This document shows, piece by piece, positions 1 through 64,000 of a stretch of 64,000 nucleotides of DNA. The notes below the pieces were generated by a model that searched no databases, was not told where the DNA came from, and was given only the letters and a program-made list of their open reading frames with translations. The stretch lies in contig OZ241828.1 in assembly GCA_965202585.1 (NCBI GenBank), forward strand, positions 31,248,001-31,312,000, written 5' to 3'. The translations under genes and the position numbers were made by a program. Numbering within the stretch: position 1 is the stretch's first letter; each line of letters starts with the position of its first letter. Source of the stretch: Thalia democratica (lineage: Eukaryota).

Positions 1-479
1 AATGAAAAATTGTTTCTTTCTTTAAATTGACAATTAATTTAATCACTCAGGTTAGTTTTTTGATTCAAAAAGCGGCGACCCTGATATTAGCTAAAATTAG
101 GTGGTATTCTGGTTGCCAAAAATCATGGAAAGTTTATAAGTTGAGCAAAAAAGATATTTTAGTGTTTTTTATTGTTCTTTTAATTTGAAGTTTTTTTTAC
201 TGTTCTTTCAATTTCAAGTTTTTTTTTTTGTTCTTTCAATTTTAATAAAATTTGAATTTAAATATTGTTTGGAAAATTAGCAAACATACCAGCTACTATT
301 TTTGACTTTAACTAGTAATCTTAACTAGACTTTAGTAACATATCATAAACTTTCTTATTATTTAATTGTTTTAGCAGCACATTAATACTTTTAATCTAAA
401 TTTTTTTTAAATTATAGTTTTTCAAAATTCAAAAGTATATAGTTAGATATAACACATGAAGATAAACTTCACACAATTA

Positions 480-1230
480 TACATAGTTAGTAGTTAGTTA
501 TATAAAATTACATTATCGTACATAGTAGTTTTTATACTACTTACATTACAAATAACTTAGAGTATTAAGAATCCGTATCCGGTTTAAAATAAAATTTACA
601 AACTAATATCTTTATAAATAAAAATATTTATGTTTCAAATAAACGTAACTTAAGTAGTATAAGTAATTTATAACTTGTTCAAAGAGTACATTAAGAAATT
701 AAAACATAATAACTCACAACTCAATAAAAACTTGAAACAAACTTATTTAAATTGAAATATCCGTGTTCAATACCAAAAAAAATGTTTAGAAACTAATTTG
801 AACTCTAAAATTAGGAAAAAATAAAAGCGTTGTTAGTTTTAACTAAGTGTATTATATATAACTTAAATTAAACTATAAGAAACAAAACAAATTTAAAACA
901 TAACTAAAATTAAATTTGCAAACCGCCAGCTTTATTTAAAAATGGCTAATATTCATCTTAAAAAAATTAATTATACTACACTAAATTAAAATGAAACTAA
1001 AAATTATACTATTTGTCATTGTTGTCGATAATTTCGTTACTTTATGCTAAAGTTGAATATTAATTCGATATTCCAAAACAAATTACCAAAGACATTACTA
1101 ACCGCATTTCGGAAAATGTTATTTGCTATATATAAACTTTCTAAGTAAATCTTAACAATCGAAATTTTAAGTTTAAATTGGTGCCTAGCTGCGACTTATC
1201 ATCAACGATAATCTCACTACTGTTTAATCG
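480..1230. repeat. Diverged ~0.7-kb direct repeat, copy 1 (non-coding block downstream of homeobox units)
   Basis: Shared segments such as gccagctttatt, aatggctaatat, actacactaaatt and gacttaNcNtcaacgata recur in the same order at ~1860-2540, and related sequence occurs at ~42300-42750. Boundaries approximate. Confidence 0.6.
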
Positions 1231-1254
1231 TTGGAGTATTGGTTTAGACGTGAA

Positions 1255-1750
1255 ATGGGTACGCTGAAACGGTTGTTAAATATTAATAAAGACCTATTTA
1301 ACAAGGTTAAACAAAGCTAAACCTTATTTATCAGAAATTTTTAAATATAATTGAAACTACCGTATGTCGGTTCTGAGTCAAAACTAATTGATAAAAAGAT
1401 AGCAGACATGACAAATCAAAGCTATACGTCAGTAAATCCTAGGATTCTCCAACCATTACTCCAACAATCAGGAAAAGACCCATTGTTAATAAAAGAAAAA
1501 AATCGTGTAGTCTACAAGTTTAAATACTACTGTGAAAGTAGTACCACTGGACAAACTTCCCGTCACCAAAAAACAAGAATATAAGAGCATGTTCAAAAAT
1601 TTATTATCTCGACCATCAGTGACAAAAAAGATAAAAAACGGTAGCAGTCAAAAGTGCGATGAAAAAATCAGCTATAGCTGAACATTTAGTAAACAAAACT
1701 TGCTGTGGAAACAATTTGATTTTTCAAAATTTAGTATTACGAGATAATGT
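1255..1750 (+). mobile_element. Degraded Penelope-like retroelement fragment (GIY-YIG endonuclease region)
   Basis: Translation gives RNGYAETVV, then LKLPYVGSES...KD...VVYKFKYYCESSTTGQTSRHQKTRI*EH. This matches the Penelope pattern NGYP...LPY...KD...VVY.F.C.C...YIGQT.RHL..RI.EH. In-frame stops are present. Confidence 0.8.
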
Positions 1751-1859
1751 TCAAATACTTTTGTAAAGTTAAAAAAAAGTTTGATGTTTAAATTATTAAA
1801 ATAAAATTTTTATCAATAAACAACAACTCGTTTTGTTTTCGTTTTAGAAACATTACACA

Positions 1860-2540
1860 AATACCTTATAAAATAGTGTAATGAGAAAAATTCAATCTAT
1901 TTTTTTTATGATTATAAATGGCTTTGTTTTTAATAAACATTACTTAAGTAGTATAAGAAAATTTAAATTAAAAGAATATATATTTTTTGATATTTAAACA
2001 GAATGACTTATAACTCAATGGAAACTGGCACAAAATTTAATTTGTATTAAAATATACATAGTGTTAAACAAAATGTTAATAAACTAGTTTAAAACTAAAA
2101 ATTAAGAAAAAAACATTGAAGGCGTTATTAGTATTAATTAAGCATATTAAATATAACTCAAACTAAACAATATGAATTGAAAGGAATTTAAAACATAGCT
2201 ACAAATAAACTTCTCAACTGCCAGCTTTATTTTTGAAATGGCTAATATGCATCTAAATTTTAAAAAGTTAATAAAACTACACTAAATTGAAAAAAACTAA
2301 AATTATAATATTATACTTAATATTATTATATTTACTTATTAATATTATACTTAATGTTTTATTGATTATTAATTCATAATTAAAAAAACAGATCACCAAA
2401 GCTATTACTAACCATATTTTCGAAAATTTTATTCGTTTTATTAAACTTTTTAATTAAAACTTAAAAACCTGTGATTAAATTCAAATTGAAAAATAAGTAG
2501 CTGTGACTTACCGTCAACGATAACTCCACAATTGTTTACT
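1860..2540. repeat. Diverged ~0.7-kb direct repeat, copy 2
   Basis: Collinear similarity to ~480-1230. Boundaries approximate. Confidence 0.6.
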
Positions 2541-3259
2541 TTATCGTAAACTTTAATTTGATAGTACAAAGTTAGTACTATTCAATACATATTTACTCAA
2601 AGCAAGCTTTTATTTTGTTATACATTTTAGCCGTAGTTGCATTTTTAAATAATTATTAGTTTAAGTTTCTACTTTATGTTCAAAAAAGTAAACAAGTAAA
2701 CAAGTCAATTTTTAATATGTACATTTTTAAGAGTTAATTTTTCACGTAAAGTTAACGGAGTATATACATTTAAAACATTTCATACAAAACAGTTTTTATA
2801 TGGTATAATATGATGCGTTATTTTTAATTTGGTCTGTTTAAGTCTTAACTTATATTCAATTTATTAAAAAATATCTTTTTCATTATCTTCACATATAATT
2901 TATTTTATTTGTTTCCCTAAATAAACACTAGGTTTTTAAAAGAACGATAAATAAATACTTGTTCATATATTTGATTATATAAAAATTTCTTTTAAATTTC
3001 GAAAATTTATTAACAAAAATTATATTAACAAATGACCAATAAATATATTTTATATGTTCTTATATAATTATAATTGTAAAAGCGGGTAGCAAATTATACT
3101 TTGAACGAAACATCAGAAAAAATAAAAAATAAATTTAAGTGATAAAAAAAATTCTGTAACTTAGCTCTTAACTGTTGTCCAGGTTCGAAGATCGTAGTTA
3201 TCAGAAATCCTCCTCACTCAGAGTTATAATGGGTAGCGGAAGTAGGTGAATAGCAGCTT

Positions 3260-4510
3260 GTTGTTGCATAGCAACTTGTTGTGGACTGACATCTCGTTGT
3301 TGCATAGCAACTTGTTGTTGACTAACATCTCGTTGTTGCATAGCAACTTGTTTGTGGACTAATATCTCGTTGTTGCATAGCAACTTGTTGTGGACTGACA
3401 TCTCGTTGTTGCATAGCAACTTGTTTGTGGACTAATATCTCGTTGTTGCATAGCAACTTGCTGTGGACTAATATCTCGTTGTTGCATAGCAACTTGTTGT
3501 GGACTGACATCTCGTTGGTGCATAGCAACTTGTTGTGGACTGACATCTCGTTGCTGCATAGCAGCTTGTTTTGGTCTATCATCTCGTTGTTGCATAGTAA
3601 CTTGTTGTGGACTAACATCTCGTTGTCGAATAGCAACTCGTTGTGGACTAACATCTCGTTGTTGCAGAGCAACTTGTTGTGGACTAACATCTTGTTGTTG
3701 CATAGCAACTTGTTGTGGTCTAACATCTCGTTTTTGCATAGCAACTTGTTGTGGTCTAACATCTCGTTGTCGAATAGCAACTCGTTGTGGACTAACATCT
3801 CGTTGTTGCATAGCAACTTGTTGTGGACTGACATCTCGTTGTTGCATAGCAACTTGTTTGTGGACTAATATCTCGTTGTTGCATAGCAACTTGCTGTGGA
3901 CTAATATCTCGTTTTTGCATAGCAACTTGTTGTGGACTGACATCTCGTTGGTGCATAGCAACTTGTTGTGGACTGACATCTCGTTGCTGCATAGCAGCTT
4001 GTTATGGACTGACATCTCGTTGTTGCATAGCAACTTGTGTTGGACTGAAATCTCGTTGTTGCATAGCAACTTGTTGTAGACTAACATCTCGTTGTTGCAT
4101 AACAACTTGTTGTGCACTGACATCTCGTTGTTGCATAGCAACTTGTTGTGGTCTAACATCTCGTTGTTGCATAGCAACTTGTTGTAAACTAACATCTCGT
4201 TGTTGCATAGCAACTTGTTGTGGACTTACATATCGTTGTTGCAAAGCAACTTGTTGTGGACTGACATCTCGTTGCTGCATAGCAACTTATGGTGGACTGA
4301 CATCTTATTGTTGCATAGCAATTTGTTGTGGACTAACATCCCGTTGTTGCATAGCAACTTGTTATGGACTAACAACTCGTTGTTGCATAGCAGTTTGTTA
4401 CGATCTAACATCTTGTTGTTGCATAGCAACTTGTTGTGGTCTAACATCTAGTTGTTGCATAGCAACTTGTTGTGGTCTAACATCTCGTTGTTGCATAGCA
4501 GCTTGTTGTG
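3260..4510 (-). repeat. Coding-derived minisatellite, 36-bp unit, about 35 copies (MQQRDVSPQQVA)
   Basis: Unit ATGCAACAACGAGATGTTAGTCCACAACAAGTTGCT on the minus strand; several 37-bp variants shift the frame. It explains the overlapping ORFs at 3201-4451. Confidence 0.95.
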
Positions 4511-4585
4511 ATCCAGCAGCTTGTTCTTTCTTATGAGCTTGTATTTGCTTAGTAAGATGTTGCAGATTGAACTCTTGCTGTGTTT

Positions 4586-5647
4586 CAGGGGCGTGTTTTG
4601 TCTGGTTTCCTGTTTCTTTTGAACCCTATGAAAAAAAAAGAAAAGAAAAAAGAAAAAAAAAATCTTAGAATATCACTAAAAACGTTGTTTATTGACTTTG
4701 TTTTGGTTATTTGATAAACTTTGAATAATGAATGTTGAATTTATAACACTGAAAGATAAAAAAGTTTCCTTAACTTAAAATGCTCCTTTTTACCCAGCTG
4801 AAATAGATTTTAAAAAAAATAATTGTGACGTCATAAAAGGTAGAGTTTTAAAGTAGCAATTTTTTTTCTAGAAACTTTTTACTAAGATGCTTTTAACATT
4901 TTTTGGTAATTACCTAGGATGATGTCGCACTAATATCAAGCTGAAATTATATTGTGTTTAATATCTTTTTGAACAATAATTGTAAGCTTAAAATCAATAT
5001 GATTGATCTAAAACTATTCTTCGTTTTAAACAAGCTACATAAATACATAGTAAGAACTAAATTAATTTCTTAAAAACTAAAATAGTTAATTGATTTTATG
5101 TTACAATATAGGAATGTATGCAAGTTATTGTATCATTTGCTTTATTTTAAAAATAAAAGAAACTAAATATATAAGTTTTATTGGTTTATGATAAATAAGT
5201 TTTATTTATGTATTAATAAAATATATTTTTTAAGCCTATAATTATGATAAAAAACAACATTTAATTTAATATAATTTTTAGTTTGATATTGGTGCGACAT
5301 CGTCCGAAATAATTAACCTTTTTCTTTGTGAAGTTTCTTTTTTTTTAGATTAAAATAATTAAAAAAATGCTTTTGTTATAAATATAATCTTTTCCGCCTC
5401 TTTTAGTTTAATTTATCTGAATTTAATACAGTATAATAAATAAAAATATTTAATACTTTTCCATTACTACTTATATGTTTTTTTTTCAATGTAGAAAAAT
5501 AATTTTAAACACAGAGTTTTTCGGCTAAATATTGCGTACTTAACTGGTAGTGCATAATGCATACTTAAGAATTGCGTATTTAAGCGGGAAATTGAGAACA
5601 AAAAAAAATGTGAACCCCCTTTGAAAAAAAGTCTAGACACGCCCCTG
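4586..5647. mobile_element. Non-autonomous hAT-type DNA transposon, 1062 bp, inserted in exon 4 of unit A
   Basis: TIR CAGGGGCGTGT at both ends. 8-bp TSD CTGTGTTT at 4578-4585 and 5648-5655. Removing the element and one TSD restores the frame LTKTQ-QEFNLQH. No long internal ORF. Confidence 0.9.
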
Positions 5648-5751
5648 CTGTGTTTTCGTCAACTGTGGTTGCCTAGAAGTTTGTTGTTCTCCAGTAACTT
5701 GTTGTTGTCTAAGAATTTGAGGTTGTGTAGAAAGTTGAGGTTTCGCAGAAG

Positions 5752-6325
5752 TTTGTATTTGCACACTAGTATTTGGAGGTTTTTGTATTTGCACACTAGT
5801 ATTTGGAGGTTTTTGTAATTGCACGCTAGTATTTGGATTTTTTTGTATTTGAACACTAGTATTTGGAGGTTTTTGCATTTGCACGCTAGTATTTGGAGGT
5901 TTTTTGTATTTGCACGCTAGTATTTGGAGGTTTTTGTATTTGCACGCTAGTATTTGGAGGTTTTTGTATTTGGACTCTAGTGTTTGGAGGTTTTCGTATT
6001 TGTACACTAGTATTTAGAGGTATTTGTATTTGCACTCTAGTGTTTGGAGGTTTTTGCATTTGCACGCTAGTATTTGGAGGTTTTTTGTATTTGCACACTA
6101 GTATTTGGAGGTTTTTGTATTTGCACTCTAGTGTTTGGAGGTTTTCGTATTTGTACACTAGTATTTAGAGGTATTTGTATTTGCACTCTAGTGTTTGGAG
6201 GTTTTTGCATTTGCACGCTAGTATTTGGAGGTTTTTGTATTTGCACTAGAGTGTTTGGAGGTTTTCGTATTTGTACACTAGTATTTGGAGGTTTTTTGTA
6301 TTTGCACACTAGTCTTGAAGGTTTT
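5752..6325 (-). repeat. Coding-derived minisatellite, 30-bp unit, about 19 copies (QKPPNTSVQI)
   Basis: Unit CAAAAACCTCCAAATACTAGTGTGCAAATA on the minus strand; 31-bp variants near 5900 and 6081. Confidence 0.95.
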
Positions 6326-6582
6326 TGTAGCTTTCGAGCTTTTCCTTCCTTTATTATTTGGTAATGAAACCAGTTCTAAAGTAATAATTAAAAGTTTTAG
6401 CAACTACTGTTAAATTAATCTAATATAAAAATCAAGACCTACAGTATTTTTTATAAAACATTAACTCAATAGTTAAGGTGTTTGTTTTTTTTTTTAATAA
6501 CAGCTGTACACAGTCGTGGAAGTTTTTAAAAGTTTTAAAGTAACTAGTATACAAACTTATTATCAATATTGAATTATTTAAC

Positions 6583-6812
6583 CATAACACGATAGTTTTT
6601 CACACGAATTCGTTTTACCATACGCCTTATATCATCGACACTCGGATTCTGATTTTTCAAGAACTCTCGTTCCAGAAATTCTCTCTGGAAATTATCAAAA
6701 CGCTCGTACGGCGCATACCTTTCAGTGACGGATTGATTTGTTAAGGACCCCCTAATGTTATTGGGCGACGCTGTAGTTAAGAAAATTAATTTATCATTCC
6801 TTATCATAACTC
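6583..6812 (-). CDS. Unit A homeobox exon (homeodomain helices 1-2 to residue 46)
   Basis: Acceptor TTTTAACAG, donor GTTAAA. RFDNFQREFLEREFLKNQNPSVDDIRRMVKRIRVKNYRVM has F8, Q12, L16, E17, F20, P26, V45 and joins in phase 0 to NWFHY at 6375. Confidence 0.8.
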
Positions 6813-8689
6813 CTGTTAAAAGGTTGTTAAAATCACATCTTACTAAGTAAATTAGTTAAATTGGTTTTTATAAATAGTTAATAACTATGTCAAAAATAAG
6901 TGCACTGTGGAAGTTATAAAGCTTAAGTATAAGTGATGTCAAAAACTAAAATTTTATTTAGAATACAAAAATATGTAAAATATGTTATTAACATCTTTAT
7001 CAATTTTGAAAATAGTTATTTCAACTACTGGTTTTTCTAGTATTATAATTCTAACAAACCCTATATAAACGTGTTGACTGGATTACAAAGTTTCGGAAGA
7101 AGAGAATGGTTGGGAATTATATTTACACGTTGGTGTCCAACATAGTCGGGTGAAGGTAAACCCTTCGATGATTAACCGTTTAGGTGACTGCTGTTGCTAG
7201 GAAACTGTTGCCAGATGCTGGAACTAAAGGAGCCTGCAAAAAGTTGGAAGAGGTTGTTGGGGGCATTTGATTGAGCTCTCTGTTTGGATTCTGTCGAAAT
7301 TTGTATTTCAAAGCTAGAGATAAATTGTTAATAAATTTAGAAACTATATAAAATTAATAGTGTATTTGAATAGCATACTTTTACAGAACAGTATTAAATT
7401 TTAAAATGATTGTTATGCTTAAACAAAAAAAATAAATTAATCAAAAGTTGACCTGTTTGGTAGTAAAAGCTTTAGCACGTCCAACTCTTGCAGTAGGAAA
7501 GTTACTTTGGTGTTGGGGACCACCCGGAAAGCCAGGACTTCTTCTAAAGAAAAGGAGGAGAAAGGGAGAGCTTCCCTGAAAAAATCTTTGATTTGGGGGA
7601 TTTTCTTGAAGTAACATTCTTGGAAAGGAGTTTTCCTGAAGTGGAAGTTTTGTACTCAAGAATCTTCCTTGTTGTGAAAATGTTTGATTTGTCGAGATGT
7701 AGTTACAATTGCATCTGTATAGAGGGCACGAAATACAATCCGTTTGGTCCATTTTTTTCAATTTTGTTCTGCTTTTTTAGAGGTTATTTACAACACCTGT
7801 AGTTAATAATAAACACTTATAAAAGAAGATCATTAGTTAATAAAAAAACCTTTAAAATAAGAATGCTATCTAGATTTTAACTGTACCATTAATAATTCAT
7901 AAGTATAGCTCAGTTTGAACGTCTAAGAAAGTTTTACATTTTCAAAAATACCTATTTCTGACTTTAACCTTAATTAAGCAAATAGTTTGCTTCATATACA
8001 TTAGTAAACAAAGTGTTTACCATATAAACAGCTTAGTGTATGCTAGAATTGCTGATTGCTTACAATTTCCCCTAAACAAAAAAGGTTTAAGTTTTGTTAT
8101 TATCGAGGTATACTTAATTAGTAGTATTTTAATATTGTTTTTTAAAATTGTTATAAAAAATAAAATTTTTCTAGTATTACTTATAACTATCTTTTAAAAA
8201 AGTATTTATAGCATGTGTTTTACTATAGCTTATTACTTTCTATATAATTCTTCATTTGTCCTTTAACGTATTTTTTAGTAAATGTATTACTTAATAGTTT
8301 TACTACTGTCGAAACTTTGAATTTAAAAATATATTAAAGTTTTCAAAGAATTCTATTTCGTTTACGTAAATATATATATATTTTTCAGTAAAATCATTTC
8401 TTTTTTAAAGTTGTACTAGTGATTTGTTTTGTTATACAAAAATTAATTTTATCTAACCAAAAACTAAATTTATTTTATAATATTTATTGGCCATTTTTAT
8501 TTAGTTTTCTTTATCTAGTATATAAGTCAAGATATATTTTAAACTAAATAAAAATAGCTTTTTTATAATACAAACACCTTATGGAACTTACGATGAATTA
8601 AAATATTTAGACACTTTGCTAAAGTAATATATTTTATCAAAAAAAAAAAAAAATCACTACAACGTAAAAAGGTTTATTCCCAAATCTTC

Positions 8690-8792
8690 AATTTTAAAAA
8701 GCGTTTAATCATTCGTGTAATAATTTGAACTTGGCTACTTATTAACGCGTAGGTCAGGATTCGGCAAACTGCTGGCTTTGATATGCTTATAC
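8690..8792. promoter_or_regulatory. Conserved upstream block of unit A (putative promoter or 5' non-coding exon)
   Basis: The block aatcattcgtgtaataattt...ggcaaactgctggctttgatat recurs upstream of units B, C and F. Function is inferred only from conservation and position. Confidence 0.4.
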
Positions 8793-11700
8793 CAGGGGCG
8801 TCGCGTGGGGTGGCACACTGGAGCTGCAGTCCCACCTTTAAAAAAAGAAAAAGAAGAAAAAAGAAAATTTCCCTTTATTCAGTTTTCCTGCTTTTTTTCC
8901 ATTGAACTTAACGATAAATTTGTTAGTTTTTCAAATTTTACATTCAGTTTTCAAATATTCGTTAAATGGCTGGCGCTGCAAGCTAAAACTGTGTGTGCTG
9001 CATTTTAAACATATACAAATTTCCTATACAAAAAGTTGTTGAAAAGATTATTTTTAGAGCTGCATTCAATGCAGCGCTGTGTGAATTAAACTGAATATAA
9101 AGAATATAGTGAATATGAATACACTGTTAACTAGTTTTTGAACATTATACATTGAAACAACTACTAGATGTAAACAACTTGAATACAGTGAAAGTAAAGT
9201 TTAGTTTTTGAGGTGAAAGTTGCAAGATCAAAACCCAGTGGTCAACACATATATACAAAAAAAAACTATAATAAGCCAAAAGTTCTAACAAGTTAATAAA
9301 GGACATTATTCTAATAAAAAATTCAAAACTCAATAAATTTATGTGTGTTTTATTGATAATTCTTTAAAAAATGGTCATTAATTGTTTTTTTTTTCATATA
9401 TCATATTTTTTTATTCCAGATTACCTTTAAGTAAAAGAAAAAAAAAGGCTACCTATCTTATTTAGATAAGATAATTGAATTTCTTTTAAATATAAGTAAT
9501 TTATATTTTTGATAACTTTTAGTATTAAAATAAGCAATATGTAGCTAAAAAGTTACATGCAAGTTTTAAATGTAACTGCCTTATATTGATAATAAAATTT
9601 GCATAAAAAATAAAAGTTTTCAAGTTGAAATCTTCAACCTAAAGTTTTCTCAACTTAATGTAAAAATATTTAGAACAAGAATATGATGAAAGATATAAAA
9701 AAAATATTTCAAACTAAAAAATTTAAAAAATCTTAATTATTTTGCTAAAAATCTTGGTTAACAATTACTTAAAATAAAGGAAAAGGTAAGATATAGTGAA
9801 ACTTTTTTTTTTCTGTAAAATTCCTCACATAAAGAACCTGTTGTTGCCTTAGTTTTATTTTAAGCATTTATTTGATTCTGATCAAAAAAAAATTAAAAGA
9901 ACTCTGAAATCACTCCATGATTTCTGTATGGTTTGGCATGAAATTTAAATTAATGTTAAAGCATTTATAAAATAAGTTTATACAGCTTGAGCTTATTTTG
10001 TAGACTTCTAAGAAAACTATAGATTGTTTTGAATTGCTCTTTAAATTGATTTTTGACAAATAGCTAATTAAAGTTGGAGAGCACTAAAATTTTATAATAA
10101 GAGGGAAGTATCACTTAACAAAATCAAACTATATTTTTATCTCCAATTTTTATTATAAGCAAATACATTAAAGTTTTTAGATAAACTTACTTACACAACA
10201 AAAGACAATTCTTATAAATAAAATTATATTAACCTGTATTAAAACTTACAAGTTTTATCTATTTATTTTAAATGAAAAAGTTATTTAAGGAATAAAGTAT
10301 ATAGAAAGTTTGTTAAGGACATAGGGGGTCTATCATTTTTTTATAACAAAAATTAACATTCGAAATTATATGAAAGCGTTACTTATATATTACAAGATAC
10401 TTTTCACATTGAAAAAAAAATCAGCTGTGAAATATCAATACCGTGTAAAAATTTTCACAAATAGTTCAACATAATGAATTTTTTAGGTTGTTTTAAAAAA
10501 TAACAACATGCAAACTACAAATTATAGTGAATGGACTGTGGATCAGCTTAAACGCCTTGATATAAATGCTTTGTATGAAGTTAAAAAGCCAAAGTTAAAA
10601 AAACAGTAGATCAATACCAGATATTTCTAATACCCAAGAGTGTACATCAAGAGGTTTGAAGTTTATTATATGACTAAGCTGTAAGTTTGAACTATATGAA
10701 AAAAGTTAATTATATTTAAATATGTGTTTGTTACTTTGAAAAGAAATTACATCATGAGGAAAAAGTTATTATGTTTACAAAGATTTTTGCAGTTTTAACT
10801 AAAATATTAGCTTTATAACTTAAAGTCTTTAGAGCTAAGGTATTTTTGAAACATTGTTTTATCCTATAATATTTTTTAGCTGAGATTTTAGCAAAGGAGA
10901 AATTTTTCAAGCTTTTTTATATATTTACTTTTCAGGTATTTATAGTGTTATCAACATCAGTTTTTGTAACAACTATAGCACTCAAATAATGAGAATGAAG
11001 AGTTTTTTTTATTAATAGAGTGTGTAAATTTTTTTTTTTTCTAAAAAAAGATAGAGTTTTGTTTTGTGTTTTTTATTAATATTTGTTGTTGTTAAGTATT
11101 AAAGTTTATATGTTACTTTAAAACTTTTAATTTTTATAGTTTGCAAATAGTAAACAACTAAAAATATTTTAATTTATTTTTAATTCTCTGTAGTGAATGC
11201 TACTTTTGAATAAACTTTTTATTTTATTTTTTTCAGATACATTATATGTTTTTAGTTAGTATTTCATTAATTAGATGCTAATGTAAATAGATTATTTTAC
11301 AAATTTTAGTTTTGTTAGTCAACAAATTAAAAACTATCACATAGATTTTGCTTTATTTGTTTATGTTGTATATTTAAACTAATTCTGAATCAACTTCAAT
11401 TATGTTTTTCTTAAAAGTTATTTGTTTTATATAAATATTTTTTGATAGTAGATATAAATGTTTAAAGGTTATTTTACAACTTGTTGTTATTTAATCTGCA
11501 AACAAAGACCTTTTAAAAAAAATTGCTTTATTTGTTTATTATCTATATTGAAAGCTAATTCTGACTAAATTTTGCTTTTTACTTTTTTATAAGTGATTTT
11601 TAATTATATATGTTTTAAAACGTAAGTAGAATTTTATTTAATTTTTTTAGTGTGTAAAACTAATTTAAAAATGATTTAATTTTTTTTACTGCTGTAAAAT

Positions 11701-12449
11701 TTATAATTTTTTCTAGACCTTTGCATTGTAAAAGTTTTTAAAGGAAATTCCTTCTAGTGTGATTTTTTTCAATTATAATGTTATTTTTTACTAGTGAAAA
11801 ATAAGTAAGTAACTCAAAAGAAACAAAGTTACTGTTTAAAGCAATTTGTTTTTAGTTGCTTTAAGAGTTTCTTTAGTTTTTGAGTTAACTTTATAATCTA
11901 CAAAAAAGATATAAATGATATTTTTTGATCCTTAACTTTATTTTGCTCAACATATTTTCTTTTTTTTTTTGTTTGTAAAACTATTCATGCTCAAATAGTT
12001 AAATACGTAGATTTTAAATCTTTTTAATAGTTGTATTGTAAGAAGTTATTAAAAAATGAAAAATAATTATTTTTTAATCTTCGAAAAAAAAACTTATTTT
12101 GCACTTATATATTAGTTATGACAATACATACAAACATTTTATCAATGTATGATATATTGTAAATTAATGTACTGCATTATGATAAATATTTTAAGCAACA
12201 TAGTAATGTATTTCCTTCATAAAATACTTTAAAACAAATTTCTCGTATGTTTGAAAATAAGTATAAAATATATTTTTAATGTATGTTTTTTTTTATTCAT
12301 AACAAGAAGCATTTAAGCTAATATCTTAAACACTTTTAGCTTAAAAATTTCCCTTGAGTTTTATTTTAATGTTTCTAATTGGGGGATTTTTTTAAGTTGA
12401 CAACTCAATCTGCAGCACCCCCTAACAAAAATACCACGCGACGCCACTG
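8793..12449 (+). mobile_element. Non-autonomous hAT-type DNA transposon, 3657 bp, copy 1
   Basis: TIRs CAGGGGCGTCGCGTGG / CCACGCGACGCCACTG. 8-bp TSD GCTTATAC at 8785-8792 and 12450-12457. The empty paralogous site is visible at ~18740-18800. Strand is assigned arbitrarily, to contrast with copy 2. Confidence 0.95.
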
Positions 12450-15400
12450 GCTTATACTGCTTAGCTAAAAACATATCTTTAAAAAAGTAAACTTGATGTA
12501 TTTTTTATGTTAAAAAGATGAATAGTTTGGTTACAATAACAGTGGTTTAGTCTAGATTGCAGCATTTTCTATCTGGTTATTCTTTGGATTGTTTTTTAAG
12601 ATTACTATTTTGAATTAAGTTGAGAATACTTTTTTTTTTTTCATTTAGCATGCCAACATAAAAAATTAGTTATAGATGTATTTACTTTAACAGAATGTTA
12701 AGTATTTAAAAAGCACCCTTAGATAACTGTTTCAAGCAAATTTATGTTAAATCTCTTTTTCTGTGAAAATCAAAGGGAAGAGTAAAAAAGAAAGAATTGT
12801 TTAAATTTTTTTTGCCTTGTAGTATTACAGTTTTAAATTTAGACAAGTATTTAAAATATAAAAAAGTGTAAATTAAAACTTAAGGAAATTTGTTGTTGCT
12901 AATATTATTATTGTTTTTATTTACTGGAAGCATAAATTTGACAGTACTTAATATAATGTTTTCATTTATAAAATTCAATTTCAGTTATGGCAGATTTTAC
13001 TTCTTTTAAGTTAATAAAAATTATGCAATAGTTTGTTTATCTATTCGAATGTTGTAAATTTTTTTTTAATGTTCAATTAAAATTATTAAATTAAGTAAAA
13101 ATTACACTTTTTGCACTAAATACTGATAAGATTAATGGAAAAATATTTCAGCGTATTACATTTTTGCTTTCTTTAGAGAGATTGTAACCTATCATTCAAG
13201 TATTCAACGTTTGCTATAAGTATTTTTTATCTTTTTTATAAGTTGATTGAAAGATCTTTCGTATCTTGACTTGAAAGTAGATATACTTTTTAGTTCTAAT
13301 GTTACTAAACAAGTTGTTAAGTACATTTTTATACACGAAATACAATTAGTTATCGTTTAAGTTTTTTTTTATTTCATTTTGATTAACTAATTGTTTTATT
13401 ATTAAAATTTAAATATTTAAATGATCAAAAATATTATTACATCTAATAGCTCGTAGAAATTTTATAAGTATTTGTTTACGACTCGATAACCGACATACAC
13501 CATGTCCTTAGATCAAACTTTTTAAGCGTTTTTTTTTGTCGTTCACTACACAATTTAATTAAAAAATAGACTTTGAATAAAATATTTAACTACTTAAGGC
13601 TGTATTAAACATTATCTTGTTTAACTTGTGTTTAAGTAAGTAATTTTTTTTTACAACTACATATACTTCAAAAATTTTTGACAAGCAAGGAGTTTTTATA
13701 TGTAGTACGATCGTTGAACGGCTTTTTATAAAAAATATTTCTCGCGGCACATAAAACACGAAGGAGCTCTAGTCTAGATTTTTTTTTAAACTTGTTCTTT
13801 AATGATTCAATTAATAAAATACTTACAACTAGAACTAGTTTTAAAAGAAGAATAATTTTGAAAGCTTATCTTCTCGTTTATAGTCGTAAGTTTGATAGAT
13901 AAATTGCACTGATGAATTATTTATAATCAAAAAAAGATTTGTAAAAAAACTCAATAATTTTTTCATAAGTTTTGAAAGCATGCATGTGTTTAGGTTTAAG
14001 AAAGAACTGTTTGACTTGTCAATCTGCACAAACTATATTATCATTAATTTTTAAAAATACTTAAACCAAGTATAAATAGATAAATGCTGTTGTTATAAAT
14101 TTAAATTTTTAATTTTATTTTGATAAAAATATCATAAATAGTACAAACAGTATTTTTGAACTCGATTTAAAAGCGTCTTAATAACATTTTTGAGAAAATA
14201 TAAAACTAAATTATACTTTTAGTCTAATATTTCATATTATTAATAATAATTATGCTTTTATATAGTATTCCTAAATTATAACGTGTTAAAACAATACGTA
14301 AGATTTTATATACTTATACTTAAATAAAACCTAAACAAATCTGACTTAGTTTAAAATTTTATTTATTCTATGCCAGGTAGATTTTAGAAAACTAATTCTT
14401 AACTGAAGTCTTTAAAAAAAAACTAAACGTTTTATTAGTACTACTTAGGCTTTTTTTTAATTTTAGGCTTAGACTCTTTTTTTTTTATTGAACTAGGTAA
14501 ATTCTCAAATAAATGTTGAAAAAAACGTTTATAAGTTGTTAAGCAGCTTACTTAAGTATCGTTTTGTTTTATTTTGTTTTATTTCTTAAGATTTAAATCT
14601 TCGGTTCACAATAACAAATCAGCTCATAGAGATTTTAAAAGGATATGGTACACGACTCGTAAACCAAAAACTTTTTTTTTTGGGAAACTTCCATTTCTTA
14701 TCTGCGGTCATTTTTCATTAACAATCGAGTCCCACCCGATAAAATCCCACTCAATTCATTGGTTGTACAAATTAAATATTTTTTAAACCCTTGTTTACTC
14801 AAAAGTGCAAAGTTTTTACTATCTAAAATTTAAACTGTTATTTGGTTTTCAACATTAGTTAAACTTTTTTTATTTTTAACTCAAAAAAATTTTTATATAT
14901 TTTTATTATAAATATTTTTAATCTAAATTTAACGGAATATATAAATTTTTAAAATTTACATCAAAACAGTAATTACATGTTTTATATATTTTTTAAATTT
15001 AGTCTTTCTTTGTTAACCATAATCAGTATTTAATATATTAATTTCTATTTTTTGTTTAGGCCTAATATTATCTCCATTTAATTTAACTTATTTCCGTACT
15101 TAGACACTAAGTTTTTTTTTTTTTAAACATAAGAAAATTTATAATAACTACATCATTAGTTAATCATTTAAAAATGTTTATTAACAAAAACTATATTAAC
15201 AAAAAACGTATGAATATATTTTATAAAAACTAATGCAAATATAAAAGTCAACAACCTAACTTTGGACAAAATATTAAATAAAACAAAAAGCAAAGTTATA
15301 TATAAAACTCAGTAAGATAGTTGTTAATTGTTTTCCAGATTCGAATATCGCAGTTACAAAAAATCCTGGTCACTTAGAGTAAAATTGTGTAGCGGAGATG

Positions 15401-15473
15401 GTTGCTTAGCAACTTGCTGTGGTCTAGCAACTCGTTATTGACAAGTATCATGTGCTTGCCTTCCAGGTTTCTT

Positions 15474-15839
15474 TCAAGCGAGCTCTAGCCCTGGTTGCCT
15501 CAACTGCGGAAACTGCCTATAATATTGGTGTTGGCTAGTAGCTTGTTCTTGCCGAGTACCTCCTTGTTGCTTAACTAACTCAATTTGAATGTTAGCTTGC
15601 GGTTGCGCAAACTGTAGTTGCCCAGTATCTTGTTGTTGCCTACAAACTAGTTGTTGCAGAGTATCTTGTTGTTGCTTAGTAGCTTGTTGTTGACTAGAAA
15701 CAATTTTCTGCCTACAAACTAGTTGTTGCGTAGTATCTTTTTGTTCCGTAGTAGCCTGGGTTTGTGAAGTATCTTGTGGTAGTTGTGATTGAACATTTTT
15801 AGATTTTCTTTCTTTCGGTCGTCGATTATGGAACCAATA
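15474..15839 (-). CDS. Unit B exon 4 (helix 3 YWFHNRR plus Gln-rich tail)
   Basis: Acceptor AAATTTCAG at 15840; 121 codons, then TGA. The family terminal motif follows in the same frame after two stops. Confidence 0.8.
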   Translation of the reverse strand, partial: YWFHNRRPKERKSKNVQSQLPQDTSQTQATTEQKDTTQQLVCRQKIVSSQQQATKQQQDTLQQLVCRQQQDTGQLQFAQPQANIQIELVKQQGGTRQEQATSQHQYYRQFPQLRQPGLELA

Positions 15840-18056
15840 CTGAAATTTTAATATTTTAATTTAACAAGTAGTAGTAAAAAATTATTAATGATTTAAAATA
15901 ACTCATTTATTTTTATTGTGGTCTAGTGTAAATTTCACATTTTCCTGTAAAATATAATTTAAGTTTAAAATATACCATTAGTAACGATTAAGACAAATTT
16001 TTCGCTCTTCTTCATCAACTTCTAGTGTAAGATTCAAATTACGCCCCCCTTACTAGTTTTAGCTTTTATAAAGTATAGTATGCTTTTTATCAGTAAAAAA
16101 AAACTTACTATTATATTGTGTGCTTTTACTCCTAATTTTAACGCAATTCGCGCTGACCTTTCAAAGTTGACATACTGACCATTCGAGAACTCTTCTTCTA
16201 GAATTTTCTTTTGCTCGGCTGTGTAATTAATTCGAGACCTCGGGACTTTGGACCTGGGAGGCTGAAGAGAACTGGAAACTTGTACATTACGTAACGACAG
16301 TCCTGTTTATTTGAATATTAGTATATCACTCTTTATTAGCTTTTATTTAGGACTTATAGATGACTTGATTTGTAAAGTTTTGTAGAGAAATAAGTATTTA
16401 ACTTAAATGCTACTATAAAAATATAAAATATAAACAAAACAAAGTTCAGCAAAATTTAAGAAAAGTTAATTATGTAAAATTGTTTTACATAAATACTTTA
16501 AATATTTAGATAAAAAGAATGTTTGGTACTCCTATATATTTTTTCTTTACAGTTTAAGTAAAAATAAACTACTCTGTACTTAAAATGGTAAGAGTTAAAG
16601 TCTTTTAATTTTTTTATCAGCTAATATTAAAATAACTATTTAGGTAAATTTACTAAATGTTTTGCAAAACTTGTTATTAACATTAAAACCGCATTTCTAA
16701 CTTAAATAAGACAGTTTTTTGCAAATTCAATAATTTTAAAAGTTAATTTTCAAAGCCTCATATAAAGAGATAGGTACATATTGAAAAAAAAAACTAATCA
16801 CTTAAGGTTATTGACGAAGCTGTTAATAAGCTATTTAAAATTTTTGAAATTAGTAAACAGTATTAAGTTCAAACAGTATTTTTTAAACTATATCTTAAGC
16901 AAAAACTGACTATCTTTGACGTTTAGAAGCGAGTTGACTGCAGTACTTGGAATTTGTCGACCGGAATTATTGGTTGAAGTAAGTTGTGGTCCAACATGGT
17001 GTGTAGGACTCGGAGGTGGCTGGTTGCTAGTAAACCCCTGTTGTTGCCGTGGTGGGTGATTACTGTTGCTACCAGGAAACCCATTTTGTTGCCGTGGTGG
17101 GTGATTACTGTTGCTAGGAAACCCTTGTTGTTGCCGTGGTGGCTGGTTGCTGTTGCTACTAGGAAACCCATTTTGTTGCCGTGGTGGGTGATTACTGTTG
17201 CTAGGAAACCCTTGTTGTTCCCATTGTTGATGATTGCTGTTGCTAGGAAACTCTTGTTGTTGACGTGGTAGGTAGTTGCTGTTGCTTGGAAAACCTTGTT
17301 GCCGTGGTGGGTGATTACTGATGCTAGGAAACCCATGTTGTTGCCGTGGTGGCTGGTTGCTGTTGCTAGGAAACCCTTGTTGTTCCCATTGTTGATGATT
17401 GCTATTGCTATGGAACTCTTGTTGTTTCCATTGTTGATGATTGCTATTGCTATGAAACTCTTGTTGTTGCCATGGTGGATGATTGGTGTTGCTAGGAAAC
17501 CCTTGTTGTTGCAAGGGAGCGTGTAATAAAGGATTCTGCTGTATACTAGGAGTTCTGCCTTGAGACTGTTGTATAAACCGTTTGTTTCGATTCTGATAAA
17601 ATTTTATTTCGAATTTAGGAAGAAGTTTTGAAGTATTATAGTAATTAATTTAACTTAATGGTGTATTCAAACTGTTTAATTTTATATGTCGTGAGAATTT
17701 TGAAAAATGATGCATTTACTCTTAGTGGTAAGTTTCTTAATAAATAAATTACTTATAGTTAGAAAATTATAAAATAAACTATTTTAGTACGCTTTAAGTT
17801 GGTAAATTCGTTAGAAATTAACCTGTGGCGTCGTAATACGATCCCTATTTTGTCCATATTCTGCCGAAAAGTTCGCTCGGTATTGGGAATTACCTTGATT
17901 GAAATGGGGATTACCCTGTGTATTTCTTCTAATTTCGGGCCTGGGAGGTGTAAAAGCAGGAGGTAAACTTTTCTGAAGTAACATTCTTTCATTTGTAAGG
18001 ACACTGTGACAATTGCATCCGTTTTCAGAGCACAAATAACAATCTTCTTGGTCCAT
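15474..18056 (-). CDS. Unit B: PRD-like homeodomain protein, 491 aa, four coding exons
   Basis: Exons 18056-17823, 17592-16911, 16302-16109, 15839-15474 join in phases 0/1/0 with no internal stop (donors GTTAAT, GTCAGT, GTAAGT). Homeodomain KVPRSRINYTAEQKKILEEEFSNGQYVNFERSARIALKLGVKAHNII|YWFHNRRPKERK. The exon-2 donor is the least certain junction. Confidence 0.8.
16109..16302 (-). CDS. Unit B homeobox exon (absent from the ORF track)
   Basis: Acceptor AAACAG and canonical donor GTAAGT; encodes R5, Y8, Q12, L16, E17, F20, Y25, I34, A35, L38, I45. Confidence 0.9.
17020..17520 (-). repeat. Imperfect coding repeat, ~42-bp unit, about 12 copies (QQQGFPSNSNHPPR)
   Basis: Lies in unit B exon 2 and stays in frame throughout. 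The motif is single-copy in exon 2 of units A, E, F and in the visible part of G. Confidence 0.9.
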
Positions 18057-18659
18057 TCTTTTAATTTTAACTACTTTTCTCAAACCAATTTACAATACCT
18101 GTATAAATGTAACTGTATAAAAATACAGTTTGATTCCTTTGGTATCAACATAAATTGATAGTAATTTAAGCAGTTTTTAAATAGAGATTAAATTTTCCCC
18201 TTAATAAATGCAGATGCATAACTTGGTTTAAACATCTATAAAGAGAGTTTATTCATTCTTAACTAAGGCTCTTACTGCGTTTACCTAAACTAAGCAAAAT
18301 ATGTTTAGTTATACTAGTTCGGTTATGTAATTATAAATATTGTTTAGTTTAAAGTTCAATTTAAGAGTGGTAGTAGTGATTATTTGTTTTTTACTAGGAG
18401 TGATTTTATCTGACTGGTTGTAAAATTTGATTTAACATATTAAATGGATATTTTAATTAAAACTTTTTTACCTTGTATAAAAGTCAAATGCTATTTCAAA
18501 CTAAATTAACAAAGCTACATTATAATAAAAAGAAATAATGGAATACACGATGAAATAAACTTTTAAGGCAGTTTCTATTACTAATATAATCTTATTAAAA
18601 AGCTGTAAATCACTGTAACATAATTAAAACTTTGTTCTAAAAATTTTTGTTTTGAAACT

Positions 18660-18760
18660 TTTAATCATTTGTGTGATAATTTTATCAATCTACTCAGCTT
18701 TTTATTAATACCTGGGTAAGAACCAAACAAACTGCTGGTTTTGATATGTATATACAATTT
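18660..18760. promoter_or_regulatory. Conserved upstream block of unit B
   Basis: Paralog of 8690-8792, without the transposon. Confidence 0.4.
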
Positions 18761-20645
18761 AGCTAAATACATACATTAAAAAAGTAAACTTGATGCAATT
18801 AAATCAAAACTAAGATTTTGACATGAAATTATGTAGCTACTAAAGGCTGTATTGTAGATTGTTTTGAAAAACTTCCGGTTCAAAAAAGTAGTTTATGTAT
18901 GCTACTATGTAAATTTTAAACAAATTTTGCAAGCAAGGATTTTTTTTATGCATTACGGTCAGCGTGCAGCTTTTTATACAAAATATTCCTTGAACATTTA
19001 AAACACTAAGTATCCCGAGTCGAGACAGTTTGTAAAATTTATTGTAATATGAATAAAAAAATAAATTACATATACCTCGAATTAAATTTAACAAGATAAT
19101 TTTAGTTAAAAATTATCCACTAAGTTATAGTCGTACATTTCATATACATTTTTCACTGATGCATTAGTTATGTATCATAACAAAGATTGGTAAACAAATT
19201 TAATTGTATGTTTTTATATAGGATTTCAAAGCATTATTGTGTTTAGATTTAAAATAGAACTGCTTGATTCTTCTATTTGCACAAACTGTATTATCATTAC
19301 TTTTAAAATACTTAAAGCAAATATAAATAGATAAAAGGTGTTTTGACGTTTTTATTATCTGTTGATAAACTTTTTTTGTTTTAATTTTTTTGAAAAAAAA
19401 ACTTTTCAAAACATTACAAAAAGTATTTTTAAATGCGTGTTTAGTTTTAGTAACCTACTTTAAAAAAGATCAAATAAATAATAATTTTAATCTTATATTT
19501 ACATTACATTATACATTAAGGTGTTAAAAACAGAGTAACTTATACTTAAATGAAATTTAAGAACTAACTATAATTAAACTAAGATGTAGTTACTTTATAC
19601 CATGTAATATTGAATATTGATTTTAACTAAAAAAATACTTAAAAAAAGATAAACTTTTAAAACTTTAGTTAGGAGTTTTTTTTAGTTTTTTCAAAGGTTT
19701 AAGCTTTTATTTTTATGTTATTAAGCAAATTCTTGAATTAATGTTTAATTAAAACAAACCTATAAGTTATAAGATTTTTTAAATAAGATCAATAGTGATA
19801 ATTTTGATACTTTTTTAGTAGGTTAATTATTGATTTGATGTATAAAATTAAATCACCAAAGATATTGGTAACCATAGATTGTATAGTTTTGTTTGTTTTA
19901 TCAAACTTACCAAGTAAAAATACATAACTTAACAAGTTAAGACTAAAATTTAATTTATTTGTCTAATTTAATAAATTGCGACTTATCATAGGTTTTACAT
20001 TCATAATCCTTTAACTTATGTTTAAACTGTAATATGATTGTGAAATGTAAACATTTTTAGAACATTTACTTAAAACATGCATATTTTTTTACTAAATATT
20101 ATTAACCGTATCTATACTTTTTAGTATTTAATACTCGAATTTTGTATTTTCTGGTATTTAAGAAAAAATTTAAATATTTTTCAAAAGCTTATTTAAATCT
20201 AAAAACAACGGGAAAACAATAAAGATATAACTTTTATCAAAACAGTATTTATATTGTAAAATATAAATACATTTAGTCTGATTATCATCATTTAGTATAT
20301 TTAATTTCTTAAGGAGTTTACAATGTCTTTATATTTATATAAACATAATTATTTTTTTGAGATCAAACACTAAACTTATTAAGAATGATATATAAAATAT
20401 TTGAAATTTTTTTTACACTTTAACATGTTTTTTTAATTTTAGATATTTTTCTAAAAAAAAAACTAACAAAAACCGTACAAATTATTTTTATTAACAACTA
20501 GTAAAAAATTAATAAAACTATGAATATAAAAGCGGTCAGCAGCTTATACTTTCAACACAAGTCAGATAAATAAAACAAACACACAAACTTTAAATAAAGT
20601 TCTTAAAGTAAGCTTAAAATTGTCCTCTATAATCGAAGATAGTAG

Positions 20646-21885
20646 TTACAGGAATTTTTCCTCACATAGAGTAAGAATGTATAGCGGAGATGGTTGCTTA
20701 GTAACTTGTGGTTGCATATCAGATTGTTGTTGCCAAGTATATTGTGTTTGTCTTGAAGGTTGTTGCATAGCTTGGTTGCCTTAGTTGCTCAAAAAATTTC
20801 TTTTGGCTAGTATTTAGTTCTTGCCTAGTATCTTCTTGTTCCCGAATGGACTTAAGGTGATGTTGCCTATTTATCTCTAGTTGAATGGTAACTTGTTGTT
20901 GGCTTGTAGCTTGCTATTTGCTGCCTAGAAAATGATTGTTGCGTAGTAGCTTGGTTTTGCTTAGTATCTTGTTGTTGTCTCGGTGTTTTTAGTTCACTAT
21001 GAGCTTACTGTTGCTTAGAAATTATTTTTTGACTAGAAACTAATTCTTGCGTAGTATTAAGTTGTTGCCTAGTATCTTGTTGTAGTTGTTGAAGATTTCG
21101 GGCTTCTTGTAACACTAATTTATGTCATCGATTTTGAAACTATCTCTAAAATTTTGGTAATTTAAATGATTATTTGATAGTAAAAGAGTTACATAAATGC
21201 TTTTAAATGATTTAAAATTTTAAAATCACTTTACACTACAACTCAACTAGGTCAAAGTATGTTATCTTTTTATTGCTTTATTTATTGAACATATAAAAAA
21301 GATTTTTATGGCAGTACATATTAAAGGTTCTTCAAAGCATATCAGAATACTCAGTTGTTGAATAAAAGAACATTATAGTATTTTATTAATTGTAAAACAG
21401 TTCTCTGCATTCGAAAAATAAACATTTTATTAGTTTTTTGTAAATTAGTACAGAACAGGGTGTCTTTTTTTTTTGTAAGGCCTGCTACAAAGAAATAAAA
21501 AAAGCTTTAACTTTTTCAACAAAACTTTTTGAAAAACTAATCTTAAATACACCTTGGACATTTTTTTGATCTTCATGATCGCCTCCAGAATATCTAGTGT
21601 AAGTTTATACCAATGGCCCCTCTATGGTTTCTTTGCTAGATTTAGCTTTTTAATAACTATAGTGTGCTTCTTGCTATTAAAAAAATTCTACCTCTATTTT
21701 GTTTGCTAACATTTCAAGTTAAAGGGGCTATTCGCGCTTTCCTTTCCGAGTTAGGATATTGATTTTTTGAAATTTCTTCTTTTAAGATTCTTTTTTGCTC
21801 GGCTGTGAAAAAACTCGAAACTTTGTGACCTTCTTATCTTTTTGCGTGTGAGAACTGAAAACTGGTTCTTTAGGTAACGACAGTC
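20646..21885 (-). pseudogene. Unit C: PRD-like homeobox pseudogene lacking exons 1-2
   Basis: Homeobox exon 21885-21692 is closest to unit B and has two 1-nt indels. Exon 4 from 21145 reads R*FQNR*H (W48 TAG, R53 TGA) and ends PSPLYILTLCEEKFL*. Intron sequence joins directly to upstream-type sequence near 22350. Confidence 0.85.
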
Positions 21886-22669
21886 CTGTTGATTTTAACG
21901 TTAACATCACCTTTTGATAGCTTTTATTGAGGAATAATGTCGTAACTATTTAAGTATTTAACTTTTAGGAAAAATAAAAACTTTTATTTTAGATCTATTC
22001 TTAGTCAGCAGTCAGGTTACGTGATGGTTTGTTACAAACTCTATGTAAATTATAAAAAAGTTATCTTTTGAATTATGAAAAACATTGGATTGTTATTTTA
22101 ATAGGTAAAAACAAAATTTTATTAACTCATTTTTTTATAAGTTAGCTTCAATGCATGTTTTATACTGATTTATATTTATTTTTTTTCTAAGTGAATATAA
22201 ACTTCTCAGTATACAAGTTTAGTGTTTTTCTAAGTCTTTTTTTTATTTATTCTTTTCGACTATACTTTAAAAGTTTAAGGCACTGTTACTGAATGTTTCT
22301 CAAAACTTGTTGATAACATAAAAACTATATCATGAATTTTAAAATCACAAACATATTTAGTACTAAAAGTTTTATTTTAGAATGATAGTATAGAATATTT
22401 GTGTTATACTAAAATAATTTTATTTAACCAGTTGTAAAGTTTGTTTTAAAATATTAAACAGTTATCTTATTTAGTTTTGTTTATCTAATTTATGAGTTAA
22501 TATCTATTTTGAATAAAATAAAATATTTTTATAACAACAAAAAGACCTATTGGAATTTACTATGAATAAAAGAGTTAAGACAGTTTTTAAAACTAGTACA
22601 ACTTGATTAAAAAACTACAATTCACAGTGATATAATAAAAACTTTATTTTCAAATTTTCAAATGACAGT

Positions 22670-22765
22670 TATTTAATCGTTCGTGTAACAATTTTAAGAT
22701 ACTACTTAGCTATTCATCAACGCCAGGGTCAGAACTCGGCAAACAGCTGGCTTTGATATATATAC
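22670..22765. promoter_or_regulatory. Conserved upstream block of unit C
   Basis: Paralog of 8690-8792. Confidence 0.4.
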
Positions 22766-23015
22766 TATTTTGCTAAAATCACATCGTAAAAAATTTCATG
22801 TAGTTAAATTATAAACTAGGTATTTAACATAAAAATATTTAACTACTGAAGACTGTATTGTAGCTTATTTTGTTAAACTTTTGTTTTAAAAAGTATTTTT
22901 TATTTGCTACTACATATACTTAAAACAATTCTGGCTCGCAAAAAACATAATTCTAAAATATAAATAAAATTCTGAAAGTAAGCTCTTAATTTTCGCTCAG
23001 ATTCGAAGATTGTAA

Positions 23016-23100
23016 TTACAAGAAATCCTCCCCACTTAGAGTAAGAATGGGTGGCGGAGGGGATTACTAGCTACTTTTTGTTGAGTAGCAGGTTGTTATT
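23016..23100 (-). pseudogene. Unit D: isolated 3' end of the family last exon
   Basis: Reads ...PPPPILTLSGEDFL* followed by family 3'-UTR sequence; homology is lost at about 23100. Confidence 0.8.
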
Positions 23101-24052
23101 ATCTATAAATTTGTGGATGACCAAACTTTAGAAATAAGTTTGTTTAGCTATGCATTATGTGACAGGATTTCAAACTGCATTTGATAATTATTTATCTTTA
23201 ATGAAACATCTAGAGTTAAAGTTATTGTTCATCCAAGCGTTTAAGAGAAAGCCCACAAGTTCAAGTTTATTACTGGTACAAATTTGATAGAGTTTAGATA
23301 AGGAGAAAATAAATAGTAGTCACAAGTTTACTGATGCAAGGTTACAATTCCATATTACTGCAACAAATAAACTTTAATCAGTTGGAGCAGGCATTTATTT
23401 CTAGACAAATTGCTGCTGCTAACATGCTGTGCAAATAGACATTTGTATTTTTTGTTGTATAATTAAGAGTTCTTTTTTAAAACATTTTTTTCTAATAAAC
23501 TGCGTTTTTTTAATAAGTTCTAAGTATTTAAATATTGTAGCAATTTCTACAACTTTTAGAGTATATTCTCTCAAAATTAGTTGTTTTTAGCCCCATTTAT
23601 TTAAAACACTCTTAAGTATAGTTTTTATTTTGTTATTCCTGTTTGCATAGTTTTTAAATACAATATGTTCATTAATGACATGTCTAGTTAGTATACAGTA
23701 GCCTAAGTACTATTTAATATCATTAATAGTTAGGTGAATGTTATCCTTTATTTTTTGAGGTCTACAAATTTGTTTGTAAATATGTTTTAGCCAGATAGAA
23801 TATTATATAAGTTACCAACATCCACAGGTTCTATTTATTAAAACTAAATAAACTATATATTATAGTTTAATATATAATTTATTAAAATTACATTGTATTA
23901 TATTTCCTTATTTCATAATTAAAATAGTTTTTTATAAGTTATAAATAATTTTCTTTCTTAAATATTATCTTTAAATATAGCAATTTAAGAGATCAATTTT
24001 TTGTAATAAAAATAAAAAAATATTCAGGATAGTATTTTTGTCTTAAATAAAT

Positions 24053-24426
24053 CAGGGTTACCAAAAAACTTATATCCTGGAAAAATCTGGAATTTGACAT
24101 TTTAGGCTAAAAATAACCTTGAAAATGAGAAATTTTGAAAAAAAAATAATTTTGAACAAAAATATAAAAAACCTGGAATTTTTAACAACATTTATATGTG
24201 AGTAGTAAAATTTTGATTTAACACAAAATACATTGCTTAGAAAAAGATATTTTGTCAACATCAATATTTTTATTACTTAAAAACACATTTCAAGAATCTT
24301 TAAGATATCTGTACAATGTCAATATCTTAATTTTAAACTAAAAATAGATACTAAACCTGTAATTCTAAAAACCTTAATAAGCTTTGAAAACCTGGAGGAA
24401 ATTTTTAAAAACATTATGCAACCCTG
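24053..24426. mobile_element. MITE-like element with CAGGGTT termini
   Basis: Starts CAGGGTTACCA, ends TGCAACCCTG, with internal cctggaa repeats. No TSD recoverable. Confidence 0.6.
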
Positions 24427-24903
24427 GAAAGGCAACCACAATAAACATAATTTTGTACATCTAATATTGACCCTATTGTACTCTCCATTTTTAAATCTGC
24501 TATATCTCAAAAATTTTTTTTAATAATAATATCATAAAACTAACTTGTAGCTTAGTTTGAACTATACTAAAGAAGATCAAGTTGTGAAAAATTTCTTATT
24601 TATTTAGCAACCTCTAACCCTTAAATTAAGTTTATCATATTAGTAAAAAAAATTATAAAATTAAATTAAATGTTACTAAATAACTCATAATAATCAGAAT
24701 TTAACTTAATTAGTGGTATTTTTCTTAATGTTTTTCCTCAAACAACTTATCATATGCACTTTCAAACTAATTTTGAAAATATAACCAGTTATTGTTAAAT
24801 TTTTTTTTTCTTCAAGTTATTTTGTAGTTGTAATGTATATAAATATATGCCACTTCTTTTAAAGCTTAGAATCTATTTTTTATGAAAGTGTATCTCACTT
24901 TTA

Positions 24904-25344
24904 CAGTCACACACTTAGGGAACTCAGGGACTTTAGGGAAACTCAGGGAACTTTCAAGTTATAAGAAATATTGAGAAACTCTGGGAGTTTTGACTCCTTA
25001 TTTTTAACTCGGTCAATTTTTGTTTTTTCTAAAAGTTTTGAGGAAATTTTAAGAATTTTGAAAAAATCTCAAGGAAAATGTTTTATAGGTCTAGAATGAA
25101 ATTTAGTTATACCAATTTCAATATTTTGTTCAAAATTGTTAATTTTATATATTTTTAAGTGCTTAATTAGAATTTTTTTAGCCTTAAAATTGAAATTAAA
25201 ATATTCTTAGAACTAACATTGTAAATTTTTAAGAAATAATAAAAATTTTAAGGGGTTAAAAAAACTCAGGAAAGTTTAAGGTTACTCAGGAAAGTTTCTT
25301 TTCACTCAGAGAAGATTTTTTTACTTAAAGAATGGCAACACTTG
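24904..25344. mobile_element. Degraded MITE-like element with actcaggga subterminal repeats
   Basis: Clusters of actcagg(g/a)a at both ends; right end TGGCAACACTTG resembles the terminus of the neighbouring MITE. Left terminus decayed. Confidence 0.45.
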
Positions 25345-27118
25345 TATCTGCACTTAGTTTGAAAAAAGTTTAAATATATCTAATCATATTAAAAGTAGTT
25401 ATGCATCAAAAATACTTAGATCTTAAAAATTTGTACTGAAAATTGTTCTAAAATTTTATTTAAAATTATAAACATGGAGGCCAATTAACCCAGAATCTTG
25501 AAAAACTTTGAGTTTCAAAAACTTTTAAAAGACCTGATATTCATAAATTAGAACCAAAATAGTATTGTACCAATATTGTTAAAAAATTAAAAAATTGCCA
25601 GAAAAATTATTATTTTTAAAGAGTTATTTTTTATAAATACTAAAAGGTTATATATAGTCAACAAATTTTATGAAAACGAAGCTCAAAAAGACAGTAACTA
25701 TTTAACAAGTAAACTGTGATACCCCTTTCTAAAAGGCTGTGTTCACTAGTAGTACTGTTTTATTAGCTGTTTTTGATTATCTTTATAACTAAGGTATAAA
25801 TTTTCAAAATATAATAGTTTTTTTTTAATTTTCATTTTATGTATCGAGTTATAATAAATTTTCAAGTACTAAGTTCATTGACACCATTTGTTATATTTGC
25901 TATTTTACCTACTTGAATTTTGAAATTAAGAAGTTTTCTCTAAACTATATTAGGTATATTTTGTGTGTAGAAAAACGAAAAAGCGTTCAAAGTGTTTGAT
26001 ACTATGACCTGGTGCACAAAGAACATTTTGCTTATCTAGTGGCACACCTCGGATACCTTTAAAAATCTTTTCCATGATAGATATATTATTTTAAATGTGT
26101 ACTTTTATTTGCTTATTCAAATTAAATTATTTAATTGTTGTAACAGTTAAATGACTCAATGGTTTGTACATTTCTTTTTTTCCTTAAAACCAAGCAAGCT
26201 TGAAATGTGTCCATAACCGCAGGTTAATTTTCAGAATTTTATAAACTTTTCTGAATTTAAATTACTTCTTGGCCATCTTTCGACAATTAGTACATCTGAC
26301 CTGATTGCTTAAATGGCCTAAGTGGTGATATTGTTTATTTTAAGAAACTAGGTCTAGCTAACTTCTATTTTTTATTTGTTATTAGTACATAGCAGTTACG
26401 TAGCTAGCTCAAAGAAGTTACGAATCTAACATAAAACTAGATAAAACTTAAATAGTTATCTATTTGTATTAGACATATGGAAGGTATTAGTAATTTTAAA
26501 ATAAGTAGTATCTAGTTAAATTTTATTTTTAAGTACAGTTTCAATTTTAATTTTTATCGCTTGTTTTTTTAGATTTTTTTAATTCTAACGAGTTTTATTA
26601 GTATACTAAATCATTTAGCATAAGTACTTATTTAATTTTTAACATTTGAATATAATGTCATTTTATATCTTAAAACTTTAAACTTCAGTATGATTTTATT
26701 TCAATTTGTTTTCATCATAATTCAGTAAGAAACTATTTCTGATGAGTCTTACTACTGAAGTACTAAAGTAAGTTTAAAGAAAATGAAATGTATTCTGTTA
26801 TGTACCTTAATATTTGTTTTACATCTTAAATCAAATTCTAAACTAAAAATAGATCCTAAAACGTTTATATTTGAAAAAATTGAGCAATAAGGTATGATCA
26901 ATCCTTGTCTTAACTTGAGCTGGTCTCACAGAAAACAGGCTTAGGCATTGTGTTTTTTACTTGATGTAATTTTCTTTTTATTTTATTTATAAACCAATAT
27001 GATTTCGATTTTTCATACAACACTGAGTACAAAAACTCTATTAGTATTTTTCAAATAGTTTATCATGCAAATTATCAGTTTTATACAATACGCAGCATTT
27101 TATTAAATATTGATTATT

Positions 27119-27775
27119 ATGTCATCTGGTCAAATAAACGAAGTCGAGGACAGCCTTAACGTGAAAAGGTTGCAAGTAGAAACTTTTAGTTTTAAAACTA
27201 AGAGCAATTTTATCATTGCTCAGCGAAATGTATCGTCTTTGGATGCTTACAACAAATCAGTACACTGCCAAAATTTTAAGAAGGCTCCTTTAGATTACAA
27301 TGATCATGAAGCTATCGTTGCGAAACGAAGACTTCAAAAAGAGCTGAGAGAATTTAATTTAAGTTCACCAGCTTACATAAGCGCTTACTTAAAAGAAGAC
27401 AACTTTTTTGAATGGGAAGCGATTATTCAAGGACCTCCAGGAACTTCTTACGAAGGCGGATCCTTCATTTTAGACTTGATTTTTCCAGCTAATTACCCGT
27501 TCAGGCCACCAAAGGTTACTTTCAAGACCAAAATATACCATTGCAACATTAACAGCGATGGTTATATCAGTTTAAACGTACTTCGTTCTCAATGGGTCCC
27601 GGCTATGACCATAGAAAAAGTTTTGCTGTCAATTCAATCTTTTTTCACCGATTGCAACCCTGATGACTGTCTCGTGCCTGAAGTAGCAGCTCAGTACGTC
27701 AACAATCGCGAAGAACACGACAGAGTTTGTAGGGAATGGACAAAGAAGTACGCTACTGAAGAAGCTGAAATGTAG
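27119..27775 (+). CDS. UBE2E-like: Intronless UBE2E-like ubiquitin-conjugating enzyme variant, catalytic Cys replaced by Ser
   Basis: Full UBC fold: KRRLQKEL...EWEAIIQGPPGTSYEGG...YPFRPPKVTFKTKIYHCNINSDG...TDCNPDD...EWTKKYAT. The HCN motif, N-terminal extension and YAT ending are class E features. First ATG is at 27119; AATAAA near 27882. Confidence 0.92.
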   Translation: MSSGQINEVEDSLNVKRLQVETFSFKTKSNFIIAQRNVSSLDAYNKSVHCQNFKKAPLDYNDHEAIVAKRRLQKELREFNLSSPAYISAYLKEDNFFEWEAIIQGPPGTSYEGGSFILDLIFPANYPFRPPKVTFKTKIYHCNINSDGYISLNVLRSQWVPAMTIEKVLLSIQSFFTDCNPDDCLVPEVAAQYVNNREEHDRVCREWTKKYATEEAEM

Positions 27776-30700
27776 TGATCTTATTGAATGAAGTACTGTG
27801 ACTTATTTGAACAATTGTATTTATAACATGCAATGTAGTCTAGACGATGTTATGTTTTTAAGTTTAGTAGTATTTAGATTAAATAAAGTTTAAACAAAAC
27901 AATAGATTGTTTCTATTTATATAAAGCTAGCTAGTTTTAAACAAGGTTACAAGAAAAAAGTAAACTTTAAATACTTGATAAAAGTCTTTTTCATAAAAAT
28001 TTTATGCCTAAGTAGCTTTGTGCGATATTATTATACCCACAATGGCGGTAAAAAAATTAAATTGTTTTACGTTTTGCTTAAATTTCTATGTTAAAAATAT
28101 CCTTTAAGTTTATAAAGTAGGCATTCATCGAATATATTTATTATATATATCACAACAACAAACAAAGCATGATGTGTTTCTATCACAATGATTTTAATTA
28201 TCTTTATATATTTTTTAAACCTTTTATATTAATGCCAGTAAAATAAATTCTATAAATTAAAATGATAAAACATGTATTAAAGTATCATTCATTTGAATTT
28301 TTAAAGTTAGTTTATAAGTATTATTGATTAAACATTGTTTCTTTTGAGTTTTTTACAAAAAATTAAGGCTTTAAAAAAAATGAATATAAAAATTATTATT
28401 CTTATAAGACAAAACAAAGTTTAGTTCTAACTGGCATATTTTTTAGTTATACAATTATCAAAAAGTTAAAAATATTTTGTATATATTTAAAACAGTAGAA
28501 ATGTAGAAGCTTCACATGTAAAGCTATTCTTGAGAGCTCGTAATAATTAAATTAGCTTTTACAAAATATTTACCCGCTATAAGCTTGTAAACAAAAGGAA
28601 TGTATCATTCAAAAAAAAAAAAAAAAAAAAAATTAATGTTGTATGTTTTGTAACAATACATGCTTAGGATAAAGTTGACAAATACCATTAAAGATCTACA
28701 TAAAAAAGTAAGGCTAAAACTAATAATATTTCATTAATAAGCACTTAGCAGATGGTAACCGGCAGCTTTGAAACCTTTTATGAATAAAATTAGCTAGACA
28801 TGTTTGTAAAAATGTTTATATCTCTAAACAAAAGTGATATATGTAAATTTTAAGTTATAAAATGATTTTATTTCAAGAAAAATATTGTGAGAGACAATTG
28901 TACATGTGTTAACAGTACTATAATATTATATTCTTGTTACGGTTTTTATTTAGTTTCAAAATATACTATGTCGACAAAAAATATAAACAGTTTAGCAAAT
29001 TTTGTTTATGATAAAGCTTTAAATAGTATTTTTAAACTTTTGATTGTTTTATGCATTTGTTGTATTCTAAAGTTTGTACTTTTGATTCTATACTGAGGTT
29101 CAAATAAAACACACAAAAGTTTTTTTAAATACAAATATATATATTGGTTTGTGTTTTTTAAACAATCAGTTTCCTTCTGTAAAAACTATTACAAAGTATC
29201 TAACTATATGAAACAATATGTAAAGAAATGTAACACAATAGTTTATATAAATACAGTAAATGTCATATTTGTTATAGACTTTAAATTAGTCTTTAAATGC
29301 GTACTTAACAAAAAGTGCATTTCAAATATTTGTCATTTCAAAGTTTTATTTGATGTTGATGTGGCTATCAAAATAATTAAAGTAACAATTTCTATTTACC
29401 AACTAGTGCTCAAGAAAATTTTAAAACTTTATAAAAGATTTATTAATCAGAAATCTGTAGTTTTTAGCAAACTGTTATTTAAAACTATACAAATCGAATG
29501 CATAAAAGTAATTAAAAAGTTTAACAACTTTGAACTTTTTAAACTTAAATACTTTACCTTTATTGAAATTTAAAGCAATTTTGTCGCATTTTCAAAAGAA
29601 AATAGGAAAAAGAAAGAATCCTAATAAGCTTGTATAAAATATTTATTTGATTAAATAATAATAATTAAAATTAAATATTGTGGTTAACTAGAACTAATTA
29701 TTTCATTACTCTCAATTAAAAATTATAACAACTAATAAACAAGTTTTTAATTTATTAATGCTTAAATTAAGTCTATCACTGATAAAACATTACTATAATT
29801 TATTTTAAATACAATAGTGGTGTTACAATTTAGTTTTACATATAAAAACATTTTTACTTTCAGACATTAAATAAGTTAGTTATAAATTTTGTAAGCTTTA
29901 TAATTTTTTCAAACCTAATAATATTTGTTTATGATATATTTCTTAAGTTGTTTAAGAACATATTTAAAATAGAAATTAGTATTGTTTAAGAAAAACTCAG
30001 AAGAATATTAAGATATGAATAAAAACAAAGATGTAGTAAAGATTGTTTCCATTTTTTTAGTGTGTTGTTTGTGTTTCCGTATGAAGTTAATTAAGCTTGA
30101 ATTTGATTAATTTTCATAAGTTTTTAACTTAAAAGTATTTTTAAATAAAGCATTTAAATAGCATCTTAATGTATAACATAATTAAATCTGCAACATAAAT
30201 AAAATAAAATTAAGTTTTTAAAGAAGTCCTCTATATTAGCCAATAACATTTGGCTTAGATAACTAAGCTGAATCAAGTTATACTAAAACAAAATTAAAAA
30301 TCTAAAGAAAAAAACTTATTTTTGTTTCAAATAAACTATATTAAGTTTATAAAGTCTTGATTGCAAAAAAGTTTTAAAACACGCTATATTTAACTGAAAC
30401 TTACTAAATACAACTACAACAAAACGTATTTTAGTGTTAAGAAGTTAAGTAAAACATACGTCATCAATAATTAAAACTTTCAAACTTAAAACCAACTCTA
30501 TGTACTTCAATTCAAATAACTAAACTTAAAAAAAACTTTATTTAATATAAAAAATAAAAAAAATTGGTGCTTAGGACTAAGAAAGCTAAAACAAAAAAAA
30601 ATAAATTAAATATATAAAACTATACCAATCTGAGTATAAGAAAAATTCTAAACTGGAACTAAATTTTTTTTATTAAATTAAAAAACTGAAATCACCAAAT

Positions 30701-31499
30701 GTATTTAAAAGAAAAATTCCTAGATTATAAACAAAGGTAATGTTTCTATGAATATAATTTTAAAATATAATGGTTTTAACTTTCAACACCTTAGCGCTTA
30801 CTAAAATAAAAAAATTCGATATAAAACTTTGCTTACGCAGTAAAATGAAAATCACAATTTTTCGCTAAAGTTTTAAGTATAATAAAATATTAATTTTTAG
30901 TTATGCACTTATTTACGATTTTGTTGTTCAGTAAGTTTAAATTTTAAAAGTTGTATAAAGTACAACTAAAATATATTGTCATTAATAAAAAATGTATGCT
31001 TACAATTTTGTAAGTTCGTCTAATAAACTTAAATGTTTGCATTGTTTTAAGTTAATATTTAAAATTAACTTTAATTTTTTAAGCTTGAAGTTATTAGCTT
31101 TAAATCTATATTTAAGTCTTTCAAGTTAAAAAACAAAACTGTTTGATTATATTTATTAGGTTACTTATCCTATGACTATTTTTATAAAGCAACAAAAACT
31201 TTTAGATTTCATTTTGCAGCATAGCTACATACAAGCATAAATTTGTTATACAACAAAATTAGATGTTTTAGCATAAGTTATGAATTTTGTTGTAAAATTA
31301 TAATCTTAACAAATAATGTTATACAGAAAGATAGTTTGCTTATTTAGTGCCTACTTGATTTACAAAAGCTGAGGAAAGCTTAAATTTAAGATTTCTATTT
31401 ATGGTTATAAAAAAATTATATTGATAAAAATCAACACAAAACTAAACGCCAAAAAAACAACTTCAAAATTTTAACTATCATTATTGCTAAGTTATTACT

Positions 31500-31613
31500 A
31501 CTTCTAATATTAGTAACGTGTTGACGAAAGTAGTAAAAACCACGAATACCAGTTTGTAGTTTTACTTTCTGAACAATCCATATTCTTTCTTCCATACTGC
31601 AGTCTTGTCCCAT
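31500..31613 (-). mobile_element. Possible relic of a Tc1/mariner-type N-terminal helix-turn-helix
   Basis: MEERIWIVQKVKLQTGIRGFYYFRQH loosely resembles the E.RI.IV...FR motif of DUF4817-type transposase N-termini. Short, and no TIR seen. Confidence 0.25.
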
Positions 31614-34600
31614 TACTAGTTTTTAAACATGCAAAACAAGGCGGAAATAATGTTTTTAATGTTAAAATAATAATTTATAAACAAATGTAAAGGTGTACTA
31701 AATAAATAAACAAAAACTATTATTGTTATGTAAAACGTATTGTATTTGTGATACATTTTTGTATTAGAGTTTGCAAAATAATCTTTACTTATGTTAAAAC
31801 TACACAAAGTAAAATATGATAATATTGTGTTAGAAATGGTTTTAAAAATAGTTCTAATATATTTAATACTGGTAAAAAAATACAAAATATTTAATAACAA
31901 GTGTATCTTTTAATTAAAACATTTAATGTGAAACAAAGTTTAATAAAAAGTTGTGAGTGTTAATTTTAATTTTTATTATTTGTGAAAACACTAATTTTTT
32001 ATTGTTACAAAAAGTATATATAAATTTATATTTTATTATTTGATTTACTAACTTGTTCATATATTTGATAATTTTAATAGACGTATTAGAATATACTTCT
32101 TTAATGTCATAAAATATACTGAACATAAAAAATTGACTATTTCTAAATAGTGCAAAAATTTATTTAAAAATTTCTAATTTTTTTACCCTTCTTTTTAAGT
32201 GAAACTAAAAGTTTTAAACAAACTATTAGCAATTAAAAATTTGTTTATTATGAACATTTAAAAAATTATAAGTTGTTGAAATCAAAATGTTTTTACTTTA
32301 ATTTTCGAATAAAAGTGTTTTTATTGCATTTAAAAATTTCCCAACTTAGTTTGAAACAATTTAAGTAAATAAGAAGTATTCTAAGAAATAATTCGGTATT
32401 TTTTTTAGGCTACTAAAAAATGATAAACTTCTAAATGTATCAATTTGAATTATTGTAAAGTACTTTTTAAGAACTAAATTAAAGACAATTTATAAATTTT
32501 TACAATAAATAAAGATATACATAATTGTTAAATAAGAGTAAAAATTTAAAAGCTTTTCGTTTAAACAGTCACAAACATAATTTAAAATAATTAAACATTC
32601 TGTAAACTATTAATCCTCAAGTTTGTATTCATGTTGTAATGTAATTTTACCCTCAATAAAAATAATAATCATTGAAAACTACAAGCAAGTATTTAAATAA
32701 ATTCTTATGTAGCTAAAAACAATATTTTGTAAATCTCAAAAGTAACGATACAATATCCGTAGTTATGAATTCTGCGTCAATTCTTAAAATAAAACTTTTA
32801 CTGACGTCACTGTAGAAACCAACGAACGCTTAGTTGTTTCTGAAGTATAATACTATGAAACTTAATGAGTTATTCGTAGTTCATTTTATTAAAAATAATT
32901 TTCTATTTTTAAAGTCGTCTACTACGGCTAAATATTTTACTGAACCAAAAAAAAAGAGCAGTATTTTGTTTTTTTTTCAATAAACCTATATACTAATAAA
33001 TTCAAATAAACTTTTTACTTTAGAAGATAATCAACTTCCAAAAATTATTCAATAGTATTAGGTGATTATAATTAAAAATAATTGTACAACCTGGAACAAA
33101 AAATTATTTCATTAAACTAGTTTTTATGAACTATAAAAGTACATAGCAATAAGTTTTTACTTAAACAACGTATAATGACAAAACATGACTTGAGTCTTCT
33201 AAATGTTATCATTTTTTAACAAAAGATAAAATACACTAAACTTTTCATAATTCTACTAGCATATTGAAACAAAATTTTTTGTAACCTTTAATTTGTATGT
33301 ACCGGTGTGTTTAAGCTATTTTTAAAAGTTAAATTAATTTAACTCTTAGATGAATACAAATTAATAACTCATTCATATAATGACTACTTCAATGTTTGAA
33401 CAGATCGAATTTTTCGTATTTAAACATTTAAAAATTTCATATGAACATACAGTTTCTTGTATATAAGTAATTTGTTCAACAAATTGGCTACTACAGTGAC
33501 AAAAGCTTTTTTTCTCTGATTTATATTATAAACACTTTTAGTTATTCGTGTAATAATTTGAAGCTGCTATTCGTCAGCTAAAAAGATTAATTTTTTAAAA
33601 CAAAAGTATAGTTTTACAGAAAAACTAAAACTAGGCTTTAAACCTAAAAATGCTAGACTGCTAACAGCTATATTACAGCAAATTTTTTTAGTTTAATTCA
33701 GCTGTTATCAGTGGTTCAAAAAACAGTTTTAATTTACTACTACACTTACTTCAATAAAATTTGGCTAGCAACTATTTTTTATATGTAGTACGGTCCGGGA
33801 TCAGCTTTTTATAGATATTTTTTTAAAGACTTACTAGACACTATGAACTGTAGCCTTTAATGTTTATAAAACCTTTTTTTGTAACAATATAATTGACGTA
33901 ACATATGAACCAAGGTTAAGTTTTAAGAACAAAATAGTCTTACAATTTTATCCACTAGTTTATATTTGTACGTATAGTAAATATTTCGTAATAATGATTT
34001 AGTTATTAACAAAAAAAAACAGTATTGGTAGAAAATATAAATTTATTCTTGTAATATTGCTTTTGAAAACATACAAATGTTTAGTTTCAAATTAATATTT
34101 CGATTTCAATTTTTTCAAAACCATCAAATCTGTTCAAACCGCGTCATTATCATCATGACTTATTTTAAATATTTTTACGAAATATAAGTAGAAAGAAGGT
34201 GCTGTATTATACTTACCTATTGGTAAAAAAAAAATTTTTTAGTTTATTGTAAATATAATAACCCTTATAAACAAAAAAATAAGTCAAAGTCAGTAATAAA
34301 AAAAATGAAAAAAAAATCATTTGAAAATCATCATTATAAATACCTTAAGAAAAGATGAAGTTATGTATTATTTATACCTTAATATTTTTTATGAATAAAA
34401 AGAACTATGTTAAAAAGTAGAATTTTTAAATTCTTAATTATAAAAAGATAAATTTAGATCTAAAACAGAATAACTTGCATTACTATAAAAAAAGTTAAAA
34501 CTAATTTCATTTATATAAAATACTTAGCTTTTAACATATTCTTTTTTTACAATCATGAAAAACTACAAATTAGTTTTGTACTAAAATATCGAAAAAAATG

Positions 34601-35620
34601 CAAAGGCTTTGTTTGTGTTCTAATTTAGTTTTATTTTAAGTTTTAGGCTCAGACCATATCTTAATTTTCGTATTGTCATAAAATTTTTTGTGTACATTTA
34701 CTAAAACATTTTAAAGTAAATATATAACTTAGCTAAGTTTTGTTTAGTGTTTTTTTCATTTTGTTGACTGTTTTGATTCAAAAGGTTAAAACATTAGAAG
34801 ACAAAAACAAACTAGCTTATAAGAGACTGTAAAAGCATGTGATTTACGAATTGTGACTAAATGTTTTTTTTTATTACACCAGGTCCTTAGACCAAAATTA
34901 TTTGAGCGTTTTTTATCGTTCAATAAACAGTTTGAATTCGAAATCTAACAAAACTATGAAAAATGATTTGATTTTAAAACATAGCTAAAATTAATCTTGC
35001 AAGCTAGGTAAAAGTTAATGTAGTGATATGAAAAATATTTCAAACTCAAAAATAAGAATACTACACTAATTTTTTGAAAATTGTAAAAACAGTGTTCTTT
35101 TGTTAAAAACATTAATGTTAGCATTTATATTGATACTTCATGCTGTGAATCAATATGGATTTACAATCTAATAAATAAAAACAAAATTAGCAAAACCACA
35201 ATTAACCAATTTTATGAAAATTTTATTTCTTTTCAAAAACTTACTAAAAAAATACATAACTTTACTAATTCGAACAGCTTTTTTCTGGTGAATAACTTAT
35301 TTTAAAATATAACATAATACATTTAGTTTTCTTAAAATTAGTTTTAGTACTTTCGTAGTAAGGCTCATCACAAATAGTTTCTTACTAAATTGGAATAATT
35401 ACAAATTGAAATAAAATCATACTGAAGTTTAAAGTTTCAAGATATAAAATGATGTAATAATCAAAGGTTAAAATTTAAATAAATGCTTATGTTAAACACA
35501 TTTGGTATACTAATAAAACTCGTTAGAATTAAAACAATCTACATAAACAGACGATAAAAATAAAAATTAAAACCGTACTTAACAAATAAATTATAACAAA
35601 AAAATAATTACTTAAAATAA

Positions 35621-36278
35621 CTAGTATAAGGACTTAAAAAAAGTAACATCATCTATAAATCTAATTGTCACTGTGGTAGTGACTACGTGGGAAAAACATC
35701 TCAATAGTTTCATGTAAGAATCGATTAGCATGTTCCGAAAGTCTAGAAAAGCTGGTTTTATGGCCGTTCTAAGAAACCAACGAAAACATACTTCTCGGCA
35801 ATCGGGCAATATTTGCTTGGAAAAAAGTTGCCTGCTATTGCTAGGAAACCCTTGTTGCTGCCAGTGTGCTGGATCTAAAGGAGTCTGATGAAAGTAAGAA
35901 GAAGTTGTTAAGCGCATTTGATTGAAGACTTCGTCTCGATTCTGTTTTTAAATTACAGATGAATTCTACCTAAATAGTTTAATAACTATATGACGTAATA
36001 GTTTATTAGAATTGCTTAGTTCTATAGAAAAGTAAAAAACTCCGAAAATTATTAATCTGCTTAAACAAAAATTTAAATTGATCAAAAGTTCACCTGTTGC
36101 AGAGTAAGAGCCTTAACAGGTTCATTTCCAACAGGAAAGTTACCTTGGTATTGGGGATTACCCTGATTATACTATAATTATGCTGGAAACCAAAACTTCT
36201 TATAATTTGAGGTCTAGGAGGCGTAGGGGGACAACTGCATTCACATGAAAAACATTTTTTACAACCTGGTTCTTCCAT
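35621..36278 (-). pseudogene. Unit E: exons 1-2 only, no homeobox
   Basis: Exon 1 36278-36094 (MEEPGCKKCFSCECSC) has a 1-nt deletion relative to paralogs. Exon 2 from 35941 (NRDEVFNQM...HWQQQGFPSNSRQL) turns into unrelated sequence near 35825. No homeobox exon was found between here and unit D. Confidence 0.75.
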
Positions 36279-36299
36279 GCTATGAATTTCTAATCTATT

Positions 36300-38970
36300 T
36301 TTTTAAACTTTATTATAAAACAATTTATACACTGAACTTATTTTAATTTATAAATAGATTAATTTGTTACTCAACAGCATGATTAAGTTGTTAAACTAAC
36401 AAATGTTAAATGGAAATTCATAACTCTACCATTATTGCACTTATGTGTATTTTGTAGTTCAAAGATCTTAAAGATAGTTTATATTTATTTAATTTATGTT
36501 TTTACAGTCTTCAACCTAAACCAAACATTAGAAAAATAATTTAAAAAGTAAACTGCTACCAGCTAGTTACTTGATTCAGTTTTGCTAAACTTAAAAATTA
36601 AATTATATGCTTATCCCCATATTGTAAAAGTCAAGTATGATAAAACTTATGATATTGTTAATAGCAGTTTTTTAATATTTTGTTTCTAAAGTAATATAAA
36701 AAGTAAAAATCACTTATATTATTAATTTTAATATTTCATTGCAACTATATTTAGCAAATGCTTTACGTGAAAGTATTTACATTATTGAAGCTAATAAATT
36801 ATCAAAAGTAACTGTCATGTTTTTATACTTGCAAATTTTTTCTTAAACTATTTCTAATTATAATACAACTTAGTCTAAAAGATTTAAAGTATTTTTACTA
36901 AAGTTCTATTTATGTAAAATATTTTAGTTTTTGATTTAAATGGTACTATAAGTTTGAAATAATCACTTTACTTAACAAACATAATAAATCTTAATTTGTT
37001 TATAAAAAAAGGTTATTCTAGAAAAATTTAAAGATTAAAATACTTTTAAAATACATAGTAAGCACTTAGGAATTGATATTGAATAACTACCAAAAAAAAT
37101 GGAAACTTGCTACTTTTTTTTATTTAAACTTATTAAAAATCTTGTTTAGTATTTTAAAGTTAAAATTTATTGTGCAAAAATTTTTGTTTTTTTAATTAAC
37201 TATCCTCTTACTTTTCTATCAAATCTATTTTTGTTTTGTGTTTATATAACTAAAACAGTAGTAATAAAAATTAAAAACAACAAATATTTCTATTTGTTTT
37301 AAATTAAAACAAACTATATTTTTTTTTGTTTAAGGATGTCAAAAATCTAAGGATAAATACATTTATAAACTAGCTTAACTATATTTTATTACTTATCATG
37401 CTAGTTTAGTCATCTTTTAGTTTTAGTTTTATGTTAAAAGAGATTTTTTTTATTAACATAAAAAAAAAAGTTTATAGACGTGTGGAGTTGATTTTATTTT
37501 TGTAAACTCGGTTTTTTGTTTAATATCCATCACTGTTGCTATCAAAAAGTCGAGGTGAATTTCGTTTTGTAAAACGTAAAGTTTTTTCAAAATATTTAAC
37601 TATTTTTCAAAGCGAAGCTACTTAAAGTTTCTATTGAGAAACGTGCTAAATACTTTCAATTGTAACAGTTTTAAATTTGTTCAAACTACTATCATGTTTT
37701 AAATATAAATTATTGTGTAGTTACTGTTTATTTTGAATCTGCGCTTTTTTTATTTGTACTCTTTTTTTTGTTTATATATTTGTATAATTTTTATGATAAC
37801 TGACACAAGCAATGTTTATCAAATTTTGACTTTTTCTCTATTTAAAAGATTGATTTTTTTTTTGAATTCTTTTTGTATCAGATATTTATTTTTTTAGAAA
37901 GTTGTGTCTTGCTTTTTTAAAACATTAACATTAAATAATGTAAGTTTTTTTTTGTCGTGTTTTATGCATTTAGAATTTATTTTAAAAACAAAAAAAATCA
38001 AGGTTTTATAGCTTTTGTTTTTTTTTATTTTTATAAACTCAAATATTTAGTTTTTTAACAACAGGCCGTTTCTTTATATGTCCCTATAAACTATATTTAA
38101 AGTAGCTTAATCTACATTAAATTGAAAACTTATTTGTAATAATTTTTGAAAACATTTCATATGCATTAAATACTCTACTTTATATTTAAAGGAAAAATGT
38201 ATATCTTATTTTTAGGGAATTTTATATTAATTTGGAAAAAATTATAAAAACAGTACCGCAGTAACAGTTTCATGTTTATAATAAAAAACTTAGAGGCCTT
38301 TATCTTGGAAACTAAAATAAAATGTAATGTCAAAAATGTAAATTTATACTTGTAAAAAGTTTTATAAATTATTAAACTTAAAGAAAACACTTTGAATTCT
38401 TCTATATTGAAAATATATGCCAATAAAAATAGTTAGTAAGTTGCTGAAAGCACTAACTTCACATGTTAAGTTTAAAACGTACTTACTTTTTATCTGATTT
38501 ATCGATAAAATACAAATTGTTTCTAAGTTATAAAAAACAATGAATCATTTACACAAGTGTTATAATAAAATTCTCTAATATTTAATACTATAATTATAAA
38601 AGATAAGTAGCTTTTGAATAATATGCTAAGATATTTAATTTAAATTCAAAAATGTTTAAAAGATATGAATTTTCTGTATACTGCGAAGATAATTATTATT
38701 TATACCCGAACAACATAAATAATGTTGAACAAAAACCTATGCTTGTAGAAACAAAGTTTTAGCTTAAATTGCATGATAAAGCCATAAGAAATTCAGAAAA
38801 AAAATTTACTTACTTCATGATTTTTCTTTTTATTTAGACTTCTACTTATAGAACTGAATTAAGTTAAACAAACATATTAACTATTTTTAAAAATTAAAGA
38901 GCCTTCTTAAACTGTTATGAATTAAAAATCTAAAGTTGTTTAATTTACAAAAAAACTACTAGCTACAAAT
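36300..38970. repeat. Non-coding segment duplicated, with rearrangement, at ~50460-55290
   Basis: For example 38460-38530 matches 55195-55260, 38700-38770 matches 52680-52745, and 36300-37200 matches 50460-51400. Confidence 0.7.
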
Positions 38971-39011
38971 AATTGTCCAGTAGCTTCGGGTTGCCTAGAA
39001 ATTTGTAGCTG

Positions 39012-40386
39012 TCAAGTAGCTTGATGTTGACAAGAAATTTGTGGTTGTTCAGATTTTTTTATTTGAACATTAGTATTTTTGAGTTGTCGTCGTTTTTTAA
39101 ATTTCTCTCGTCTGGCTTTTGCTCTTCGGTGCCAAAACCAACTCTAAAGTTTTAATAATTAAAAATTGAAGCTTTTTATTTAAATAAGTGATTTATTAAA
39201 ATCTAGACCGATGCTAACATTTACTAACATGTATTCGAAAATATAAATGCTGAATTTCTTTTAGAATAGCTGTATACAGCCGTGGCAGCTTTAAAAGTCA
39301 TTAAGTCACAACTAAACAGTTTTCAATATCTAACCGCTACACGTCTTAAAGGCACACGAATTTCATTTGCAATACGCTTTCTATTTTCTAAATTCGGATT
39401 CTTATTAATCAAGAACGCACCATTCAAAAAACCCCTCTGAAATTCATCCAAACACTGGTTTGGGGCTAATGTTTTTGTGCCGGGCTGGTACCTTAAGGAG
39501 GCTCTATTATCATTTGACGACCCTGTAGTAAACAATGCTAGTTTATTACACCTCCCAACTATATTTGTTTTAGCATGGTAAAAGCACACCTTCCTCATTA
39601 AATAATTAGATTTGTATTTATTTGTAGTTAATTAGTGTAACAAAAATAAAAACACAATGGCAGCTAAGAAGCTTAAGTATTAGTAATGCCTAAAATAAGA
39701 GTTTTTTGTAAGTTTATTACTAATAAAATTAAACTACTATATACAGTTTTTATTTCAAAATTTTTAAAATTCTTCCTTCTTATGAAAATAGTTACTTTAA
39801 CACCTTACTTTTTGTTATGGTTTTTGATACAGCTAATTAAACAAACCAGTAATTGGATAATTAGAATATTGGGAACTGAAATGGTTTGGATTTAGACTTA
39901 GACGTTGTTGTCCAACATAATTGGGTGAATTTAAACTCGCTAATGGGTAACCATATAGGTGATTACTGTTGCTAGGAGGAGTTTGTTGTTGCCAGAGTGC
40001 TGAAACTGAAGGATTCTGGTGAAAGTTAGGAGAGGTTGTTTATTATAAAATTTAAGTTTTAAAAGTACAAATAAATTGTACATTATTAATTTAATAATTG
40101 TTTGAACATAATGTTGTGTTAGGATTGCTTATAAAGAATAGTATTAAATTTTGAAAATAAAAAATCTGCTAAAATAAAAAGATAAAATATAAACTTTCAC
40201 AGGTCCAACGTTAGCAGTAGGAAAGTTTTCTCTGTGTCGGGGATCACCCTGAAAACCAGGACTTCTAATTTGTGGTCTGGGATGAGGAAAAGAGAGTGGG
40301 GAGCTTCCCTGAAATAAAATTCTTTGATTTTGGGGATTTCTCTGTTGTGAAAACCTTGGATTTGAGGAGGTGTTGTGTTTGTCCAT
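39012..40386 (-). CDS. Unit F: short PRD-like homeodomain protein (~238 aa) or pseudogene
   Basis: Possible exons 40386-40195, 40015-39847, 39558-39335, 39143-39012 join in frame if non-ancestral splice sites are used for intron 1. Helix 3 is RVA|SWFWHRRAKARR. It lacks both the Cys motif and the terminal motif. Confidence 0.6.
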
Positions 40387-41439
40387 TTTTTAGTACAATT
40401 TTTTAGACGTAATTTACAACACCTGTAAACGTAACTATTTTAAATTACAAATTAATACTTCTTACACAATTATAAAGTAATTTATTTCAACCTAAAAGAT
40501 AACAATTGAAGGTATCATATTTTTGACAAGTAGATTAATTTAACATTAACATAACTTTTAGTATCTATGACTTTTCTATATTTTAAACAATTTTTCCTCT
40601 AAATAAACATCAGTTAATAAAATTTCATTCTATAAGAACTATATTGAGATTTTAACTCTACTATTAATAAATGCATAAGTAAAACTCAGTTTAAACATCT
40701 AACAAACAGATTGTAAATTTTTAACTTTAGCTATTACTGTGGTTATCTAAATAAAGCAAATAAGTTACTTCAAGAAAAAAATTAAATCTAATTACTTAAT
40801 TTATAAACAGATTAGTATTTGCTTTAACTTCTGTTTACTTACAACTTCTACTAAGTTTTAATACCTAAATTTTGCTATAATCATTTAGGTGTTATTTATC
40901 ATTGTACTGTCTATTTGATTAGCATTGTTTGCTACTTTTTCTAAACTGATAAAAAAAGTTGAGATATTTATTTAACTACCCTTAACTTTACCTTAAAAGT
41001 ATTCATAGTAAATGCTTTACCTTAAAGTGATGTGACTATTGAAACTTCAAATTTTTATTTGAAAATATGTACATAAGTTTTCATAGTATACTAGTTCGTT
41101 AAGGTATATATAAAAATAGCTTACGACTAAAACTTATTTATTCAGAATGGTACTAGTGATTATTTGTGATATACTAAAATTAGTTTATCTAACCGATAGT
41201 AAAATTTGTTTTTAAATATTAAACAGTCATTTTCATTTAGCTTTGTTTATCTAGTATATGAGTTGAATCATTTTTTTAATTCATAATAAAATATATTCAT
41301 ACAATCCAAAAACCTAATGGGATTTACAATGGCTTAAACTGTTAAAAATGTTTTTTAAAACTAATATAATTGTATTAAAAACTTTAAATTACTGTAACGT
41401 GATAAAAACTTTATTCTCGAAACTTTAATTTAAAATTTT

Positions 41440-41530
41440 TCAATAATGATTTTAAAAGATTGATGATGCTTCTTAACTATTTATTTAACGCCTGGGTCAA
41501 AAATTGGCAAACTGCTGGCTTTGATGTGTA
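41440..41530. promoter_or_regulatory. Conserved upstream block of unit F
   Basis: Paralog of 8690-8792. Confidence 0.4.
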
Positions 41531-43002
41531 TTATTTAGCTAAAAACATACCTTAAAAAATTAAAGTTGATGCAATTAATTTAAAAACTAGGCTTTCACTA
41601 TAAAACATGTAACTACTAAGGTTGTGTTATAGCTTGTTTTGCTAAACTCGTGGATTAAAAAAGTAATTTTTATTTACCACTATATATACTTCAAACAAAT
41701 TTTGATTTCAAAAACATTTTTATATGTAGTACGGTCAGCAATTAGCTTTATCTAGGAAATATTCCTCGCGACATATAGAACACTAAGAAGCCTGAGTTTA
41801 GATAATTTGTAAAACTTGTTCTAACATGACAAAGTTAATAAAAGTACTTGTATTTAGAATCAGTATTAAGCAGATAATATTTTTTTTTCTTGTGTTAATA
41901 GTCGTACGTTTAATATATATTTTGCACTGATGAATCATAAAACGAGATTGATAATTTTGAAATGTTTGTTAAAAAAAACTTTGAAAAAATACATGTTTTT
42001 TAATTCAAGCTAGACCTACTTCAACTTTTAATATGCAAAAACTGTATCTTCTTTATCATGACTTGTAGAAAATCTTAAACAAAACATAGATAAATAGAGA
42101 TGTAAAAATATAAATACTTATAGGCCTAATTTTTTTTTATCTTATTTACATTTTATTAAAATAAATAAGATTTTATCAAAAAGCAAAAACATTTATTGTT
42201 TTTGTTGAAGAAACACTAATTATATACATTATAAAACTAAGAAAAAAAATGCAATTTAAAATATTTACGAAAAAAAATAGCTATGTTTCTGTAAACGTTT
42301 AATTGAAATATTAGTAATTTTTAACTTATTAAGAGAATACATTATGATAAACAGAATAAATTATAATGATAACCGTTACCTAAGTAGTACAAGTAAAGCT
42401 TAACTTATTGAATGCATTAATTAAGATAATAAACTAAATTTTATAAATCAATGAAAACTTGAAACAAATTTTATTCAAATTATATTATACATATTTTATA
42501 ACAAACGAAATGTTAAGAACTATTTTTCAACTCAAAAATTGAGAAAAATATTGAACGCGTTATTAATGTTTGTTAAGCATATGATAAATAACTCAAATTA
42601 AAATATATGAATTAAAAGGAGCTGTTATCAACCATATTTTGGAAAGTTTTGATTGTTAGTTTATAAATACCCAACAGCCACTTAATAAAAAATTTAGTTG
42701 TGGAATTATCGTTAACTATAATCTGATTGTACAAAGTAAATACTAATCAATTCTTACTTACTGAAAACATGCACTTTTTTTTAATACTTTAGCCGTATCT
42801 GTATTTTTCAGTATCTGATAATTAAACTTTCTACTATAACCTTTAAAAAAGAAACCAGTTATTTCTTAACGTAAATATTTTTAAGAATTTAATTTCAATC
42901 TAAAGTTAACGGAATACTTAGACTTTTAAAATGTCATTCAAAACAGTATTAGTATTGCATAATTAGAAAGAGATTTTATTTTTAAAATTGATCGGTATGA
43001 AC

Positions 43003-46000
43003 CAGTGGCGTCGCGTGGTATTTTTGTTAGGGGGTGCTGCAGATTGAGTTGTCAACTTAAAAAAATCCCCCAATTAGAAACATTAAAATAAAACTCAAGG
43101 GAAATTTTTAAGCTAAAAGTGTTTAAGATATTAGCTTAAATGCTTCTTGTTATGAATAAAAAAAAACATACATTAAAAATATATTTTATACTTATTTTCA
43201 AACATACGAGAAATTTGTTTTAAAGTATTTTATGAAGGAAATACATTACTATGTTGCTTAAAATATTTATCATAATGCAGTACATTAATTTACAATATAT
43301 CATACATTGATAAAATGTTTGTATGTATTGTCATAACTAATATATAAGTGCAAAATAAGTTTTTTTTTCGAAGATTAAAAAATAATTATTTTTCATTTTT
43401 TAATAACTTCTTACAATACAACTATTAAAAAGATTTAAAATCTACGTATTTAACTATTTGAGCATGAATAGTTTTACAAACAAAAAAAAAAAGAAAATAT
43501 GTTGAGCAAAATAAAGTTAAGGATCAAAAAATATCATTTATATCTTTTTTGTAGATTATAAAGTTAACTCAAAAACTAAAGAAACTCTTAAAGCAACTAA
43601 AAACAAATTGCTTTAAACAGTAACTTTGTTTCTTTTGAGTTACTTACTTATTTTTCACTAGTAAAAAATAACATTATAATTGAAAAAAATCACACTAGAA
43701 GGAATTTCCTTTAAAAACTTTTACAATGCAAAGGTCTAGAAAAAATTATAAATTTTACAGCAGTAAAAAAAATTAAATCATTTTTAAATTAGTTTTACAC
43801 ACTAAAAAAATTAAATAAAATTCTACTTACGTTTTAAAACATATATAATTAAAAATCACTTATAAAAAAGTAAAAAGCAAAATTTAGTCAGAATTAGCTT
43901 TCAATATAGATAATAAACAAATAAAGCAATTTTTTTTAAAAGGTCTTTGTTTGCAGATTAAATAACAACAAGTTGTAAAATAACCTTTAAACATTTATAT
44001 CTACTATCAAAAAATATTTATATAAAACAAATAACTTTTAAGAAAAACATAATTGAAGTTGATTCAGAATTAGTTTAAATATACAACATAAACAAATAAA
44101 GCAAAATCTATGTGATAGTTTTTAATTTGTTGACTAACAAAACTAAAATTTGTAAAATAATCTATTTACATTAGCATCTAATTAATGAAATACTAACTAA
44201 AAACATATAATGTATCTGAAAAAAATAAAATAAAAAGTTTATTCAAAAGTAGCATTCACTACAGAGAATTAAAAATAAATTAAAATATTTTTAGTTGTTT
44301 ACTATTTGCAAACTATAAAAATTAAAAGTTTTAAAGTAACATATAAACTTTAATACTTAACAACAACAAATATTAATAAAAAACACAAAACAAAACTCTA
44401 TCTTTTTTTAGAAAAAAAAAAAATTTACACACTCTATTAATAAAAAAAACTCTTCATTCTCATTATTTGAGTGCTATAGTTGTTACAAAAACTGATGTTG
44501 ATAACACTATAAATACCTGAAAAGTAAATATATAAAAAAGCTTGAAAAATTTCTCCTTTGCTAAAATCTCAGCTAAAAAATATTATAGGATAAAACAATG
44601 TTTCAAAAATACCTTAGCTCTAAAGACTTTAAGTTATAAAGCTAATATTTTAGTTAAAACTGCAAAAATCTTTGTAAACATAATAACTTTTTCCTCATGA
44701 TGTAATTTCTTTTCAAAGTAACAAACACATATTTAAATATAATTAACTTTTTTCATATAGTTCAAACTTACAGCTTAGTCATATAATAAACTTCAAACCT
44801 CTTGATGTACACTCTTGGGTATTAGAAATATCTGGTATTGATCTACTGTTTTTTTAACTTTGGCTTTTTAACTTCATACAAAGCATTTATATCAAGGCGT
44901 TTAAGCTGATCCACAGTCCATTCACTATAATTTGTAGTTTGCATGTTGTTATTTTTTAAAACAACCTAAAAAATTCATTATGTTGAACTATTTGTGAAAA
45001 TTTTTACACGGTATTGATATTTCACAGCTGATTTTTTTTTCAATGTGAAAAGTATCTTGTAATATATAAGTAACGCTTTCATATAATTTCGAATGTTAAT
45101 TTTTGTTATAAAAAAATGATAGACCCCCTATGTCCTTAACAAACTTTCTATATACTTTATTCCTTAAATAACTTTTTCATTTAAAATAAATAGATAAAAC
45201 TTGTAAGTTTTAATACAGGTTAATATAATTTTATTTATAAGAATTGTCTTTTGTTGTGTAAGTAAGTTTATCTAAAAACTTTAATGTATTTGCTTATAAT
45301 AAAAATTGGAGATAAAAATATAGTTTGATTTTGTTAAGTGATACTTCCCTCTTATTATAAAATTTTAGTGCTCTCCAACTTTAATTAGCTATTTGTCAAA
45401 AATCAATTTAAAGAGCAATTCAAAACAATCTATAGTTTTCTTAGAAGTCTACAAAATAAGCTCAAGCTGTATAAACTTATTTTATAAATGCTTTAACATT
45501 AATTTAAATTTCATGCCAAACCATACAGAAATCATGGAGTGATTTCAGAGTTCTTTTAATTTTTTTTTGATCAGAATCAAATAAATGCTTAAAATAAAAC
45601 TAAGGCAACAACAGGTTCTTTATGTGAGGAATTTTACAGAAAAAAAAAAGTTTCACTATATCTTACCTTTTCCTTTATTTTAAGTAATTGTTAACCAAGA
45701 TTTTTAGCAAAATAATTAAGATTTTTTAAATTTTTTAGTTTGAAATATTTTTTTTATATCTTTCATCATATTCTTGTTCTAAATATTTTTACATTAAGTT
45801 GAGAAAACTTTAGGTTGAAGATTTCAACTTGAAAACTTTTATTTTTTATGCAAATTTTATTATCAATATAAGGCAGTTACATTTAAAACTTGCATGTAAC
45901 TTTTTAGCTACATATTGCTTATTTTAATACTAAAAGTTATCAAAAATATAAATTACTTATATTTAAAAGAAATTCAATTATCTTATCTAAATAAGATAAG

Positions 46001-46659
46001 TAGCCTTTTTTTTTCTTTTACTTAAAGGTAATCTGGAATAAAAAAATATGATATATGAAAAAAAAAACAATTAATGACCATTTTTTAAAGAATTATCAAT
46101 AAAACACACATAAATTTATTGAGTTTTGAATTTTTTATTAGAATAATGTCCTTTATTAACTTGTTAGAACTTTTGGCTTATTATAGTTGTTTTTTGTATA
46201 TATGTGTTGACCACTGGGTTTTGATCTTGCAACTTTCACCTCAAAAACTAAACTTTACTTTCACTGTATTCAAGTTGTTTACATCTAGTAGTTGTTTCAA
46301 TGTATAATGTTCAAAAACTAGTTAACAGTGTATTCATATTCACTATATTCTTTATATTCAGTTTAATTCACACAGCGCTGCATTGAATGCAGCTCTAAAA
46401 ATAATCTTTTCAACAACTTTTTGTATAGGAAATTTGTATATGTTTAAAATGCAGCACACACAGTTTTAGCTTGCAGCGCCAGCCATTTAACGAATATTTG
46501 AAAACTGAATGTAAAATTTGAAAAACTAACAAATTTATCGTTAAGTTCAATGGAAAAAAAGCAGGAAAACTGAATAAAGGGAAATTTTCTTTTTTCTTCT
46601 TTTTCTTTTTTTAAAGGTGGGACTGCAGCTCCAGTGTGCCACCCCACGCGACGCCCCTG
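43003..46659 (-). mobile_element. Non-autonomous hAT-type DNA transposon, 3657 bp, copy 2 (inverted relative to copy 1)
   Basis: Same TIRs and same length as copy 1; TSD GTATGAAC at 42995-43002 and 46660-46667. Reverse complement of 8793-12449 with only scattered substitutions seen (e.g. YYSFFLY vs YYSCFLY in the passive ORF). Confidence 0.95.
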
Positions 46660-47023
46660 GTATGAACCATAATCAACATTCAATATATTTAAAATTATTT
46701 TTCGCAAAATATGCACATATTATTTTTTTTGTTTCCCTAATTAGATACTAAGTAATTTTAATAATGATACTTAAAATGTTTCAATACTTGTTCTTTAATT
46801 TACTAGAAAAAACAATTGTTTTTAGTTTAAAAAATTTATTAACAAAAATTATACAATCAAAATACAAATAAATAATTTTATAAAATACAGTACAATTATA
46901 AATGTAAAATCGACAAGCAGCTTATACTTTTAACGAAATACAAGTTAAATAAAACATAAACAAAAGTTATAAACAAAACCTAAATGTAAGCTCTTAATTT
47001 TCGCCCAGGTTCAAAAGTCGTAG

Positions 47024-48337
47024 TTACAAAAAATCGTTCTCAGTTAGAGTAATAATGGGTGGCGGAGACAGTTGCGTAACTACTTGTTGTTGAGTAGTAG
47101 TTTGTTGTTACATACCTTCTAGTTGTCCATTAGTTTGTTGTTGTCAAAAATTTGTTGCTGCGAACTAGCTTGTTGTGGCCTAGAAATTTGTTGCTGCGAA
47201 GTAGCTTGTTGTTGCCTAGGAATTTGTTGCTGCGAAGTAGTTTGTTGTGGCCTAGAAATTTGTTGCTGCGAAGTAGTTTGTTGTTGCCTAGGAATTTGTT
47301 GCTGCGAAGTAGTTTGTTGTTGCCTAGGAATTTGTTGCTGCGAAGTAGTTTGTTGTGGCCTAGAAATTTGTTGTTGCGAAGTAGTTTGTTGTGGCCTAGA
47401 AATTTGTTGCTGCGAAGTAGTTTGTTGTTGCCTAGAAATTTGTTGCTGCGAAGTAGTTTGTTGTTGCCTAGAAATTTGTTGCTGCGAAGTAGCTTGTTGT
47501 TGCCTAGAAATCTGTTGTTGCGAAGTAGTTTGTTGTTGCATAGAAATCTGTTGCTGCGAAGTAGTTTCTTGTTGCCTAGAAAGTTGAGGTCGACCAGAAA
47601 GTTGAGGTTGTGCAGATTGTTGTGTTTCTTGATATCTTCGTTCTCGAAACCACTTCTATAATTTAAAAATCATACAACAGCAGTTAAACTAATCAAATAT
47701 AAAAAACTTCTTCTAAAGTAACTTTTCATAACATCTCTCTGATAATTAAGCTGCTTAATTTTGTTTATATCAGCTGTGCACTTTCGTTGAGGCTTTTAAA
47801 AGTTTTAAAATAACTAGTATACACTTATTGATATCTAACCGCTACTTTATTCTCTGTCACACCGATTCGCTCTGCAATACGCCATCTATCGTCGAAATTC
47901 GGATTCTGGTTCATCATGAACACACCTTCCAAAACACCCCTCTTGAAATCATTAAAATGCTGATGCGCCGCTAATCTTTCAGTGATAGGTTGATACGTTA
48001 GGGACGCTCTGATATTGTTAGGCGACCCTGTTGTCAAGGAAACTAGCTTACTACTCCTTATCATAACTTTATTTTTTAGGCATAGCAAAAGCACACCTTT
48101 CATTCATTCAAATTTTATCAGTAAATAATTAGACTTGTGTATATTAGTAGTTAATAAATGTAACAAAACTAAGAAAACAGTTGCAGCTAACATAATTTAA
48201 TCGAAAAACATATAAAATTCTTCTTAATTATGAAAATAGTTATTTAACCCCTTACTCGCTGATGGATAATCATATAGGTGACTGCTGTTGCTAGGAAACC
48301 CTTGTTGTTGGAGTGCAGGAATTGAAGGATTCTGGTG
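47024..48337 (-). CDS. Unit G: PRD-like homeodomain gene, 5' part in the assembly gap
   Basis: Exon 2 is visible from the gap to 48256 (donor GTAAGG); homeobox exon 48066-47840; exon 4 from 47655 (KWFRERRYQE). Open to TAG at 47119. A 1-nt shift near 47145 and a TAA near 47108 separate it from the terminal PPPIITLTENDFL* at 47024. Confidence 0.75.
47150..47575 (-). repeat. Coding minisatellite, 36-bp unit, about 12 copies (SRQQQTTSQQQI)
   Basis: In-frame array in unit G exon 4; its unit differs from the 36-bp unit of unit A. Confidence 0.95.
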
Positions 48338-48437
48338 NNNNNNNNNNNNNNNNNNNNNNNNNNNNNNNNNNNNNNNNNNNNNNNNNNNNNNNNNNNNNNN
48401 NNNNNNNNNNNNNNNNNNNNNNNNNNNNNNNNNNNNN
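48338..48437. other. Assembly gap (100 N)
   Basis: Run of N. It probably hides unit G exon 1 and the start of exon 2, so the true size likely exceeds 100 bp. Confidence 1.
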
Positions 48438-50305
48438 TACTTTTTCACAACTAATATCAAAAGTTGAGATATTTATGTAACTACCTATATATTTCCCTTA
48501 AAGGTTTTTATAGAACAAAATATTTTAAATATAAGTTATGAGACTATTGAAACTCTATGATTTTAAACTATGAAAAAAAAAGTTTTCATAGCATACTAGT
48601 TATATGTAATAATAACTCTTAACAAAATGTTTTTTTTTTAGAATTGTACTATTGATTATTTGTGTCAACTAAAATTAGTTTCATCTAGCCGATATTACAA
48701 TTTGTTTTAATTTTAAAATAATTATTACTATTGAGTTTTGTTTATCTAGTATACGAGTTGAATCATTTTTTAAGTTAAAATAAAATATTTTCATATAATC
48801 CAAAGTCCTTATTTGGTTTAAATTGAATTAAACTATCAAAAAAATTTCTTAAACAAAATAATTTCTTTTAAAAAATGTAGATCACTCTAACGTAATAAAT
48901 ACTTTACTCCATAGTTTAAAATTTTAACTTGTACTTTTAAAACTAACTTGTTAAATTTCTTTTTTAAACAGTTAAAAATATTTTTGAATCCATCTAAATC
49001 ACATTAATAACGTTTTTAAGAAAGTATCAAATTAAATCATCTTTTAATAATTTAAGTAGTTACGTTTTTTTATAATATTAATAATGACAAGGTATAAACT
49101 ATCCTTCTTTTTTTACACCGACTAATGTTTCTGTTTGTTAACGGATTAACACACTTCAACTGATATATGTAAATAAACAGCTGTATAACTGTAATACTGT
49201 AAGGAAAGAATAAAAATATAGTAGTTGTATACATATGTCCATTAAAAATAAAAATAATTATTATAGATTTTTTTAGGTTAAAGGTTAATGATAGATACAA
49301 TACTTAATGTTAAATCCAACTGTATTAAAACTATATAACATTTGTTTTTATCAACTCTAAATGAAATAACAGCAGTTTTTTGTACACCAGGTTCTCAGAC
49401 CAAAACATTTTAAGATTTTTTTTCTCGTTCAGTATAAAATATTAAATTGAAATCAAATTTCATTATTAGAGATAAAAGAGTATTTGAACATTTCTAAAAC
49501 TAATTCTGCAAACTAGTAAAATGGTTAATATGATTATTTTAAATTTAAAACTTAAAAATTTACTAAGATATTACACTAGTTCGTAAAACAAAACTATAAA
49601 TCATGTAAGTTTTTCTTAAAAGCATTAATGTTAGCAACTATTTTGATATTTTATGCTGCGAATAAATATTAGTTTAATATATAAAAAGAATATAGCAAAA
49701 CCATAAAAACTAATTTGAGGAAAGTTTAATTGTTTTATTACACCAAGTAAATGAAACTACATAACTTTACTACTGTTGACCGAAACTAAATAAACTGCGA
49801 CTTAACATTGACATTAGTTTCACAATTAATTAATTAGTTTTTTTTCATATAGTTTAGTATTATAAACAAATAACTATTCAATACTTGTTTACTTAAAACA
49901 TGTACAGTTATTTTTCCTTGATATTTTACCGTTTTATAATTGTTTAATATTTAGTACTAGTTTATTTAAACTCAAAAAAATTCATTAATTACTTATTAAA
50001 GTTTTTAATATGTTTATTTTTATCTAAACTAAACGAAATACACACACGACTAGAACTCAAATTAAAACAATTTTTTTGTCGTACAATTATACTTTTTACT
50101 TTTAGTAATTTCAAATCAAAATTAGTTTTTATTCTATTTTAAAACCTTTGTTTTTTGTATCATCTACTCGATTTACTTTATTGGTTATTTCCGTATTTGG
50201 TCACTACGTTTTTTAAAGAATAATATCTAAACAATTAAAAAATATTGATTTTTTTCCTAATTATAACAAAATTGTTTTTAAATTTTTATATATTACAGAC
50301 AAAAG

Positions 50306-50452
50306 CTATTTTAAACCTGGATTTTCTCTAATTTGAGTTGTGGGAGGCTTAGGGAGACTTCCACAAAGTAGCACTCTTTGATTTGTTAAGTTGTTGTTCT
50401 TGTGACAACTGCATTCAAATGGAAAACATTTTTTACAACCTGGTTCTTGCAT
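50306..50452 (-). pseudogene. Unit H: isolated, truncated exon 1
   Basis: MQEPGCKKCFPFECSCHKNNNLTNQRVLLCGSLPKPPTTQIRENPGLK*; closest to unit E exon 1. Confidence 0.75.
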
Positions 50453-53400
50453 GCTTTTGAACTATTAATCTCGTTTTTAAACTTTATTTATAAAACACTC
50501 TGTTAATTGAACTTATTTTAATTTAGAAATACATTAATTTGTTACGTAGCAGCATGAGTAAGTTGTTAAATAAACAAATTTTAAATGGAAAGTAACTTAC
50601 AAATATTGGTATTTAACTCTACCAATAGTAAGCTTATATGTATTTCGTAGTTTAAACATCTTAAATGTAGTTTATACTTATCTAATTAATTTTATAGCAG
50701 TCCTAAACCAATCATAGGGTATTTACTTTTTAACGTAAACTGCTACTAACTAGTCACTTGATTTCTAAACATCTTAAGTTTTACTAAATTTTATAATCAT
50801 ATTATAAACTTTTCCCAATCTTGTAACTGTCAAGTATGATAACAATTTTGGAAGTAATGAATAGCAGTTTTGTATATTTTTTCTAAACTAATATCAAAAG
50901 TATAAACACTTATATTTTTATTTTTAATCTTTTTTTGAAATTGTGCTTAGTAAATGTTTTACGTGAAAGATAATTTGTTATTGAAGCTTTTAAATTATCA
51001 AAAAGTAACTGTCATGTTTTTAGACTTGCGAATTTGTTACTTAAAATTATTTACCAATATCATAGAAATTAGTAAAAAAGAATGTAGTAAAGATATTTTT
51101 TATATATGTTTTTGGTATAGATTTAAATGGTATTAAAATTTGTTTAAAGCTATTATAAAACAATTTAATTTAGTTTTATTTTTATTCTGAAAAAATTAAA
51201 AGGTTAGAATACTTATAGTACACATAAAAAAACACTGAGGAGTTTTATATCATTTAAACTCTTAGGACAAATGTATAAAGTTAAGCAAATTGTAAACTCG
51301 ATACTTTTTGAAATTTACTGATTTAAAGTAATTTTTTTTTGTCGCACAAATTTTTGTACTTTTTCAATTAAGTATTCTTTTGCGTTTAGTAAAACATTTT
51401 TTTTGATTTGTGTTTATAAAATTAAAATATTGACATAAAAAAAAAAATTTTTAATTACTATATCAAAAATTTTTTTTAACAAAAATCGTTAAATAATTAA
51501 AGTTTCGTTTTTTCGTAAACTTATTATTGTTAGTTATTGACAGGTCAAGCTAAAATATTCAGACTCCGCGTTTAATTTTTTACAATAACAATTAGCATGT
51601 ACTTTGACGTAACAGTTCAGGCGTAAGAAAATCAGAAAGACCACCACAGGTGGTTCAAATTCAGGTTAGTTTTTTTTTTTTAAATTATCAAATATAGAAA
51701 GCTTTTAAAATAAGTCGTTTTTACGTTCTAAAGTCTTAATAACCTAGAAAAAGTAGAATTTAATAAAAAATAACAAAATTGTTTGACTAACCCGATTATC
51801 AATGGATACAGTTTTTGTTACTAAAAAGGAAAACTAAAAACATGTTAAGGGTTTACTTGTATTGTATCAAAAATTATTCAATTACTTAATATTGTAAAAA
51901 AGACTTTTAAAGAAGTGCTATATAATATTTCAAAGTTACTAACTGTATTTATTTTAGAAACAACACGAATACTGCTACAGGAATGTTTTAGAATATGTTA
52001 ATTCGATTTTTTCCTATAACAACTTCAGAAAAGTGCTACTAAAACTAAAACTTTTTTTGAATATTTTAGACGCTTTTAACATTTTCATTGTCATTTTTCT
52101 GTTATTTGTAACAGTACTTTACCATCTAATACTACGGTAGCGCTAGAGAAAAACAGTAAAATAAAGCAAGTGGTTTTTTAGAACGTAATAAACTTAAAAG
52201 TTTTTTTGGTACATTTTAAACATCAGGGTTTTCATAATTTCATAATATTTTATGTGTTGTTTTAATTAACAATTTTTGTAATTTAAATTTGATGTTAATC
52301 ATGAATAAAGTCTGATTTTGTTTTAAGTTTAAAAATGTTAATCTTCTTTTTTTCATTAAACAACAAACCTTTATTAATTAGCAGTTTCAGCTAGAAAAAG
52401 AATTAGGTATACTTTGTGATATAACAAGTTTCTGTGAAAAAATTTATCTAACTTTTAGAATAAACGTAAGCAGATATATTTTAAACTCTTCCTTAATTAA
52501 TAAATATAATAAAGTTCAAAAATAAAAACAAAAACTTAGAAAAGTAAATAGAAGTGTAACAAATCGTTTTTGAAAAAAAAAACTAGCTTTTGAACAACTT
52601 ACTAACATATTTAATTTAAATTTGAAAATATTTAAAAGATTTGAGTTTTTTGTAAGCGGCAAAAATAAAAACTAGTTATAACCAAACAACATAAATAGTC
52701 CTAAATAAAAACATATGCTTTTGGAAATAAAGTTTTACCTTAAATGTCTTATTCTATGCTAAAGTCATAATAATTTCAAAAAGAAAATCTACTTACTTAT
52801 TGATTCATTTTTTTATTTGTTTAGATTTAAATTTTTAGAAAATTGTATTAAGTTAAGCAAAAATATTAATCATTTTTAAAAATTGTAGAGTCTTCTTAAA
52901 CTTTTATAAATTAAGAAATCTAAAGTTGTTTATTTAAGAAAAAAAAGCTGCTAGTTACAAAGAATTAAATAGTTATTAACTTTTATTAAAATATTAGTTT
53001 TTGCCTTAGAAAAAAATTATGTGATACATCTTGTAAACTTAATATATATATACTTGCAATACATACCTTAAAATATACTTTTAAATACATTATTAAGTTA
53101 TCAACTTCACAGCAATTTACACTTCACGAGCAACCGACATTTAACCTACTACTGCATTATGTAAAGTGTAAGTTTGATCGAATTATGTCAACACTTATCT
53201 GTAAATATATGAAATCTTTTGAACAATACATTTATTATCTTATTTAAAATTTTGAAATTTTATCAGGTTTCTGGAAGATTAAAAAACAAAATTAAATAAA
53301 GCTTGTCAAAAATAAAACTCGGGAGTATTTAAATTTTATAAGTTATAGAACAAATAAAACATAAAAAATATAAAAAAAAAAATTCAGTTAACAATACTTC

Positions 53401-56400
53401 TTAAATAGCTACTTATAACAACAAATAGTTGTATAAAATTCTAAAAACATTTAGAAGCATTTATTACGTTAATAAACAGATGTCTTACTATTGGGTAAAT
53501 AAACTCAAGCGTAAAGTTAATTAATATGTAATAATAAAAGACGTTAGTTATGAATTAAAAATTATTTGCATTTATATTTAATAGCAGATAGTTGAATACA
53601 CATAAGTCAGTATAGCTAATTAGAGTAAATAAAAATTGTTTGACAAACATATTAAATATTTCAGTTGTATTGATAATGTTTAATAAGTATAGGAGAAAAT
53701 AAATTTTGCCTTTATAGTTTTTAGAACTTTTTTGTAAACAAAAAACAATTAACTCGTGATTAGTTATTGACGCAATAAAAATAGACAAAAAAAAAACTTT
53801 ATTCACGAAACAGACAAATAAAAGTTAAAATTTCATAAATCTGAATTTAATGGGCAATACAACTGCTAATTAAATTATTTCAGTATAAAAATCAATAATA
53901 AAGTAGTTAAATGAAAAAAGAAATACAAAAATCAAAAACTAGGTCAAAAGTAAATTGTTTATCTGTGTGAAAATTTTCTTTTGTGAATACTGTTTATTTA
54001 AAAACTGCTTTTTTTATTTGAACTCTTTTTTTCACTAAGTTTTTATAAAAGTTTTTTTATTACTGACTTAATCATTATTTATTTAAGTTTAGAATTTTTT
54101 GTTTGTTTCATAGACTTAATACTACTTATTTTTTATTGGTTTTACTTTGTATCAGGTACATATTATTTGAAAGTTGTGTTTAATTTTTAAATTAATAGCA
54201 TTATGTAATTTTATTTTATCATTTTTTTTTTGCATTTCTTTTTTGGAAAGCAAGAAAGTTCAAGGTTTTATAGTTTATATTTTTTGATTCTTTTAAGTCT
54301 AATCACAATAGTTTTTTTTTTACAAAAGGCTTCATTATTGCCTTATCGTTAAAAAAATTTCAAATAGCTTAATCTATATTTAAATTGCTAATTCTTATAT
54401 AATAAAATTTCTAAATTTTTCAAATGCACTTTAAAACTATACTTTACACTTTTAAAAAATTATTTATTTACTGTTTTTATGAAATTTCACATTTAAAACT
54501 TCTAAAGAAAAACCATTATAATAATCAGTTCTGCATAGTTTCGAGTATATAATAGTAATGTAAAAATGTTTATATTATAAATAAATAAATGCATAGTTTC
54601 GTGTGGGAGGCTGGAACAATTTTGATTAAAACTAAAAAAACCGATTCAAATAATATAAACACAAGTAAAATACAGTGACTAACAAATAAAAATTCATTGT
54701 AAAATAATAGTATCACTGAGATTAATTTTTCTTCCTTACGCCTTCATCCTATAGATTATAAGTTTATATATATATTTTTTGTAATTGTGTAATCGTTTTT
54801 AGTCTATGCATAAGTTTTTATATGAGAATTTATTTCGTTTCATTCTATGTGCATACTAAGTTATTATTTATCATATAGGACTATTTGTTTCTAAATTCTT
54901 TACTATGTTGTTTTTAGATTTTAACTTTCATTGAATGTAATTTGTTTCTTTCATTTTTTTTGTATATTGTTTAAGTGGCTCAGGTTTTAAAGCCCGAGCC
55001 CATCTTTGCACAATAAGCTCCAATAATAATAACAAAAATAGTTTATAATAAATATCTCGTTAAAATGTAAAATTTTGCAAATAAAAAGTTCTATAAGGTA
55101 TTCTAACATAAATAAAAATCACTTTAAGATTTTCTAAATTGGAAGTATATGTTAATATAAATAGTTAATTAAATGTAGAAGTCACTAAGTTTACATGCTA
55201 AGTTTAAAACGTACTTACGTTTTATGCGATTTATCGATAAAATACAAACTGTATCTAACTGTGTGGTATATTGAAACCAGTAAATCATTTATACATGTTT
55301 TATAATAATTTTATTTAACTTTTTTTTACAAATCGTAATATAATTTATTAGCGGTTAACCAGTCTAAACTAAAGTCGGAAAACTTAATTATGATAAATAC
55401 AGAAACATATAGGAATGCTTTTATTCAACATGTTTTAAGTTTGAAAAAATTCTATTTATCACTGTTTTTTGGTAATATTTATTTTTCCTAATAGATTGTT
55501 TTAAAACAAATTGTTATTTTTATTTAATAAACAAATTATATTTAGTATTTTTTATTCTGTAGAAAAAAACTTAAAAACTTTAAGTAAAACTTGTTTTTAA
55601 ATGTTTTTAAGAAAGCAAATTGGTAGTGTTTGTATATACTTTATTACTGTTAATTATTTTTAAATGGTAGCAACTTTTAAATTTATTAAATTTTAATAAT
55701 AAATTTGCATTTTGTATATTATTTTGGAAAATGTTAAAATATTTACTACTTTGATTTTAAAAACTTTCTTAACCTTCAGATATTTCTTAACAACTTTTAA
55801 AAGTTATACTTCTAAAGTTTCATATAAAATTTACTAATACTTTTGAAAGCAACTATATAAATACTTGAAACAGTTACATAATAGTATGAATTTTGCTTTA
55901 TCTTATTCTCTAACGCTCATTATTTTTTTAACGTTAATAAATATGAAGGTATATTTGTCTAAAAGCTACTGAAAAATAAAAAACATGAAATTTTAAGCAA
56001 ATTATAAAACTTTATCAGCCTTATAACTCGACTAACTCGCAAACTCGGATAATTACGAAACTTTTACAAAATACTAAAAGTTTAGTCATACAAGTTTAAA
56101 CAAAACACAAAATCAAAATAATTTTCAAAAGCACTTTTGTTTTATCTATAGTTGTCATCTAGTGATAAACGTTTTCTAGAATTTAAAAAACGGCAGCTTT
56201 GAAATAACTTATAATATTAAAACTAGGTGAACGGTGAACTAGACATCTGTTTTGAGTTTAATTTGTCTGAAAACCAGACTTAATCTTTCATTTAAATTCT
56301 TTGTGTTTTCAGTGACATTTTTTTGTTGTTTTCAGTAAACTCAAAAGTTCTTTGTTCTGTATTCAGTTTAAAAATAAAACTGAGAAAGATTAGCAACTAC

Positions 56401-56563
56401 TAAATTGACGACAGCAGCTAAATTTTAGTCATAACTTATTTTTAAAAAATTGTTTACGATATAAGGCTTACTTTTTTTTTAGTATATTTCTAAGGTTGAG
56501 TAGGAATATTATTCTTTAAGAAATGTTTACTTATTAAACATTTAGTATTTGTTTTTTATAATC

Positions 56564-56721
56564 NNNNNNNNNNNNNNNNNNNNNNNNNNNNNNNNNNNNN
56601 NNNNNNNNNNNNNNNNNNNNNNNNNNNNNNNNNNNNNNNNNNNNNNNNNNNNNNNNNNNNNNNNNNNNNNNNNNNNNNNNNNNNNNNNNNNNNNNNNNNN
56701 NNNNNNNNNNNNNNNNNNNNN
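56564..56721. other. Assembly gap (158 N)
   Basis: Run of N. Confidence 1.
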
Positions 56722-58296
56722 AGAAGTTAAAGTCATCAAAATTAGTTATATTTTCACGGAAAAATGCATAACGTTTTATTTAAAAAAATTTATTCGAAAA
56801 AGTTTAAAAATTTTCTAAGATAATATAAATTTCTAAACTTGGTATTAGTTTTTAGGTTTTTTATCTTAGAAGTATATTTGAATCACTTTTTGTTATTACA
56901 CAAATTAAAATAATTTAACCTATAATTAGGAAATTTATTGTTTTATTAACTCAGAAACATATTTATTGCAATTTACTAATTTTACAAACGACAGCTTAAA
57001 TTAAAAAATAAGTATCTAATGTATTTGTCTATTAAAAAAAAAAAAGACTATACTAAACTTCGTAAAATTAAAAACAGAGTCATATACTTGTTCTATATAG
57101 AACTTTTGTTAAGTTATAATTACTGCAATAACTTAAAAAAAATTATAAATGTATAACAAAAAGAAAATTTAGCTATAACTAAATATAGGTTGTTTAAACT
57201 ACAATCAATTTTTTTTAGGAACTAAAATAATCTAAATTAATTGATTTGATATTTCTCAAATAAAGCCTTGTCATAGCTTAGATTATTGCGACAACTGTCA
57301 ATTTCAAATTTTTTGGTTTAAAGGTTTAAAGGTTTGTTATTGTTTTTAATTAGCAATGTTATTTTAGACAAGATATGATATTACACTATGTATTAGTAAG
57401 TACAAAGTTTTCTTAGGTTTTGCTAAAGTGTTTAATGTATACAAAATACATTTGACTTAGTGGTAGATTATAATTATACTTATCATATATAAAAACAAAG
57501 TAGTTTGTTTTATTTATTGTGTAAAACGTGTTTGAATTTTAATTTGCTGGTTAACCGCGGGAATTGAGGTTTATTCAGGATCTAAAACTACCCTATACTA
57601 CTCACAATTAAGAAGCTTTTAAAATATAAAAAAAGGTTTTGTCTGTAAGTGTAGCGTACAAAGTTTTCTACAGATGGGAAATTCCCTCAAGTAAAACTTT
57701 TGCTCTATTAAAGGTAAATTCTCTCGAGTAAAACTATCGCATTTAACAAACTTAGTTGAACCCGTTTACACAAATAGACTTTTCTGATATTTCCTTTACT
57801 TATTTAATCGATAGTTTTGACTTGATCTTTATTTCTTGTTAACTGTGGAATAATTTAATCTAATACTGATAATGTTAAAAGTTGTGTTTCTTTATTTTTT
57901 TATTTATTTGTAATGAACTACAATAATTTTTTTCAAAGAATACTCCTAATACTGGTACTACAACTATATTGATACTTTTATATAAGTTAAGTTTTAAGAA
58001 TAACGAAAAAAAGTCTTGTTAAATTAAATTTTTTACGAGTTTTGTAAAAAAGGAGCTATTTTTTTACAAAAACAAATTAAATTTTCATTTAAACAATAAA
58101 AAGGCGTTTTGTTTTATTATTAAAGCTATTAGTAAAAAATAGATACAACTTCAACTTTCAATAACACTTTATTATATGAACTGCAGTTTATAGTTTATTC
58201 TGTAACCAAAAAAAAAGAATTTATATATCTATCATGAACATAAAAGTTATACAAAATAAATATTTTTGTAGAAGAAAAGCTTCTGCAGAAAGTTGT

Positions 58297-59052
58297 TTAA
58301 GTTGAAATCTTTTGTAGCAATTTTTCATATTCTTCTTTGAAGTAACTGTTTTCATTTTTAAGTGAATTATTTTCACTCTTTAGCCTCATTGTTTCTTCAA
58401 TTCTCATTTTCATTTTTGAACTCAGCATAAGAATAACTCCAACAAAAGCTACTGCTATAGCAAAAATAACAAACAGCACATTTGAGCTTGGGTTGTGAAC
58501 AAAACCCTGTCCAATAATAGACTCTGCATTCGAGTTTGTTGTGTTCACTAAGTTAAGGCTTAAATTAAGAGAACGATTTTTTTCTACGAAGATCTCTGTA
58601 GATAAGTTAGCTGTATTTGGCTTCAAACAAATGAATCTCTTTTTAAAACCCCAGTCTTCAATAACAAAGAGTTTCTTAAAGTAAGGAGTGTAGGAAGCTA
58701 TGTTTACGTCTTCAGACTTGTTTCCAACCCACCTATACAAATCACCGTGCAGTGTTTTGTTATAAACTATATTGTTAGTAAATAACCGGATTATTTTATC
58801 TCCACATTTCTTAATATCAAGACCTATATGGTACTGCTGAAATCCCCAATGAAACTTGCACGATGAGTCCTCAATCTTCGCGATGCTCCTCAAAGCGTCT
58901 CGATCCCTTGAATTTGTAATAGGGGCCAATATCTGGCCCCTCTTTGCACACTCCACCTTGGCCTCGCAAGCCAAAACTCTCTTTTTATAATAAGTAAAAG
59001 TTCCTGTTGGCGTAGTGACAGTCGTAGCACATGTAGGATTCTTATACCTCAT
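58297..59052 (-). CDS. Divergent C-type-lectin-like domain membrane protein
   Basis: 251-aa ORF with CTLD-like pattern C...AKVECAKRGQILAPITN...YHIGLDI...KKRFICLKP, a hydrophobic segment VLFVIFAIAVAFVGVILML and a coiled-coil-like tail. A phase-0 acceptor at 59083 suggests an upstream exon. No signal peptide located. Confidence 0.75.
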   Translation of the reverse strand: MRYKNPTCATTVTTPTGTFTYYKKRVLACEAKVECAKRGQILAPITNSRDRDALRSIAKIEDSSCKFHWGFQQYHIGLDIKKCGDKIIRLFTNNIVYNKTLHGDLYRWVGNKSEDVNIASYTPYFKKLFVIEDWGFKKRFICLKPNTANLSTEIFVEKNRSLNLSLNLVNTTNSNAESIIGQGFVHNPSSNVLFVIFAIAVAFVGVILMLSSKMKMRIEETMRLKSENNSLKNENSYFKEEYEKLLQKIST

Positions 59053-59234
59053 TGCAAAATTTGTGCGAAATATTTTTTTAAGCTGAAAAAAACATAATTA
59101 GAACTACTTTATGTATCGTTATAAATTATGTATTCACGTATCTTGTTTTTACTAAGTTAGGTTTGTAAATTATTAATGTTTTTTTATAAACTTATATTTT
59201 ATTTTTTAGTTCAAGTATTCGAGGAAAGACTATT

Positions 59235-62108
59235 ATGAAACTGATTACGAAGCACATCATTTTTTCATTACTGTTTAGTATGAGTTTTTCTGAAACAAAA
59301 AGTAAGTTTTATATTGTTACTTAAAATTATATTTAGTGTTTTGTCAAATAATATTTCGTCTAAGAACTTTAACCATTTAAATTTAAATTTTACGTCATGG
59401 AAAAAACGTCAAACTGTATCTCATGTGCATGATACGATTATTGAAATATACTCTTGTATACTAGGTCTATCGACCAAATTTGATCCCATTTGTTGTCGAA
59501 GAAAATTTTTACTTAGTTCTTTTTAAATTTTTCTTCAATAACATATTTTTAAAAGAAAATTATTTTACAAATTTGTTATAAATTTTATTCATACAATGAC
59601 TTTATTATAAAACTTTGTAACAATTCCAAACTTACAGTGCTACAAAATAAAAAGCTCAAGCAGTAAAAGTAGAACACTGCAATACACGAAATGGTGACAG
59701 AGATATTTTTGTAGCCGAAGGTAGTTTTAGTAAAAGATGCCCAAGAAAAAAATCAGAGTTTACATATGTTACAAACCAAGAAATTTCAAAACTTTCTAAT
59801 TGCATTAAACAATTGGCTGTTGAAAGAAATATTTTTGATGTAAAAGTCTTGCCAGTAAAACAGATGTGCGATAAAAAATGTATAGACACAAATTGTTCAC
59901 TGCACTACGTAATTGATCTCGAAAATTATGTAACAAGTTGCAAATCAAAGACTTTTCAACAACAACATTTCAGTTTTTGTGCTACAACAGACTCAAAAAA
60001 CAATGGCGATTCAAACTACATTGTTATTGTGTTTGTACTTGCTTTTGTTGTTCTTTTAGTTGTTGGTATTTTGACGTACTTCTATCGAAGATATAAAACT
60101 TCAAATAATTCTGAGACGGTAAGTCGAATAATAAAAAGTATTTGTTTTAGCATTGCTTTCGGTCATTGTTTTGTTTTAATTAAAAACCTTAAAGTTATTT
60201 TTTACGCAGGCAAATGATGAAGAAAAAATAACATTCCTAAAAGGAAATAAACAAACAAGTTGTGACAGTTTAGAAATAATAACTTCAGATCTTAAAAGAG
60301 AGAACCACAAATCATTAATTCAAGAAATCGATGAGCTACCTTCTACGTCATCTAGCAGCACAAGCTCTTGTGAAAAAACTGATGAAACTTTTTCATTAAA
60401 AAACTGATGAAAAACAAATAAGTTCGCAGAGTTTCGCAAACACAAACAACCGTAAGTACATTAAAAAGGAAGGTTTTTAAAAACAAAATTAGAAGCGGGT
60501 AAATGAGTAAAGTGTATAATAATATAAATTTAAATTTTAGAAGTAAGTAAATTTTACTACATAAGTTTGTTTTTAAATTTTATTTTATAAACAGCACTTG
60601 CTACTGATTACAACTCAATGCCACTCAGCGAATTCTTAATTACAAACAAAAACTTCTACGTTGCCTACCAACTCGTTTTGCAAGTAAAATATTTTTTTAA
60701 TTTTTTAAACTGCAGATATCTTAAAAAATTTTTAAATATAAAAAATAACTAAAAAATGTTTAATGAAAACAAAAATTTAGAATAATTATGTTTGAATAAA
60801 GCTTTTATTTTACTTTCGTGATTATTTATTAAACTTCTGTAGAGTGATCTGCTAATTAGTTTGTAGACTGTAACCAAAATAAATAAAAGAGGCAAAAAAT
60901 GTTTTTTTACAAAATATTACAATTAAATTGTAATCAAAACATTTTAATATTTAATAGTCTAATTTCTTTATATGGGAAATGTAAAATAGTCTGTTATCTG
61001 TACCAGAAAGTTAAATAATGAAATGTAAAAAAAAAAATTATACACTTTTTCAGATCATTAGAAAAATAAAGAAACTTCATAATCAAGATTTTTGTGTTGG
61101 GTCAAGCTTAAAAGTGGACAACATTCTCATTTTTAAGCAACCGTTTTTACCACCGTACAACATAGGATTCAAATTCATAGAAATCAACTTTCAGAAGATA
61201 AGAAGTAGTTATTTTTTATTTGTTACCTTAAAAAAACTATTGATTATAAAATATTTAGAAAGAAATTTATCTAAATTGAAGACAATCAATGAAAGCAAGT
61301 TGCAACTAGATCAAAAGAAAATAGTAAATGAAACAATAAGGAATAAAATCAGTCGTCCCAAAACAGTTAGTAAAAATTAATGATTAATTTAAGCGTTGGT
61401 ATATTTGTAAAGCTGTACCATTTTAAATAAACAATTACAACTAAAAAAAAGTGATACGTACATAAGTGAAACTAAAAAAATAAATTAATTAGTTTACTTA
61501 AAAATATTCTTATAAAAGTTTAGTATAATATTTTAGACTGAAAAGTTTTCTAAACAAGAAGATATAAAACAGCTGTCCATTCTAGTTCTAGATATCTTGT
61601 CTGCTTATGTCAAACAAAAATTTTCGATTACTAACCCTGAGTATTTCGAAAAATATAAAAAATTTTTGGAAGGAAAGAGTATGTTTTGGCAAAAAGTTCC
61701 AAAAGAACTTTTAGAAATGGTGGAAGGTATTGAAATCTGGATAACTGTTAGTTTATAATAAAACTTGTGCCTCAAACCTTATTGTTTAAAGCAAATAAAT
61801 GAATAAATCTGTCTAAAAAACATTAAAGTTCAAAATATTATTTATAAAATGTTGTGTTTAGTATTAAATAAATTTATAAAGTATTGCATAAAAAACATTA
61901 TACTGTTTATGGTGAATTATTTTTCATAGAAAAGCATACTAATAAAATAATATTTTATTAGGTTGGATTAATAACGGATGGTTGTAGTGAGAAACCCAGT
62001 GAAAGGCCTGACATCGAAGAATTTGAAAGAAAGTTTATAAGCCTGCAACTTGAACTAAATGCTCTTATTGAAGAGGATAAACAGAAATACGGAAATGACA
62101 TCATATGA
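59235..62108 (+). CDS. Single-pass receptor-like protein with Cys-rich ectodomain and degenerate kinase C-lobe (pseudokinase); frameshifted in this assembly
   Basis: Exons 59235-59301 (signal peptide MKLITKHIIFSLLFSMSFS), ~59655-60118 (ectodomain and TM), 60210-60451, 60595-60683, 61054-61204, 61259-61365, 61537-61746, 61962-62108. All have GT-AG ends and matching phases from 60595 onward. The exon-2 acceptor is unresolved, and there is one extra A near 60400. Confidence 0.7.
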
Positions 62109-64000
62109 AAATCAAGCTTTGAATACAAAGTTATTTGGTAAATAAGATCAAGTTTTTAAAATATAGTTAGAAATGATAACCATTTTTTTTAAACTGTCAT
62201 GTTTTGATCAGTATACATGCTTATAAAACTTTAGATTGATACTTTAACTTTTTTACATTGGAGTTTTAGACTTATTTTATTCAATTTTACTGCTTAATCG
62301 GTAACTATAGTTTCATTCGACTGTTGTTGTGTGAGTAGTTATGCATTACATTTAATTCAAGTTTATGATGATAATAATATAAGTTATTAAAACTGCAAGC
62401 TTTACTTTTTTTATTTTCTGTTTTATACTACAGTAATTTTTACAACTGACGTTTAATCTAAACGTTACTATAAAGTGTTATAAAGTTTCAACAGACTTGT
62501 CATAAACGCTTAAGTGTAAATTTTAGTTTTTTGTTGGTTTTATAATAAAAAGTTGAAGGAAAAATATATATATTCTTTATCTTTGTAAACAAAGTTTAAT
62601 ACTTTGAACAAACGTATTTCATTCGACAATTATAATAGAGTTGAAAAAAGTTTAGTGTACTACAGCTTTTTTTACTTTAATGTTTTTGTAATTTTTAACC
62701 TAGTTAAAAATAGCACTACTATTTACTATAGTTTATATTTAGTTTTAATCTTACATTTAATTTATGATTTTTTGTTTTCTACTTAGTTATTAGCAAATAC
62801 AGACAGCTAAACAAAGAACAAATGTTTTCTTTGAAAGCTGAAGTGCTAATTACGAGAGTTTTAGATAAGTTGTAGGAAGAAAAAAAAATCATACAGAGAA
62901 GTGATAAAAAAAAGTAAAATAAAATAAACAATTTCATGCAAACAATCTATCAACAACATTTGAAAAGTTTAAATATTTCTCAAATTTTCGCTTTCACTTT
63001 TTAAAAAAAATAATTAAAAAAAAAACTACTCTTAAGACTGTTTAATTACAGTTATAACTTATTTAATGTTATATAGATAAACAACAAATGCAAAACTTAA
63101 AATTCATCAGCTAATGAAAACAAGCTAACAAAAAAGCTTAATTTGTAGTTAAATGATATCTTTAAAATTATTTTGGACATTTAGTTTAAAAGTATTAAAT
63201 TTACAAGTTTACTAAAGCTAAAAAATATAAACTATAACTACTTAAATGATATTTAATAAGCAGTAACGCTTTGAAAACTAAAACTTAATTTAAACGTTTA
63301 ACAATAAATAAAATCAAAAACTTGAAATATTTACTGTATGAACACGAGCAAATACAGCGTAATAAATAATTAAATTTGTTTAAATTTAAAATTAAGTGGT
63401 TTTTCTAGAATTTTAAAAACTACAAACTAAAAAGTTACGTATTAGAAAATAAAAACTGTCATTGTAAATATAATCAAGATTTATGGTTTTATTACAATAA
63501 ATATATATTATAAAGACAACTCTAAAATGAAAAGTTGCAATCTTTTAAATGCTAATTATACCTATACGTCTATGTTTTATATATATGTGAATTTTAACTT
63601 ATATAGTAAATGTTTAAAATTAAAAAAAAAACCTAAGGAAAAACTAAAAATAAATTAAAATAACAAAAAGATTAAACAAACTAAAGCTATTAATACATCT
63701 AGAAAATAATCTCTCATAAACTTGGTTTCTTACAATCATTCTTTTGTTTTTAAAATTAAATAAAATCATAAAAATAAACTCTATTTACAACTCTAAAACT
63801 ATATAAAAATTTATCGTAATTAATGTTATACTTAGCTTTTCGAACTATATTTGTTAAACGATTATACTAATTAAAAATATGTATATATACTCACTAATAA
63901 TTTGAATTAGTTATGTAAGCAGCTTAACCGTTGTTTTATTAAAGATATAATATTATAACAAACTTTTTCAAACATAATCCACATGACTTTACAAAAGTTT

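Follow-up and report, generated by a model that had tools for sequence, protein, structure and literature searches.

The best-known fast-evolving tandem arrays of homeobox genes are mammalian (ETCHbox, Rhox, Obox and DUX) and act in totipotent or germline cells. The eutherian ETCHbox genes (ARGFX, LEUTX, DPRX and TPRX) are lineage-specific, tandem and divergent, show frequent loss, pseudogenes and copy-number change, are demonstrably PRD-class genes derived from CRX that carry K50 and retain N51, and are expressed in the pre-implantation embryo (PMC4904359, PMC8208926). Mouse Rhox and Obox are large tandem sets in which PRD-like homeobox genes evolve fast and pseudogenes occur (Rhox: PMC2211742); they are X-linked or located on chromosome 7 and expressed in reproductive tissues or oocytes. 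DUX4/D4Z4 is a tandem, divergent and intronless PRD-like homeobox gene with two homeodomains per unit in near-identical 3.3-kb repeats. Tandem duplication is a common source of orphan homeobox families in animals, as shown by novel genes of lophotrochozoans (PMC5322547) and the ANTP mega-array of the anemone Actinernus (PMC10598428), which differ from the array described here in class and phylum.

The array analysed in this study is located in a 64-kb stretch of DNA of a pelagic tunicate, which was examined as a whole and is referred to as the window. It is probably a tandem cluster, restricted to this lineage, of a homeobox family that is highly divergent, evolves fast and is under birth-and-death turnover, with units B, F and G open and five units decayed; the tandem, lineage-restricted array of divergent homeobox genes proposed in the initial annotation is supported. 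Unit anatomy, homeodomain identity, intact and broken reading frames and the patterns of constraint are direct observations.

Like the ETCHbox genes, the array is lineage-specific, tandem and divergent, with loss, pseudogenes and copy-number change, and features an intron after homeodomain codon 46; TPRX1 also has Y8 and Q-Y-P-N at residues 24–27 in common with the B/C type. The array is distinguished from ETCHbox by the replacement of N51 in three copies, by an N-terminal Cys motif and by coding minisatellites. Rhox and Obox resemble it in being tandem sets with pseudogenes, but are mammalian and lack the Cys motif, and no sequence relationship between the array and these genes was detected. 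Membership in DUX/D4Z4 was rejected on the basis of the single split homeodomain per unit and the identity of 65–80% between units, which are 1.4–4.6 kb in length and separated by long spacers. No description of a tunicate homeobox family of this kind was found in the literature. The family is previously undescribed; the general kind, fast-evolving tandem homeobox clusters, is well known.

Organisation of the array

The eight co-oriented units (A–H) of the initial annotation were confirmed; all are on the minus strand, spread over 3.2–50.5 kb of the window. Self-BLASTN and clustering of ORF fragments identified them as true paralogues with identities of 65–80% and E values of 1e-8 to 1e-144. 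Exon phases are common to the units, again in line with the earlier claim: the donor of exon 1 and the acceptor of exon 2 are in phase 0, the donor of exon 2 and the acceptor of exon 3 in phase 1, and the donor of exon 3 and the acceptor of exon 4 in phase 0. The homeobox exon (exon 3) is present in five of the eight units (A, B, C, F and G). A GT follows immediately after codon 46, and the AG is found about 0.2–0.5 kb further on, followed by a helix-3 exon starting with x-W-F. Open spliced ORFs were obtained for three units (B, 491 codons; F, 226 codons; G, at least 266 codons), while the other five (A, C, D, E and H) are fragments or otherwise broken. Such a mixture, with some copies intact and others decayed, is consistent with birth-and-death turnover.

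Operons and trans-splicing are in use among tunicates. It was therefore considered whether the array could be one long transcription unit, either an operon or a single multi-homeodomain gene, a kind of protein that does exist. The single orientation throughout and an acceptor-like TTTACAG conserved 45–60 nt 5' of every exon 1 ATG are compatible with such an arrangement. However, a separate ATG exon and a separate stop are found in each unit, preceded by a conserved block of about 1 kb, and the spacers of 2–12 kb contain transposons and one gene on the opposite strand, which makes a single transcription unit very unlikely.

The window contains two N gaps and a 3.7-kb inverted pair with 99.8% identity. 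Both features could point to an assembly artefact, in which the units would be collapsed or duplicated copies of one gene. Judged from its sequence, the pair is a transposon and not a misassembly, because it has its own 8-bp target-site duplications and the Tara Oceans contig L001 presents the empty site. The units themselves diverge by 20–35%, carry unit-specific indels, minisatellites and lesions and are not assembly duplicates. Unit B was recovered in contigs of three independent public runs, at the even depth of its surroundings and with about 1% SNPs, and a Tara Oceans contig shows the same exon–intron layout as unit G. The probability of an artefact is accordingly negligible.

A word-index protein search with the exon 3 ORF of G yielded one Tara Oceans contig (L001), and the same search with the exon 1 ORF of B yielded one B-type Tara Oceans contig (L002), while the exon 3 ORF of B had no match. 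The B-type paralogue on contig L002 and unit B are identical at 80% in exon 1 and 83% in the head of exon 2, both aligned gap-free, and at 70% in the intron. An exhaustive phmmer search revealed no close relative of B exon 3 among 1.84 billion representatives; seven matches were dismissed as generic multi-homeodomain or spurious repeat proteins with scores summed over several stretches. DNA-pattern scans of JGI metagenomes with the tail block and the start of exon 1 gave 0 matches, and the whole window has no match in Rfam.

Units with open reading frames

Unit B (15474..18056) is the best candidate for a working gene. Exon 1 (18056-17823) encodes the Cys motif, exon 2 (17592-16911) the QQQGFPSN repeat, exon 3 (16302-16109) homeodomain residues 1–46, and exon 4 (15839-15474) helix 3 (YWFHNRRPKERK), a Q-rich region and the stop. 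Every junction is GT..AG and the spliced ORF of 491 codons is free of stops. The G + C content is 41–46% in the exons of B and 21–23% in its introns. A tail remnant (PSPLHNFTLSDQDFL, 15357..15434) is in the frame of exon 4, but behind two in-frame stops.

Unit F (39012..40386) has a spliced ORF of 226 codons, in which all junctions are GT..AG, and is devoid of the tail. It consists of exon 1 (40386-40195), from which the Cys motif is deleted, exon 2 (40015-39847), exon 3 (39522-39335) and exon 4 (39143-39012) with helix 3 SWFWHRRAKARR.

In unit G (47119..48337), at least 266 codons are open in the visible exons; no frame was read across the assembly gap. The visible part of exon 2 (48331-48256) is followed by exon 3 (48027-47840) and exon 4 (47655-47119), the latter encoding helix 3 KWFRERRYQETQ and then a 36-bp QQQTTSQQQISR repeat in 12.7 copies (TRF). 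The tail of G (LSPPPIITLTENDFL, 47027..47107) is out of frame with exon 4, and the same frameshift is found in contig L001. The gap, an N run at 48338..48437, lies inside G between the upstream block and exon 2. The upstream block (48438-48925) has its homologue in front of F at 40933-41439, and exon 2 of G has its 5' edge at 48337. As about 0.9 kb separates these two landmarks in F, with exon 1 and intron 1 between them, the gap probably hides about 0.9 kb including the first exon of G. The stated gap length is unreliable, and ORFs called across the N run are meaningless.

Decayed units

Unit A (3201..7752) is probably a pseudogene. Exon 1 (7752-7453) retains the Cys motif, exon 2 (from 7290) is interrupted by a 1-bp shift and a stop, exon 3 is located at 6770-6583, and exon 4 starts at 6375 with helix 3 NWFHYQIIKEGK and has an ORF that ends at about 6070. 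Minisatellites of 30 bp (5752-6329) and 36 bp (3260-4510) were found in this unit, and the tail with its stop (3243-3201) lies far downstream of the exon 4 ORF and out of frame.

Each of the units C, D, E and H is either a pseudogene or a fragment. Unit C (20649..21885), a B-type pseudogene without exons 1 and 2, comprises a remnant of exon 3 with two stops (21885-21692), a remnant of exon 4 from 21145 with the reading R*FQNR*HK, and a tail (20708-20649). Unit D (22942..23100) consists of the tail and the 3' flank block alone and adjoins the upstream block of C. Unit E (35800..36278) has no homeobox; its exon 1 (36278 to about 36094) carries the Cys motif and an internal frameshift and is accompanied by exon 2 (35947-35800). 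Unit H (50309..50452) is a truncated exon 1 with the Cys motif only.

Cys motif, repeats and tail

The initial annotation had described a four-part architecture of Cys motif, QQQGFPSN repeats, homeodomain and tail. No present copy encodes all of these parts and the tail is never in frame with an intact ORF, so that this architecture is at best ancestral. A, B, E and H carry the Cys motif, C-x2-C-x4-C-x-C, which is deleted in F and not observable in G due to the gap. The QQQGFPSN sequence is a genuine repeat in B (42-bp unit, 11.6 copies) and is present and open in contig L002, but occurs as a single copy in A, E, F and G.

The tail sequence was identified in A, B, C, D and G and is absent in F; it lies behind two stops in B, is frame-shifted in G and distant and out of frame in A. 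Its conservation continues for about 60 nt beyond the stop codon. An interpretation of the tail as a separate exon was discarded, as no convincing acceptor is present and stops lie upstream of the sole good donor. The tail and 3' flank block is not structured as RNA according to RNAalifold (-2.3 kcal/mol).

Homeodomain and class assignment

The five homeobox exons of the initial annotation were confirmed with PF00046, which aligned on all five from profile positions 2–7 to 34–46, with the end point at 45/46 in A, B, F and G and at 34 in C. Scored on exon 3 alone, B (30.8 bits), G (25.3 bits) and A (23.8 bits) are above the cut-off of 22.9 bits, while C (20.3 bits) and F (19.5 bits) fall just under it with 28–40 residues aligned. 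The proposed division into two subfamilies by homeobox exon was borne out: protein identities are 41–53% within A/F/G and 68% over 28 residues within B/C, compared to about 26% between the two.

Among the copies, only B keeps the full canonical set of DNA contacts (R3, R5, W48, F49, N51 and R53), next to an unusual H50 and P54, the latter a proline inside the recognition helix. Based on this sequence, B most likely encodes a sequence-specific DNA-binding transcription factor, and H50 and P54 probably give it an unusual predicted specificity. At the helix-3 core positions 48, 49, 51 and 53, F has W, F, H51 and R53, G has W, F, E51 and R53, and A has W, F, Y51 and I53, while the stop-broken C reads F-Q-N-R. 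Residues 47, 50 and 54 differ in every copy. Since N51 is replaced by Y, H or E and the N-terminal arm is non-basic, the homeodomains of A, F and G probably bind DNA differently, weakly or not at all.

The assignment to a PRD-like class, made in the initial annotation, is tentative: only the intron position and a Y/N25-P26-N27 motif point to it. The phase-0 intron at 46/47 was found in A, B, F and G, and at the same positions in C; it is one supporting argument for the PRD class and does not define it (Holland et al. 2007, PMC2211742). Y25-P26-N27 is present in pseudogene C and N-P at residues 25–26 in A, F and G. Position 50 is occupied by H in A and B, by W in F and by R in G, so that the PRD-type S, Q or K occurs only in pseudogene C (Q50). 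The sequence as a whole is equally weakly similar to En/Cdx and to Pax6/Al.

It is plausible, though we lean against it, that the family is a genuine homeobox family outside the PRD-like group, either ANTP-like or, given H50, CUT-like. In that case the intron at 46/47 would have arisen by convergence or would carry no information, in a tunicate genome with shuffled introns. Among solved structures, residues 1–46 of B are matched first by engrailed and CDX1/2 and next by Pax6, bicoid and aristaless, in each case weakly (E>=0.002), and the hand-counted identity of B is 33% to EN1 and 32% to TPRX1 (sequences quoted from the PMC2211742 supplement). W-F-H-N is confined to CUX proteins in the human homeodomain alignment (PMC2211742 supplement). 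On the other hand, the motifs at residues 25–27 in A, C, F and G speak for PRD-like genes, aristaless is the sole solved-structure match of G, and the first match by protein-language-model features is a DUX-type cluster (score 0.82, a lead only). No CUT or other partner domain was detected. The CUT class (CUX) was rejected despite the common H50, as Pfam found no CUT domain and the remaining homeodomain is dissimilar. PAX (PRD proper) was likewise rejected: Pfam assigned no family to the first exons, and the spliced B and F proteins leave no space for a paired domain of 128 residues.

Constraint and sequencing reads

An unlikely explanation of the locus is that the entire array, B, F and G included, consists of pseudogenes and that working members, if any, are located elsewhere in the genome. 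Clear lesions or losses are seen in five of the eight units, N51 is gone in A, F and G, and the tail is cut off or frame-shifted in every copy. The three locus-bearing runs are genomic, with a depth of about 100–140 that is even over introns and spacers, and have no splice joints; a search limited to RNA-Seq found no run. Between G and its orthologue on L001, the homeobox exon is 91% identical and the introns 94%, hence exons have diverged at least as much as introns; the core residue F8 is lost in L001. The SNPs in exons 1 and 2 of B, among those listed, are all non-synonymous.

Against this stand the ORFs of 491, 226 and 266 codons, open across GT..AG junctions. The chance of such open ORFs is P<=4e-9 at a background stop frequency of 8.2% per codon, although the Q-rich repeats are intrinsically stop-poor and inflate the argument. 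A strong contrast in G + C content between exons (36–46%) and introns (19–26%) was observed in all units. The homeobox exons of A, F, G and L001 have zero indels in 186+42 coding bases, whereas the flanking introns are indel-rich, with 9–36 gap columns between paralogues and 1 between G and L001. Both SNPs in the homeobox exon of B, among those listed, are synonymous. Between B and L002, an omega of 0.17 was obtained for Cys-motif codons 1–22, compared to 1.3 for the linker. Nei-Gojobori estimates of omega are 0.37–0.62 overall, about 1 in helix 3 and, where estimable, 0.05–0.19 in the 16 codons preceding the homeodomain.

Conclusions

According to the preferred interpretation as a homeobox cluster under birth-and-death turnover, the ancestral gene would have comprised four exons. 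The first would have encoded the N-terminal C-x2-C-x4-C-x-C motif and a disordered linker, the second a Q/P/N-rich region, the third homeodomain residues 1–46, and the fourth helix 3, a Q-rich coding minisatellite and a short acidic-hydrophobic tail. Turnover would then have left B, F and G still uninterrupted, while A, C, D, E and H decayed.

From the homeodomains we infer DNA binding and a role in transcription, while use in the germline or early embryo, suggested by analogy with the mammalian arrays, is speculative. A more far-reaching proposal, which we consider quite improbable, is a tunicate-specific type of transcription factor that would combine a conserved N-terminal four-cysteine knuckle with a homeodomain in which the base-contacting residues 47, 50, 51 and 54 are actively diversified between paralogues, as if transposons or satellites were opponents in an arms race or as in a rapidly rewired, species-specific early-embryo programme.

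Without expression of the copies, the locus would simply be a decaying gene cluster of modest interest. If B, F or G is expressed in eggs or early embryos, the array would be an independent chordate case of the same evolutionary pattern as in mammals. The conserved Cys motif joined to a homeodomain, and the paralogue-specific changes exactly at DNA-contacting positions, can be tested at the bench.

Organisation of the array and exon anatomy

Self-BLASTN and clustering of stop-free fragments revealed eight co-oriented paralogous copies of a homeobox family (units A-H), all on the minus strand between 3.2 and 50.5 kb of the window. The units are 65-80% identical to each other, with E-values from 1e-8 to 1e-144. 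The G + C content of the window is about 24% overall, with short islands of 30-34%.

Four exon types were distinguished. E1 provides the ATG start and a C-x2-C-x4-C-x-C motif at residues 6-16, and ends at a phase 0 donor (ACAG/GTyAAyTT). E2 is rich in Q, P and N, with QQQGFPSNS as its core. E3 extends from a phase 1 acceptor to homeodomain codon 46, directly after which it ends. The first residues of E4 are x-W-F; a coding minisatellite rich in Q comes next, and then a short tail with the consensus P-x-P-I-I/L-T-L-S/T-E-x-D-F-L. Exon reading together with matches to PF00046, the Pfam homeodomain profile, thus confirmed the anatomy described in the initial annotation, including the phase 0 intron between codons 46 and 47.

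For every minisatellite in a coding region (3260-4510, 5752-6329, 15608-15753, 17023-17512 and 47131-47586), the length of the repeat is divisible by three (18, 30, 36, 42 or 54 bp). Copy number varies strongly between units, from 2 to 35. At about 7800, 18105, 40430 and 50500, some 45-60 nt ahead of the start codon in E1, there is a conserved acceptor-like motif, TTTACAG with GTGTTGTAAAT behind it. A motif of this type is also present upstream of the start codon in L001, a Tara Oceans contig orthologous to unit G. It may be a trans-splice acceptor or the acceptor of a 5' UTR intron.

State of the individual copies

Unit B (18056-17823, 17592-16911, 16302-16109 and 15839-15474, minus strand) has an uninterrupted open reading frame of 491 codons with GT..AG at all junctions. 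Unit F (40386-40195, 40015-39847, 39522-39335 and 39143-39012, minus strand) comprises 226 codons, and the visible part of unit G, also on the minus strand, 266 open codons. With a background stop frequency of 8.2% per codon on the minus strand, chance would not be expected to leave frames open over 226-491 codons (P ≤ 4e-9), with the caveat that Q-rich repeats are intrinsically stop-poor.

The other five copies are damaged. In unit A, E2 is disrupted by a 1-bp shift and by a stop, and the E4 frame ends about 2.8 kb short of the tail. Unit C lacks E1 and E2, and stops interrupt both its E3 and its helix 3 twice. The tail block is the sole remnant of unit D, unit E shows a frameshift in E1 and lacks the homeobox, and E1 of unit H is truncated. 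An inverted repeat of 83% identity connects 26485-26801 (plus strand) with 35309-35626 (minus strand). The latter copy starts about 170 bp downstream of the E2 homology of unit E and may have removed the homeobox exons of this unit. Past the upper end of the array, three blocks at 52574-55308 share 69-78% identity with the sequence flanking unit F on its 3' side (37722-38974). These blocks, beside which no recognisable exon was found, are possibly what is left of a ninth unit.

A run of N at 48338-48437 interrupts unit G, with the upstream block of the unit on one side and the 5' end of E2 on the other. In unit F, the stretch between the equivalent landmarks measures about 0.9 kb and contains E1 and intron 1, indicating that the first exon of unit G is hidden by the gap; the stated 100 N are unlikely to be its true length. 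Frames drawn across this run are meaningless, and codons of unit G were counted outside it only. In L001 itself, the corresponding flanks are separated by about 0.88 kb with an E1-type open reading frame. A second assembly gap (56564-56721) is located outside the array.

Duplication during assembly, which the initial annotation had named as an alternative, was ruled out by the 20-35% divergence between units and by unit-specific indels, minisatellites and lesions. Unit B was also recovered in contigs from three independent public genomic runs under two organism labels, with differences of about 1%. Its read depth in these genomic runs equals that of its surroundings and is even over introns, which single contigs cross unspliced. 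A search limited to RNA-Seq found no run.

The tail is not included in any intact open reading frame. It is in frame in unit B, yet behind two stops, is preceded by a common frameshift in unit G and L001, and is absent from unit F. The proposed four-part architecture is therefore ancestral at best; unit B is two point changes short of it. Conservation runs about 60 nt past the tail stop codon, with no clear third-position bias in substitutions. The block of about 100 nt astride this stop (~3140-3245, 15290-15400, 20590-20690, 22960-23065 and 46965-47070, minus strand) is about 80% conserved between units, compared to 65-70% for the homeobox exons. It yielded no Rfam match and no consensus RNA structure; possible roles are as an element of the 3' UTR or as the joint through which the tandem unit recombined.

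Homeodomain and class assignment

PF00046 was matched by all five E3 exons, from profile positions 2-7 to 34-46 (match end at 45/46 in A, B, F and G, at 34 in C). For E3 alone, scores were 30.8 bits (B), 25.3 (G), 23.8 (A), 20.3 (C) and 19.5 (F), the last two being below the cut-off of 22.9. From residue 47, helix 3 reads YWFHNRRPKERK in unit B, NWFHYQIIKEGK in A, SWFWHRRAKARR in F, KWFRERRYQETQ in G and R-stop-FQNR-stop-HK in C. Unit B retains R3, R5, L16, F20, W48, F49, N51, R52, R53 and K55, and deviates at Y8, H50 and P54. In units A, F and G the N-terminal arm is non-basic and position 51 is Y, H and E, respectively. Loss of N51 usually abolishes canonical homeodomain binding. The base-contacting set 47, 50, 51 and 54 differs in every paralogue, whereas W48 and F49 are invariant.

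Placement in the PRD-like class is plausible but unproven. In its favour are the 46/47 intron, which Holland et al. 2007 (PMC2211742) bring forward in support of assigning HOPX and LEUTX to the PRD class, and residues 25-27: Y25-P26-N27 occurs in unit C as in TPRX1, and N-P at 25-26 in A, F and G. Residues 1-46 of unit B matched solved structures of engrailed and CDX best, followed by Pax6, bicoid and aristaless, all weakly, and hand-counted identity was 33% to EN1 and 32% to TPRX1. Unit G matched aristaless only (E 0.6). A protein-language-model feature search, taken as a lead, ranked a DUX-type cluster first (0.82). W-F-H-N occurs only in CUX proteins in the human homeodomain alignment.

Coding constraint

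In every unit, broken ones included, exons have a G + C content of 36-46%, compared to 19-26% in introns. The homeobox of A, F, G and L001 is free of indels over 186 + 42 coding bases; the flanking introns show 9-36 gap columns between paralogues and one for G against L001. Nei-Gojobori omega values, which are rough because of extreme base composition and few sites, were 0.37-0.62 overall, 0.05-0.19 in the 16 codons ahead of the homeodomain where estimable, and about 1 in helix 3. Against constraint, identity between G and L001 is lower in E3 (91%) than in introns (94%), and core residue F8 is lost in L001.

L002, the second contig of the same Tara Oceans marine metagenome assembly to hold a close relative, carries a B-type paralogue (about 75% identical) rather than the orthologue of B, with open QQQGFPSN repeats. 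Identity to B is 80% in E1 and 83% in the E2 head, both gap-free, compared to 70% in the intron; omega is 0.17 over the first 22 codons (Cys motif) and 1.3 in the linker. Among the SNPs listed for unit B, the two in the homeobox exon are synonymous and all in E1 and E2 are protein-changing; numbers are small and the list is incomplete. These patterns fit selection, now or recently, on the Cys motif and the homeodomain scaffold, with drifting linkers and frequent death of copies.

Other elements in the window

A 3.7-kb element is present in two inverted copies of 99.8% identity (8778-12457, plus strand; 42995-46676, minus strand), each with terminal inverted repeats (CAGGGGCGTCGCGTGG...) and a separate 8-bp target-site duplication (GCTTATAC and GTTCATAC). 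L001 has an empty site at the second position. The element contains no long open reading frame and has the appearance of a hAT-like, non-autonomous DNA transposon that was active recently. Within the array, on the strand opposite to the homeobox units, lies an intronless gene of 221 codons for an E2 ubiquitin-conjugating enzyme (27110-27775, plus strand; PF00179, E 4e-44). Its active-site motif is I-S-L-N-V-L, with serine in place of the catalytic cysteine.

Relatives and conclusion

An exhaustive phmmer search with E3 of unit B against 1.84 billion representatives gave seven matches and no close relative. The top match, a repeat protein, had no homeodomain; most of the seven were multi-homeodomain proteins with scores summed over several stretches. 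No description of such a homeobox family in tunicates was found in the literature.

Judged from its sequence, the array is genuine: a tandem cluster of fast-evolving homeobox genes, restricted to one lineage, of which three copies are intact and five have decayed. The family is new and of a kind familiar from evolution elsewhere. Among its testable features, the most interesting are the conserved Cys motif at the N-terminus and the way in which individual paralogues have changed at DNA-contact positions.

What the first reader, a model, noticed from the sequence alone, without database searches (positions are those of the whole stretch)
6346..47655. Recognition-helix residues differ between paralogs
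Seen, residues 45-54: A VM|NWFHYQII, B II|YWFHNRRP, C IE|R*FQNR*H, F VA|SWFWHRRA, G VA|KWFRERRY. Position 47 is N/Y/R/S/K, 50 is H/H/Q/W/R, 51 is Y/N/N/H/E and 54 is I/P/H/A/Y, while F49 is invariant and W48 is kept in all but the pseudogene C. Established: 47, 50, 51 and 54 contact bases, and N51 is nearly invariant in homeodomains. Inference: the fold is conserved while specificity is repeatedly rewired or DNA binding is lost, as expected under diversifying selection such as conflict with a changing DNA target.
Basis: partly seen in the sequence, partly recalled or inferred. Interest (0 to 1): 0.85.

Follow-up and report, generated by a model that had tools for sequence, protein, structure and literature searches.

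The report
Fast-evolving homeobox family with variable DNA-reading residues
A marine animal (probably a pelagic tunicate) carries a tandem cluster of unannotated homeobox genes in which the protein scaffold is kept but the four residues that normally read DNA bases differ in almost every copy; this resembles the fast-evolving embryonic homeobox genes of mammals, but selection and expression are still unproven.

Summary
Five minus-strand homeobox copies (A, B, C, F, G) carry exactly the reported helix-3 residues. Each homeodomain is split by a phase-0 intron between codons 46 and 47.

Relatives occur only as unannotated ORFs on marine (mostly Tara Oceans) metagenome contigs. With these, 10 distinct homeodomains were scored:
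- L16, W48 and F49 are invariant; E17, F20, R44, R52, R53 and K55 are well kept.
- Positions 47, 50, 51 and 54 are among the most variable (permutation P=0.005).

In five closely related pairs, contact codons change four times faster than the rest: dN 0.20 against 0.05 (P=0.005). Their dN/dS is about 1.5 against 0.6, which is not significantly above neutral.

So non-uniform variation on a conserved scaffold is real. Diversifying selection is plausible but unproven, and relaxed constraint on the DNA-reading face fits equally well.

Every window copy has some defect:
- C is dead.
- A is ambiguous and has lost R52/R53.
- B and G are cut off from a conserved C-terminal motif.
- F has a short tail.

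No RNA data could be obtained.

Best reading: a lineage-specific, birth-and-death PRD-like family, some members with two homeodomains.

The parts
6067..7752 (-). Copy A. Possible 313-aa gene with exons 7752-7453, 7279-7177 (uncertain), 6812-6583 and 6375-6067. Homeodomain at 6720-6583 plus 6375-6334. Helix 3 reads NWFHYQIIKEGKAR (N47 H50 Y51 I54; R52 and R53 replaced by Q and I).
   Evidence: Pfam HD on exon 3: E=4e-5, 23.8 bits. With the F-homologous exon-2 acceptor the frame breaks (1-nt deletion, then TAA). An alternative acceptor at 7279 with donor G|GTTAAT at 7176 gives an open frame. The C-terminal 30-bp repeat array has a 151-bp higher-order unit that shifts the frame.
15474..18056 (-). 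Copy B. Intact 472-aa four-exon ORF with exons 18056-17823, 17535-16911, 16302-16109 and 15839-15474. Homeodomain at 16246-16109 plus 15839-15798. Helix 3 reads YWFHNRRPKERKSK (Y47 H50 N51 P54). It keeps R3, R5, N51 and R53.
   Evidence: Pfam HD: E=3e-7, 30.8 bits. ORF assembled. The ORF ends at TGA 15476-15474. A second stop, TAA, lies at 15437-15435. The family's C-terminal motif (15383-15360) sits in the same frame behind both stops.
20652..21833 (-). Copy C, a pseudogene. Exon-3 remnant at 21833-21717, exon-4 remnant from 21145 (R * F Q N R * H), tail motif at 20675-20652.
   Evidence: Exon 3 has a frameshift and a TGA. W48 is TAG and R53 is TGA. Weak Pfam HD match, E=5e-4. It is 68% identical to B over 28 aa. 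It keeps the canonical Q50-N51.
39012..40386 (-). Copy F. Intact 238-aa four-exon ORF with exons 40386-40195, 40015-39847, 39558-39335 and 39143-39012. Homeodomain at 39472-39335 plus 39143-39102. Helix 3 reads SWFWHRRAKARREK (S47 W50 H51 A54).
   Evidence: ORF assembled with GT..AG introns of 179, 288 and 191 nt. The chance of 238 open codons at this composition is 1.5e-9. Pfam HD on exon 3 alone gives 19.5 bits. The tail after the homeodomain is short and lacks the C-terminal motif.
47119..48331 (-). Copy G. Exons 2-4 are intact (279 aa): 48331-48256, 48066-47840 and 47655-47119. Exon 1 presumably lies in the N gap (48338-48437), which was not filled. Homeodomain at 47977-47840 plus 47655-47614. 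Helix 3 reads KWFRERRYQETQQS (K47 R50 E51 Y54).
   Evidence: Pfam HD: E=1e-5, 25.3 bits. The relative L001 (about 90% DNA identity) has RWFRERRYQETQKS. The C-terminal motif at 47053-47030 is out of frame, through a frameshift shared with L001.
3148..4563 (-). Fragment Z. Only the 3' part of a family member survives: about 35 copies of a 36-bp repeat (QQVAMQQRDVSP) and the C-terminal motif LPIITLSEEDF* at 3227-3204. No homeodomain lies upstream.
22940..23100 (-). Fragment D. A 3'-end remnant with the C-terminal motif SPPPPILTLSGEDFL* at 23045-23022.
35621..36166 (-). Fragment E. A remnant resembling exons 1-2 (71% identical to A 7182-7528) with no homeodomain. It abuts a very high-copy repeat at 35600-35796.
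   Evidence: Contig depth is about 52,000 against about 300 elsewhere.
40933..41595 (-). Non-coding element of about 500 bp upstream of F. It is shared by every copy: A 8260-8785, B 18310-18818, C 22362-22820, G 48438-48925. It is probably the promoter or 5' leader of the duplicated unit.
   Evidence: 69-75% identity among copies, with stops in all frames.

Best explanation
The window holds part of a lineage-specific, tandemly duplicated family of PRD-like homeobox genes that evolves by birth and death.

Each full gene has four parts:
- a Pro/Gln/Asn-rich N-terminus (exons 1-2);
- a conserved 25-residue motif just before the homeodomain;
- one homeodomain, or two in some relatives, always split by an intron at codons 46/47;
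- a Gln-rich tandem-repeat tail that ends in a short acidic-hydrophobic motif (...TLSEEDFL).

The fold-forming residues and the DNA-backbone-contacting residues are kept. These are L16, F20, W48 and F49, the E17-R52 pair, R44, R53 and K55. The four base-reading residues (47, 50, 51, 54), including the normally near-invariant N51, and the N-terminal arm change freely between copies.

I infer that most intact members still bind nucleic acid through the usual face, with diversified or loosened sequence preference, and act as transcription factors.

Shown: the anatomy, the conservation pattern, the faster change at contact codons, and the open reading frames.
Inferred: DNA binding, transcription-factor role, expression, and whether the variability is driven by positive selection or only tolerated.

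The copies in this window are a mixed lot. F is intact but short-tailed. B and G have intact homeodomains but are cut off from the C-terminal motif. A is doubtful. C and three fragments are dead.
For: Homeodomain identity:
- Pfam PF00046 on exon 3 of all five copies and on the second homeodomains of L002 and L017.

PRD-like affinity:
- The 46/47 intron is present in 4 window copies and 8 metagenome homeodomains, with conserved GTTAGA/GTTAAA donors.
- No Paired or other domain is found in exons 1-2.
- The best solved-structure matches are DUX4, aristaless, CRX, ceh-37/Otx, Paired and Pax6.

Real genes rather than noise:
- F, B and G reading frames are open with chance probabilities of 1.5e-9, 3e-18 and 4.5e-11.

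Conservation pattern:
- Entropy is 0 at L16, W48 and F49, and below 1 bit at E17, F20, R44, R52, R53 and K55. It is 2.4-3.1 bits at 47/50/51/54. Permutation P=0.005.

Recent divergence:
- Contact residues changed in 6 of 20 cases against 24 of 234 (P=0.019).
- dN is 0.204 against 0.051 (P=0.005), with dN/dS 1.5 against 0.6.

Constraint in an N51-less copy:
- Between G and L001, all 8 amino-acid changes lie in positions 1-9, 41-47 and 59. None lies in 10-40 or 48-58.

Family size:
- Of 23 hits among 1.84 billion representatives, the 11 single-stretch ORFs of 71-142 aa are all from ENA metagenome assemblies (10 looked up). The contigs fetched come from Tara Oceans and other ENA marine assemblies.
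Against: - No expression evidence. The only runs holding F behave as genomic DNA and show no spliced joints.
- Overall dN/dS is high (0.5-1.1), and dN is close to intron divergence in G/L001 (0.061 against 0.060).
- N51 is absent from A, F, G and most relatives, and A/F/G lack the basic N-terminal arm (R3/R5). In known homeodomains this usually cripples DNA binding (established knowledge).
- No window copy encodes the family's C-terminal motif in frame.
- Broken alleles exist in the metagenome (L004, L005).
- Variants laid on F are mostly non-synonymous (11 of 14 listed), although some may come from paralogues.
Confidence: 0.6

Rival explanations
1. Diversifying (positive) selection on DNA specificity. 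The base-reading residues are repeatedly rewired because the targets change, for example transposons or satellites. This would be analogous to the contact residues of KRAB zinc fingers.
For: Contact codons have dN/dS of about 1.5 against 0.6 for the rest, and a fourfold higher dN. Close relatives differ precisely at 50, 51 and 54: L002 against L017, and L002 against L006 with T54I. Backbone-contact residues are kept, as expected if binding is retained. N-terminal-arm changes cluster in G/L001 (P=0.013).
Against: With 20 codons, the excess over the neutral rate is not significant. My estimate is about 8 non-synonymous differences against 4-6 expected from intron or synonymous rates. No target is known. 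There is no expression data. Several copies are truncated or dead.
Confidence: 0.3
2. Relaxed constraint after loss of canonical DNA binding. The domain is kept as a folded module for protein or RNA interaction, or as a competitor, so the former DNA-reading face simply drifts.
For: N51 is replaced in A, F, G and 7 of the 10 homeodomains scored. The basic N-terminal arm is lost in A/F/G. The contact-codon rate is compatible with neutral. A has also lost R52/R53. C-terminal motifs are cut off in B and G.
Against: R53, K55 and R44, whose main known role is phosphate contact, stay conserved across the family, and helix 3 stays basic. Several members keep canonical Q50-N51, K50-N51 or H50-N51 (L014, L002 HD2, L017, B).
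Confidence: 0.3
3. The window copies are all pseudogenes in neutral decay, and the helix-3 differences are meaningless.
For: C is dead. Fragments D, E and Z exist. A is ambiguous. B has two premature stops before the tail motif, and G has a frameshift there. Overall dN/dS is 0.5-1.1. No RNA evidence exists.
Against: Long multi-exon ORFs stay open in 25% GC DNA, with P from 1e-9 to 1e-18. Splice sites are conserved. Core residues are invariant at only 25-42% overall identity. The 8 changes between G and L001 avoid helices 1-2 and the core of helix 3.
Confidence: 0.1

Closest known systems
Eutherian ETCHbox genes (LEUTX, TPRX, ARGFX, DPRX, PARGFX), with mouse Obox
   Same: PRD-like homeobox genes that arose by tandem duplication, diverge very fast, show gain and loss with many pseudogenes, and have positively selected sites in the N-terminal arm and helix 3 (PMC8208926, read). 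The same homeodomain class is suggested here by the 46/47 intron and by PRD-class best matches.
   Different: A different animal lineage (marine metagenome contigs, probably a pelagic tunicate), with no orthology shown. The present family varies at all four base-reading positions, including N51. It has a conserved motif before the homeodomain, Gln-rich tandem-repeat tails and two-homeodomain members. Its expression is unknown.
DUX / double-homeobox genes, and the Rhox clusters of mammals
   Same: Tandem arrays of divergent PRD-like homeobox genes. DUX has two homeodomains per protein, and DUX4 is among the best solved-structure matches of the family profile. Double-homeodomain relatives exist here (L002, L017, L011/L015).
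   Different: From my knowledge, DUX homeodomains keep N51 and bind defined motifs. DUX arrays sit in macrosatellite units, whereas here the units are multi-exon genes of roughly 8-10 kb. No orthology was found.
Homeodomains that have lost DNA binding (e.g. HOPX)
   Same: The homeodomain fold is retained while key DNA-contact residues are absent (from my knowledge). A, F and G lack N51 and the basic N-terminal arm.
   Different: R53, K55, R44 and a basic helix 3 are conserved in this family. That argues against complete loss of nucleic-acid binding in most members.
KRAB zinc-finger contact-residue hypervariability (an analogy of mechanism only)
   Same: A conserved scaffold with hypervariable base-contact positions in tandemly duplicated genes.
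   Different: An unrelated fold. Positive selection and a link to mobile elements are established for KZFPs (my knowledge) but are untested here.

Membership tests
Homeodomain (Pfam PF00046) | Profile match at or above Pfam's gathering score | tested here: met
   Exon 3 alone covers 46 of 57 profile positions. Scores against the 22.9-bit cut-off: A 23.8, B 30.8, G 25.3, F 19.5, C 20.3. F is 42% identical to G over the 60 residues. Second homeodomains of L002 and L017 score 30.3 and 33.0 bits.
Homeodomain (Pfam PF00046) | Hydrophobic core and helix-3 signature: L16, F20, W48, F49, R53 | tested here: met
   L16, W48 and F49 are invariant in the 10 distinct homeodomains scored. F20 is kept in 9 of 10 and R53 in 8 of 10. 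A has I53. L011 has L48.
Homeodomain (Pfam PF00046) | N51, which is near-invariant in DNA-binding homeodomains but is not a formal criterion | tested here: not met
   A has Y, F has H, G has E. Only B, the dead copy C, L014, L002 HD2 and both L017 homeodomains have N.
PRD-like homeobox class | Intron between homeodomain codons 46 and 47 | tested here: met
   Phase-0 GT..AG intron in A, B, F and G and in 8 metagenome homeodomains. This is predicted from sequence and not confirmed by RNA.
PRD-like homeobox class | No Paired domain; homeodomain closest to PRD-class homeodomains | tested here: met
   No Pfam domain in exons 1-2 of A, B or F. Apart from a tandem engrailed fusion construct (6m3d), the profile's best solved-structure matches are DUX4, aristaless, CRX, ceh-37, Paired and Pax6, with E from 6e-6 to 4e-4. 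The margin over other classes is modest.
PRD-like homeobox class | Q or K at position 50 | tested here: inconclusive
   Q50 occurs in C and L014, and K50 in L002 HD2. Others have H, W, R, T, G or Y.
ETCHbox / Obox / DUX / Rhox (mammalian fast-evolving families) | Orthology or descent from the same progenitor (e.g. CRX for ETCHbox) | not testable with these tools
   The family tree is a star. Relatives are known only from marine metagenome contigs. The resemblance is one of evolutionary mode, not of membership.

The most novel reading that the evidence does not exclude
This would be a homeodomain family in which all four base-reading residues, including N51, are under recurrent diversifying selection on a fixed DNA-backbone-binding scaffold. 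It would be a homeodomain counterpart of KRAB zinc-finger contact-residue evolution, possibly tracking fast-changing genomic targets such as the recently mobile transposons that sit inside the array.
Probability: 0.25. Interest if true: 0.8.

Novelty: new variant of a known kind. Interest (0 to 1): 0.55.

Why it matters
Homeodomains are the textbook case of a DNA-reading surface frozen across animals. Known fast-evolving families mostly keep N51. Here the scaffold and phosphate contacts are conserved but every base-reading position varies, even between copies that are about 85-99% identical in DNA.

Such a family would be a natural experiment on how homeodomain specificity can be rewritten or abandoned. 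It would also show that this evolutionary mode, so far best described in placental mammals, arose independently in another chordate lineage.

The family appears in no annotated protein set searched. The only relatives found are bare ORF calls on marine metagenome contigs.

Tried and rejected
- RNA evidence. Both sequencing-run searches returned only runs that behave as genomic DNA: contigs span introns and intergenic DNA at even depth of about 50, with no splice joints. Transcription of F and G therefore stays untested.
- The search for homologous proteins with F's exon-3 ORF found nothing.
- A JGI metagenome scan with the family profile found no relative.
- The family tree meant to count N51 losses was unresolved (star tree).
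- Structure prediction was not run. A complete homeodomain exists only as a spliced product, which has no reference, and I did not type sequences.
- P0006, a 729-aa repeat protein, matched the motif before the homeodomain ten times. It looks like a translated satellite whose weak scores add up, and I set it aside.
- The multi-homeodomain hits (P0002, and the sheep proteins P0010 and P0017) rank high only because scores from many domains add up. They are not close relatives.
- I did not read the part of L001 that corresponds to the N gap.
Full report
**Setting.** The window is 25% G+C. Earlier notes of this scan call the genome a pelagic tunicate; I did not test that. Upstream of each lies an open segment that matches Pfam Homeodomain PF00046 by itself: A 4e-5, B 3e-7, C 5e-4, F 9e-4, G 1e-5. 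An HMM built from the family finds exactly these five homeodomain-bearing copies in the window and no more.

**Anatomy.** In A, B, F and G the homeodomain is interrupted between codons 46 and 47 by a phase-0 intron of 184-269 nt. Donors are GTTAGA, GTTAAA or GTAAGT, and acceptors are TTTAG, TATAG or TTCAG. By aligning copies I could assemble four-exon genes.
- F is an intact 238-aa ORF.
- B is an intact 472-aa ORF.
- G is intact over exons 2-4 (279 aa). Its first exon presumably falls in the N gap, which I left alone.
- A is ambiguous. With the acceptor homologous to F's, its exon 2 has a 1-nt deletion and a TAA. A different acceptor and a short donor give a 313-aa ORF.
- C has a frameshift and several stops, including W48 to TAG and R53 to TGA.

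At a stop-codon frequency of 0.082 per codon, the open frames of F, B and G have chance probabilities of 1.5e-9, 3e-18 and 4.5e-11. Each gene has four parts:
- a Pro/Gln/Asn-rich N-terminus with no Pfam domain;
- a conserved motif just before the homeodomain (KLxxLTTGSPNNIRASLxYQPxTE);
- the homeodomain;
- a Gln-rich tandem-repeat tail.

A non-coding element of about 500 bp precedes every copy. Three further fragments (Z, D, E) carry only gene ends or starts.

**Two subfamilies.** A, F and G share 22-25 of 60 homeodomain residues. B shares 15-16 with them and is closest to C. B keeps R3, R5, N51 and R53. A, F and G lack N51 and the basic N-terminal arm, and A has also lost R52 and R53.

**Relatives elsewhere.** A profile of A/F/G searched against 1.84 billion representative proteins gave only 23 hits. 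The 11 single-stretch ORFs of 71-142 aa are all unnamed ORF calls on ENA metagenome assemblies (10 looked up). The contigs I fetched come from Tara Oceans (PRJEB4352) and other ENA marine assemblies. The long hits are multi-homeodomain proteins whose weak domain scores add up. Fetching the contigs let me read exon 4 for these relatives.
- Every one has the same 46/47 intron, of 181-298 nt.
- Several genes carry two homeodomains: L002/L006-L008, L017, and L011 with L015.
- The family profile's best solved-structure matches are PRD-class homeodomains: DUX4, aristaless, CRX, ceh-37, Paired and Pax6.

Together with the intron position and the lack of a Paired domain, this places the family in the PRD-like class.

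**Is the helix-3 pattern more than chance?**
- In A/F/G alone, 19 of 60 columns differ in all three copies, and all four contact positions are among them (0.008 by hypergeometric arithmetic).
- In 10 distinct homeodomains, L16, W48 and F49 are invariant, and E17, F20, R44, R52, R53 and K55 have under 1 bit of entropy.
- Positions 47, 50, 51 and 54 have 2.4-3.1 bits. Their mean is 2.60 against 1.65 for all columns, with permutation P=0.005, or 0.013 against non-core positions.
- Residue pairs at 50/51 include QN, KN, HN, GN, TS, TH, RH, RK, RE, WH, HY and YY.

So one face of helix 3 is free while the residues that hold the fold and touch the DNA backbone are kept.

**Selection or drift?** The window paralogs are saturated (dS 0.68-0.74) and the tree is a star, so I used five close pairs: G/L001, L002/L006, L002/L017 (both homeodomains) and L010/L018.
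- Contact residues changed in 6 of 20 cases against 24 of 234 for the rest (Fisher P=0.019; 0.042 against non-core positions).
- Pooled NG86 estimates give contact codons dN 0.204 and dS 0.133, and the rest dN 0.051 and dS 0.085. The permutation P that 20 random codons reach the contact dN is 0.005.
- Intron divergence in these pairs is 0.02-0.16. The contact-codon rate is therefore at or somewhat above neutral, but not significantly so.
- Between G and L001, all eight amino-acid changes fall in positions 1-9, 41-47 and 59, and none in 10-40 or 48-58. Four fall in the N-terminal arm (P=0.013). This shows constraint on the helices of an N51-less copy.

Even, neutral decay of the domain is rejected. 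Positive selection is neither shown nor excluded.

**Reasons for caution.**
- The relatives L002 and L006 end in a conserved motif (...LP.LTLSEEDFL). In the window it is cut off from the ORF.
  - In B, a TGA (15476-15474) and a TAA (15437-15435) precede it.
  - In G, a frameshift shared with L001 precedes it.
  - F and A have no such motif.
- Broken alleles occur among the metagenome copies (L004, L005).
- Variants laid on F are mostly non-synonymous.
- No RNA run holding the locus could be found.

**Comparison with what is known.** The evolutionary mode matches the eutherian ETCHbox/Obox, DUX and Rhox families: PRD-like, tandem, fast, with frequent gene death. In ETCHbox, positively selected sites lie in the N-terminal arm and recognition helix (PMC8208926). 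The differences here are:
- the lineage;
- wholesale variation of all four base-reading residues, including N51;
- the motif before the homeodomain;
- the repeat tails;
- the two-homeodomain members.

I therefore rate it a new variant of a known kind, of moderate interest. This report concerns only the helix-3 pattern.

Noticed in passing
window 42995-46676 (+) and 8778-12457 (-): Two copies of a 3,682-bp element are 99.8% identical and in opposite orientation. They have terminal inverted repeats (AGTGGCGTCGCGTGG ... CCACGCGACGCC) and what looks like a GGTATGAACC target duplication. One copy lies between A and B, the other between F and G. The F-G copy is absent from the related metagenome contig L001, so the element was recently mobile.
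   Followed up: partly
window 15383-15360 (B), 47053-47030 (G), 20675-20652 (C), 23045-23022, 3227-3204; L002 and L006 C-termini: The family has a conserved C-terminal motif, SPxPx(I/L)TL(S/T)ExDFL followed by a stop. It is in frame in the metagenome relatives. In B two stop codons separate it from the ORF, and in G a frameshift does, yet the motif itself is still intact in both.
   Followed up: partly
window 48066-47978 (G), 39558-39473 (F), 6812-6721 (A); P0003-P0007: A motif of about 25 residues directly before the homeodomain (KLxxLTTGSPNNIRASLxYQPxTE) is conserved better than the homeodomain itself. It matches no Pfam family, and its role is unknown.
   Followed up: no
L002:1540-1848 and exon 5; L017:304-660; L011 with L015: Some relatives on marine metagenome contigs encode two homeodomains. 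Each is split at 46/47, and the two have different helix-3 residues (for example NWFTSRRT and TWFKNRNN in one gene).
   Followed up: partly
window 8260-8785, 18310-18818, 22362-22820, 40933-41595, 48438-48925; also 7800-7774 and 40427-40400: A non-coding element of about 500 bp upstream of every copy is as conserved as the coding sequence (69-75%). A 28-nt block, ACAGGTGTTGTAAAT..., lies about 40 nt before the ATG of A and F and is 93% identical between them. It could be a splice or trans-splice acceptor.
   Followed up: no
window 5752-6329: A's C-terminal 30-bp repeat array has a higher-order unit of 151 bp (5 x 30 + 1). Each superunit therefore shifts the reading frame by one, and the same peptide repeat (PPNTSVQIQK) appears in all three frames.
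   Followed up: no
window 35600-35796: Summed contig depth is about 52,000 against about 300 for neighbouring DNA in three runs. This marks a very high-copy repeat abutting the truncated gene fragment E.
   Followed up: no
P0002 (ENA metagenome contig of 5,333 nt): A single 1,666-aa ORF carries about 18 homeodomains whose helix 3 varies widely (WFRNRR, WFAEKR, WFGHER, WLWRER, and others). It comes from an unidentified marine organism and is not a close relative of the window family.
   Followed up: no
window splice donors, e.g. 39334, 47839, 6582, 40194, 39846: Most predicted donors in this family read GTT(A/T)(A/G/T)A rather than GTAAGT. The GTTAGA form is conserved at the 46/47 intron in many relatives.
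   Followed up: no

Follow-up and report, generated by a model that had tools for sequence, protein, structure and literature searches.

UBE2E-derived proteins with serine in place of the catalytic cysteine form a family kept by selection in Thalia democratica

We found that a gene of Thalia democratica codes for a variant of the ubiquitin-conjugating enzyme (E2) UBE2E in which a serine stands in place of the catalytic cysteine. The gene belongs to a large family whose UBC domain and active-site serine are under purifying selection and which is conserved in other species. From the sequences it appears reasonably probable that this family consists of lineage-specific, UBE2E-derived E2 variants of the COP10 or UEV kind, kept by selection and likely to serve as non-catalytic binding subunits. 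The window analysed here is the whole stretch of 64,000 nucleotides, corresponding to C4:31,248,001-31,312,000 of an assembly of 801.8 Mb, and small coordinates in the following are positions in this window.

A UBE2E-type domain and its active-site position

The coding sequence is complete and intronless, as the earlier note on this DNA had described it, and comprises 218 uninterrupted codons on the plus strand (27119-27775), beginning with the ATG at 27119 and ending with the stop codon at 27773-27775. Over residues 71-207 the 218-aa protein matches Pfam UQ_con (PF00179) with an E-value of 3.8e-44 and 150 bits against a cut-off of 27, and the nearest solved structures are UBE2E3, UBE2E2 and UBE2E1 with 56-60% identity over the UBC core. 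In an AlphaFold2 model based on an alignment of 55 sequences the UBC domain shows pLDDT values above 90, and UBE2E1 was the top match of this model in a Foldseek search (rmsd about 0.9 Å, TM 0.93-0.97). The UBC-fold domain comprises residues 67-213 (27317-27757, plus strand) and is preceded by an N-terminal extension (residues 1-66; 27119-27316, plus strand), which is disordered in the model, as seen for residues 1-35, save for a helix at residues 40-49.

Within the domain the motif His141-Cys142-Asn143 (27539-27547, plus strand), the HCN form of HPN found in UBE2E, is intact and its Asn143 is 100% conserved in the family. A competent E2 carries a cysteine eight residues past this asparagine, whereas here, as in all cluster paralogs described below, the position is occupied by Ser151 (AGT, 27569-27571, plus strand). 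The alignment to UBE2E1-3 thereby bears out the exchange of the catalytic Cys for Ser that had been proposed from the letters, and it also agrees with the proposed change of Asp to Asn just past the active site, as Asn153 (AAC, 27575-27577, plus strand) faces the Asp of the UBE2E Cys-Leu-Asp (Asp87 equivalent); among the paralogs this residue is Asp in 79% and Asn in the rest. Ser151 is invariant in 29 of 29 intact paralogs and in all eight of the closest relatives from Tara Oceans. No other letter occurs at its codon among the differences listed against public assembled contigs, which is a non-contradiction and not a proof. The serine is not a sequencing slip, since AGT (33 copies) or AGC (20 copies), both one base away from the Cys codons TGY, are found in all 53 scorable Ser copies of the genome and since 27 of 34 metagenome relatives have Ser as well.

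The protein further has two new cysteines. Cys184 (TGT, 27668-27670, plus strand) is located in the gate loop, where it adjoins the Asp117 equivalent and replaces Pro118 (UBE2D2 numbering), and it is family-specific and invariant. Cys204 (TGT, 27728-27730, plus strand) takes the place of Ala138 and is invariant across the divergent superfamily, including those sub-clusters that keep the catalytic Cys. With HCN instead of HPN, the sequence Thr-Asp-Cys-Asn-Pro, the N-terminal extension and UBE2E as closest match the protein shows the marks of the UBE2E subfamily, and on the basis of its sequence we assign it to a derived UBE2E paralog clade and not to the orthologs. It also corresponds to a UEV in the broad sense, having a UBC fold that lacks the catalytic Cys and is kept under selection (dN/dS about 0.3).

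Copies, origin of the cassette and relatives in other species

A six-frame search of the assembly gave at least 150 matches, and among the matches listed about 52 loci form a 2-Mb cluster on the chromosome of the window (C4:30.33-32.35 Mb). From the 42 cluster loci that were fetched 28 are intact full-length open reading frames and the others have one to six stops or are truncated, while about ten more loci are short decayed fragments. With about 24 of the 52 loci being broken or fragmentary the cluster is a birth-and-death family. All cluster copies fetched share the pattern His-Cys-Asn ... Gly-Tyr-(Ile/Val)-Ser-Leu-(Asp/Asn), and mosaic motifs among the paralogs suggest gene conversion. Outside of this cluster, Ser variants in which a loop is inserted behind the active site form a tandem cluster at C8:28.6-29.4 Mb, Gly is found at the catalytic site at C9:9.51-9.74 Mb, C4:77.55 Mb and C5:14.3 Mb, and Lys at C1:85.05 Mb. 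The C9 cluster holds six near-identical 227-aa Gly variants, and the Lys variant (L045, C1:85047380-85047832) reads Gly-Gln-Val-Lys-Met-Asp in an intact 262-aa open reading frame and has a relative in another species, the Tara protein P0149. The catalytic Cys is kept at three places, namely in the canonical UBE2E (L048) at C4:21.25 Mb and in two clusters at C4:83.0-83.6 Mb and C5:28.63-28.78 Mb, both of which also carry the exchange of Ala138 to Cys. In a maximum likelihood tree the canonical gene groups with a fish UBE2E (SH-aLRT 97), the Cys at the Ala138 equivalent is common to all divergent members and the clade with Gly-Tyr-Ile-Ser-Leu adds the Cys at the Pro118 equivalent.

The paralogs share not only the coding sequence but a cassette of about 1.1-1.3 kb, which starts sharply at 26885-26887, about 232 nt upstream of the ATG, and ends at about 27922-28199. 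A mobile-element origin of the cassette was considered because of this sharp shared 5' boundary, and the shared flanks of closer paralogs are several kb longer, which fits segmental duplication. The upstream block (26885-27118, plus strand) contains a TATA-like TTTATAAA at 26986-26993, a pyrimidine-rich tract, an AG at 27094-27095 and then a 23-nt leader, all of which are conserved; the AG and the leader might represent a trans-splice or 5'UTR acceptor, for which they are candidates by sequence. Downstream follows a 3'UTR-like block (27776-27922, plus strand) with a conserved AATAAA at 27882-27887, which is more conserved than synonymous sites even when the Tara species are included. The UTR-like flanks reach 72-85% identity versus 58-71% for synonymous sites, other species included, and between the Tara relatives and the window copy the 5' leader with the AG acceptor and the 3'UTR-like block are 67-82% identical. 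No A-tract was found past the poly(A) signal of the gene.

The earlier note had regarded the gene as a retrocopy of an intron-containing parent. This origin has to be given up, as the upstream sequence is shared with the paralogs, an A-tract is absent and the gene is one of the roughly 52 cluster loci among the matches listed. Nor was an intron-containing parent found: the canonical Cys-bearing UBE2E of the genome is itself a single open reading frame of 229 codons (C4:21251834-21252520), and thus an intronless coding sequence is no mark of retroposition here. As judged from the shared sequences the copy arose through tandem or segmental duplication of the cassette at the DNA level, and a retroposition far back, before all UBE2E genes of the lineage diverged, is possible.

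Relatives outside of this genome were found in marine metagenomes. The best database matches comprise 34 unnamed proteins of marine metagenome assemblies, including those of Tara Oceans, with 27 Ser, four Gly, three Asn and no Cys at the catalytic site and with the exchange of Ala138 to Cys in 31 of them, the motif pattern being unmatched in the other three. Their identity to any copy of the genome is at most 73-86% and they therefore belong to related species and not to this one. Several of these Cys-less proteins of other species nest in the paralog tree or join individual sub-families, namely P0010 that of the Gly variant L041, P0033 that of L049 and P0149 that of the Lys variant L045. The loss of the Cys is therefore older than the separation of these species, and it has been kept since. 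A profile search against 1.84 billion cluster representatives returned the variant family as about ten clusters at 50% identity, all of them unnamed marine-metagenome proteins, and all other top matches of the search were either E2s that carry the Cys or an engineered construct from the PDB. Three Ser-bearing UBE2D-like matches turned out to be the engineered 4DDG, a partial prediction from Marmota and an unnamed ENA protein, and none of the three represents a named natural family. Among 86 database matches outside of the variant family 84 keep the catalytic Cys and all 86 have Pro at position 118. A feature search of the ESM Atlas gave generic E2 clusters only, and no specific account of natural Ser-E2 families or of expansions of UBE2E in tunicates or salps came up in a literature search. 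The Tara relatives had also been considered as evidence for expression, which was rejected as all contigs checked are metagenomic DNA; contigs from sequencing runs matching the stretch show a DNA-like even depth over the flanks, and no RNA run was found to contain it. One Tara contig of 10.8 kb (L092) carries at 4359-5048 the gene for a relative with Glu at the active site (P0228). This contig is very gene-dense, has neighbouring genes of the FHA, BRCT and SH3 kind as well as gene calls that overlap, and might come from a compact eukaryote or a virus or might reflect prokaryote-style calls over exons.

The E2 gene was noted before as sitting inside a homeobox array, and this could be confirmed. 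Homeodomain first exons are located in the window on the minus strand at 6577-6816, 39323-39598 and 47825-48103, each being one of about 30 co-amplified copies, and the approximately 30 divergent first exons are interleaved with the E2 copies in the same 1.5-Mb region (C4:30.86-32.36 Mb). Since a homeodomain-E2 pair has also moved together to C7:31.28-31.29 Mb, the two families were co-amplified. The homeodomain exons match positions 6-46 of the Pfam Homeodomain and end where genes of the PRD class have an intron. Long Gln-rich open reading frames with tandem repeats lie at 3322-4280 (minus strand), 5633-6364, 16888-17514 (minus strand) and 47119-47661; they immediately follow, in the same orientation, the homeobox exon at 47825-48103 and two Cys-rich open reading frames at 7441-7761 and 17811-18083, for which no Pfam match was obtained. 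The Gln-rich frames probably belong to these fast-evolving genes as exons further downstream. Two other open reading frames of the window (58297-59052, minus strand, and 59813-60217, plus strand) have a single predicted membrane-spanning stretch each and no significant Pfam match. Elsewhere in the assembly, several stop-rich COX1-like fragments at C4:56.84-56.94 Mb, noted along with C757, look like nuclear insertions of mitochondrial DNA, and an intact COX1 with in-frame TGA codons is present on the mitochondrial contig C1833.

Selection along the protein and readings of the serine

Selection was analyzed with 29 intact copies, using pooled NG86 estimates and maximum likelihood (ML) Goldman-Yang estimates on a fixed tree for the individual segments. 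For the UBC domain the pairwise Nei-Gojobori dN/dS has a median of 0.29 (range 0.08-0.74) and is below 1 in all 405 pairs, and for the N-terminal extension it is 0.82, whereby gene conversion among the paralogs can bias such pairwise estimates. The active-site segment (residues 138-155) shows values of 0.05 (NG86) and 0.13 (ML), followed by helix 2 (residues 169-178; 0.13 and 0.12), helices 3-4 (residues 191-213; 0.15 and 0.18) and the Phe62-type loop (residues 126-137; 0.14 and 0.26). Thus the 'dead' active-site segment, on which constraint should have relaxed once the nucleophile was lost, belongs to the most constrained parts of the protein. The L7 loop with the start of helix 2 (residues 156-168; 27584-27622, plus strand), an E3-contact loop beside the cleft, is hypervariable with values of 1.24 and 1.07 and evolves at least at the rate of silent sites, and its Ser-Pro-Ala positions are variable. 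The N-terminal extension is likewise fast-evolving (0.80 and 0.96). The motif Ser-Ser-Leu-Asp-x-Tyr at residues 39-44 (27233-27250) is kept in all paralogs despite the fast evolution around it; it is predicted to form a short helix and may serve for docking or be phosphorylated. Its form among distant Tara relatives is Ser-Ser-Leu-Ser-Arg-Tyr-Glu, and canonical UBE2E is without it.

The invariant residues specific to the family are Ser151, Tyr149, Cys184, Cys204 and Glu100, and Asn143, Phe128 (Phe62 equivalent), Leu170, Ser174, Arg71 and Asp183 (Asp117 equivalent) are conserved as well. Ser151 shows repeated turnover between AGT and AGC without any amino-acid change within the clade. The branch leading to the window copy has ten synonymous and eleven non-synonymous private changes, which gives about 0.28 for dN/dS (P=0.004 for the deviation from neutrality), and its three private changes in the UBC domain are all conservative. 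Neutral divergence, the outcome named in the earlier note as speaking against a retained gene, is therefore not what we see, either on this branch or in the UBC domain. A retrocopy or pseudogene that drifts neutrally, its open frame being the chance survival of a young duplicate, would agree with the many broken loci of the cluster, where birth and death are ongoing, but it is contradicted by the constraint on this very branch, by the pairwise values of the UBC domain, by intact relatives in other species and by promoter-like and UTR-like flanks that are conserved and free of a poly(A) remnant. We disfavour this explanation and hold it to be extremely improbable.

The strong constraint on the cleft would not be an obvious need of a pure scaffold, and it leaves room for a chemistry based on Ser151. 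Together with the invariance of the serine it keeps two further explanations alive. According to the first one, Ser151 would be charged by the E1 to give an oxyester between E2 and ubiquitin, and the proteins would be long-lived ubiquitin-loaded adaptors ('traps') or would transfer ubiquitin slowly from the ester. Engineered E2s with a Cys-to-Ser exchange do form oxyesters. Moreover, Ser is invariant in the Gly-Tyr-(Ile/Val)-Ser-Leu clade in spite of the codon turnover and other sub-families tolerate Gly, Lys, Asn or Glu, suggesting that in this clade the hydroxyl group itself matters, and Asn143, Asp183, Leu170, Ser174 and the active-site segment, which we assume from established E2 structures to hold the ubiquitin tail and the closed conformation, are conserved. 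An engineered UBE2D2 with Ser at the same site exists (PDB 4DDG). However, COP10 with the same substitution is described in PMC11864197 as not being charged, and sister sub-families with Gly or Lys at the site persist under the same architecture; we regard the oxyester as fairly unlikely.

The second explanation is a relocated nucleophile, with the invariant Cys184 at the Pro118 position as acceptor of the thioester. Together with Asp183 this residue belongs to the gate loop, which according to established UBE2D structures bounds the catalytic cleft on one side. All 29 paralogs and the eight closest Tara relatives have Cys184 (100%), with the canonical Pro in each of the 86 sequences outside of the family, and it is kept in members of the clade that have Gly or Lys at position 85. 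Yet in the Ser and Gly sub-families on C8 and C9 and in many Tara proteins position 118 is taken by Pro, Ala or Ser and there is no substitute Cys. We are not aware of any E2 with its nucleophile at this position, and we hold the explanation to be very improbable. Put more generally, it is distinctly unlikely that the family works with a non-thiol or relocated nucleophile, be it an oxyester of Ser151 with ubiquitin or a ubiquitin-like protein or be it Cys184, in which case the cleft would be conserved because it is used and the L7 loop would diversify the choice of target or E3. If this were true, the co-amplification with fast-evolving homeobox genes would identify the region as a gene cluster of the germline or early embryo, comparable to the early-embryo clusters that were amplified in mammals.

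We favour instead a role in binding. As selection keeps Ser where the catalytic Cys would be, the function of the proteins is probably to bind partners and not the normal passing on of ubiquitin. Repeated tandem and segmental duplication of a UBE2E-derived gene would have given rise to the family. An ancestor lost its thiol nucleophile through a single base exchange (TGY to AGY), and the resulting Ser has been kept since. The protein retains the UBC fold, HCN, the Phe62-type E3-contact loop and the crossover helix, but a canonical thioester between E2 and ubiquitin is impossible. By analogy with COP10 and DET1-bound UBE2E2 it is most likely an E2 subunit without catalysis, or with very slow catalysis at best, which would bind E3s, adaptors or ubiquitin, and its partner specificity might have been diversified via the hypervariable L7 loop and the N-terminal extension. 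The mode of binding, the partners and the expression of the proteins are what we infer from these patterns. From the earlier proposal of a retained pseudo-enzyme the retention stands, as the protein cannot form the canonical thioester and is kept by selection, here and in other species, as a pseudo- or non-canonical E2, whereas the retrocopy part does not. The ubiquitin trap or E3 competitor suggested there is a possible candidate role.

Comparison with known E2 variants

The best match in sequence and structure are UBE2E1/2/3 (UbcH6/8/9; UbcD2 in Drosophila), which share HCN, Thr-Asp-Cys-Asn-Pro and the N-terminal extension. These canonical enzymes keep their Cys, and the genome has its own Cys-bearing ortholog in addition to the variants. 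UEVs (UEV1/MMS2, TSG101, UEVLD and AKTIP/Ft1) likewise possess a UBC fold without catalytic Cys and bind ubiquitin or partner enzymes. The classical UEVs are ancient and single-copy and have a degenerate active-site region, whereas in the family described here the cleft with HCN, gate loop and crossover helix is among the most conserved parts. The same residue has also been substituted in engineered E2 traps with Cys-to-Ser or Cys-to-Lys exchanges, the latter designed to make stable isopeptide-linked conjugates of E2 and ubiquitin, and the Lys variant of the genome and its Tara relative are natural parallels to them. In contrast to these laboratory mutants, the substitutions observed here are natural, old and under selection.

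The closest likeness is to COP10, a natural UBC fold of the UBE2D/E type with Ser for the catalytic Cys, which is described in PMC11864197 as non-catalytic and as a subunit or enhancer of E3 complexes (COP10-DET1-DDB1). The same source calls human UBE2E2 a 'noncatalytic scaffold' in DET1-COP1 complexes, where its C139S exchange is without effect. Whereas COP10 is a single conserved plant gene, the salp family has been derived independently in animals from UBE2E and comprises dozens of copies, and it differs from COP10 in its N-terminal extension, its two new invariant Cys residues, its hypervariable L7 loop and its DET1-contact residues, which are not conserved. T68, R88 and R124 of UBE2E2 are reported as backside residues that contact DET1 and bind the DET1 cup (PMC12808801); they correspond to Asn80, Glu100 (an invariant charge reversal) and Lys136 here, and thus binding to DET1 is not supported, although the equivalent of R88 is not conserved in the canonical UBE2E of the genome either, where it is Val. 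DET1 is present in the genome as one gene at C7:20.994-21.002 Mb, split into exons, versus dozens of E2 variants, and on these sequence grounds we do not claim it as a partner.

Natural E2 variants without the catalytic Cys have so far been represented by few ancient and mostly single-copy families, such as UEV1/MMS2, TSG101, AKTIP and the plant COP10. What seems to be new in this animal lineage is an independent Cys-to-Ser change of the COP10 type in UBE2E, the product of which was amplified to dozens of genes. The combination of a constrained 'dead' cleft with a diversifying E3-contact loop and N-terminal tail is an unusual evolutionary signature for a pseudo-enzyme, and the family speaks in favour of the non-catalytic role that was described recently for UBE2E proteins. 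With Ser, Gly, Lys, Asn, Glu and Cys at one and the same site, with or without the Cys in the gate loop, nature provides a series that could serve for the study of E2 functions that do without a thioester, and that could also be used to ask whether a Ser-based E2 chemistry exists in nature.

Follow-up and report, generated by a model that had tools for sequence, protein, structure and literature searches.

The segment at positions 59,235–62,108 of the window, a 64,000-nucleotide stretch of Thalia democratica DNA (contig OZ241828.1, positions 31,248,001 to 31,312,000), raised the question of whether a gene hidden there encodes a receptor that joins a lectin-like ectodomain to a catalytically dead protein kinase lacking its N-lobe, as proposed in an initial annotation. 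The explanation that we favor as a whole, with a probability of roughly 0.7, is that the locus belongs to a lineage-restricted tandem family of receptors with a lectin-fold ectodomain and a dead C-lobe tail, and that the copy in the window is frameshifted.

Eight exons were mapped for the window copy, all on the plus strand: one for the signal peptide, one for the Cys-rich ectodomain and the transmembrane (TM) helix, one for the linker, and five for the tail. The five peptides quoted in the initial annotation were all located on this strand in the places assigned to them, inside exons with canonical GT/AG borders, and the proposed succession of signal peptide, Cys-rich ectodomain, TM segment, and Ser-rich linker was found in the mapped exons. 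Exon 1 (59235–59301), read directly from the DNA, begins with a start codon and encodes the signal-peptide-like MKLITKHIIFSLLFSMSFSETK in 22 codons plus 1 base, ending at a phase 1 donor, GTAAGT; a homologous exon 1 is situated 5′ of exon 2 in the paralogs. Exon 2 (59664–60118) encodes the Cys-rich ectodomain of about 118 amino acid residues, for which a C-type lectin-like fold was predicted, followed by a single TM helix, IVIVFVLAFVVLLVVGILTYFY, and an RRYK stop-transfer signal. Exon 3 (60210–60451) encodes an acidic, Ser-rich cytoplasmic linker and is frameshifted in the window copy. Exon 4 (60595–60683; LATDYNSMPLSEFL...) was assigned by hhalign to the equivalent of the kinase hinge, αD, and the start of αE. 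Exon 5a (61054–61204) covers the equivalent of αE, the catalytic loop, and β8/DFG, with VGS in place of HRD and INF in place of DFG. Exon 5b (61259–61365), preceded by an intron of 54 nt, occupies the position of the activation segment; it is conserved across the paralogs, and the indels found there are 6 nt long and in frame. Exon 6 (61537–61746) corresponds to αF to αH, with EDIKQLSILVLDILS at the DvWSlGv position and a strongly conserved C-terminal end, VEGIEIWIT. Exon 7 (61962–62108) corresponds to αH/αI; within it, LITDGCSEKPSERPDIEEF is the counterpart of the subdomain XI motif ...P..RP..., and the exon also encodes a C-terminal helix before ending in the stop codon (62106–62108). The order, lengths, and phases of the exons were repeated in about 25 paralogs, exon 4 always being 89 nt and exon 6 always 210 nt long. 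Because of this recurrence, the mapped exons are far more than chance ORFs.

The idea of an isolated hidden gene had to be abandoned, as the family counts about 29 copies in tandem, including that of the window. The array, spanning about 1.3 Mb at 30.95–32.27 Mb of one chromosome (C4), contains 29 paralogous exon 2 sequences and 29 exon 6 sequences, the latter detected with the exon profile. More distant relatives were located on other chromosomes, at C9:8.05–8.10 Mb, C9:19.95–19.98 Mb, C7:27.56 Mb, C5:66.36–66.38 Mb, and C10:20.36 Mb, and also at C4:67.90 Mb. In 19 of the 28 loci that were fetched, the tail was free of stops and its exon lengths, phases, and splice sites were conserved, and at least 7 of these 19 loci had full ORFs of about 460 amino acid residues. 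A search of representative proteins with exon 2 yielded only 8 short genomic ORF calls, and no description of such a family was found in Pfam or in the literature searched. We regard the family as lineage-restricted.

The relationship of the tail to protein kinases was examined at the family level by profile-profile comparison with hhalign, in which an alignment of 19 intact spliced paralog tails was compared with 29 kinase domains encoded in the T. democratica genome. The alignment placed tail columns 4–205 on kinase columns 57–227 of 228 with a probability of 92.6, an E-value of 4.4e-7, and a score of 48.8, and it was colinear over 162 columns from the hinge to subdomain XI. The control scores were 13.4 ± 2.4 for column shuffles (maximum, 19.6), 17.1 ± 3.5 for shuffles of 12-column blocks (maximum, 29.3), and 14.9 for the reversed profile; the real score was thus 9–15 SD above the shuffles. 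Profiles of single exons, which do not depend on splicing, matched kinase segments as expected and in the correct order: exon 5a on columns 105–127 (E-value, 0.086), exon 6 on columns 171–213 (0.015), and exon 7 on columns 225–244 (2.4e-4). An ad hoc kinase HMM gave 18 bits against one paralog (L022), across the positions of the catalytic loop, DFG, APE, and DvWS. These comparisons support the assignment proposed in the initial annotation, that is, a putative descent of the tail of about 230 amino acid residues from a protein kinase C-lobe. When the tail was compared with each kinase singly by hhalign, no kinase or kinase group stood out.

The aspartates of HRD and DFG, noted as missing in the initial annotation, were replaced in all 19 aligned family copies. 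At the HRDxxxxN position, the window copy reads V-G-S-S-L-K-V-D-N and all 19 copies conform to [VL]G[STK]xLxVxN, the Asp being lost and the Asn retained. At the DFG position, INF, ISF, LRF, LSF, or IKF was found in the 19 copies, with Asn, Ser, Arg, or Lys in place of Asp and with the Phe kept, and none of them has an APE motif in the activation segment. Likewise, no Gly-rich loop or VAIK Lys was detectable, nor was the rest of the N-lobe including the αC Glu: nothing in the family aligned N-terminal of the hinge. The TM exon and exon 4 are separated by just 475 nt, containing one linker exon of about 75 codons, which leaves no room for hidden N-lobe exons. Having lost both aspartates and APE along with the entire N-lobe, the tail is predicted to be unable to bind ATP or to phosphorylate substrates. 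The tail is clearly under purifying selection, with dN/dS values of 0.24–0.36 (8 pairs, all with p ≤ 1e-5). The corresponding values were 0.27–0.58 for the ectodomain exon and 0.5–1.0 for exon 3, the latter being near neutral or indistinguishable from neutral, and the linker of about 75 amino acid residues is probably disordered.

Two other readings of the cytoplasmic part were weighed against a C-lobe tail. One is that the kinase resemblance is due to chance or convergence and that the tail is a helical domain of other origin. This reading draws on several searches that returned no kinase: a Pfam scan of each exon singly at E ≤ 10, searches of PDB sequences with the single-exon profiles of exons 5a, 6, and 7, and an ESM-Atlas feature search with exon 6, which gave low-score unrelated clusters only; in addition, the family-tail HMM had no significant match among single kinases. 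The distance of the profile-profile score from the shuffled controls, its colinearity from the hinge to subdomain XI, and the ordered matches of three exons tested singly all speak against it, as does the conservation of the positions of the catalytic-loop Asn, the DFG Phe, the αF Asp, and the subdomain XI Arg-Pro. We therefore regard a non-kinase origin as very improbable. The other reading, that exon 3 is an N-lobe diverged past recognition and that the family has a complete two-lobed pseudokinase, benefits from the position of this exon exactly where an N-lobe is expected and from its length of 72–80 amino acid residues, about that of an N-lobe of ~85 residues. However, the local hhalign alignment did not extend into exon 3, a forced global alignment had a lower score than the local one, and the exon has a low-complexity sequence that is acidic and rich in Ser. 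Moreover, a folded lobe should be constrained, whereas the dN/dS of exon 3 was 0.5–0.98 against 0.24–0.36 for the tail, so that a hidden N-lobe appears unlikely.

The window copy itself departs from the family architecture. The receptor-pseudokinase that had been spliced in the initial annotation is not encoded by this copy as assembled, a frameshift in exon 3 having been passed over: exon 3 runs into a TGA at 60405–60407, and joining it to exon 4 requires a +1 change of frame. DNA alignment traced the lesion to 60373–60412 on the plus strand, where a 15-nt direct repeat, AAAAAACTGATGAAA, occurs at 60373–60387 and 60398–60412 and accounts for 16 extra nt relative to the paralogs. The two halves of exon 3 lie in one common frame in the paralogs other than the window copy and a twin copy (L021) located 173 kb upstream, which has the same 16-nt insertion. 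An independent Logan contig of reads spanning 59150–61036 showed 0 differences and 0 gaps relative to the window, and since it carries the same insertion, the frameshift is not an assembly slip. The insertion shifts the frame, and canonical splicing is consequently predicted to give a receptor of 239 amino acid residues without the tail. Alternative splicing may conceivably bypass the lesion, through a weak phase 1 donor within exon 3 or by skipping of exons 3 and 4, in which case the window copy would still make a working receptor of full architecture. Such a bypass gains some credit from the exons and splice sites 3′ of the lesion, which are all intact and stop-free, from the in-frame junction that exons 2 and 5a would form (both phase 0), and from phase 1 GT dinucleotides that occur in exon 3 ahead of the stop. 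On the other hand, the candidate donors, GTTGTG and GTTTAG, are poor and are used by no paralog, and the twin with the same insertion has also lost the exon 4 acceptor (AG>AT). The tail dN/dS between the twins was 0.47, above the family norm of about 0.25 and consistent with relaxed constraint, and we consider a functional bypass improbable. We take the window copy to be a young pseudogene or, alternatively, a decoy form that has been truncated; its annotation should not splice through the frameshift in exon 3.

The proposal of a degenerate C-type lectin ectodomain was borne out at the level of the predicted fold, whereas no lectin signal was detected in the sequence. The AF2 model of the ectodomain had a pLDDT of 64.6. 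In the fold search, the best 50 matches were all C-type lectin-like (50/50), and the Foldseek lists for both PDB and AFDB were dominated by C-type lectin-like domains (CTLDs). At the sequence level, PF00059 (Lectin_C) was matched by 0 of 25 ectodomain members at E ≤ 10, a search of PDB sequences with the ectodomain profile yielded no CTLD, and this profile had no similarity to the CTLD family of the neighboring gene described below. The ectodomain has eight conserved Cys residues, and C25, C46, C68, C72, C77, C92, and C105 are invariant or nearly so in the alignment of this domain. The WIGL motif and the motifs for Ca and sugar binding, EPN or QPD and WND, were absent from the same alignment, and the ectodomain of the window copy contains no Trp. 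On the basis of the model, we assign a degenerate C-type lectin-like fold to the ectodomain with moderate confidence; if it is a CTLD, it would be of the non-sugar, "lectin-like" kind. A PAN/Apple domain, our first guess from the Cys spacing, was dropped, as the fold searches gave CTLDs only. Weak sub-threshold matches to the Pfam family DUF5332 were observed in 4 members.

In the favored reading, the family product would be a type I single-pass membrane protein consisting of a signal peptide, an ectodomain, a TM helix, a linker, and a C-lobe tail. The small, fast-evolving ectodomain would bind a ligand, which is more probably a protein or surface pattern than a sugar bound in a Ca-dependent manner, and the conserved dead C-lobe may serve active signaling partners as a scaffold, through docking or allostery, as in other receptor pseudokinases. 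PTK7/CCK4, RYK, ROR, and ErbB3 are single-pass receptors with a catalytically impaired and conserved kinase-like domain that serves as a scaffold or an allosteric partner. These receptors retain a two-lobed domain recognized by Pfam, whereas the T. democratica family has no N-lobe and falls below every Pfam threshold. The combination of lectin and kinase parts, regarded in the initial annotation as unusual for animals, is not unprecedented, since the Hydra receptor protein-tyrosine kinase Sweet Tooth is described as a kinase receptor with a lectin-like ectodomain (Reidling et al. 2000, J Biol Chem 275:10323, cited in PMC3531485). Sweet Tooth combines several SWT/lectin-like domains with a tyrosine kinase that is complete and presumably active, in contrast to one small degenerate lectin-fold domain and a dead C-lobe in the T. 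democratica family. For a pseudokinase made of the C-lobe alone, human PLK5 is a precedent (PMC6930252). PLK5 differs from the T. democratica family in that it is a polo-like kinase of the cytosol, exists as a single copy, and was truncated recently; in the family, the C-lobe-only state is old, common to about 29 paralogs and distant relatives, and under purifying selection, and the C-lobe forms part of a membrane receptor. Both receptor pseudokinases and lectin-like immune receptors are well known. What distinguishes this family is that a kinase C-lobe alone is kept under purifying selection and joined to a fast-evolving lectin-fold ectodomain, and that the gene was amplified together with a second lectin-like receptor gene, the two forming a head-to-head cassette. 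The family offers a natural test of C-lobe function without an N-lobe, that is, of docking or allostery without nucleotide binding, and if the animal is a tunicate, it also bears on the origin of chordate lectin-receptor gene complexes.

The second gene of the cassette lies at 58297–59052 on the minus strand and consists of an ORF of 251 amino acid residues, whose product has a C-type lectin-like domain and a TM helix as well as a short coiled-coil tail. It is oriented head-to-head with the receptor gene, its ATG being 183 bp from that of exon 1, and it was co-duplicated with every member of the array and with the distant relatives. A search for a signal-peptide exon of this gene found nothing convincing. 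Its AF2 model had a pLDDT of 88.8, and the best Foldseek matches were CD94/NKG2A, NKp80, NKR-P1, and CLEC5A, with E-values of about 3e-6 and TM scores of 0.7–0.83. Each receptor copy and its partner would have a common short bidirectional promoter region, and the partner protein may be expressed together with the receptor and may serve as its co-receptor. Natural killer (NK) receptors such as CD94/NKG2, NKR-P1, and CLEC-2 have a type II topology, in which the CTLD follows the TM segment on its C-terminal side, and signal via ITIM/ITAM adaptors. The array resembles the NK-cell receptor gene complex in its tandem arrangement of fast-evolving lectin-like receptor genes; NK receptors are also the best structural matches of the partner ectodomain, and the predicted fold of the pseudokinase-receptor ectodomain is likewise of the CTLD type. 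It differs in that the CTLD is N-terminal of the TM segment in both cassette genes and that one of the genes has a pseudokinase tail. A tentative and rather doubtful extension is that the head-to-head cassette, amplified about 29-fold with ectodomain and tail modules shuffled between copies, would serve a pelagic tunicate-like animal as a previously undescribed system for recognizing non-self or pathogens, with the two products pairing as co-receptors and the dead half-kinase providing the signaling scaffold. The two-gene cassette was also present on a Tara Oceans contig, which was 93% identical to another locus of the T. democratica genome.

Eight exons, all bordered by canonical GT/AG, were mapped on the + strand at 59235–62108, and the peptides quoted by the initial annotation, which had described a receptor pseudokinase, were all found within them. 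Exon 1 (59235–59301) contains the ATG and a hydrophobic signal-peptide-like segment, and exon 2 (59664–60118) encodes a Cys-rich ectodomain of about 118 aa and one TM helix followed by RRYK. Exon 3 (60210–60451) encodes an acidic and Ser-rich linker, and the tail is encoded by exons 4 (60595–60683), 5a (61054–61204), 5b (61259–61365), 6 (61537–61746), and 7 (61962–62105), with the stop codon at 62106–62108. The window corresponds to positions 31,248,001–31,312,000 of sequence C4 in the 802-Mb animal genome and is very AT-rich (24.5% G+C). The N runs at 48338–48437 and 56564–56721 are assembly gaps or masked stretches.

No kinase was detected by a Pfam scan of the single exons, and single-exon profiles had no kinase match among PDB sequences. 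The alignment of 19 intact paralog tails was compared by hhalign with 29 intron-free kinase domains that Pfam PF07714 had identified in the same genome. This comparison gave a Prob of 92.6, an E of 4.4e-7, and a score of 48.8, far above those of column shuffles (13.4 ± 2.4; maximum, 19.6), 12-column block shuffles (17.1 ± 3.5; maximum, 29.3), and the reversed control (14.9). Over 162 columns, tail positions 4–205 were aligned with kinase columns 57–227 of 228, from the hinge (E-Y..G.L) through the final ...RP... motif. When exons 5a, 6, and 7 were compared alone by hhalign, with no splicing assumed, they matched kinase columns 105–127 (LHs..I.H.DIkp.N; E 0.086), 171–213 (k.DVWSlGv; E 0.015), and 225–244 (..P..RPs..el; E 0.00024), respectively, mapping onto the kinase in the correct order. 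Homology of the tail to the kinase C-lobe, as initially proposed, is well supported by these profile comparisons. Among the kinases compared, no closest kinase or kinase group stood out. In all copies of the tail alignment, the HRD position is occupied by [VL]G[STK], the DFG Asp is replaced by N, S, R, or K, and APE is absent, while the catalytic-loop Asn, the DFG Phe, the alphaF Asp, and the subdomain XI Arg-Pro are kept. The tail is thus enzymatically dead in every copy, as judged from the alignment, in agreement with the initial reading.

The same reading had included the lack of an N-lobe, and three observations on exon 3 are in line with it. The TM exon and exon 4 are separated by only 475 nt, 242 of which are exon 3, so there is no room for a hidden exon between them. 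Addition of exon 3 to the profile did not extend the kinase alignment, and a forced global alignment including it scored lower. The dN/dS of exon 3 was 0.5–0.98, not distinguishable from neutral, and that of the tail was 0.24–0.36 (p ≤ 1e-5 for all eight pairs). Exon 3 thus behaves like a disordered linker. Human PLK5 provides one documented precedent for the C-lobe-only pseudokinase state of the tail (PMC6930252).

The initial observation is confirmed in part, and its interpretation is likewise partly upheld: the architecture of a receptor with a dead kinase tail holds for a family, of which the locus is one of about 29 copies. Exon 2 paralogs and exon-6 profile matches, 29 of each, were all located at C4:30.95–32.27 Mb. 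Gene models were built for 27 fetched array loci using tblastn anchors and phase-consistent splice sites. With the window's copy included, 19 of 28 loci had stop-free tails, and in at least seven copies an ORF of about 460 aa, counted without exon 1, was complete. Across the loci, exons 4 and 6 were always 89 and 210 nt long, respectively, and exon 7 was almost always 144 nt long. Weaker relatives with the same exon 2-to-exon 6 arrangement were found on C9, C7, C5, and C10 and at C4:67.9 Mb, and the only relatives detected beyond this genome were short genomic ORFs from marine metagenomes. The family is one of lectin-fold receptors with an N-lobe-less, dead kinase tail; the literature searched contained no description of it, nor any of such receptors from salps or tunicates. 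The k-mer depth of read contigs rose 5- to 10-fold exactly across 61022–61229, 61542–61749, and 61958–62061 (exons 5a, 6, and 7), which fits near-identical tail exons common to many paralogs.

In the window's copy, the frame set by exon 2 leads to a TGA at 60405–60407 in exon 3. The +1 frame is required both by the strong donor GTAAGT, which follows a C at the 60451/60452 junction, and by the exon 4 phase. Alignment with the paralogs revealed 16 extra nucleotides in this exon, belonging to a 15-nt direct repeat (60373–60387 and 60398–60412); in every other paralog examined, the exon 3 halves share one frame. The insertion is real, because a Logan contig, an independent read assembly, spans 59150–61036 with no differences and no gaps. 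A second Logan contig corresponds to the twin copy (L021; C4:31,134,404), whose exon 2 is 99% identical, which has the insertion in common with the window's copy, and in which the exon-4 acceptor is lost (AG to AT). Canonical splicing is thus predicted to yield a 239-aa product comprising the signal peptide, the ectodomain, the TM helix, and a 65-aa stub. The downstream exons remain stop-free and their splice sites intact, so that the lesion must be young. The locus itself appears to be a decaying or truncated copy, and the spliced receptor pseudokinase proposed for it was not upheld.

The AlphaFold2 model of the ectodomain (25 sequences) was of moderate confidence (pLDDT 64.6, pTM 0.58), and its Foldseek lists from PDB and AlphaFold-DB were dominated by the C-type lectin-like fold; a PAN/Apple ectodomain was rejected on the same lists. 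The sequence had no Pfam Lectin_C match and no WIGL, EPN/QPD, or WND motif. The suggested degenerate C-type lectin domain is thus borne out by the predicted fold but not by a sequence-level signal, and we consider it quite likely from the model that the ectodomain is a degenerate, probably non-sugar-binding, lectin-like domain. Such a combination had been called unusual in animals, but Hydra Sweet Tooth, as cited in PMC3531485, is a precedent for a kinase-type receptor that carries a lectin-like ectodomain. The tail evolves more slowly than the ectodomain exon, and the dS values of the two are often discordant (0.05 vs 0.69 between paralogs L042 and L044; 0.011 vs 0.087 between the window's copy and its twin). 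Together with exon 7 of the twin, which appears converted from another, L022-like paralog, this discordance indicates that modules were exchanged between copies of the array, by shuffling or by gene conversion (L021–L047, C4:30.95–32.2 Mb, compared with window 59664–62105).

A partner gene with a 251-aa ORF lies head-to-head at 58297–59052 (− strand), its ATG 183 bp from that of the receptor gene. Its lectin-like domain was confidently modeled as C-type lectin-like (pLDDT 88.8), with CD94/NKG2A, NKp80, NKR-P1, and CLEC5A as the best structural matches (E about 3e-6, TM 0.7–0.83), and is followed C-terminally by a TM helix and a short coiled-coil tail. No profile similarity was found between the partner and receptor ectodomains. 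The ORF has no signal peptide, although the lectin domain is N-terminal of the TM helix; an in-frame acceptor-like site (tttttttcag) precedes the ATG (59053–59110, − strand), and a search of the 2.4 kb upstream revealed no signal-peptide exon. At least 172 matches to the wider partner family occur across the genome, and the family has no hit in Pfam. In the array, 29 partner copies lie head-to-head, 0.6–1.5 kb upstream of essentially every member, and the same pairing occurs at distant relatives (C7, C5, C9, C642, and C4:67.9 Mb); therefore, the duplicated unit is a two-gene cassette. The interest of the system rests on the family and this cassette more than on the window locus. The same partner-plus-receptor cassette occurs on a Tara Oceans marine metagenome contig (L081, 2300–7000), which shares 93% identity across 4.5 kb with C10:20359563–20364115 of this genome (G000), indicating that a close relative of this animal was present in ocean plankton samples.
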